Positions 1-34,631 are shown, counted from the stretch's first letter. The stretch is DNA of 34,631 nucleotides from a virus (IMGVR_UViG_3300009426_000626:1-34631); one strand, 5' to 3'. Numbers and translations are program-made. The notes: generated from the sequence alone by a model not told the origin.

Positions 1-104
1 CCAGAAATCTCATAGTCATTTGACTTACAACAGTTTTTAATTCCGTCATAGGGGAATTTAATGTTAACATCTGTAAACATCTTGCTACACACATAACGTG
101 TCAT
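1..104 (-). CDS. 5' part of a probable further N-terminal-twitch radical SAM protein (runs off the window edge; not in the ORF track)
   Basis: ATG at 104-102 overlaps the stop of the QueC-like gene (TAATG). It reads MTRYVCSKMFTDVNIKFPYDGIKNCCKSNDYEIS with no stop before the edge. The C...CC pattern matches the N-termini of the neighbouring twitch-rSAM paralogs. Confidence 0.7.
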   Translation of the reverse strand, partial: MTRYVCSKMFTDVNIKFPYDGIKNCCKSNDYEIS

Positions 105-805
105 TAAAATTTACCAAATGCCCATTTACGTTCACGGCACCACCAACACGTTCCGCATGGTGAGTTTTCGAAGTCCGGATCAAAATCGACCCGCGGTATA
201 GCTTCACAACTACGAGTGAGTGGGAATAATTCATCAAGCACACCATAATGGTTATACATTGCCGCAACAAACCGTTTATCAACATTGACAAAAGGGGTAT
301 AGAAGTCATGTCCGGCGCCACTGTGATGCCTTTCTGTCACATCTGTTGCATCTCTAACAGGCAGCGCGCCGTCGGACATTTCGACCAATTCCCCCCTTGA
401 ATTTTCAACAGATGCAGCAACCTGAGGGTTTGCAGTAATTCCACTTATAATTAAGTCTACTCTTTTATCTGCAAATAACTGAAGCTCAACCTCATGAAAG
501 TATTTTACATCCTGCTTATCCCTATAATAAGAATAATGAATATCAACTGGATTGAAGTCTAATTTATCAATTGTATAGTTAATCACGTCTGCTGCCTTGC
601 GGACATTCCAACGATGCTTTAGATCGTTAGCACATGACATAATCGATACCTTTGTGTCAAGTCGATTGTTTGCTTTAAGGTATTCGCATACCATGTAAAA
701 CAGGATGGCGCTATCTGCACCACCACTTAGATTTACTCCAATTTTCTTAAATTTTGGATCAATATCAAAATCAATTGTTTGTCCAAAGTCGTCAGATAGT
801 TTCAT
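104..805 (-). CDS. QueC-like (7-cyano-7-deazaguanine synthase-like) PP-loop ATPase, divergent
   Basis: PP-loop LSGGADS, PF..vdK..v motif, and C-terminal Zn site TRSC-x16-CGTCWWC. Start moved to MKLSDD (ATG 805) with GAGGG upstream. Confidence 0.75.
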   Translation of the reverse strand: MKLSDDFGQTIDFDIDPKFKKIGVNLSGGADSAILFYMVCEYLKANNRLDTKVSIMSCANDLKHRWNVRKAADVINYTIDKLDFNPVDIHYSYYRDKQDVKYFHEVELQLFADKRVDLIISGITANPQVAASVENSRGELVEMSDGALPVRDATDVTERHHSGAGHDFYTPFVNVDKRFVAAMYNHYGVLDELFPLTRSCEAIPRVDFDPDFENSPCGTCWWCRERKWAFGKF

Positions 806-2060
806 TTCCGTTTCCCTCATCAAATTTGTAGACCAGTGTCTTTAGTGAGCCATTTGAAGTATTAACTTCTTTACGTTCCATAAATTCTGGCTGGATGCCT
901 GGTGCATGTCTCTTAAATATTTCTCTTGCTACATCATCCCTGCTGGCCTTAGGTGCGCAAAGACCACAGCCACAATGGCTTTTAGGGCAGCGAATATACG
1001 GCATGCTGCCTGTATTCATTTTTACTTCTAGGTCGTCACAGTATTCACTAAAATTACTGACATTACAAATAGGGCCAACTTCACCGTTGAGGTTGACCTG
1101 ACAGGTTTGGTGGTGCCAGATCTTGTCAATCTCTTGGTGAATGTAAAGGAAATACCAATTGATCATACAACTCCAACCCTTGAAGTTATTGTTTTGTACA
1201 AAGGTACTTGTCGTCCATTCATCGTCATCGTCATGCATCATATCCAATTTACGACCGCCACAACATGGACGACCAATCTTTTGTCCAACTTTTTTTTCTG
1301 GAGTTGCCATAGCCATAGCAGTACCTGGTGGACCTGCTAACTTCACTGGGTTGCTTGCGGCTATTGCTGGCTTTGCAGAGTCAACTTTCTTTGCGTCCCA
1401 ATAACGTTGCATCCAATCTAATTGTTCCTGCGTATAAGTGTGGACCGTTTTATCCTTTATCCCTTGTTTAATGTCACCCTGGTCACCAATCACTCTAGGT
1501 GTATATGCAACATCATTATAGTCACACCATTCTGCCAAGTCAACACATTCTGTAAAATAGTTTTCTTGCTCGTGGAACATGATGTTAATTTTAAAGCTGT
1601 AACCTTCTGCTTTCATTATTTCTAGATTCTTGCGGACGCGGTCTTTTTGTGCAGGCATACCTTCACAATGCCAGCTCACTGTCGTAAAGTTGGTGTTGGC
1701 CATTACAGTTCGTAGTTTGCGTTCGCTATAGAAGCCATTTGTCGTTAGTGTACGCTTCCAATGTGGATAGTGTTCCTGCAGGTATTCAAGGAACGGAAAG
1801 AACGCTGGGTTAACAGTTGGTTCGCCGCCTGTAAAGCTGGCTGCAACGCGAAACCGTTCGTTACGTTTAGCGTTGTAAATTTCACTGTAACGCTCAAGGT
1901 TGTCTGCTGTGGCAATTAATGATTCAAGGCTAGCTGTATCGCTCCAATTGTTTTTACGGTGGGGTGGGCAATAGCTACATGCAAATGTGCAGCGGCGGCC
2001 CAAGTCCCAAATTACCATAAGCTGTTTTTCTGTCTTATCGTCGATTGCACAAAGGCCCAT
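792..2060 (-). CDS. Radical SAM protein with C-terminal Cys-rich SPASM/twitch-like domain
   Basis: CTFACSYC, FTGGEP and TTNG motifs. C-terminal FKGWSC...C...CPKSHCGCGLC. Confidence 0.9.
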   Translation of the reverse strand: MGLCAIDDKTEKQLMVIWDLGRRCTFACSYCPPHRKNNWSDTASLESLIATADNLERYSEIYNAKRNERFRVAASFTGGEPTVNPAFFPFLEYLQEHYPHWKRTLTTNGFYSERKLRTVMANTNFTTVSWHCEGMPAQKDRVRKNLEIMKAEGYSFKINIMFHEQENYFTECVDLAEWCDYNDVAYTPRVIGDQGDIKQGIKDKTVHTYTQEQLDWMQRYWDAKKVDSAKPAIAASNPVKLAGPPGTAMAMATPEKKVGQKIGRPCCGGRKLDMMHDDDDEWTTSTFVQNNNFKGWSCMINWYFLYIHQEIDKIWHHQTCQVNLNGEVGPICNVSNFSEYCDDLEVKMNTGSMPYIRCPKSHCGCGLCAPKASRDDVAREIFKRHAPGIQPEFMERKEVNTSNGSLKTLVYKFDEGNGNETI

Positions 2061-3385
2061 TATTTAATTCCATACTGTTCTGCATATATATTCAAATGCG
2101 GGAATGTTTCAAAGAAGTCCCAATTTGGATATGTCTTTTTGTAAACGCTGTTTACATAATTTAATTTATTGAAAAAGAATTGCGCATCTTCAAGAGCGAT
2201 AGTTTCTTTAACTGAATTTGCAATATTATTTAGTAAACTCTTATTGTATCGCAAATTTGTGTTTTCTGAATCCAATGCTGAATAAATTTCATTTGCAATC
2301 TTCATTGGCTCTACAGTAAACTCCTTAGGCACATATTTAACTTGCATCCATTCAGGATCAAGTAATGTATTAAATTGAATTGACAAATGCTTTGAATTGG
2401 CGTAATTACTTCTTATTGCGTCATCAAGGTAATGCGCCATATGATCAATATACGGTAAATTTAATCCGCTCACTACTGTAAAACTATTTACCTGGTCAAC
2501 ATCTGAGTCAGGATGGATCCAATTTGAAAAGTTGCGTTTGATCTGTTCAAAGTCTGCGCCATGTCGTACTTGCGCGTACTCGCCTGCACCATCTTGACTT
2601 AGCATCATACTTACACGCCAACCAGCAGACTTGTATTTTGCAAACATTTTATAGAAGCGTTCATTCAATTTGTCTTTGCTTGTCCCATTGGTCGTGAACT
2701 CAATTGTTAATTGTTTGCCGTCTTTAATAGCCTGTCGTCCAGCTTCAATAAACATATCAGCATGGCCATACATTTCATTATGTAACGTTGGCTCGCCGCC
2801 TAAATATGCAATTGTTAAATGATAGATTTTAGCTTCATTTATGTGTTTTGTTGTAAATGCCAACATTGCGTCAATAAATGGTTGATGCATATTGTTCTTA
2901 CCATATTCTGAATCAGTAAGGAATGTTGCATAGTCTGGCCCATCATTGCCATGTGTGTCTTTGTCGTCATGCCAAATCTTGCGCAACGTATTAGAGTTTC
3001 CTAAGTGGCACATAAAGCAACCCAAATTGCATGTTGAGTTCATCCATAATTCAATACGACCCGGATATGCACTATCAAATCCTAAGTGATGATTGTTTGC
3101 TAGAGTGTTAAATCGCGGCCCTAAGTCTTGGCGCATACTTGTAAGTCCAGCATCTTCCTTCTTCCAACATTGAACACAATCTGGATGTCGATGATTTTTA
3201 AATAAGACTTTTTTCCGTTCAATGAGGCGGGGGTGCTTTTCAAAATAGTCACTGCCAAGCTGCGTAAATGTCTCCATATCAAATTTATAGCCACGAGCGT
3301 CACAACATGCAGAAAATTCACCAATTTCAGGTTGGAATTTGTATACTGCATAACTCATTGGGCAATGTAGCCAATCATTTAACAT
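2060..3385 (-). CDS. Radical SAM protein with N-terminal twitch domain (divergent)
   Basis: N-terminal C...ACC...CVQCW..E..G..SMR, then CNLGCFMC, YLGGEP and TTNG. ATG at 3385. Confidence 0.88.
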   Translation of the reverse strand: MLNDWLHCPMSYAVYKFQPEIGEFSACCDARGYKFDMETFTQLGSDYFEKHPRLIERKKVLFKNHRHPDCVQCWKKEDAGLTSMRQDLGPRFNTLANNHHLGFDSAYPGRIELWMNSTCNLGCFMCHLGNSNTLRKIWHDDKDTHGNDGPDYATFLTDSEYGKNNMHQPFIDAMLAFTTKHINEAKIYHLTIAYLGGEPTLHNEMYGHADMFIEAGRQAIKDGKQLTIEFTTNGTSKDKLNERFYKMFAKYKSAGWRVSMMLSQDGAGEYAQVRHGADFEQIKRNFSNWIHPDSDVDQVNSFTVVSGLNLPYIDHMAHYLDDAIRSNYANSKHLSIQFNTLLDPEWMQVKYVPKEFTVEPMKIANEIYSALDSENTNLRYNKSLLNNIANSVKETIALEDAQFFFNKLNYVNSVYKKTYPNWDFFETFPHLNIYAEQYGIK

Positions 3386-4811
3386 CAAAAATATCTTTCA
3401 TCTCAGGATATATTTCCTCAAACTTAAGGAAGCGAGTTTTATCAATTAATTCAATATACTCTTTCATTTCTGGCATCCGCACTGACCAGTCTTCAGACTT
3501 CATAAAGCTAACCATGCCGTGTAATCTGTCAACACCATAACTTGCTTCACGCCACTTGTCATAATCTACTTTGCCTTTGTGCCAACTTGGCACACCCTTT
3601 TCCCAATTCTCTTCCCACCATGGAATAAACTCTTCGTATTTGCGTTCAACTTCGTCTTTAAACCAAGCAGGCAATACTTTAACGTTGAGGTGAGCTGGAT
3701 GGTAAACAAAGTGGTAGTTAATTCCCCCTGCACCAAACGGCCACATGTTAATCTTCTTAAAGTTTTGCGTTAGCTTCCATTTGAGAAAGTCTGGAATGTA
3801 GTAGATGTTAAGCGCACTCACTGCACAAGCAACTGTTACTTCTACGTTATCAGATGTATCATTGTCTAGGATATGGAATACTTCCTCTGTCCGTTCCCAC
3901 TTGCTTGGGTATCTGATATACTCATTTCGTGACCCGATGTCATCCACACTATAATGGAAACGAACGAGTTTAAACTCCTTCCAAAGCTCGAATAAGTCAT
4001 CACGCCATTCCACACCGTTACTGTTATATCTGAGCTCAAGATTTTTGGCATGGCCTGTGCGGATAGCTTCCTCAAGTATTGTGTAATGTTCCTCAATTAT
4101 GAGACTTTCTCCGCCAGCGAAATAAAGCTGTTGCATGTGCGGTATTTGCTGATTAAATTGTTCCCAGAAGACAGGGTTGTTTTTGTGCCAATTGTAGCTT
4201 GATCCATTTGTACTTCCTTTGTCACGCCATTGAAAACTCTCAGCTAATGACTTATTTTTGATCTGAGGATGGATCTTTTTCCAATCCTTTATCCAACCTG
4301 AGCTGTCATGCGGTGAACACATTACACAAGCAAGCTGGCATTTGCTACCAAAACGTAAGTCAATATATTGTAGTTTTGGTGGCGTGCTACCATCTTCTTC
4401 TGTTTCTTCTAGCAATTGGGCAACGTCAACACGTTCACCCCAATAGCGAGTTTCCCACATGCGTTTACTGTTGTGACCTGCTGCTTCTTCCTTAAAGCAC
4501 TTTGCACAACTAGGTGGGACCTCATTGTTAAGCATCGTTGTGCGAATGTTTCGCATGTAGGTAGAATTCCAACTGGATTCAAAGTCACTTACGTTGAGAT
4601 TATTGGGCCGCCCCTGCTCGTCTTTGAGGACGCCAATGCTGCCACCATTGCTTTTGTCGTTAGTTGGTCCAACGCTACTGGCGTTAGCCGTACAGCATAC
4701 TCGCATTTGACCATCTGGGCGAGTGCTCAAGTGTATCCAAGGTAATATGCAGAAGGTGTCGCTTGGTGTTTTTTTATCGGTCAAAAATTTCTCCAAATTG
4801 GGGGACAACAT
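3375..4811 (-). CDS. Radical SAM protein with N-terminal twitch domain
   Basis: FCILPWIH...VCC...CAKC..E..G..SKR, then DLRFGSKCQLACVMC..SS, YFAGGE and YNSNG. Confidence 0.92.
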   Translation of the reverse strand: MLSPNLEKFLTDKKTPSDTFCILPWIHLSTRPDGQMRVCCTANASSVGPTNDKSNGGSIGVLKDEQGRPNNLNVSDFESSWNSTYMRNIRTTMLNNEVPPSCAKCFKEEAAGHNSKRMWETRYWGERVDVAQLLEETEEDGSTPPKLQYIDLRFGSKCQLACVMCSPHDSSGWIKDWKKIHPQIKNKSLAESFQWRDKGSTNGSSYNWHKNNPVFWEQFNQQIPHMQQLYFAGGESLIIEEHYTILEEAIRTGHAKNLELRYNSNGVEWRDDLFELWKEFKLVRFHYSVDDIGSRNEYIRYPSKWERTEEVFHILDNDTSDNVEVTVACAVSALNIYYIPDFLKWKLTQNFKKINMWPFGAGGINYHFVYHPAHLNVKVLPAWFKDEVERKYEEFIPWWEENWEKGVPSWHKGKVDYDKWREASYGVDRLHGMVSFMKSEDWSVRMPEMKEYIELIDKTRFLKFEEIYPEMKDIFDVK

Positions 4812-6084
4812 CAATAATATTTTGCTGGCGTGATTTGTCTAAGAATCGGGTAAAGGACACGAACTCACCAATATATTTAGTATGATCTTTAGCAGCCATA
4901 AAACGCTGTGTGCTGGACAGAATTTCTGCGGCATGCGCTTTGACATGTTCAGGCAATTCGCTGTCAGCGAATTTCGTATGCCATTCGTCGTAGCACTCTG
5001 CCACTTGCGCTTTCAAAGTCTCTGGCAATGCTTGTATACTCGTGCGATAAGGCTGATGTTGGACGTGTGTAGTTATAACCGGTTTCTTTTTAGATTTGTT
5101 AATATTGGGCAGTCCGTTATGTAACTTCCACCACATAAATTCTGGCAGATGAAACACATTATAGATTGTGATCGTCGCCGCAATCCAAGACGTGACATTG
5201 GGCGCTTTGCCACATAACTCATTGATGAGTCTTAGGTTATGCTCAATTTGTGACCATTTGCTTGGCCACCGTTGATATTCTTGCATTGCACCCATTCCGT
5301 CAATGCTTGCGCCAATACGAACTTCTTTAAAAGCTGGCCAAAACTCTTCTAGGATACGGGTTGGTAAGGTCGTCAAATTTGTATTATATTCTAGCACAAT
5401 GTCCTTGGCTTTGTCAAGCTCAATACATCTCTCTAAGAAATCATATTGGCGTGCAATAATAAGTGGTTCTCCACCTGCCATATAAACGTGTTCCATATTC
5501 ATGATCACGCCGTCTAGACTTTCCCAAAACTGGTCGCTATCGTGCCAATCGTAGTCAGCAGTAAACAATCTGCCCTTTTCATTGCGCGTTAGTTCAACAC
5601 GGCCTTGCGTGTCGTAAAATGCATCTTCGCCAAAAAACTCTGTCCACTCTTTATACCATTGGTGCGAATCGGTTGGTCCGCACATGCGACACGCTAAGTT
5701 ACACATATTGCCAAATCGTAAATCAAAGTAAACAGGTAATGTATAAACCCAGCCAAAATAGGAAGTCATTGCGCCAGCCTGTTCGCCTGACCATTTCCAC
5801 TGTGCCATTTCGTTTTCTCTACGCGAACGCACACCTGCTTCTTCTTCGCTCTTACAGCGTCCGCATTCGTCTGGCCATTCATCATTTAACATAGTTCGTC
5901 TGGTATTGCGCATTAATTCAGCGTTCCAAGCTTCTGACAGGTCATCGCGGCCTGCATTATATGCTTCGCCATTGTCTTTGCGCACAACACCTTGGTTCTT
6001 TGTAACGTTTGCTTGACAGCACAACCGAACATCGCCATTGTTACGCACTGCTTGAAACTTCCACGGAATAGGGCACATTGTCAT
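4774..6084 (-). CDS. Radical SAM protein with N-terminal twitch domain
   Basis: CPIPW...LCC...CGRC..E..G..SRR, then DLRFGNMCNLACRMC, MAGGEP and YNTN. Start MTMCP at 6084 (ATGA overlap, GGAGG RBS). Confidence 0.92.
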   Translation of the reverse strand: MTMCPIPWKFQAVRNNGDVRLCCQANVTKNQGVVRKDNGEAYNAGRDDLSEAWNAELMRNTRRTMLNDEWPDECGRCKSEEEAGVRSRRENEMAQWKWSGEQAGAMTSYFGWVYTLPVYFDLRFGNMCNLACRMCGPTDSHQWYKEWTEFFGEDAFYDTQGRVELTRNEKGRLFTADYDWHDSDQFWESLDGVIMNMEHVYMAGGEPLIIARQYDFLERCIELDKAKDIVLEYNTNLTTLPTRILEEFWPAFKEVRIGASIDGMGAMQEYQRWPSKWSQIEHNLRLINELCGKAPNVTSWIAATITIYNVFHLPEFMWWKLHNGLPNINKSKKKPVITTHVQHQPYRTSIQALPETLKAQVAECYDEWHTKFADSELPEHVKAHAAEILSSTQRFMAAKDHTKYIGEFVSFTRFLDKSRQQNIIDVVPQFGEIFDR

Positions 6085-6872
6085 AGCACAACCCTCCATG
6101 TGTCATTATCCAATCGCACAATTACTTTTCCATCTACCAATACCTCATTTCCAATTCGTTCAAACTGGCGTGGCGGATCTAAATCTTCTGGTTTATGATA
6201 CGTTAATTGTTTGCTATTATTGAGATAGTCTGTTATCACTTTTACATAGTAAGCATGTTGTTCAGTGTAATTAGATGTCGCTGCCTTGTTGAAAATACTT
6301 GACATATGAAAATTGTCTGTCATCCCCGTCGTAAAAGAAAGACGTTTGTCAGAAAAATCATACTCGATTGATTCAATTGGATCGCTTTTTACAGTTAATT
6401 GTGCGCCGTTTACAACTGTAATGACCGTTGGAATCTGGGGTGTATAAAGCCCAGTAAACATCATGCGTGTTTCTCCTGGATGAACAGGTGTTGCTCGATT
6501 CGGTAAACACAAAACAGAAATTGGATGCACAATCCCGCGCCCGCTTAGAATGTCATTGCGCATTTGGTCAAGCGCATTAAACTTACCCATACAAGACCGA
6601 TTCGCGTTAGGAGAATTACTTCTAAATCCGCCGTCTTCTAAATCGTTGTGGAGCCGTGTAAGAATAATTTTGTGTATGTATTCCTCAATTGTGTTTGCCC
6701 AATAGCGAAAGTCCCCATGTTGATCAGCAACAAAGTAATCCCATATTTCTTTAAAAGTGAGATAAGCAATGCGTGTAGTTGTGCCGTGCTCACAGTCGAA
6801 TTTATTTGTCAGTTCTAAAAAGTGTGCAGTGCTTTCAATTTCAATTATTGTACCTTGTTCTAATCGTGTCAT
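6081..6872 (-). CDS. Hypothetical protein, possible ParB/sulfiredoxin-like fold
   Basis: 263-aa ORF with ATGA overlaps at both ends. The segment DILSGRGIVHPISV...VHPGETRMMF loosely resembles the ParB/Srx core. Confidence 0.6.
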   Translation of the reverse strand: MTRLEQGTIIEIESTAHFLELTNKFDCEHGTTTRIAYLTFKEIWDYFVADQHGDFRYWANTIEEYIHKIILTRLHNDLEDGGFRSNSPNANRSCMGKFNALDQMRNDILSGRGIVHPISVLCLPNRATPVHPGETRMMFTGLYTPQIPTVITVVNGAQLTVKSDPIESIEYDFSDKRLSFTTGMTDNFHMSSIFNKAATSNYTEQHAYYVKVITDYLNNSKQLTYHKPEDLDPPRQFERIGNEVLVDGKVIVRLDNDTWRVVL

Positions 6873-7849
6873 GTATTCATTCCTAAATTTGTACCTTGTG
6901 GCTGTCCTAGCTTGTACTTCTTGTCATTTGTCCATACTAATACTTCAGGATCTTCATATAAGAAGTCGCATCCTTTACAATAATCAATCTTATCAAATTG
7001 CTCTGTGTCATGTAAGTGACGCAACTCATTGTATAGTTCACCATTCCATACTTCCTCAAACGTTTGTGTGTCTAGGTGTCCAAGAACACTTTTGCTTTCT
7101 GTTGGTGGCCCTAACACTTGGCAACAAGGTGTTACCGCAGCTCTGTGACCGTCTAGTCCGCCAGCTCGAACTGTAAGCTCGGCGCTAGCTGGACGTCCAC
7201 ATGTGCGCCGCTTGCTAGTGTCTCTTGTATACCCTGGAGTATAGTTGCCGCTCCAATTGTGCATCTTCCAAATATAGGCCTTAGTGCCTACATCGTTAAT
7301 GAAATTGTTTTGGTATTGTGCTATTTCATATTCGGCTTGTTCTGGGTCTAGTATTAAATGATAACTGTCAATACTTGTCTTTGCTTCTACAGACTCTTTA
7401 TATGCTTTAGCCTGCCGCGCATTGTCTTTAATTAATTCAAAGTTATCTTTGCTCATCCATTTGTTATACAATTCACTATTGTATCCAATTACCGAAAAGC
7501 GAATTAACGATAAGCCTGCGTCAATACAATCACGCATGTATTGGTCACGAAAGCGAGCGCCATTGCAATACATATAACTACGAAAGCCGCGACTTGTGCA
7601 AGCGGCAATATATTCCGGTAAGTCTGTTGCCATTGTAGGTTCGCCACTGCCTTCAAGGTTAATAACAGGACTGCCGTACGGCATTATTTGGTCTAGGATA
7701 TCTTCGAATTGCTTTAACGGCATCTTGCGCAGAAAGCTTGGTTCGCGTCCTGTGGATTGCGGACACATTTGACAAGTGTAATTGCAGCCACCAAATACTT
7801 CAATCACTACCCGTTGTAACTGTAAATTGTCAAGGCCTATGCTATTCAA
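6869..7849 (-). CDS. Radical SAM protein with C-terminal SPASM/twitch domain
   Basis: CNYTCQMC and GSGEP. C-terminal CGRP...PCC...LG.L...EEVWNG...CKGC. Probable TTG start at 7849 after GGAG; the ORF extends to 7870. Confidence 0.9.
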   Translation of the reverse strand: MNSIGLDNLQLQRVVIEVFGGCNYTCQMCPQSTGREPSFLRKMPLKQFEDILDQIMPYGSPVINLEGSGEPTMATDLPEYIAACTSRGFRSYMYCNGARFRDQYMRDCIDAGLSLIRFSVIGYNSELYNKWMSKDNFELIKDNARQAKAYKESVEAKTSIDSYHLILDPEQAEYEIAQYQNNFINDVGTKAYIWKMHNWSGNYTPGYTRDTSKRRTCGRPASAELTVRAGGLDGHRAAVTPCCQVLGPPTESKSVLGHLDTQTFEEVWNGELYNELRHLHDTEQFDKIDYCKGCDFLYEDPEVLVWTNDKKYKLGQPQGTNLGMNT

Positions 7850-8924
7850 ATTGTGCTCCAAACGGATCAAATTCTGCGCCGCACTTCATAGCGCATACCC
7901 CCAATTTACCGTTACTGATACTTGTTTTGTCCCAGCTTTCTTCAATACCTTTTAACAATTGACCAGCCATTACGTCTTTTAAGCCATGTTCAATTACACT
8001 AATACCTTCTTTGCCACCGGCCGCATCAATGTGATCCCATATTTGTTCTACGCGATAATCTTTGTGCCACCACTTATACATGCGGCCAGCAGTCCAACAG
8101 CAAGGCATTAATAGTCCTTCTGCTGTAATGAAGATGCTTCGTTCTTTGGCTACTTTGCAACTAACTGCGCAACTGTCGTAATATTCACGCATACTGCCAT
8201 AAGTCTTTTCAATTTCCTTTTGCTTTGATAGCGCAAGGTTTTGATTCTCTGGCTTCTTAGGCTTTTGTATTAGTTGTGTCTCTTCGCCTTTGCGATTTTG
8301 TGCTTGGTGTTTGTCTTTTGATTGACTGTTGGCATTAAAGAAACGCCCTGACTTTTTGAGTTGGAAACGCTCTACACCCCATTCTTCAGCAAGCTGTTTT
8401 GCTTCATCAATTTGGTGTTCGTTGTGGCCAAACACAATAAAGTCCCAGCGGGCACGCCCGCCCGCTTCGATGAATGCCCGCATATTGCGCTCGACTTTGT
8501 CCCATCTGACATTCTGTCTATATAGGTGATTAGTATCAGCGAGGCCATCAACGCTGAAAATAATAGCGCCCATACGACCGGTAACTCCTGCAAGCTCTTT
8601 CCACCAATTCTCATCTTTTGCCCCCGCATTTGTATTCATACTCAACCACATCTTAGGGTTGTGAGTTCTAAAATATTTAAAAACTTCGAGGGTATCTCTG
8701 GCGACAATTGGATCGCCTAAATTACCACACATATACATGGTATCTAATTGCCGAATAAATTCGGGCTCAAAGATCTGTTTACATTGTTCCAGGCTGAGCT
8801 CTGAGTTGTCTATATGTCTGTTGTCGGGTCCGCCGTTCTCATTGCGGTCACACATTGGACACGCTGCCTGACAGCGCTGTGTAATCTCTAAATGAACCGT
8901 TCGGATATCCTCGAAGTTATACAT
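7842..8924 (-). CDS. Radical SAM protein with C-terminal twitch-like domain
   Basis: HLEITQRCQAACPMC, CGNLGDP, NTN and FSVDG. C-terminal C...IFITAEG..MPCCW...CAMKCG. Confidence 0.9.
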   Translation of the reverse strand: MYNFEDIRTVHLEITQRCQAACPMCDRNENGGPDNRHIDNSELSLEQCKQIFEPEFIRQLDTMYMCGNLGDPIVARDTLEVFKYFRTHNPKMWLSMNTNAGAKDENWWKELAGVTGRMGAIIFSVDGLADTNHLYRQNVRWDKVERNMRAFIEAGGRARWDFIVFGHNEHQIDEAKQLAEEWGVERFQLKKSGRFFNANSQSKDKHQAQNRKGEETQLIQKPKKPENQNLALSKQKEIEKTYGSMREYYDSCAVSCKVAKERSIFITAEGLLMPCCWTAGRMYKWWHKDYRVEQIWDHIDAAGGKEGISVIEHGLKDVMAGQLLKGIEESWDKTSISNGKLGVCAMKCGAEFDPFGAQFE

Positions 8925-9714
8925 GTATTTGAATATTCTCTATTAATAAATCAGCAACAATTTTATGTGTGTTAGGACCAGGGTGAACTCCATCTCTTGC
9001 AAAATCAACAGTTCTAGTATAAGGAATTTGCAGTGTTTCAGACGAGTCAGGAGTTGCAGTCCAATTAAAAACTGGTATGTCACGATCACTTAACCATTTG
9101 GTTACAATATGAAATGAGCGCATAGCTTCATAATAAAAAATTTCTTCATCCAATAGAACAATATTCTCAAAAATTTTAAATCTTATGTCTGCTTCATCAA
9201 AATGCACATTACATATATGTTCTGTTCCGTTACCAAACAGCGTAAACCTAGTAATTGGCGGCCATTCAAGTATCATAAACGCAGGTAATTTTGGTGTATT
9301 TGTTAATAAATGTAACACTTGTTCTTTAACATAATTACAGCTTGCACCTGGTTGTCCGATATTGATAATTGGAATACCGTTATCTTGCTCAAGTAACGAA
9401 TCAAATCTATCTTCAACGTGTAAAGACGATCCCCAAGTATGACTTGATCCTATCGCTACTCCATATTTTTCATAGTCTGCTGGGTACACAAACTTTGACC
9501 TGTATCCCATCTCATTTATTGTATATATAATAGGATCATGCTCGTGATTTAAATATCTGTCAGATATTTTACCAGCCTGCACGGCGATATCAAAAAGTTC
9601 ACGTTCCCCCTCAAACCACGTATATGGGACAACTGGCCCATATCTTTTGATATAATTATGGGCTAAATTATTATTAGCTTTATCTCTAAATGATTGCATT
9701 TTATTTCTGTTCAT
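8917..9714 (-). CDS. SGNH/GDSL-family hydrolase or acyltransferase-like protein
   Basis: Block I IGSSHTWG, block II NIGQPGAS, block V DGVHPG. Confidence 0.75.
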   Translation of the reverse strand: MNRNKMQSFRDKANNNLAHNYIKRYGPVVPYTWFEGERELFDIAVQAGKISDRYLNHEHDPIIYTINEMGYRSKFVYPADYEKYGVAIGSSHTWGSSLHVEDRFDSLLEQDNGIPIINIGQPGASCNYVKEQVLHLLTNTPKLPAFMILEWPPITRFTLFGNGTEHICNVHFDEADIRFKIFENIVLLDEEIFYYEAMRSFHIVTKWLSDRDIPVFNWTATPDSSETLQIPYTRTVDFARDGVHPGPNTHKIVADLLIENIQIHV

Positions 9715-9934
9715 TGTTTACTAACCTTACTTCAACGCCTGGACCTACTTGATCAGGCCAGCCGCCATATTCACCAATGTACCATTCAATCACAGCACGG
9801 TACCAATTGTGACTGTTGTGGTGTGCTTGTCTGTTGAATTGCCAAATGTTGTCATTACTCGCAACTATTGCACTCAACGCCCTTGCGCTAAGTGTTTGCA
9901 TTTCTCTAACAGATAGTTTGTCTAAGCTTCTCAT
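9701..9934 (-). CDS. Small hypothetical protein (77 aa, Trp/His-rich)
   Basis: Exactly fills the gap between its neighbours, with an ATGA overlap at 9931-9934. Confidence 0.7.
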   Translation of the reverse strand: MRSLDKLSVREMQTLSARALSAIVASNDNIWQFNRQAHHNSHNWYRAVIEWYIGEYGGWPDQVGPGVEVRLVNNEQK

Positions 9935-10887
9935 TTAATTCCAATTCGCATAAATCTAGTGTAGTCTAGTAAATCTAATCCACCACTATAAAGGACCTCT
10001 GTCATTGGTGTTTGAGCAGAAAAACTGTCCAAGTCTGGCGATGTGTTAACATGCTCATCTATATCGTCATAATTGTTGCTCTGTAGTATTACCAGTTTGT
10101 CAGCAGGAATCTTTGCGTACCACGTTGCAAAGTCCTCAATGTGCTCGCAACTTGTGTTAATCACTGTATTAGGCACGTCTGTAATAGGATAGCTCATGCG
10201 CTCGTTGCTGCTACTCCATGCACGCCAATTGTGACACACAAAATCAATATTGTGTATGTCTTCTGTTACGGCTTTAAACTTCCAGGTATCACTAAACCAA
10301 GGCAAGTTAAACTTGTCAGCAATTGTCACAACGTCTGGATCAATGTCAAAACTGCGCACTCTATCCACTTTGAGGTCATGTTCAAACATCAATGTAGCTA
10401 GCAATCCATACCAGCCTGCACAAAGGAACACTGTACCCAAATCTAAGTCTAAAATTTTGAGCTCATTTATCATCCACATTTTGCTTTTTAGCTGTCCTTG
10501 GCTCATTGCGTCGCCGTTCCATTGGATGCCACTTGCGTGTAAGCTTTTAATTGTACGTACAATCTGATTGTCTCGTACATCTAACAACAGTCGATAAAGG
10601 CTCCATTCATTATCATGAAAGATGAACTTGCGTAAGTCGCCCTGGTCGATCCACTCGCTCTCACGTATGTCATAGTTTTCCTCTACCCTGTCAAATAAAC
10701 TGTATAGATCTTTCGACACGTCGTCAAGTAGTTTTATATTTTTTATCTTGACATCGTGTTGGTAAGCTAATAGCCTAATGATGCTAGGTTTGTGGTGATT
10801 AAAGTATGCTAAACGTAGAGCTGTAAACTTCTTTTCATTTGGATACAGAATTTCCATCCTGTTGATCAATGCATTGTTAGGAAGCAT
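9931..10887 (-). CDS. Putative class I SAM-dependent methyltransferase-like protein with N-terminal extension
   Basis: Motif I-like VFLCAGWYG, acidic strand II RSFDID, and VINTSCEH. Start moved to MLPNN (ATG 10887, GGAGG upstream). Confidence 0.6.
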   Translation of the reverse strand: MLPNNALINRMEILYPNEKKFTALRLAYFNHHKPSIIRLLAYQHDVKIKNIKLLDDVSKDLYSLFDRVEENYDIRESEWIDQGDLRKFIFHDNEWSLYRLLLDVRDNQIVRTIKSLHASGIQWNGDAMSQGQLKSKMWMINELKILDLDLGTVFLCAGWYGLLATLMFEHDLKVDRVRSFDIDPDVVTIADKFNLPWFSDTWKFKAVTEDIHNIDFVCHNWRAWSSSNERMSYPITDVPNTVINTSCEHIEDFATWYAKIPADKLVILQSNNYDDIDEHVNTSPDLDSFSAQTPMTEVLYSGGLDLLDYTRFMRIGIK

Positions 10888-11584
10888 GTGATTCAAATAC
10901 CTCCCGTAGCCAATCAAAGTCGTTTATCTTACCAAGGATGCGCGGCTTATCTTTGTAACGTTCTCCAAAATCGCGGCCTTGTCTAGCGCCGAGTAAACAA
11001 AACTCACCATAGTTGCGCTTCGCACCACGTTCACACCAAACGTTGAGGCGATATTCATTGTCCGTATTATCCCCATTTGGAATAATAGCTGACGCAAGCT
11101 TTGTGCACTCACGAAATGCACTTTTCCATGTATTGAAGGGGTCAGTATTGAAAGCTGTAGTATTGCTGATTTGAAATTTCGGGACAAAAGTTGCTCCAAT
11201 TGTTGTAGTCATATCTACGTTCCAATGTTCTGCCTCTAGCAGTTTTTTCTTAGGAAATAGTTTTGCGCCGCCGTAACCATAAAGTAAATCATTTATAGGA
11301 TTACGACTACGCCACACAAAAACGCACTCAGTCTCTGGGATCGTTTCATATACGAAGCGGTCCGGACTGGGTGTGAATTTAAACGTGAATTCTTCTTCAA
11401 TAATTGAGTCTGCATCAATTACATAGAAGTGGCTAGTTTTGCTTTGCCGTGCACATTCCTGGTGAGCTTCAAAGATGCCTTTGATGCCTTGCACCCTTTT
11501 TGCATTGGGCGCAAACATCTGTAGTATTTCAAAGTTATCATCAGCAAACGGCTCGTTATAGCTCAGAAAGAATATATCAAGCAT
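10877..11584 (-). CDS. GT-A fold (GT2-like) glycosyltransferase
   Basis: DIFFLSYNEP N-terminal strand and DxD motif VIDAD. Clear paralog of 22587..23582. Confidence 0.75.
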   Translation of the reverse strand: MLDIFFLSYNEPFADDNFEILQMFAPNAKRVQGIKGIFEAHQECARQSKTSHFYVIDADSIIEEEFTFKFTPSPDRFVYETIPETECVFVWRSRNPINDLLYGYGGAKLFPKKKLLEAEHWNVDMTTTIGATFVPKFQISNTTAFNTDPFNTWKSAFRECTKLASAIIPNGDNTDNEYRLNVWCERGAKRNYGEFCLLGARQGRDFGERYKDKPRILGKINDFDWLREVFESHAS

Positions 11585-11600
11585 GTTTGTCCTTTGTTTA

Positions 11601-11629
11601 AGTATATGGTAAAATTAACAGAATGTCAA
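11601..11629 (-). promoter_or_regulatory. sigma70-type promoter upstream of the GT2-like gene
   Basis: TTGACA-17 nt-TATACT on the minus strand, followed by AAGGA and the ATG at 11584. Confidence 0.85.
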
Positions 11630-11715
11630 TCGTAGATAAATGGATCCTGTTTGGCCAACTTCTTGATCCGGCGCTTACGCTTCCATTTAGCTATTTTATT
11701 CTTAATCCATTTCAT
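11626..11715 (-). CDS. 29-aa basic peptide MKWIKNKIAKWKRKRRIKKLAKQDPFIYD, coupled to the carbamoyltransferase
   Basis: ATG overlaps the carbamoyltransferase stop (ATGA at 11715-11712). TGA at 11628-11626. Below the ORF-track size cutoff. Confidence 0.7.
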   Translation of the reverse strand: MKWIKNKIAKWKRKRRIKKLAKQDPFIYD

Positions 11716-13208
11716 CGTGGGGTCCTAACTGGGACGCCGTAAAGCTTACTCCAGCGTTCTGCGTCCTCTTTACTATTTACCAAAGGCTCACCACGTATAT
11801 TGAGACTGGTATTGAGCAGCATAGGGCAGCCTGTCTCACCATGCCAACGTTCAAGCAATCGTCTAAATCCACGTTGCTCATATATATTGGTTTTACCTAC
11901 AGTTTGCACACGGCTAGTTTCATCAATATGAACTATGCCTGGAAATGCCTTAGGTGCCTTACACCAAGTAGCAAATTGCATGTATGGTGCCTCCCATCCC
12001 TTGTGTGGAATTTGGAAATAGTGATTAACATGCTCTTTCAATATAGCAGGGGCAAATGGGCGAAAAGACTCACGTTGCTTGAGTTTGTTAACACGGTCTT
12101 TGACGTCATGCAATCTTGGATCTGCTAGTATGCTGCGATTGCCCAGGGCGCGTGGGCCAAACTCGGCGCGTCCTGTTGCAACAGCACTTACACCTACTGT
12201 CAGCAAGTCGGAGATCACGTCGTCTATAGGGTAATCACCAGGTATGTCTGTTCCTAAGTATGCATCAGGCATGTGCAGTTTTTCTGGGTTGTGGGCAAGT
12301 ATGGCGCCTAAGCTGCTGCCTGCATCGCCTGGATTAGGTGGAATCCAAACTCGATCATATTTGTGATAGGCTTCATAGTTGGCAACGCAATTGAGGGCAC
12401 AACCACCTACAATGACAAGATTTTGGTTATTTGACTTCCTAGTAAACTCTAGCAATCCAAAGAAGATCTCTTCATAAATTGCCTGCACTGCGGCAGCAAT
12501 ATCAGCCAAGTCTTGTACTGTGTTCAAATCAGGGCGCCAGTTCTGACATCCACGATGCAAGTTTTCCTTGAACACTACGTTGAAGTTATATTGGCTTGGC
12601 AACTGTACAAAGAAGTCTTTGAGTATAAGATTATAGTATTTGCTCCGATCTCCAACCGCTGCCATTCCCATAAGAATGTATTCGTGCTCTTGCGGCTTTA
12701 ATCCTAAGCGTTGTGTCATTGCGCTGTACCAAAGTCCCACACTGTTGGGATAATTTTGGCTGGCTATCTTTTTGAGACCAGTAGCAGAGCCTGCCTGCCA
12801 GTAACTCAGCGTTTCATATTCACCGATGCTATCAATTACTAACACATCTGCTACGGCAAAAGGCGAGGTGTAGAAACCATAAGCTGCATGGCTATGATGA
12901 TGCCTTGTTGTATGATGATATTTGTTGACACCAAATTGCTTGAGATAGCTGCGCGGGCTTTGCTTCCAGATCAGTTCGCGTTGGCCAGCCTGAAATTGGC
13001 GGCACTTTTTAAGCCAAGGTGTTTCATAGTAATACACCTTATCTGGATACCCATACGCAAGTGCTTCAGCTATTTGGTCTGGGTGTAGGTTTTTGTCGTT
13101 TTTGATGCGGCTGTAACGCTCACCGTGGCTGGCGTAGACTACTTTACCGTCTATCATCACAGACAGTGCAGCGTCGTGGCTCATGCCGCTCCATCCCCAT
13201 TGAATCAT
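11712..13208 (-). CDS. Carbamoyltransferase, CmcH/NodU/TobZ family
   Basis: HDAA, ERYSRIK, HHHSHAA, EYILMGMA, GGCALNCVAN, GDAGSSLGA, EFGPRALGNRSILADP, FRPFAP and LLNTSLN motifs. Start MIQWG at 13208 with AGGAG. Confidence 0.95.
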   Translation of the reverse strand: MIQWGWSGMSHDAALSVMIDGKVVYASHGERYSRIKNDKNLHPDQIAEALAYGYPDKVYYYETPWLKKCRQFQAGQRELIWKQSPRSYLKQFGVNKYHHTTRHHHSHAAYGFYTSPFAVADVLVIDSIGEYETLSYWQAGSATGLKKIASQNYPNSVGLWYSAMTQRLGLKPQEHEYILMGMAAVGDRSKYYNLILKDFFVQLPSQYNFNVVFKENLHRGCQNWRPDLNTVQDLADIAAAVQAIYEEIFFGLLEFTRKSNNQNLVIVGGCALNCVANYEAYHKYDRVWIPPNPGDAGSSLGAILAHNPEKLHMPDAYLGTDIPGDYPIDDVISDLLTVGVSAVATGRAEFGPRALGNRSILADPRLHDVKDRVNKLKQRESFRPFAPAILKEHVNHYFQIPHKGWEAPYMQFATWCKAPKAFPGIVHIDETSRVQTVGKTNIYEQRGFRRLLERWHGETGCPMLLNTSLNIRGEPLVNSKEDAERWSKLYGVPVRTPR

Positions 13209-13234
13209 TAAACGTCGTCTCCTGCATGTACGGA

Positions 13235-13263
13235 AATTGGCAACGAACAAGTCGCTGCCAATT
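13235..13263 (-). other. Intergenic RNA hairpin (possible terminator or 5' leader structure)
   Basis: Minus strand AATTGGCAGCGA-CTTGT-TCGTTGCCAATT forms a 12-bp stem with one G.U pair. Only a weak U tract follows. Confidence 0.55.
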
Positions 13264-13267
13264 CAAA

Positions 13268-13277
13268 AGTATTTAGT
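13268..13277 (-). promoter_or_regulatory. Putative phage late promoter ACTAAATACT upstream of the carbamoyltransferase
   Basis: The same 10-mer is found in two intergenic gaps of the structural module. It resembles the T4 late promoter TATAAATA. Confidence 0.6.
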
Positions 13278-13283
13278 AAGTGC

Positions 13284-14036
13284 TTAGTACGTGCCGTTTG
13301 TAAACTTAAGGTCAGGATCAAGGTCACCGTTCATAATTTCCTGGATCCAAGCAGTGCCTGTCGCAGTGAACGTGTTGTACGCAATCACACCATACTTGTG
13401 TGGGAAGTGCATGTGGTACAAGCTGTTGAGCTTCATCTTGTTGTCAAAGCCTTCATTTGAATCTGGGTACTGGTTAAGCACTTGCTCACGTGTCTCGTCG
13501 CTTAACGACATCAGTTGCACAATGTAGGCAACAAACTCTTGTGCGCCGCCTCCGAGCTTTTCAGAGCGGTTAAGGCCACCGTTATCGATCCAAATCTGGT
13601 CTGTAATCGAGTGGGACACTTCGTGGGTTACAATCGACGCCCAAAGTTCGTCAGTCATTGCAAGTCCGGTGGTCTTATCAGCTTGGTCCGCAATAAACAC
13701 AAAACGCTCTTTTGCGTAGTCAGTCGTCGGGCTTGAAACTTGGATGCTTTTGATTTTGGTGTCGTAAATTCCGAACACACGGTAGTCAGGATCTCCGGGC
13801 TTCAAGTAATAAACTTCGTCTTCAATATTGACGTCGACAGTGTAGGTCAGTTTGTCATAACCTAGGTCATCTTCAAAAATTTGGATTGCTTTAATTGCTC
13901 CGCCACATGCGAGGTCAAACACTGCTGAGTCAGCGGCAGTAATTGTAATATCATGCTCACCGTACTCACAATCTGCGGCAGTGGCAGTTGTTGCAACGGT
14001 GGCAAGTAGTGCAGCGATTATTGTCTTGTTAAACAT
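13284..14036 (-). CDS. Secreted zincin-like (HExxH) putative metallopeptidase
   Basis: Signal peptide MFNKTIIAALLATVATTATA|AD, HEVSH motif, and downstream QEFVAY (candidate third ligand). Strong AAGGAG RBS; ATG at 14036. Confidence 0.7.
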   Translation of the reverse strand: MFNKTIIAALLATVATTATAADCEYGEHDITITAADSAVFDLACGGAIKAIQIFEDDLGYDKLTYTVDVNIEDEVYYLKPGDPDYRVFGIYDTKIKSIQVSSPTTDYAKERFVFIADQADKTTGLAMTDELWASIVTHEVSHSITDQIWIDNGGLNRSEKLGGGAQEFVAYIVQLMSLSDETREQVLNQYPDSNEGFDNKMKLNSLYHMHFPHKYGVIAYNTFTATGTAWIQEIMNGDLDPDLKFTNGTY

Positions 14037-14062
14037 GTAATATCTCCTTTGCTTACAATACC

Positions 14063-14091
14063 AATATAGCAGCAAAGTGCCTTGGTGTCAA
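14063..14091 (-). promoter_or_regulatory. sigma70-type promoter upstream of the secreted HExxH gene
   Basis: TTGACA-17 nt-TATATT on the minus strand. Confidence 0.85.
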
Positions 14092-14099
14092 GCCTTTTC

Positions 14100-14843
14100 T
14101 TAGGTTTTTCCAAATAAATGCTTGACTATTCCATCTTTAATCTCTATATTCTTGTTCTCAAATCCTCTTAAAGAGTCAGATATTTGTGTATACACATCAT
14201 CATAGTTACTTATGAATGGTTCGACTGGCGGATTTTCAACCAATATGTTATGTCGTATATGTAATTTATTAAGTGCTTCATCACAATATCCGCTGTTGAA
14301 CCAATCTGTTTTTGGATCATATGTAAGATCTTCTTTGAATATAATATTGTCATAACTCACATTATACAACGCACCAAATTTGTACGTGACCAGATGAATT
14401 GTGGTATGCACGATATGGATAACTTCATTAATTGTTTCATAAGTTACAGTAGACGGTTTAATTTCAATTTGTTTATCTGTTTTGAATGTATGCCAAAAGT
14501 CACTTGTACGTCCACGAACCAAACTCATTGCCATGTCAACCAGGTTGCGCCTGAACAGCAACGTGAAGTGTGTTGCACAATCTGTAAATAAAACTTTCTT
14601 CTGCAGTTCTGTTAATGTTTCAAAATGATTCGCATGTGAGACCACAACGCAACGTTTTGCATTGTAAATATTATCAATTTGTTCGGCGTGTGATTTTTTA
14701 CTTTGTATTGAGTTAAATGGCTCTTTACGGATTTTACAAGGAAGAACATATTGTTCAGGAGAGTTATAATCTGTATACGCTTTAAACAAATATGTGCTTG
14801 CAGTCCTGGGCATTGATATCACAAATATCTTTTTATTACTCAT
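14100..14843 (-). CDS. Sulfotransferase-like protein (Stf0-like, P-loop fold)
   Basis: 5'-PSB-like VISMPRTASTYL and 3'-PB-like LLFRRNLVDMAMSL...WH. Confidence 0.7.
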   Translation of the reverse strand: MSNKKIFVISMPRTASTYLFKAYTDYNSPEQYVLPCKIRKEPFNSIQSKKSHAEQIDNIYNAKRCVVVSHANHFETLTELQKKVLFTDCATHFTLLFRRNLVDMAMSLVRGRTSDFWHTFKTDKQIEIKPSTVTYETINEVIHIVHTTIHLVTYKFGALYNVSYDNIIFKEDLTYDPKTDWFNSGYCDEALNKLHIRHNILVENPPVEPFISNYDDVYTQISDSLRGFENKNIEIKDGIVKHLFGKT

Positions 14844-15715
14844 CTTGCTATGAACCCAACTACTGCCCCTGCTGTAAATATCTTGCGTAGGTCATCTGGA
14901 TTATCCGTAATTTTCATGGTAAAAAACTTACCAGTCCAGGGCAATTTAAATGTAACAGTGTCTGCCGTGTCTGGCAAGTAGAAGTTAACGAATTGCATAA
15001 ATCTTAGATGATGGAATTCAGGGTATTCAATAAATCCTTGCTGATCTGGTGACATCCAATCAGTGTGATAACTGTAAACATGCATATGCGTAATTTTGCC
15101 GTTAATTGTGTCTATAAACCCAATGGGGGCACCTTGGTAAGTCTTTTGCAAATCTTTAAGTGTTCTGATTCGATAGTTGTTACTGATAACTGTAACAGGC
15201 TCTTTTATCCAGGACTTATCATTTGGGCGCATCAACAATACACGTAACGGTTTGTCAAGCATTTGATGTGCTTGGCTTAGTGTGCTGCCTGGATGGACTG
15301 TATTATTGAAAATATTACTGAGGACCGGTGGCGAACGAACAGGGTTAGTTGCCATCTCACAACTAACGACTAGAAGTCGCATTATCCTACTAAACAATGC
15401 CTCATAATTTACAGTATCAGTATGGCTAACTTGCTCCAAGCATTTCATTACACTCAGCCCTTGTACGTCGTTCTTTGTGTAAGTATTATCCCAGCATGAC
15501 GGATCTAAATTACCGTCAGACCACAACTGACTAAGCTTTAGTTTCCTGGCGTCAACAAAACAATCAATAAGTGTATACTGTTTTAACACACGTAACCAAT
15601 CAGCATATGTAGGAGTCGCAAGCGTCTTGTCTTTATGATATTTGTGTGTCAACAGACTGTAATTGACACCCTCGTCTCGCCGCAAAAATATCTTTTCAAA
15701 AAGATCTTCTTCCAT
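14840..15715 (-). CDS. Hypothetical protein, possible ParB/Srx-like segment
   Basis: Long ORF coupled at both ends (TAATG at 15715, ATGA at 14840). Contains PPVL...VHPGST. Confidence 0.65.
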   Translation of the reverse strand: MEEDLFEKIFLRRDEGVNYSLLTHKYHKDKTLATPTYADWLRVLKQYTLIDCFVDARKLKLSQLWSDGNLDPSCWDNTYTKNDVQGLSVMKCLEQVSHTDTVNYEALFSRIMRLLVVSCEMATNPVRSPPVLSNIFNNTVHPGSTLSQAHQMLDKPLRVLLMRPNDKSWIKEPVTVISNNYRIRTLKDLQKTYQGAPIGFIDTINGKITHMHVYSYHTDWMSPDQQGFIEYPEFHHLRFMQFVNFYLPDTADTVTFKLPWTGKFFTMKITDNPDDLRKIFTAGAVVGFIAR

Positions 15716-16422
15716 TACCAAACCATTGGCATTTCTGCCACAAGGCGTTGCAGTTCATCTGATGTTTGAGTAGAGTCTATCTTCTTAAATAGATCAAAAT
15801 CTTCTCTATACTTTACGAGCATTCCTGCATTGACTGACACTTCTACTAATTCAAGGTTGCCAGGAAACAATCCAGGAAAACCGTTTGCACGGTGTGATAC
15901 ATACGTGTCACGGTTCCAACCCATGCAGCTATACACAAATCGTTGTACTGGCATCAAGTCCTGGGTCTTTTCAAATGCCACATTAGGATCGTAATTGATG
16001 GGCGTACCACCAATTGCACAGTGTTGTCGTAGCGTGTTGACTGCCATCACTGCATCAACACCGTCCATTGAAAGAGTGCTAGCGCAATTCGTAATGTCCT
16101 CGATAGATTGTAAAGGACTAACGCTATTAACCCATAGCATTGACTCGCAATCATACGCGTCAAACATAATATCCATCACAGTGTCAGTCGAAGTGCTACT
16201 GCTCGCCTGCTCTGTTGTACGCTTATGAAATTCTACATTACCATGACCACAGTATTGATCAAAATATTCGTCATCGCTAGTTATAACAATTTTATCAAAC
16301 ATCTTTGATTGCAAACATTTGTCACGAGCAATCTCAACGATGTTACGGCTGTTGAAGTCTAAGTAATTCTTCCTTGGCAACCGCTCGCTGCCGCTTCGGG
16401 CTGGTATCAATGCTATCTTCAT
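15715..16422 (-). CDS. neuA: Acylneuraminate (CMP-nonulosonate) cytidylyltransferase, NeuA/PseF-like
   Basis: IALIPARSGSERLPRKN, FDKIVITSDD and SPL motifs. Start MKIAL at 16422 with GGAG. Confidence 0.85.
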   Translation of the reverse strand: MKIALIPARSGSERLPRKNYLDFNSRNIVEIARDKCLQSKMFDKIVITSDDEYFDQYCGHGNVEFHKRTTEQASSSTSTDTVMDIMFDAYDCESMLWVNSVSPLQSIEDITNCASTLSMDGVDAVMAVNTLRQHCAIGGTPINYDPNVAFEKTQDLMPVQRFVYSCMGWNRDTYVSHRANGFPGLFPGNLELVEVSVNAGMLVKYREDFDLFKKIDSTQTSDELQRLVAEMPMVW

Positions 16423-18577
16423 TCTTTTCTCCATTAAATTGTGAAATATTGCCACTCAATTTAAACTCTATTGGTGCAAATGACATATCTTCTCTTTTTA
16501 TTTCATGTTCTTTAACCCTTGAATCATCATTTGTTGTTTCATGACTGAATGAATGATTACATGAGAATTCAAAATTACCATCAGCGTCTACATTCCATAT
16601 AACTTCACCATCATATACTGTTGCTAATCCCCCGCCGAATTCTTCGAGGTCCTTCTCTGGATCATTAATGATTTTGAATGTGTGGGCGCCATAAACTTTG
16701 TATGTGACCCAGACATAAGGCAGATATTCGTTGGCCAGGCTAGATGCTAATTGTTCCTGTGGCGTTGCACCCTTAAAAACATTGAAATTTTGATTCTGTT
16801 CTTGTGGTATATAGTCTATAAATTGTCCAGGATTTTCTTGTTCAAACTCAAAGAACTGATCCATATTTGGTCGCTGTTGTGCGTTAATGACTGTTCCATC
16901 AGAATCTGTCACCATCATCTTAAGCCATTGGTTTGCAAATTTTAGCCGAATAAATCGATGTATAACTGTATTAACATAGTCTTGAGTGTACCAATTTGAC
17001 ATAAATGTATTGTCCCACGGCTGCTCTTTCCAGGCAATATCATATTTATCCCAGTTAATGTGTATGTCGCTTAATACTGCATCACCGCAAGTCATACCTG
17101 GACTGAGGACAAAGACCCATTTACGAGAATTATATAGTACATGAAGACTGTGTAGCCATTCAACAGGTCGTTCTGTTGGAAATCCAATTACCCAATTTAC
17201 ATGGGTCTCAATACCAGACGCGCGGCAATCTCGCAAGTTATTTTCAATTTCCCAGACTTTTATCCGTTTCTTCATATCAAGTAGAACTTTTTCACTACCT
17301 GCCTCAACACCAAAACTCAGCAAGCTGCACCCACTTGCTGCGACGGCATCAAAAAATTCACGGTCCATTCTACCATCACACCTAGCATAACTGTTCCATC
17401 GTATGTCAAGTCCGTCCGCAACGATTTGATCGACAAGTTTTCTGAACTCTTTAAGATTGCCGTTGATTAAGCTATCAACAAACCAAAATCGTTTTATTCT
17501 ATACTTTTTAATCTGATGTTTCATTTCTTCGATGACACGAATGCTTTCGCGCCAACGGAATTTCCAAAACCAAGTCTCTGAACAGAAGGTACATTGCGCC
17601 ACACATCCCCGACTTGATTCGATACTCACACCATCAGGGTGTCTATATAGATTCAAAGAGAAATCACTATAATCAGGAAATGGCAATTGATTTAAGTCAA
17701 GTCTACTCTGAGTATTACCAAAACTATAAGGACCAGCTTCAATAGGATACTCGTCGAGATTTTCTAAAAGATTGAGTATTTCTTCTTCACCTTCACCAAT
17801 TACACGATAGTCAACATTATTGTAAAATTCCTGTAACTCTGGCCGCAATTTTTCTGTTGCCTCGCCGTCCATCCAATCAGATAATACCTCAGGGCCGCCA
17901 ATAACAATCCGAATATTTGGGTTGGCCTTTTTCAATTCGTTCATCACATATCCTGTTGGATGTAAATTGGTATTATAGACACTAAACCCAACAAGTCCAG
18001 GTTCAGTTTCTAAAATTTCAAGAACTAGGTTATCAAGAAATGGTTTCAGTGTAGGGTGTATTTCTATATCATAGGCTGGCAAATACCAATGGTCATGATA
18101 TATGGCATCCCACATATCCTTCTTGAGTTTTCCTTTAAGGAAATGATATCCTTCTATATTAGCATCATGAACATTAATCTCATAACCGTTTTCGCGCAGC
18201 AATGAGGTCAGTCTGGCCACATTGTATGGCGGGAAGATAACTCCCCAAGCAGGACATACAACTAAAGATAATCTGGTGTCTTTTAGTGGCTTGTTTAATT
18301 CAGACCAATAATCATATCCTCTTTCGTTTTCAAAAGGATCTTCACTCCAATATGTGTATGGACGAACACCATCAAATTCTGATTCAGACCCCAAATGACT
18401 GTTGGCATGCCGCATCTTTTCTTCATGCTCAATTACCTTGAGAATGATTTGATCGCGGTCCTCGCTTCCAAAGTTAGGGGTATCAACTTTTTTTTGGGGC
18501 ACCTGTTGTTCCTGTTGTTTTTGGTGCTTTTTTAATAGCTGCGAGTCGGGTGCGCTTACGTCTTTTTTCTTTGTCAT
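16343..18577 (-). CDS. Cobalamin-binding radical SAM protein (class B methyltransferase-like)
   Basis: B12-binding-domain pattern (PPY..A.L, DAN, VGFS, IVIGGP, GEGE), then SSRGCVAQCTFC, FVDS, FGVEAGS and IGFPTE. Confidence 0.9.
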   Translation of the reverse strand: MTKKKDVSAPDSQLLKKHQKQQEQQVPQKKVDTPNFGSEDRDQIILKVIEHEEKMRHANSHLGSESEFDGVRPYTYWSEDPFENERGYDYWSELNKPLKDTRLSLVVCPAWGVIFPPYNVARLTSLLRENGYEINVHDANIEGYHFLKGKLKKDMWDAIYHDHWYLPAYDIEIHPTLKPFLDNLVLEILETEPGLVGFSVYNTNLHPTGYVMNELKKANPNIRIVIGGPEVLSDWMDGEATEKLRPELQEFYNNVDYRVIGEGEEEILNLLENLDEYPIEAGPYSFGNTQSRLDLNQLPFPDYSDFSLNLYRHPDGVSIESSRGCVAQCTFCSETWFWKFRWRESIRVIEEMKHQIKKYRIKRFWFVDSLINGNLKEFRKLVDQIVADGLDIRWNSYARCDGRMDREFFDAVAASGCSLLSFGVEAGSEKVLLDMKKRIKVWEIENNLRDCRASGIETHVNWVIGFPTERPVEWLHSLHVLYNSRKWVFVLSPGMTCGDAVLSDIHINWDKYDIAWKEQPWDNTFMSNWYTQDYVNTVIHRFIRLKFANQWLKMMVTDSDGTVINAQQRPNMDQFFEFEQENPGQFIDYIPQEQNQNFNVFKGATPQEQLASSLANEYLPYVWVTYKVYGAHTFKIINDPEKDLEEFGGGLATVYDGEVIWNVDADGNFEFSCNHSFSHETTNDDSRVKEHEIKREDMSFAPIEFKLSGNISQFNGEKNEDSIDTSPKRQRAVAKEELLRLQQP

Positions 18578-20195
18578 GCATGTTCCTCATAGCAGATTCA
18601 AGCTCAGGAAGACTTTTCTTCCAATTTTCTTTTCGTAGTTTATCTAATTCAGAAGTAAGTGTTAAGAAATGTTTCCAGTGGCTTGGGTCAGGCTCAGCAC
18701 TCCACATTTGGGATAATGTGGCTTCTAGTGATCTGGTGGTTTCGGCTGCCCAATTTGCATCATGTGTTGTGCATTTATCGTTTCCCCAACGCTTAGAAAT
18801 AGCGTCAATAAATCGCTTGTAATGCGCATCTACATCATGCTTAATTCCACCTGGCAAGTTCTGCACGTTGTAATATTGTGGGCCGTATACATTATGGATA
18901 TAAATGTCATTGTGTATGCGACGAAACTTTTGCTCTTTAAGCCACCATATTAAATCAAGAACGTGAAATACATTCATTACACTTAATGTCAATGTTATGT
19001 TAGCAGACAGATTAGTAAGACGGGGATCTGTATCAATTTTTCGAAGGTTGCGTTCAACCTTGTCCCAACGTCCTGGATGACGAATATATTCATAATGCTC
19101 ATACATTCCGTCGATGCTCAATCCTAAGTTTACTTTTTTAAACTGTGTCCATAAACCAAACAATTTATCAGGAGTACCAGCCATATTGGTATTATAGTCC
19201 AACACCATCTTGTTTGCATAGCCCTTATCGATTATGATGTTAAGCAGCTCTTGGTGTTTGTGATTGATTGTTGGCTCACCGCCTGTAAAGTATATACGAT
19301 CAACAGTGTCAAGATTGTCGACTAAGTCATTCCACATTGTAGAATCGTTAAACCACTCGCTAAGGATTGGCACATGCCACTTACCTTTTGCATCTTTCTC
19401 AATTTTATGCGCTTCACCATCACGCATAACAACTTCAGGATCATCCTCAGACCTAGTTAATGCAATATGGTCTTCATACCATAAGTTGCTGTCAGTTGGC
19501 CCACAGCTTCGACATTTTAAATTACACTTGTTGCCAAAACGCAAATCCCACCATTGGATTGGAAAATCCTCATGTTTGATACTACCATCTGGTTCTGTCT
19601 TTTCAATTGCTTTATCAATAGTGTCAGGGAAAAGATCAAATGTGTATATACGTCTGCTGCCGGTGCCTGAGTCTTCCTCGTCCCAGCAAAGCTTGCACAA
19701 GTCGTTCTTTTTACCGACAAGCATGTCTTTGCGCAATTCTTTCCAGGCTGGTGCGTTCCGATTTTCAGAAATATGGTCATTAAAGTCCAACGTTGATCCG
19801 TCATCCTTCTTGACAATCCCCTTAGGTGCCTTTTCATTTTCATGAATCATTTGGCAGCACATGCGAATATTACCACTTGCATCTGTTCCTGCATGATTCC
19901 AAGGAATAGAGCAGAATGACTTTCGTGCAATTAACTTTTTATAGTATTCACGTCTACCGTCCTTGAGCTCTTTAACAGTTTTATTTAAGCGCCTGGCAGC
20001 TATTGCAAATACTTCTTCATCTGCTATTTTTGAATGTATACAGTCCAGGATAACTGTATCGTCATCATCATATTCTACCACAATCTTTATGACAGAGAGC
20101 GGACAGGCAGGATCTAATACCATTGCAGACCGTTCTTCAGACGTGCGATAGTATTTTGGATCTAAACTAAATTTATCTTCTGCTGGAATGTTCAT
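18483..20195 (-). CDS. Radical SAM protein with N-terminal twitch domain and extra N- and C-terminal extensions
   Basis: FCSIPWNH...MCC...CKLCW.EE..G..SRR, then DLRFGNKCNLKCRSC, FTGGEP and YNTN. Confidence 0.92.
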   Translation of the reverse strand: MNIPAEDKFSLDPKYYRTSEERSAMVLDPACPLSVIKIVVEYDDDDTVILDCIHSKIADEEVFAIAARRLNKTVKELKDGRREYYKKLIARKSFCSIPWNHAGTDASGNIRMCCQMIHENEKAPKGIVKKDDGSTLDFNDHISENRNAPAWKELRKDMLVGKKNDLCKLCWDEEDSGTGSRRIYTFDLFPDTIDKAIEKTEPDGSIKHEDFPIQWWDLRFGNKCNLKCRSCGPTDSNLWYEDHIALTRSEDDPEVVMRDGEAHKIEKDAKGKWHVPILSEWFNDSTMWNDLVDNLDTVDRIYFTGGEPTINHKHQELLNIIIDKGYANKMVLDYNTNMAGTPDKLFGLWTQFKKVNLGLSIDGMYEHYEYIRHPGRWDKVERNLRKIDTDPRLTNLSANITLTLSVMNVFHVLDLIWWLKEQKFRRIHNDIYIHNVYGPQYYNVQNLPGGIKHDVDAHYKRFIDAISKRWGNDKCTTHDANWAAETTRSLEATLSQMWSAEPDPSHWKHFLTLTSELDKLRKENWKKSLPELESAMRNMHDKEKRRKRTRLAAIKKAPKTTGTTGAPKKS

Positions 20196-21568
20196 TATTG
20201 CCTCTTAAAATATTCTAATTCGTTGTCACTATATTCGACCAATTTGTTTGCGTCGTTCACATCTCTTATGGGTACTAAACTTAGTACCCCCTTCATTCGA
20301 CCATTGGCTCCAGGAGTGTTCCAGCTATTTATAGCTGCTATTTTGTCCATCATTTCCTGAGCTCGCTCAAGAAAGCCTGGCGGCGCCATAAGCTTAATCT
20401 CAAGCCAAAAGTCATCATCAACTGTGTCATGGTGTTCCATAATGATTTTGGCGTTTTCAATGAAGCGGCCCTCATTTCCTGCATATTTGTCCATGCTCTC
20501 AAAGTGTGCGCTGAGGTTGACAGAGTTGATATATGTTGCTGCTTCACGCCAGAATTTTGTACTACGGCTACCATTTGATGTTACGAGGATCCATTGGTTA
20601 CGTGCTTTAAGGTGCTTCAATATATCCATAAACTGTGGATGCATAGTAGGTTCGCCTCCACCAAAATTCCAACGAATTGACTCGCCGCCGCTCCAATTAT
20701 CAATTACCATATCAATTGCACGTATCACAGTATCAAAAGGTGGAAACTTTTCTGTATTACTGTGTACAGCTGGCCAGCAATAGCTGCAATTATAGTTGCA
20801 GCGGCGCCCTATGTCCCAAAGTATTTGGTATGGAATAGGAAAATTCATCTCAACACTAGTTTGATCATCTATAGACTGAACAAAGTTGTCTTTTGTTTGG
20901 TGTTGTCCATCATATCCTTTATGTGTTACTGCTAACCCACGGGCATAGCCCTCATTTTTCGCTTTAGATAGAATAACATCTGCACCACACCCGCAACTCT
21001 TGAATGGGCACGTAACCCATTCTTCGGGCATATCAAAACCTTCACGTATGTTGCCTAATAGGCCCCAATACTTTTTAACATCGGAAATTTTGCTTTCCCA
21101 TTTCCAGGCACTAGCATTGATATCAATGTCACGTGTCATATTGCTACCCAGGTTACTAAAGAATTCTTCTTCGGTACGCTTGAGTTCATCCTGTAGTTTT
21201 ACGTGCTGCTCACTATCTTCCCATCCAATTTTAGGAAGTGGCCATCCGCCATCTGTGTTGTTATTATACCAATCCTCATGTGGATAGGGACCAAATACTC
21301 GCTCGCGCTCAAGGCGCCATTCTTCAACTACTTGGTTGTGATGTGCACCTTGGTTTCTATTACTACTTGCGCAATTGGCATTCCAGATGTTACCATCATA
21401 GTCAATGTATAGGTTACGAACACCTGCACTGCACTTCCAGCCTTCCCATTGGTTAAGGCCACGAGCAATAGCTTCATCTACACTAACTCGTGTATATTTG
21501 CCAGTCTTGTTGTAGATACGTAGTTGCTTGTTACCTAAGGGGACGTTGTCGTCACTTGTAATTGGCAT
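20195..21568 (-). CDS. Radical SAM protein with permuted domain order (Cys-rich auxiliary domain N-terminal)
   Basis: N-terminal WEGWKCSAG...IDYDG.I....C...CPFKSCGCGAD. C-terminal WDIGRRCNYNCSYC, FGGGEP, TSNG and LSAH. Confidence 0.9.
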   Translation of the reverse strand: MPITSDDNVPLGNKQLRIYNKTGKYTRVSVDEAIARGLNQWEGWKCSAGVRNLYIDYDGNIWNANCASSNRNQGAHHNQVVEEWRLERERVFGPYPHEDWYNNNTDGGWPLPKIGWEDSEQHVKLQDELKRTEEEFFSNLGSNMTRDIDINASAWKWESKISDVKKYWGLLGNIREGFDMPEEWVTCPFKSCGCGADVILSKAKNEGYARGLAVTHKGYDGQHQTKDNFVQSIDDQTSVEMNFPIPYQILWDIGRRCNYNCSYCWPAVHSNTEKFPPFDTVIRAIDMVIDNWSGGESIRWNFGGGEPTMHPQFMDILKHLKARNQWILVTSNGSRSTKFWREAATYINSVNLSAHFESMDKYAGNEGRFIENAKIIMEHHDTVDDDFWLEIKLMAPPGFLERAQEMMDKIAAINSWNTPGANGRMKGVLSLVPIRDVNDANKLVEYSDNELEYFKRQ

Positions 21569-21579
21569 ATGTTATTCCA

Positions 21580-22587
21580 TTATTCATTATCTACCTCATA
21601 GCGTTCTGTTGGTAGGACTTTTTTAGTCATAATATCAAAATTGCAGTGGCACATACTTTTGTTACAACGCACTGCGCGAGTTGGCCATTGTATAGATTCA
21701 GGGCGTTTGATGTTGCCAAATGACCCACCAACACGGCACCAACCACGCATAATTGAGCCGTCAAAGTCAACTACAATTTGTTCAATGCCTGCCCAGCAAT
21801 CCCATCCTTTCCAATTATTAGTCTTATCGTTTATAAAGCGGTGTGCTGAACTATTTTCACTTAATCCATTCACTTCATCAATCATATCCATGCTGCCACG
21901 ATATAGATTTTTGCTATGGTCACGGGTGTGTTCAATTTTGATACCTAAATTATGCCATTGTCGATCAATGTACGCAATCTGCTCGTCAGTGTAGCTAAAC
22001 AGCTCTTCACCAAAGTCGATGATGAGAGGTTGCAGCGCGAGGCTGATGTCCTTTATGGCTATCACTCTCTCAGCCACGTCCTGACACGTATCCCACAACT
22101 TAGGGTCATAGTGCATCATAACGTTGACATGTGTGCGGCACACCTTGCTCATAATTTCAACCACTTTAAGGAAGTGTTCAGGATCACTGTGTTCTGCATG
22201 AAAGCTGAGGCAAGCGTGATCAAACTTTTCCTTGTTCTGTTCCCACCAACGTAACGTGCGGCTTGCATTTGATATCATTCCAATGTCATGCCCAATACCT
22301 TTAATGTACTCTGCGCACTTGACAAAGTCCTTCCAAAGTGTTACTTCTCCACCAGTAAACTCAAAGTAAACTTTACGTGGGCGATAATGCGTAACACACT
22401 CATCAATGAAGCGTTGGATGACCTCAAAATCGTTCCAACCAAAGCTGCCATCGTTTAAAATACTAGGACAATAGCTGCAATTGAAATTACACATGTTGCC
22501 TAGATTCCAATTGACGACAACCCAGTCTTTAGCTGAGGCGTGGTGATGGTCTAGTTTATTGTAGAATTCTTGTGGTCCTAGCGGCAT
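21580..22587 (-). CDS. Radical SAM protein with C-terminal SPASM/twitch-like domain
   Basis: WNLGNMCNFNCSYC, FTGGE, ISN and LSFH. C-terminal WKGWDCWAG...DG...GWC...CNKSMCHCNFD. Confidence 0.9.
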   Translation of the reverse strand: MPLGPQEFYNKLDHHHASAKDWVVVNWNLGNMCNFNCSYCPSILNDGSFGWNDFEVIQRFIDECVTHYRPRKVYFEFTGGEVTLWKDFVKCAEYIKGIGHDIGMISNASRTLRWWEQNKEKFDHACLSFHAEHSDPEHFLKVVEIMSKVCRTHVNVMMHYDPKLWDTCQDVAERVIAIKDISLALQPLIIDFGEELFSYTDEQIAYIDRQWHNLGIKIEHTRDHSKNLYRGSMDMIDEVNGLSENSSAHRFINDKTNNWKGWDCWAGIEQIVVDFDGSIMRGWCRVGGSFGNIKRPESIQWPTRAVRCNKSMCHCNFDIMTKKVLPTERYEVDNE

Positions 22588-23582
22588 TATTGTCCCATTT
22601 CATTAATCACATCCAGCTCACGTGCCATCGGGTGTACACGGGCTGGATTGATGTAAACTTCCTTAAAGAAACGGCTACCCTGATCATTTAGATCAGCAAG
22701 TTCAAGTCCCAATTCGTTACGAAGTTGTTCACCAAGAGTGCGTATTTCTTCTTCTAGTTCGTACACATTCCATTCATAGCCAGTTCGTTCACAAAGACGA
22801 TTGCCTCCATTATCACTATTTGGTATAAATTTTGGTGCTATATCATTAGCCCAGTATTTATTAAGCCATTCAAAGTCTCTGACAGAGCGCCAATCCCACT
22901 CATCGCGACGCAAATTTGTCATTACAGTCCCAAGACGTGCGCCATAAATTGCCCATAACCCATTATGCGCATCTGCACCAACAGTCTGCCAAACTAGCAA
23001 GCGTTGGTAATTCTTACGATGAATTTTCTTGATATTATGCTTACCAACAACGTCTCCATTATCGAGTGTCATCTTGCACCCTTCTCTGAAGCCCGCTCTC
23101 CAAGCTTGCAGTGGGCTCGCATTGTTGTAGACGTGGCTGTATACGTTGTTCATTTGAACATAGTTTATATTCCAACAAAAGTCAACCTGTGCTTGCAAAT
23201 TATTTTCTGGTGCTGCTTCGTGTGTGCGCATGTTGTTGATGACGTGAACTGGCCAACATTTGATGCCGCCATTGCCATATACAAGTCCATTGATTTCATT
23301 CTTTGCAGCCCAGCTCATAACATCAGCTTTGCCTACTTTATCTATATCAATTTCTAGATTGAAGAACTCTGGATCGACGATGTTGTCTGCGTCCACTGTG
23401 ATTATACGTTGTGTGTCAACTAGTGCCGCTGCGGCTTTGTGTGCAGCATCACTACCGTAAACGCCATGGCTTCGTTTTGCCCAAGGACATTTGCTCAATA
23501 GGTCATGCCAGTTATCGTCTGCATTGGGCTCGTCATAACTAATGAAGACGATATCTATATCATTAATTGGAGTGAGTGTCAT
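22587..23582 (-). CDS. GT-A fold (GT2-like) glycosyltransferase
   Basis: DIVFISYDEP and DxD motif TVDADN. Paralog of 10877..11584. Confidence 0.75.
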   Translation of the reverse strand: MTLTPINDIDIVFISYDEPNADDNWHDLLSKCPWAKRSHGVYGSDAAHKAAAALVDTQRIITVDADNIVDPEFFNLEIDIDKVGKADVMSWAAKNEINGLVYGNGGIKCWPVHVINNMRTHEAAPENNLQAQVDFCWNINYVQMNNVYSHVYNNASPLQAWRAGFREGCKMTLDNGDVVGKHNIKKIHRKNYQRLLVWQTVGADAHNGLWAIYGARLGTVMTNLRRDEWDWRSVRDFEWLNKYWANDIAPKFIPNSDNGGNRLCERTGYEWNVYELEEEIRTLGEQLRNELGLELADLNDQGSRFFKEVYINPARVHPMARELDVINEMGQ

Positions 23583-24531
23583 TTACGTTCCTCTTATTCA
23601 ATTTGAGTGCAGGATTCTGGTATAATATGTTTACATCCATAATGTCGAAATCTACTGCAATTCGTTCTTTATTTCCCATTCTTAGCTTATTGACATCAAT
23701 TATATGCTTAGAAATGTAATGGTCTGTTGTTTTTCCTGTAAAATATAATGGCAAGTAGCGGTAATATAACCCAGCAGAGGTGAGCTGTTCTGCGCTCACT
23801 AAACTTACAATATCTACATACTTACCATCTTGAATCAAACTAACATGAGAGTCAGCGTCATCTGTTACACATTGTATCTTATGACTCCAACGATGATCGT
23901 CTATTTCCTTAGGCTTTACATAATCTTCATCGAACGATTCAAAGTAATAGTTTTTAAATTGTCGTCGAGTTAATACAGAAACTTTGCTTGCTGTAATATG
24001 TCTAATGATGTCATCCATTGGCGCCGCAAAACAATTACTATTGATTAATTCCATTGCGTCAATAGTAATTGTTTTAAGAAGGTAGTCTGGGTTATTGTTT
24101 TTAATTACATAGAATTTGAAATCAATCTTTTCATTTAACAATATTTCATTTTGCATATTTCTTTTAATCAATTTATGAACCATATCTTTATTCACTTCAA
24201 ATGTTAAATAATGGTTCTTAGTGTAATGCCTGACACGTATGTCCCATTCCTTTATTTTAATTTGAGGAATAATTGACAGTTTGTCTTCTTTATTGCGCAG
24301 TCTAAGATATTCATTCTTTGCAACTAACTGGTCATTATCAATAACGTAGTTTGTTCCTGCCGCTTGTCCACGTAGTATACGATATGCATTTTTATCATCT
24401 GTTACGATAAATGGCGCAAGAGAATCAGACCGGGGATTACATCCAACAGATATAATCTCTCCTGTCCAATCATTAAAATAGATATAGTAATTAGGCTTTG
24501 GTTTTATTCTTGGTGTTACTGAAATCGTCAT
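23563..24531 (-). CDS. Hypothetical phage protein
   Basis: ~322-aa AT-rich ORF overlapping both neighbours; no motif recognised. Confidence 0.75.
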   Translation of the reverse strand: MTISVTPRIKPKPNYYIYFNDWTGEIISVGCNPRSDSLAPFIVTDDKNAYRILRGQAAGTNYVIDNDQLVAKNEYLRLRNKEDKLSIIPQIKIKEWDIRVRHYTKNHYLTFEVNKDMVHKLIKRNMQNEILLNEKIDFKFYVIKNNNPDYLLKTITIDAMELINSNCFAAPMDDIIRHITASKVSVLTRRQFKNYYFESFDEDYVKPKEIDDHRWSHKIQCVTDDADSHVSLIQDGKYVDIVSLVSAEQLTSAGLYYRYLPLYFTGKTTDHYISKHIIDVNKLRMGNKERIAVDFDIMDVNILYQNPALKLNKRNVNDTHSN

Positions 24532-25351
24532 CAAGTTGCTTTATTAAATTAGGCGTAATGACCTCTGGGTCACCGTAATGGAAAATGCCGTGCAGTCTGT
24601 AATTATTAACTTTGATATTTAAATCACTAGTGATCCATATATTCTGAGACTCAGACCAATTAAACGGTTGATCCTTATCAGCATCAAATAGGAAGTCAAT
24701 TTCAAGGTCTGTGTATTTAAATTTATCGGCTATTGCATATTGTTCATGCAAGCTATCAGCAACAATATTAGTCATTAGCGTAAAGTCAAAGTCATCTGCC
24801 TTAACTTCCGACAGATAACGGTCATAAATTTCTCTCCAAGAACGGAACATAGGATCCGCCATTTTGAAGAACTCGCTTGACTTTTGTTCTTTTCTGAAGT
24901 AGATTACCCCAGAGTTGAATGCTTTGATATTGTTTTTATCCTGCGCGATAAATTTCTTGTCGTTACGAATATTGTCTCCTCGATAGTTATGTGCTGTTGC
25001 AAACACAATGTCATCGATATCTCGCATATCCCAAAGGCTCTTGATATTATCAATTGCTAATGAGTAAGTATTAATTATCATGCTCTCGTCGAATGGTGTG
25101 CAGTGATACAGTTGCCAAAAATCAATGAACATATTGTGGTGACTTGTATCACTACGTCCATATGGGAGTTCAACAATATAATCAAATCCACTTTCATATC
25201 GACGTGGGACATGGTCAAACTTATGCACCACAACACATGTTTCACAGTCCGGATCTGCTAATTTGAGACTGATACTTAAAGCATACGCGCATTTAATATT
25301 CTGCGTTTTTCCAACGTCATCGACACCAAGAAATATATATCCGTTTGTCAT
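24491..25351 (-). CDS. GT8-like glycosyltransferase homolog with degenerate DxD motif
   Basis: AYALSISLK, FDYIV, TPFDESMIINTY, FNSGVIYF and FHY motifs. Confidence 0.65.
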   Translation of the reverse strand: MTNGYIFLGVDDVGKTQNIKCAYALSISLKLADPDCETCVVVHKFDHVPRRYESGFDYIVELPYGRSDTSHHNMFIDFWQLYHCTPFDESMIINTYSLAIDNIKSLWDMRDIDDIVFATAHNYRGDNIRNDKKFIAQDKNNIKAFNSGVIYFRKEQKSSEFFKMADPMFRSWREIYDRYLSEVKADDFDFTLMTNIVADSLHEQYAIADKFKYTDLEIDFLFDADKDQPFNWSESQNIWITSDLNIKVNNYRLHGIFHYGDPEVITPNLIKQLDDDFSNTKNKTKA

Positions 25352-26244
25352 CTGTTATCCAATTCAAGTGCAGCCATAATATCATCAAAATTGCGATCTA
25401 ATGCTCGTTTGTTCATGACATGAACATTTTCTTTTTGTATAAGAGTAAGGGTGTCTTTCCAATTCTCTTGACGATCATTGACCAAATACCCCCATTCATC
25501 TACAGTGTTAATTGAAACAATATCGTCGTGTTGACTCATGTTTATCATTGATGTAGGGAATTTGTCGATTAGATCTCCATGCCCCATACCATTTAACATA
25601 TGCGTTGCTATACTTACACAATAATCTGTGCGATACATTTTGCCAGGGAAACCATAATGAAATTTGTAGAAATCGTAATTCTTAGATATATGTTCCCATG
25701 TCTCAAAAAATAGCTTTGTTAACGATTGGGTCTTGTCAAAATATATAGCAGTGCTCCAAAGCATTGGTATACCATAATCATGTAAATGTTGCTGTGGCAA
25801 TGCTGGCGGCTCACCAATCAATGATTCCGCAGATTGAAATAACGTGACTGCATTATCTGTATCAAAAACGTATGCAAGCGAATCATTTTGCACAATATAA
25901 TCTATATCCAATAACAATGTTTTGTCATAGGGTGTATATTGAAATACCTTATGTTTGTTGCCGTTCTTAAATTCACTTGTGAATTTATGGTATGGTGAAT
26001 CATAATGTGTTCGTTGATTGACACGAATGTCAGGATCAACCAAAACAATCTCGTCGAAAGCCTGTTCAGCATATTGCCAATAGGAACTAGTTTTAGACCA
26101 TTCCCATGTGCCTGCATCAGTGATTAAGCAAATTTCGTGACCAGGCATATAGCGTTTAGCATACCTAGCCGCAATAGTAGACAATTTTACATAATCAATT
26201 TCTGTCGTGTTGTATGCAAAAAATACAATGCCTGTAGTCGTCAC
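25348..26244 (-). CDS. GT8-like glycosyltransferase homolog
   Basis: GIVFFAYN....DY, FDEIV, TPYDKTLLLDIDY (DxD), WSTAIYF and YRTDY. GTG start in a GTGA overlap. Confidence 0.72.
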   Translation of the reverse strand: MTTTGIVFFAYNTTEIDYVKLSTIAARYAKRYMPGHEICLITDAGTWEWSKTSSYWQYAEQAFDEIVLVDPDIRVNQRTHYDSPYHKFTSEFKNGNKHKVFQYTPYDKTLLLDIDYIVQNDSLAYVFDTDNAVTLFQSAESLIGEPPALPQQHLHDYGIPMLWSTAIYFDKTQSLTKLFFETWEHISKNYDFYKFHYGFPGKMYRTDYCVSIATHMLNGMGHGDLIDKFPTSMINMSQHDDIVSINTVDEWGYLVNDRQENWKDTLTLIQKENVHVMNKRALDRNFDDIMAALELDNR

Positions 26245-26588
26245 CAGTCCATAGCCTTTTTAACACTTCGTGCTTTTGATAGTTTCTTCATTTGTGTCGA
26301 ATACTCATTTATAGCAGTAAAGTAAACGTTCATCAATTCTTCCTTGAAACCAGGCAGGTCGTCGATTTCAATCGGATTGTCGTTGCGATCTAATAGTATC
26401 GCATCAGTGTGTCCGTCATTAATCAACATATTGACAAATGCAATTGTAGTTTCATCAGCAAAAAATAGCCCATTGTTCTTGTGCACAATGCGCATGGTTT
26501 CAAATCTACGTGTTACTGTAACGCGGCGGTTTTCAATAGTGGCGCGATAGTTGGAAAAGGTCAGTGCCTTTTCAAGTCGTTCATCCAT
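26241..26588 (-). CDS. Small hypothetical phage protein (possibly tail-fibre-assembly-like)
   Basis: 115 aa with strong TAAGGAG RBS. First gene after a sigma70 promoter. The function is a guess from position. Confidence 0.75.
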   Translation of the reverse strand: MDERLEKALTFSNYRATIENRRVTVTRRFETMRIVHKNNGLFFADETTIAFVNMLINDGHTDAILLDRNDNPIEIDDLPGFKEELMNVYFTAINEYSTQMKKLSKARSVKKAMDW

Positions 26589-26599
26589 GGTAACTCCTT

Positions 26600-26611
26600 A
26601 TGTCATGACAT
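26600..26611. promoter_or_regulatory. Perfect 12-bp palindrome ATGTCATGACAT over the predicted transcription start (candidate operator)
   Basis: Self-complementary sequence lying between the -10 box and the RBS. Confidence 0.4.
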
Positions 26612-26638
26612 TATGCACTTATTTTAGGGGAAAGTCAA
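26610..26638 (-). promoter_or_regulatory. sigma70-type promoter at the head of the enzyme cluster
   Basis: TTGACT-17 nt-CATAAT on the minus strand. Confidence 0.75.
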
Positions 26639-26652
26639 ATGATTTCTGTGGG

Positions 26653-28119
26653 TTAATGGTCGTCAGTTGAATAAGTAAGTGTTCCACCACTTGTGTAAGC
26701 AGCATAACCAGTGCTATCAACACCAATACTGAATGTGGTCCCGTTGATAATAGTTGCAGTGAAGGAAAGGTCGTTAACATCTATCATACCAACAACATCA
26801 GTAATTGTAACTGCGCTGCCGTCTGTGATGCCACTTGTGTCAGCAATAGTAACCACAGCTGGATTAGCTTGGCTGATAGCAGTTATCGCTGTAGTTGTAG
26901 TTGATTCAAAGGTATTAAAGACTGAAAGTGTTGGGTTGGTTAACGCTGAAAATACTGCTGAATTATCTACATATGCGTCAGCTTCCAAATACCCGCCCGA
27001 ATATGTTGTTGTTCCGACAGTAGTAACATTAAGGTCCTGATCATCAAGTGTTGCGCGGATATCCATTGATATCTGTCCAGCTGACGGAGTATCTTCAAGG
27101 ATACGGGCATCCCATCCAATTACCAAAGTGTCATATGTACCATACGAATCAAAAGCACCGCTAGCATCTACTGGCGCTTGTGGAGTTGCAGAAGTAAAAA
27201 TTCTTTGATATATAGGAGATAGATCATATGCACCCAGTCCTGATTGAACTCCATTTGTGCCTGATTGGAATGTAACAGCGTGGTTAATTGACAAAATTCC
27301 CATTGCTTCAGCGACCTGATTCCAGTTATTATATCCCTGATTCAGGGGGTCCCCAGTCATTGTAATTTGGGCGCGGCACTCACTACCTGTATTAAAGAAA
27401 TGTCGCATCTCATCATAAGAGTTCCAAGTATAGCGCATAGTACCGATAAGCTGGTTGTTCCAGTTATTAGTCCTTGTGAAAGTTTCAACAGAATTAAACG
27501 CTGTTGAGTTAAAGTTCCGCCAGTTACGAGCTTGATCTATGATATCAGTATTAATAGTGGACGTAATCAATGTGGTGTCTGATGCAAGTATAACTGCGCC
27601 TTGTGCAATCCGTGTTAAAGTGCTTGGTCCATCAGTACGGACTTCCATAATATTAACTTTATCAATAAGGTTGTTTATATTGGCCTCTAGATAAGCTTGC
27701 AACGTCTGTTCATCAGCTAAAACTGGATCAGAAGTAGAAACAGGATAAACACTTGCTTGCTGCCCCCAACCATAGCGATGCTCAGTCCTATCAAATACTT
27801 GTAGTGTTGCATTTGCTGCTAATGGATCAATAAATGTAATTGAAACTGGTTGATTAAAGTCAAAGACATAATCAACACCATCAGTTAGTGTAACGTCATC
27901 GACGTATACCAAGAGGAAGGCCGATGATTCAGGGTTTGCTGTCAAGGTACGTTGCGCGCCTGCTGATTCACCAGCTGGAGCCGCAGTGTCATTCAATAGT
28001 CTGTTACTTGTGGAAAAGGCAAGTCCAGACGTGTTGTCGCTGAAGATACGATTGACTATGAATGCCAAATCGTTATAATCTTCTATCTCTATTAGTCCGC
28101 CTGAAAATAGTGCCGCCAC
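26653..28119 (-). CDS. Virion structural protein (tail/baseplate-associated) with C-terminal E1-FCCH-like beta domain
   Basis: Thr/Ser/Gly/Asn-rich composition, RHFFNTG motif, and C-terminal ITAISQANPAVVT...VVGMIDVN...GVDSTGYAAYTSGG. GTG start. Confidence 0.75.
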   Translation of the reverse strand: MAALFSGGLIEIEDYNDLAFIVNRIFSDNTSGLAFSTSNRLLNDTAAPAGESAGAQRTLTANPESSAFLLVYVDDVTLTDGVDYVFDFNQPVSITFIDPLAANATLQVFDRTEHRYGWGQQASVYPVSTSDPVLADEQTLQAYLEANINNLIDKVNIMEVRTDGPSTLTRIAQGAVILASDTTLITSTINTDIIDQARNWRNFNSTAFNSVETFTRTNNWNNQLIGTMRYTWNSYDEMRHFFNTGSECRAQITMTGDPLNQGYNNWNQVAEAMGILSINHAVTFQSGTNGVQSGLGAYDLSPIYQRIFTSATPQAPVDASGAFDSYGTYDTLVIGWDARILEDTPSAGQISMDIRATLDDQDLNVTTVGTTTYSGGYLEADAYVDNSAVFSALTNPTLSVFNTFESTTTTAITAISQANPAVVTIADTSGITDGSAVTITDVVGMIDVNDLSFTATIINGTTFSIGVDSTGYAAYTSGGTLTYSTDDH

Positions 28120-28120
28120 G

Positions 28121-29185
28121 TTACTTTGTTCCTACTACCACCTCAATGATGCCTGATGCCTCATTGATTTTGTCTTCTAAAGCCCGCCCAATAACATATT
28201 GCCAATCTACTCCAGCAATGTCTCCAGCACTCATTGCGTGTCCTGGAATGCTACTTGATACTAAGCGTTCTCCTTTACTTACCTTTCCGACAACCTGCAC
28301 TGGAACTCGTCCACTGAGGGCAACGTAAGGATGCGTCTTTTGACTGCCCGCGCCGCTATTCATAGCAAATGCTGGCTTATCTGAAACTACGCCAAATACG
28401 TCTGGGCAGTATTCTTTATCTGTTTGTGTGATTTCCTTGGCGCCGCCAATTTTAACCACTGTACCATAGTCATAGTCTTGATCTGCTTCATAACGCTCTG
28501 CAAGGTCAGCGTATAGCGCAGTTGTTGCCGTTCCCGAGAAAAAATATCCTGTCGTAGTATTTAAGTTTACACCACTCGTTATATCTGGAAACTCTGTATT
28601 GAGCAACGTAGAACCATTTTCAAGATATTCTGTGTTTACACCTGATGTTTGTGGAATCCACGAAGTTATATCATTTGATGCAATGCTGACAATCTCACCA
28701 GCCACAATTGTTTCCAACGTGCGGTGTGTAACATCATCTGTATCGTAACGTGTACGGGCAACCACTCGTGTATCGCCTGCAACATCACTAACTGCAATCC
28801 AAGATCCGTTATAATAAAGATACAGTACACCTGTATCACTGTCAAGCCAAAAGTGCCCGTCTGACTCACCAACTGTTGTAGGTGCTGCTGATTGAACTGT
28901 CATACTTGCGATTGCTTTCCAGTTACCACTGTTGGATACTGTGTCATCAAAATATTTGAGTTGGTTATTTGCTGAGTCATACCATAGCTGACCCTCTACT
29001 GGTTTGCTTGGCGCGGAACCACTCGCGAAGTTTTCCAGTATGTGTAGCAGATCTTCAGCAACCACTTCACCGTAATTCTTGTAGCCTTGGCCGACAAGTC
29101 CGATATTGGTTGTTGTGTTAACTGCTGAGTTAGCGACCGAAATCGCTGATTTGGTTCCGTCTGTGAAATCTACTGTATATGCCAT
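28121..29185 (-). CDS. Baseplate/short-fibre-like structural protein with C-terminal peptidase G2/IMC-like chaperone domain
   Basis: N-terminal LVGQGYKNYGE...LENFA...P..GQLWYD. C-terminal YADLAERY...GVVSDKPA...VALSGRVPV.V.G.V.KG.RLVSS. Confidence 0.78.
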   Translation of the reverse strand: MAYTVDFTDGTKSAISVANSAVNTTTNIGLVGQGYKNYGEVVAEDLLHILENFASGSAPSKPVEGQLWYDSANNQLKYFDDTVSNSGNWKAIASMTVQSAAPTTVGESDGHFWLDSDTGVLYLYYNGSWIAVSDVAGDTRVVARTRYDTDDVTHRTLETIVAGEIVSIASNDITSWIPQTSGVNTEYLENGSTLLNTEFPDITSGVNLNTTTGYFFSGTATTALYADLAERYEADQDYDYGTVVKIGGAKEITQTDKEYCPDVFGVVSDKPAFAMNSGAGSQKTHPYVALSGRVPVQVVGKVSKGERLVSSSIPGHAMSAGDIAGVDWQYVIGRALEDKINEASGIIEVVVGTK

Positions 29186-29188
29186 TTT

Positions 29189-29764
29189 TTATCCTGCCGA
29201 TATCCTTACGGTGTAGACGATTTGAATTTTTCGATTAGCACTTTTTTGTACTGGGTGAAAAATTAAATGTGTTAGTAGTCTACCTTGTTGCGACACAAGA
29301 CCTATCTCATCAAATACAAAGTCACCCTCTTGGCTGCTCGCATCATCAAGTGGATCTTGCCCTGCGGGCTCACCATAGTCTAGTGTGCTTGTTATGACGA
29401 CGTCTGAATATGTCGCCCCACCACTGTGTGAAACAGCGGTATTATTATCTGGATTTTCATCCGAATTAAAATCAACCACTTTACTGTAATTGCGGTTGTA
29501 TAGTTCTGCTGTAATGTCTGTAACGTTTACTGATCTGTAGGTTACATTCCCACTGCCGTCAATAATGACGCCACCATTACCATATGCTAGTTCTTGAATG
29601 AATCCTGAAAAAGAATTAATACCAATGCTATTACTAAGTGCGGATGCAATAGCAAAGCTCATATTTTCACGATGGATAGCATTGCGACGGTTTAATATAA
29701 CCTCGCCAGTATCAGGGTCCCTAATCAGGACGTGTCCTTCTACGTGTAATTTTAAATGATCCAA
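29189..29764 (-). CDS. Virion structural protein (baseplate/fibre-anchor-like)
   Basis: GHVLIRD...NAIH, A.GNGG, and FDEIGL...LLTH..F.P..KS..R..QI.YT.RI pattern. TTG start. Confidence 0.72.
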   Translation of the reverse strand: MDHLKLHVEGHVLIRDPDTGEVILNRRNAIHRENMSFAIASALSNSIGINSFSGFIQELAYGNGGVIIDGSGNVTYRSVNVTDITAELYNRNYSKVVDFNSDENPDNNTAVSHSGGATYSDVVITSTLDYGEPAGQDPLDDASSQEGDFVFDEIGLVSQQGRLLTHLIFHPVQKSANRKIQIVYTVRISAG

Positions 29765-29786
29765 AGTGGTATACCTATTCTATCAT

Positions 29787-29796
29787 AGTATTTAGT
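29787..29796 (-). promoter_or_regulatory. Putative late promoter ACTAAATACT
   Basis: Intergenic, ~22 nt upstream of a structural gene. The match to the 31172 copy extends to AACTAAATACTAT. Confidence 0.7.
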
Positions 29797-29806
29797 TGCT
29801 TGAAAA

Positions 29807-31135
29807 TCATGCCAAGTCGCCGCTTAGTGTTGCAACGGTTGCGCTCTTAAATTTGAGGAATGCTGTTCCATACTGTCCAGCTGTACTAAGCAGCCCGCCG
29901 CGACTGTTAATCGTCATGCCGCCTGCCACTGCAAATGTAATTGCACCAGCGCCACCTTGTTCAAAGAAAATTTCATCATCTGCTGCAAAGCCAACGCCGC
30001 CATTTATTGTGATTGTAACTGGGCTAGCATCTGTTGTTTCTTTATACTTTGAGACATCGCCAAGCACAACGCTGTAAGCACCCGTAACTGACTCAATTGG
30101 AGCAAGTGCATATTGTGTTGCATTAGCTTCTACGCTATCAAGTTTTGTTTTATCTGCTGCGGTTAGTAATCCAGCCTCGGAAACTGTTGCAGCTAAAATT
30201 ACTGCATCTGTACCATCACTTGAAGTAACTGTACCAGTTGTTGCTGCGGTTGTAAAACCTAAGTTTGTTGTAACGTTTACGTTCGCGCCAGCTGTAATAC
30301 CGTCTAGTTTTGTTTTGTCTGTGCCTGTTAGCAAACCAGCCAAAGCGCCTGTTGCTGCTGGTATTGTTGCATCTGTGCCATCACTTGATGTAACTGTACC
30401 ATCGTTTGCCGCTGTTGTATATGCAAGGTCGGTGCCAGCCCCCAAGCCGCCCCAAGCCGCCCCATATCCTTCAAATGCACCCAAGTCGCTATTGTATCGT
30501 ATCATACCAGCTGCGCCAGCTGGGCGTTCTAGAGTTGTTCCGCTTGGAACGTTAATTGCATCAGTACCACCTATTGCAAGCACTGCGCCATCCCATGTTA
30601 GGTTTGCATTACCTTCAATTACGGTCGCGGTTGTCCAAACTGCTAGCTGGTTGTTAACTGGTGTACCAGTTGGTGAAACTACACCAGCTAATGCCCCAGT
30701 AAATGTAAGATTTCCACCAATAGCAAATGTTGCTCCATCCCAAGTAAGTTCAGGCACACCTTCCATTGCGGTTCCACCTGCCCAAACTCCAAGTTGGGTT
30801 ACAAGTGGTGTACCGCTTGCTATAACTGAATTTTGGGTACTGGTTGTATCTCCCCAAACTGCCGCGCCGGTTGAATTATCCAAACATATATATGCAATAT
30901 CATTTGTTTCGTCAATCCAGATATCACCAACTTCAATTGCACCGTTACCACCGGAATTATTGCCATCATCAGTAACGCTTGGGGGGCTTGTGGCCCCTGT
31001 TGTTTTAAATGGCGCACTATCTGCAATATTGTCCATCTGAGTTCTAACATCTGTCGCAGTGATTGCGCCAGCACCGTTGGTTGGAAACAACGTTGTTGTT
31101 TGGATTTTGAACTCTTGGTTAGTTAATTGTGCCAT
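29807..31135 (-). CDS. Tail fibre-like protein
   Basis: Gly/Ala/Thr-rich; VPSGTTLERP...GMIRYN...FEGY knot; two AGLL...DKTKLD repeats; C-terminal ...GQY....L.......LSGDLA domain. Confidence 0.8.
   Translation of the reverse strand: MAQLTNQEFKIQTTTLFPTNGAGAITATDVRTQMDNIADSAPFKTTGATSPPSVTDDGNNSGGNGAIEVGDIWIDETNDIAYICLDNSTGAAVWGDTTSTQNSVIASGTPLVTQLGVWAGGTAMEGVPELTWDGATFAIGGNLTFTGALAGVVSPTGTPVNNQLAVWTTATVIEGNANLTWDGAVLAIGGTDAINVPSGTTLERPAGAAGMIRYNSDLGAFEGYGAAWGGLGAGTDLAYTTAANDGTVTSSDGTDATIPAATGALAGLLTGTDKTKLDGITAGANVNVTTNLGFTTAATTGTVTSSDGTDAVILAATVSEAGLLTAADKTKLDSVEANATQYALAPIESVTGAYSVVLGDVSKYKETTDASPVTITINGGVGFAADDEIFFEQGGAGAITFAVAGGMTINSRGGLLSTAGQYGTAFLKFKSATVATLSGDLA
30116..30433 (-). repeat. 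Two tandem ~53-aa repeats (T.L..TTAA..GTVTSSDGTDA.I.AAT...AGLLT..DKTKLD)
   Basis: Visible in the translation, aa ~235-340. Confidence 0.85.
30566..30817 (-). repeat. Two ~35-aa repeats (GTP...QL.VW...T..EG...LTWDGA..AIGG)
   Basis: Visible in the translation, aa ~107-190. Confidence 0.85.
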
Positions 31136-31171
31136 TTAGTTTTCCCTTGCATCATTTGTTTTACCTGTTAT

Positions 31172-31181
31172 AGTATTTAGT
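31172..31181 (-). promoter_or_regulatory. Putative late promoter ACTAAATACT
   Basis: Intergenic, directly after the upstream stop and before the tail fibre gene. Confidence 0.7.
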
Positions 31182-33662
31182 TTAACTAGATGCCTCCGCT
31201 ATTCCGGTGTCGTCAATGTCAACGCCCCACATTACGAACTCGGAGATGAAGCCGTTGAAATCATAACCAACGTCAATTTGCGTGGCTGACAGGTCAGCTA
31301 GTACAGTTGGTGTTGTATTGGCTGTCGCAATGTTCCCATTTAATCCGCCGTTAATAAACGCAGCGCCGTGTCTCTGCGCTATACTGAAAGACACGTTCAC
31401 ACCGGGAGTAAGTTGTGTTCCTGTGACAGTTACTGTGTCAGTAGCGCCGCCTCCAGACTGCCCCGGCTCATAGCTACCAGTTTTCGCAGCAGTTGCGTTA
31501 AGATCGGAGAAAACACGGTTGGCGTTGGTGATGTAATGCCGGAAGAACGTGGCCTCATACGCCCCAGTATCAGCGTAAGTAATTAACCCGCTCATCGAGT
31601 AGCTTTGCGCCGTGGTATTGGCTGGCGTCAACGCCCCTGCAACCGACAGTGTCTCGGCGGCTCGGGCTACTGTTGCACCGCTGGTTGGGATGTGTGAACT
31701 TGGCACACTAGCGTCTTCTACCTGCATACCCCATGCATAGTAGGTTTCGGTTGTGCCGCTGAAGTTAATAACATAAAACGTGTGCGGCGTTACGGTCGTT
31801 GTGGCACTAACGGAACACCTGTACCAGCCGTTGCCAACGTCTTCTATTGTCGGGATGCCGACTGCCGTGTATCCCGCTCCGTTTGTTGAATATGCCCCGG
31901 CTGTACCAGCGCTCAAGTTAATAACTGAAGCTACCGAATTAGCTGCGCCATTGTCACCAATCGCCAAGTAGACCAAAGCCCCCGTTCCCTGCTTCAAGTA
32001 GCATGAGAATGTCTTAGTGGTGGCAGTAGACAATATGGTATTATAAAAGTATCCGCCCGCTCCGGTGTTAGTAATCAGAGACGCTGTTGTTTCGCCCGTA
32101 GGACTAGTCGCGTTATTTTGCGTTATGGTGGTGTTCGGGGCGACGTAAGTGCCACCCGCGCCCGGTATGCTTTCAACTTCTAGGTTCGTCGCCGCAGTAC
32201 TCTCAAACCGCAGGCCAGTCTTTACCGCGCCCGACGCTGCGTTCAGTGTTGGTAGGGCCGCGGTGCCTGTTGTTGGAACGTATAGTCCGCTTACGGCGTC
32301 GCCGCTGTTAGCTACAACGCCGTTAAGGTCGGAGCGGTACACACTAGGTGCTGCCACACGTAAAGTAGCAGCCAGGCCTCCAGTTCCCCAAAAGCCTAAC
32401 ACGATGCCAGAAGCTGAAATATCAACAGTTGAGGTTCCAGTGAGAGTTAAGGTCCAGTAAGTACCGTTGTCTACAACAGCCCCTGATACATCTGAAAAGG
32501 CGCCGCCGTCTGGCGTATCCACGAAAGAACCTGCTGCAGGGTCAAACTGGCGAAGTCTAAGGCGGGTGGCGCCCTGTTGACCTAAGTACAAATCCAATGG
32601 ACCACCAGAACTGCCAGCCTTAGATACAAGTATCTGCCCTGTACGGCCTTCCAGTAGGGGCCAGTTTTCTACCTGGAAGCCAGCCCTAGAGCTTGTGTCA
32701 GCTGTAATATTTATATCAACCCAGTTAGTACCTGTAGGCGAACCAACACCACTGTCTGTAATTGTAGCATTTGCACCCACATATGTGGCAGAGATGCCTT
32801 GACTGTCTTTCACCAGGTTATGCGCGTTCCACTTGGCTGTGGGTGCATCAGCTGCGAATGTGTGGGCGTTTCGGCGTGGCAGGTATACTGCCGCACCGAC
32901 ATTATCAACGTAGCTTTTCTCCGTATCAGGATCAGTTACCATTCCACCTAAATCAGCGCGGTTTGAGACAAAGTTCTCAAAGTCCATTGTCTCTGTGCCA
33001 ACAGTCGTCCAAGTGACCGCACCTGTGCTAGTGTCGAATGTGTTTCCGGTAGCAGCCTCGGCGAAACCATAATACATTTGCTTCGCCCCCACGGCGGGAT
33101 TTGTCGCTTCAATAGCGCAGTAAAATGAACCGTCACCATTATCTACGATTGTGGAGCTATTCAGAGTTGCTCCACCAGTGTCGTTAGTTTCAGAAACTAC
33201 CCCGGTGCTTAAATCAAACACCGCTGTCGCGTACTTATTGAACTCTCCCCTCATAGTAATGAACATGAAATTGTGTGTTCCCGGCGTGACTTTAACACCT
33301 CGCGCCTCTCGTACTCCGTCGAAGTAAAAACCATTAAGACGCAAGGCGTGTATTCCGGTGGAGGCGGTGCAGGTGACTGTTGCCCCAGAACTCGTTGCCC
33401 TATCTAGGGTAAAGGCAGAAGGGAGTGTCCTAGACTCTGTGTTATGCGCGTTCCACTTCAACAGCCCATCGCTGTCAGTCATTGTGGCTGGTTCAGTTAA
33501 CCCTGCATATGTAAGTGCTGTATCAAAATCAGTATAAACCCTATTGATTCTGTAAAGATCATTAATAAAGTCAGCTACATACTCAGGCTTAAACCCGCGA
33601 GCGTTATATAAACCGTCATGTGCTGCCGCTTGCAACCCTATTTGATTTAAGCGTACACTCAT
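31182..33662 (-). CDS. Large fibre/spike protein with repeated beta-sandwich (carbohydrate-binding-like) modules
   Basis: Repeated KWNAHN...R.DL.G.V modules; GLRFESTAATNL; TFSCYLK...GNGWYRCSV...WGMQVE....PSSHIPTSGATVARAAE. Start MSVRL at 33662 (TAATG overlap). Confidence 0.78.
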   Translation of the reverse strand: MSVRLNQIGLQAAAHDGLYNARGFKPEYVADFINDLYRINRVYTDFDTALTYAGLTEPATMTDSDGLLKWNAHNTESRTLPSAFTLDRATSSGATVTCTASTGIHALRLNGFYFDGVREARGVKVTPGTHNFMFITMRGEFNKYATAVFDLSTGVVSETNDTGGATLNSSTIVDNGDGSFYCAIEATNPAVGAKQMYYGFAEAATGNTFDTSTGAVTWTTVGTETMDFENFVSNRADLGGMVTDPDTEKSYVDNVGAAVYLPRRNAHTFAADAPTAKWNAHNLVKDSQGISATYVGANATITDSGVGSPTGTNWVDINITADTSSRAGFQVENWPLLEGRTGQILVSKAGSSGGPLDLYLGQQGATRLRLRQFDPAAGSFVDTPDGGAFSDVSGAVVDNGTYWTLTLTGTSTVDISASGIVLGFWGTGGLAATLRVAAPSVYRSDLNGVVANSGDAVSGLYVPTTGTAALPTLNAASGAVKTGLRFESTAATNLEVESIPGAGGTYVAPNTTITQNNATSPTGETTASLITNTGAGGYFYNTILSTATTKTFSCYLKQGTGALVYLAIGDNGAANSVASVINLSAGTAGAYSTNGAGYTAVGIPTIEDVGNGWYRCSVSATTTVTPHTFYVINFSGTTETYYAWGMQVEDASVPSSHIPTSGATVARAAETLSVAGALTPANTTAQSYSMSGLITYADTGAYEATFFRHYITNANRVFSDLNATAAKTGSYEPGQSGGGATDTVTVTGTQLTPGVNVSFSIAQRHGAAFINGGLNGNIATANTTPTVLADLSATQIDVGYDFNGFISEFVMWGVDIDDTGIAEASS
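32817..33458. repeat. Exact 18-bp direct repeat GTTATGCGCGTTCCACTT at 32817-32834 and 33441-33458
   Basis: Both copies encode KWNAHN. Spacing is 624 nt, which is in frame. Confidence 0.9.
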
Positions 33663-34631
33663 TACGCAACAATTCCAATTTGTCCTTGCACCACCCATTC
33701 ATCAGTTGCGCGTTTGTATAGTGTGCATCCTGCATAGGCTGCCGGGGTCATTGTGCCGCTTCCTGCAACCACTCCGTTTAGTGTTACACCGCCTACGCCA
33801 GTAATTGTTGCTGCCGCTGTTATGTCAATAAGTGATACGTTGATAACTGTACCGACAGGGAACGCAATTGTTGCATTAAGTGGAATCGTTATGTCAACTG
33901 CGCCACCACTTGTATTAACTTCCAATATACAACTTCTGTCTGTTAGTACCAATGCGCGGCTGGCAGCAACCGCAATAAGTGTAGTATGTATTACTACATT
34001 ACCTGTCGCTATAATATCTTGCGATGCATCAATTGTCATAGCTGTTACTGAATTAGTCTGGAATTCAATGCTTGCCGCTTCATCTGTTATAATACTCAAT
34101 GTGCCTGTACCGCGGTGGATTAATTGACCTGTTGCATTTGTACCGCCGCTGCGGATTAAACGCATCGCATAGTCACCGTATGAAGCAGTGTCACTTACAA
34201 GATCTATATATGCATCGCCATCGGCAAATCTACCAGTACCAATTTGGACACCTGCTGCACCAGTCGTTAGTGTTGAACTGCCGATGTTTAACAATAGAGG
34301 GGTAGGACCGTCACCCGTCATCGTTACTGTGCCGGTTGGCCCAACAGTTAGGCGGCTGATTGAATCAGTCTGAAAATCAATTGTTGCCGCCTCATCTGTT
34401 ATGACACTTAATGTTCCTGTCCCACGATGAATTATCTGTCCTGTGCCATTGGCTCCAGAATTGCGAATCATTCTTAAACCAAAGTCAGTATACGTCGCAC
34501 CGTCAGCCACAAGATCCATATACGAATTACCGTCACCAGTTCTACCATTACCGACTTGCAATGCAGCAACACCAGACGTCATCGCAGGGTCGCCAATATT
34601 CATTACTGTTGCGGCGGCGCCTTGTCCGATC
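33662..34631 (-). CDS. Tail fibre-like protein, 3' part (5' end lies outside the window)
   Basis: The frame is open to the window edge (IGQGAAATV-MNIG...). Contains ~104-aa repeats and a C-terminal domain similar to that of 29807..31135. Confidence 0.8.
   Translation of the reverse strand, partial: IGQGAAATVMNIGDPAMTSGVAALQVGNGRTGDGNSYMDLVADGATYTDFGLRMIRNSGANGTGQIIHRGTGTLSVITDEAATIDFQTDSISRLTVGPTGTVTMTGDGPTPLLLNIGSSTLTTGAAGVQIGTGRFADGDAYIDLVSDTASYGDYAMRLIRSGGTNATGQLIHRGTGTLSIITDEAASIEFQTNSVTAMTIDASQDIIATGNVVIHTTLIAVAASRALVLTDRSCILEVNTSGGAVDITIPLNATIAFPVGTVINVSLIDITAAATITGVGGVTLNGVVAGSGTMTPAAYAGCTLYKRATDEWVVQGQIGIVA
34019..34603 (-). repeat. Two ~104-aa-period repeats (NIG...Q.G.GR..DG..Y.DLV.D...Y.D...R.IR..G.N.TGQ.IHRGTGTLS.ITDEAA.I.FQT)
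   Basis: Visible in the translation. Confidence 0.85.

Follow-up and report, generated by a model that had tools for sequence, protein, structure and literature searches.

What does a virus make with an array of radical SAM enzymes and glycosyltransferases (GTs) encoded directly behind its tail genes? We addressed this question in a 34,631-nucleotide stretch of viral DNA (IMGVR_UViG_3300009426_000626, hereafter the window), in which a cluster of 26 complete, mostly overlapping ORFs adjoins baseplate and fibre genes (Table 1). All 26 lie on the minus strand, in agreement with the original prediction of a co-oriented cluster behind virion genes, and 64 bases separate them from the last virion gene, where the prediction gave 65.

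A viral island with a fixed core and a variable cassette

The original prediction had allowed that the contig might be a chimera of phage and bacterial DNA, or that the genes might be scattered in relatives. A single contig of sequencing run X6, which was not marked as a possible source, spans the junction between virion genes and cluster (25871-27974), and 30 of 30 bins over positions 9000-28999 are covered at even depth by runs X6 and X7. The island is viral, a chimera is ruled out, and the fragment is that of a marine jumbo-myophage. Synteny is likewise retained across relatives: the order s115-GT1-GT2-U-GT3 is kept in 70 of the 71 IMG/VR loci with enough upstream DNA, 65 of them insert-free. 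The cultured Ralstonia phage RsoM2USA has the same core block in the same order behind tail genes, and a 335-kb contig has it behind baseplate wedge genes. The island thus has two parts, a fixed five-gene core followed by a hypervariable cassette. The core encodes a 115-aa protein (s115), two glycogenin-like GTs, an Ig-domain protein and a GT-A enzyme, and the cassette encodes old, distinct N-twitch radical SAM subfamilies together with sugar-tailoring enzymes.

Table 1. Features of the window, in the direction of transcription
Position	Strand	Feature	Basis or remark
26653..34630	-	Six virion genes, baseplate/fibre-like, candidate acceptors	Late-type motifs 29789-29795, 31174-31180
26610..26638	-	Sigma70-like promoter motif in 64-bp gap before s115	Motif scan
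26241..26588	-	Core gene 1 (s115), family-less small protein, likely adaptor	Weakly like DUF4376 tail-fibre chaperone domain
25348..26244	-	Core GT1, glycogenin/GT8-like	Invariant DxD (D113, D115) and HxMNK
24491..25351	-	Core GT2, glycogenin/GT8-like paralogue, likely pseudo-enzyme partner	No DxD here
23563..24534	-	Core gene 4, non-enzyme, likely adaptor	Tfa-like N-terminal domain, two Ig/FnIII-like sandwiches
22587..23582	-	Core GT3, GT-A fold, invariant DxD	Large Pfam-less phage family
21580..22587	-	Radical SAM, C-terminal auxiliary Cys domain	CxxxCxxC, PF04055
20195..21568	-	Radical SAM, N-terminal auxiliary Cys domain	CxxxCxxC, PF04055
18483..20195	-	N-twitch radical SAM	NF033640, 349 bits
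16343..18577	-	B12-dependent radical SAM, likely methyltransferase	PF02310 above cut-off
15715..16455	-	NeuA/KdsB-family cytidylyltransferase	PF02348 E 5.5e-17
14840..15721	-	VHPG-motif protein	No family assigned by profile searches
14100..14843	-	Sulfotransferase-like	PAPS-loop motifs; NodH E 0.012
13284..14075	-	DUF6639-like, signal-peptide-like start, HExxH	Own sigma70-like motif 14063-14091
11712..13250	-	NodU/CmcH-type carbamoyltransferase	Firm; late-type motif 13270-13276
10877..11584	-	GT4, GT3 paralogue with DxD	30% identity, E 1e-25
9931..10917	-	Methyltransferase-like	GxWYG motif only
9701..9934	-	77-aa protein	No family assigned by profile searches
8917..9714	-	SGNH/GDSL-like, weak	PF00657 E 0.0078
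7842..8924	-	Radical SAM	CxxxCxxC, PF04055
6869..7870	-	Radical SAM, C-terminal SPASM/twitch domain	Profile and sequence matches
6081..6872	-	VHPG-motif protein	No family assigned by profile searches
4774..6099	-	N-twitch radical SAM	NF033640, 358 bits
3375..4814	-	N-twitch radical SAM	NF033640, 413 bits
2060..3388	-	N-twitch-like radical SAM	Cys pattern present; NF033640 148 bits, below cut-off
792..2060	-	Radical SAM, C-terminal auxiliary Cys domain	CxxxCxxC, PF04055
104..823	-	QueC/PP-loop-like, weak	QueC E 1e-4, C-terminal Cys motif only
1..104	-	Start of probable eleventh (N-twitch) radical SAM, cut at contig end	Twitch profile

Core proteins and their likeness to fibre chaperones and viral glycosyltransferases

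The first core gene, s115, is present in 73 of 80 loci, and in 68 of 72 it follows a member of one and the same virion gene family. That family occurs in 35 of 50,697 phage records, and s115 in one, RsoM2USA, which also has the core GTs. The nearest named family of s115 in the Atlas is DUF4376 (0.90), which two reports describe as a fibre-chaperone domain (PMC10579305, PMC7882524). The chaperone likenesses in the core are weak, with HHalign P of 4% (s115 against DUF4376, E 0.01) and 3.4%; no s115 member scored below E 0.1 with the DUF4376 profile, and PF14301 was not recovered from 56 s115 members. The model of core gene 4 (AF2, pLDDT 87.8) aligns over residues 11-72 with Mu Tfa (5yvq_B; Z 3.8, rmsd 2.6, 55 aligned), a Z that falls inside the background range, and the Tfa/DUF4376 likeness of both s115 and this N-terminal domain is under significance. 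A Tfa-like domain in core gene 4 had been predicted ahead of the fold search. Chaperones of this kind (Mu gp50, Alteromonas V22 gp27, A5 gp9) take the same place behind a fibre-like gene as s115, whereas the island version is divided between two genes of a GT operon, and one of these also encodes two Ig-like domains. Because two non-enzyme core proteins weakly resemble the halves of a tail-fibre chaperone, fibres are hinted at as the acceptor.

Fold, profile and paralogy bear out the four predicted GT-A-like genes, except that the DxD motif, invariant in the alignments of GT1, GT3 and GT4, is missing from the window copy of GT2 and found in 23 of 64 members of its family. GT1 is a paralogue of GT2 (HHalign 99.2%), and the GT2 family profile matches glycogenin (E 4e-9), the GT-A assignment of this pair being by profile to glycogenin and not by separate fold models. 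GT3, whose family comprises 7222 of 8000 scored candidates, was modelled with a GT-A fold (Z 10.4, rmsd 3.1, 142 aligned). Near-tied matches include STIV A197 (Z 9.1) and the PBCV-1 capsid-glycosylating enzyme (Z 8.2), which share this fold; however, identity is 11-13% only, the matches tie with other GT-A folds and with nucleotidyltransferases, and the island's host is bacterial. Giant viruses glycosylate their fibrils, and these viral systems, like the island as proposed here, would make and tailor sugars in the cytoplasm with enzymes of their own. We know of no radical SAM arrays in the glycosylation systems of chloroviruses, STIV or giant viruses. In 2023 Freeman et al. reportedly described virion glycosylation in mycobacteriophages, with glycans on capsid and tail-tube C-termini. 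There, as in the island, phage GTs adjoin structural genes, a linkage that virion glycosylation systems have; the island differs in that its four GT-like genes are unrelated and without a Pfam family, it has chaperone-like adaptors and radical SAMs, and its target is putative. Moraphages, aquatic jumbo phages with four putative core GT orthogroups, are likened to the island by description, in a paper that makes no mention of radical SAMs (PMC12619734).

Promoter-like motifs and virion neighbours

The gap before s115 in relatives holds a sigma70-like motif in 63 of 72 loci, a late-type [AC]TAAATA motif in 55, both in 46 and neither in 0 (backgrounds of 1.5% and 1.4% for the sigma70-like and late-type motifs); the window gap has the sigma70-like motif only, and another precedes GT4 at 11601-11629. 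Since it has its own promoter-like motifs, the cluster is not plain read-through of the tail operon. Conservation of the sigma70-like motif equals or exceeds that of the late motif, and the window gap has the sigma70-like one alone, which suits an early, non-virion role. Such a role could fall to a soluble or host-directed product (a nucleotide-sugar, nucleoside, small glycan or host-protein modification) that diverts the host or weakens its defences. All island enzymes are soluble, three radical SAMs have weak viperin-family matches, and the sequence of the SPASM-type radical SAM, compared over the core only, is nearest to those of BlsE, DesII and BtrN, which act on small molecules. However, these matches are far under family cut-offs, and a soluble or host-directed product leaves unexplained the late-type motif, the two chaperone-like non-enzymes and the constant location next to a single virion gene family; we consider it rather unlikely.

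The original prediction had also pointed to Thr/Ser-rich fibres. This argument is empty because T4 fibres are equally rich, with fractions of 0.15-0.20 in gp34-37 against 0.15-0.22 here.

Radical SAM enzymes

All ten predicted complete CxxxCxxC ORFs match the PF04055 core, six above the cut-off and four below it at E 1.5e-6 to 3.2e-5. These four are instead matched by NF033640 (N_Twi_rSAM), in which the twitch cysteines lie N-terminal to the radical SAM motif; three window proteins (349-413 bits) pass its cut-off of 170 bits and belong to what is a catalogue entry without a known reaction. The ORF cut at the contig end is, judged by sequence, a probable eleventh, scoring 7.8 bits on a twitch profile where the best of 500 shuffles reached 5.4, and the predicted B12 radical SAM is present. 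A BtrN-type arrangement was rejected for the four twitch-type proteins, whose twitch domain is N-terminal. BtrN-type sugar dehydrogenases carry it at the C-terminus. The protein at 6869-7870 has a C-terminal twitch domain, yet its BtrN match covers the core only (E 8e-6).

Twitch paralogues within a single genome are members of separate deep clades (116 genes filling 113 clade slots at 26 loci), and these clades come back in set combinations. Up to 20 N-twitch matches occur per contig, and in some genomes twitch genes are spread over several sites. Arrays of radical SAM genes have already been published for marine T4-like phages: Nishimura et al. (2017) described a T4-like marine genome with twelve radical SAM genes and assigned the arrays to Fe-S metabolism, in a text without the word 'glycosyl' (PMC5332604). 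The present analysis links NF033640 to a fixed GT core and places old subfamilies in recurring sets. That Fe-S interpretation, the dispersed twitch genes, several internal promoter-like motifs and inserts of thymidylate synthase with DHFR or of the DUF6639-like gene, which is likely unrelated to the island, would fit a hotspot in which auxiliary genes for Fe-S and sugar functions gather without sharing a product. Such a hotspot is very improbable, given that the five-gene order is invariant, the genes overlap and the radical SAM subfamily sets recur in order. The predicted 'one pathway' is nevertheless too strong, because the cassette is variable beside its fixed core, the DUF6639-like gene is inserted, and the carbamoyltransferase and twitch genes of RsoM2USA sit away from the core block.

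Tailoring enzymes of the cassette

The predicted carbamoyltransferase is firm by profile. The CMP-nonulosonate synthetase stands as a PF02348 family member but lies far under the PseF/KdsB cut-offs (51 bits vs 205.7), and a scan of 30 ORFs of this fragmentary contig yielded no NeuB-type synthase. Labels for the sulfotransferase, SGNH, QueC and methyltransferase genes were weaker than implied (motif-level, or E 0.012, 0.008, 1e-4 and none, respectively); the methyltransferase-like gene, which travels with GT4, had no match in Pfam, NCBIfam, PHROG or PDB. Relatives' cassettes carry epimerases, UDP-glucose dehydrogenases, DegT aminotransferases, sugar C-methyltransferases, cupins, sulfotransferases and 2OG oxygenases other than TET/JBP.

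In the first 10 kb of the cassette, radical SAMs occur in 47 of 50 loci (three cassettes have none) and a recognisable nucleotide-sugar enzyme in 16. Many cassettes are radical SAM-only over this stretch, and RiPP-maturase models are the best NCBIfam matches of the SPASM/twitch and B12 enzymes, as might be expected if the core glycosylated virion proteins while the radical SAMs acted on polypeptide (cross-links, epimerisation, methylation, RiPP-like). This is unlikely: those matches are all far below cut-off, neither a precursor-peptide array nor an RRE was observed, and in 16 of 50 cassettes sugar-enzyme genes lie in between those for radical SAMs.

The enzyme types are also like those of O-antigen and capsule loci, which could suggest host cell surface remodelling (seroconversion, superinfection exclusion). 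However, none of the 26 window genes clearly encodes a transmembrane protein (apart from one marginal window), 5 of 641 relatives' cassette ORFs have at least two hydrophobic windows, three of these being desaturases, and no flippase, polymerase or priming transferase was found among 124 cassette representatives. Host seroconversion is disfavoured by this lack of membrane proteins, and we regard surface remodelling as extremely improbable.

Relation to DNA modification

Phage GTs and a NodU-type carbamoyltransferase, as in the island, occur in T4-type glucosyl-hmC and 5-carbamoyloxymethylcytosine systems, and a phage carbamoyltransferase of the same family modifies 5hmC (PMC8670742). The island could hypermodify phage DNA by attaching glycosyl or carbamoyl groups to hydroxymethyl-pyrimidines and elaborating them with its radical SAMs. 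A dCMP-hydroxymethylase-like gene is present in RsoM2USA, thymidylate synthase and DHFR lie just behind GT3 in six loci, and the search for TET/JBP oxygenases (0 of 25 and 0 of 5, mostly partial records) lacked a positive control. However, all six synthases are canonical Asn-type, and no Asp-type dCMP hydroxymethylase linked to a GT or carbamoyltransferase was found at island loci. Unlike the DNA-modifying systems, the island has no adjoining Asp-type thymidylate synthase homologue, and there is none in the 335-kb carrier, which has ThyX only and no gp42 (dCMP hydroxymethylase), AGT or BGT match. The RsoM2USA gene has its own adjacent BGT homologue (at 1.9-8.5 kb), 210 kb from the core. Furthermore, GT-flanked carbamoyltransferases sat on unmodified contigs in the same report (PMC8670742), and the GT1-3 families have a median pI of about 5. 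Because the 335-kb carrier lacks a hydroxymethylase and T4-type glucosyltransferase and those of RsoM2USA are at a separate locus, DNA hypermodification is disfavoured, and we judge it quite improbable.

A proposed model for virion glycosylation

What is established for the island is its set of genes and their order, together with folds, conservation and promoter-like motifs. The best-supported reading, to which we give a probability of roughly 55%, agrees with the predicted glycan building and tailoring for the virion: the island would glycosylate baseplate or fibre proteins in the host cytoplasm, with radical editing of sugars, where the action of the radical SAMs on sugars is what we infer. 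With an early/late promoter, the enzymes would be available both ahead of tail assembly and while it proceeds. The s115 and Ig-domain proteins, each resembling one half of a fibre chaperone of the Tfa type, could hold the transferases on folding fibres, where glycogenin-like GT1, with DxD-less GT2 as its partner, would prime the protein and GT3 and GT4 would extend the glycan. The cassette enzymes would provide the sugars and decorate them through cytidylyl activation and carbamoyl, sulfate, acyl and methyl groups, and the radical SAMs may carry out oxidation, deoxygenation or C-methylation. Cassette swapping could then generate surface 'serotypes' that alter adsorption, stability, or escape from grazers or host surface defences. 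For RsoM2USA, ten virion bands are reported, with no note of glycosylation in section 21 of the paper (PMC8504454).

More tentatively, a widespread aquatic jumbo-myophage lineage may possess its own cytoplasmic protein-glycosylation machine, with adaptors derived from fibre chaperones that direct it to nascent fibres and up to 20 swappable, oxygen-sensitive radical SAMs, yielding serotype-like chemistry and sugars new to cells. If this is true, a radical SAM assembly line would write surface chemistry with sugars known from no cell.

Structure of the radical SAM gene cluster and its sequence support

Base composition is even over the whole 34.6-kb record, and the minus strand encodes 32 long ORFs. 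Twenty-six complete genes, most overlapping the adjacent gene, fill 104-26588, and 64 bases separate this cluster from the last of six virion-type genes upstream. The original prediction had counted ten radical SAM genes and a probable eleventh. Ten ORFs carry both the CxxxCxxC motif and a PF04055 match, confirming the ten, and the ORF cut by the record end remains a probable member that resembles a twitch enzyme N-terminus (7.8 bits against 5.4 for the best of 500 shuffles). One of the radical SAMs has a B12 domain, and three ORFs pass the NF033640 cut-off with a fourth falling just short. The predicted carbamoyltransferase is a firm assignment, and the cytidylyltransferase, sulfotransferase, SGNH, QueC and methyltransferase calls stand at family or motif level only. 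Two proteins sharing a VHPG motif, a 77-aa ORF and the SGNH, DUF6639 and cytidylyltransferase proteins had no homologues among 2417 ORFs fetched from relatives.

A phage/bacterial chimera was ruled out by gene order in relatives and by a contig from an independent sequencing run that spans the virion/cluster junction. Short contigs of RNA run X20 fall in 16 of 30 bins, which is not proof of transcription. Features are collected in the table.

Features of the window (all genes on the minus strand) and of loci in relatives
Feature	Position	Observation
Cut ORF	1-104	Probable 11th radical SAM
Radical SAMs	20195-21568; 21580-22587 and 792-2060	First related to the other two, auxiliary Cys domain at opposite ends; the two types frequently paired in relatives
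VHPG orphans	6081-6872; 14840-15721	Second has a clustered divergent allele in sequencing runs X6-X8
GT4	10877-11584	Cassette transferase
DUF6639-like	13284-14091	Signal-peptide-like start, HExxH, own sigma70-like motif; loose contig ends of run X6 at 14034-14065, suggesting a site variable among strains
GT3	22587-23582	Core
23563 protein	23563-24534	Core
GT2	24491-25351	Core
GT1	25348-26244	Core
s115	26241-26588	Core
Last virion protein	26653-28119	E1_FCCH-like tip domain (PF16190, E 1.7e-10) at residues 419-482; L003 homologue 415 aa, alignment spans only 410 residues
Virion-type protein	28121-29185	Relatives in 35 phage records, one labelled virion structural protein
RsoM2USA (L086, L127)	W01:C1:1890-8497	T4-type DNA modification locus
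Phosphopantetheinyl transferase, AMP-binding enzyme	L047, L051, L059 directly after GT3; L055:17359-18000	Hinting at acyl-carrier chemistry

A fixed core precedes a variable cassette

With GT3 as anchor we obtained at least 555 confirmed relatives among at least 602 candidate stretches and analysed the best 80, a set biased to close relatives. Within it, the order s115, GT1, GT2, 23563-like, GT3 holds in 70 of the 71 loci with enough upstream DNA, ruling out scattered, unlinked genes, and s115 follows one virion gene family in 68/72. Gene content downstream of this core, the cassette, differs between loci. Radical SAMs occur in 47 of 50 cassettes with about 10 kb of sequence (median 4, maximum 7); the same cassettes hold a recognizable nucleotide-sugar enzyme in 16, an SGNH-like gene in 10 and a sulfotransferase-like gene in 4. 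NF033640 gave up to 20 matches per whole contig and exceeded its cut-off in 24/25 records versus 0/14 control genomes, so the window is a typical and not an extreme case. Most of 124 cassette representatives had no Pfam match.

A tree of 172 twitch proteins was built from 162 of 203 found in relatives (near-identical sequences removed) and 10 added sequences; its clades depend on an arbitrary depth cut and some are poorly supported. Paralogues from the same locus sit in different deep clades (116 genes in 113 clade slots over 26 loci) that reappear as ordered sets across genomes, so that, as placed by this tree, the twitch enzymes are old specialized subfamilies rather than recent duplications. 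Four cassettes (L076, L080, L081 and L004) are free of radical SAMs and encode GT4, methyltransferase-like, short-chain dehydrogenase, Asp/Asn hydroxylase, TauD and fatty-acid desaturase proteins; non-haem iron oxygenases may substitute for radical SAMs in cassettes of this type.

A search-tool estimate places the core in about 1100 IMG/VR stretches, and it spans at least 7222 protein clusters. Phage virion genes flank each of the 3 loci at which it was found among the genomes of 185,579 cellular species, which rules out a cellular island. The contig carrying one of these loci is 335 kb long and has homologues of the capsid, portal, terminase, sheath and polymerase genes of RsoM2USA, a cultured Ralstonia jumbo myophage; this contig has no terminal repeat, so its completeness is unproven. 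In GTDB, jumbo-phage contigs of 44, 335 and 153 kb (L095, L096 and L097) lie inside two marine bacterial MAGs. Among 50,697 annotated phage records, GT1, GT3, GT4 and s115 were found in RsoM2USA only, where the core has the same order as in the window, lies behind tail genes and is accompanied by one twitch enzyme, GT4 and a methyltransferase-like gene. Its carbamoyltransferase sits 90 kb from this block, as do a second twitch enzyme and three SGNH-like genes. The island genes remain hypothetical in the accessible part of the RsoM2USA paper (PMC8504454).

Core transferases and chaperone-like proteins

The predicted fold of GT3 is confident (pLDDT 91) and is a GT-A fold (best Z 10.4), with near-tied matches to viral A197, to the capsid-glycosylating enzyme of PBCV-1 and also to nucleotidyltransferases; its DxD is invariant in the family alignment. 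The GT2 profile matches glycogenin across its first 103 positions. GT1 is a GT2 paralogue that keeps the DxD mostly lost in GT2, and we infer that the pair may be an enzyme plus an inactive partner. PDB profile searches gave no significant match for GT3, GT1, the 23563 protein, s115 or the methyltransferase-like protein, and Pfam and PHROG scans gave no consistent family for the s115, 23563 and GT2 alignments. Complex prediction for GT2 and GT3 with the 23563 protein scored 0.17 against a mark of 0.32, which speaks neither way on binding.

A likeness of s115 and the 23563 N-terminus to the two parts of chaperones for tail-fibre assembly was predicted ahead of the structure and profile searches. 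The 23563 model is a non-enzyme fold, a 60-residue domain plus two Ig-like sandwiches. Of the top 50 structural matches, Mu Tfa alone fell on residues 11-72 (Z 3.8), and Foldseek returned only FnIII-type matches and uncharacterized phage proteins. For s115, the nearest named Atlas family is DUF4376 (0.90), a domain of experimentally tested fibre chaperones according to the accessible text of two reports (PMC10579305, PMC7882524). HHalign of s115 against 150 DUF4376 sequences gave P 4% and E 0.01, above 30 shuffles, and a DUF4376 profile run over the 2417 ORFs placed s115 members at 23 of the top 30, none below E 0.1. Single-sequence HHalign to Mu Tfa and to a DUF4376 protein was not significant, and Pfam did not recover the s115 family match to DUF4376. 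These likenesses are weak but consistent leads.

Expression signals and the likely acceptor

In the best 80 set, s115 is preceded by a sigma70-like motif in 63/72 relatives and by a late-type [AC]TAAATA motif, which we take to be the T4 late consensus, in 55/72; both are present in 46/72 and neither in 0/72, with a background of about 1.5% each. The virion gene family V191 has the late motif in 43/65 versus 0 sigma70-like motifs. Because s115 carries both signals and V191 the late one only, the island (core plus cassette) reads as its own transcription unit, likely active both early and late. In the window, the sigma70-like motif alone is intact before s115, and there are additional promoter-like motifs ahead of DUF6639, the carbamoyltransferase and GT4.

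We considered whether the island hypermodifies phage DNA. Known phage DNA-modification routes need a hydroxymethyl base. Carbamoyltransferase and thymidylate synthase occur together only on modified contigs, marked by Asp at position 177, in the accessible part of one study (PMC8670742). The thymidylate synthases beside six cassettes are Asn-type. DHFR and a canonical thymidylate synthase lie at or near the core/cassette boundary in six loci (L014, L025, L029, L030, L045, L056), and ThyX does in some others. On the 335-kb carrier, ThyX is the sole thymidylate synthase, and nothing there matches T4 gp42, gp56, AGT or BGT or RsoM2USA ORF10, labelled a putative thymidylate synthase in the available text (PMC8504454). 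RsoM2USA has gp42-like (E 7e-25, Asp-type motif) and BGT-like (E 9e-42) genes together near its left end, neighboured by kinase-like and deaminase-like genes, and DNA glucosylation is thus accounted for without the island. Palindrome avoidance is strong at some sites in the 335-kb carrier (mean log2 -0.48 for 6-mers) and absent in RsoM2USA (-0.04); since a 59-kb T4 control also avoids palindromes (-0.33), this was not used as a test of modification. A TET-type route is possible, and a search of carrier records, run without a positive control, found no TET/JBP. On this evidence DNA hypermodification is disfavoured. Remodelling of the host surface is likewise disfavoured, as membrane machinery was not found among the window genes or the relatives' cassettes.

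A virion acceptor agrees with the island's position, the late-type motif, the chaperone-like adaptors, the likeness to a protein-priming transferase and the serotype-like variation, none of which is proof. The Thr/Ser-rich fibres offered in the original prediction as a sign of glycosylation lost their weight, as a T4 control shows no difference. We favour glycosylation of fibre or baseplate in which the sugars are edited by radical chemistry, with a probability of roughly 55%.

Relation to known systems and implications

The island is real, widespread and uncharacterized. Our literature search, limited to accessible text, found no characterization of it. Radical SAM arrays are already published from marine T4-like genomes and are interpreted as Fe-S metabolism in the accessible part of one paper (PMC5332604), and another, also seen in part, records four core GTs in moraphages (PMC12619734). 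By analogy, the island would work in the mode of mycobacteriophage and chlorovirus virion glycosylation. It may be a new variant of virus-encoded glycosylation, with the radical SAM arm a new kind of system.

Natural contrasts are available among cultured phages: RsoM2USA carries the island with a minimal cassette, and the related phages PA5oct, XacN1 and Atu_ph07 lack it. If virions are decorated, a variable chemical coat would be a feature of many jumbo phages in aquatic habitats, numerous "auxiliary metabolic" genes would instead serve to build the virion, and a class of substrates and, likely, novel radical chemistry could be assigned to the large orphan family NF033640.
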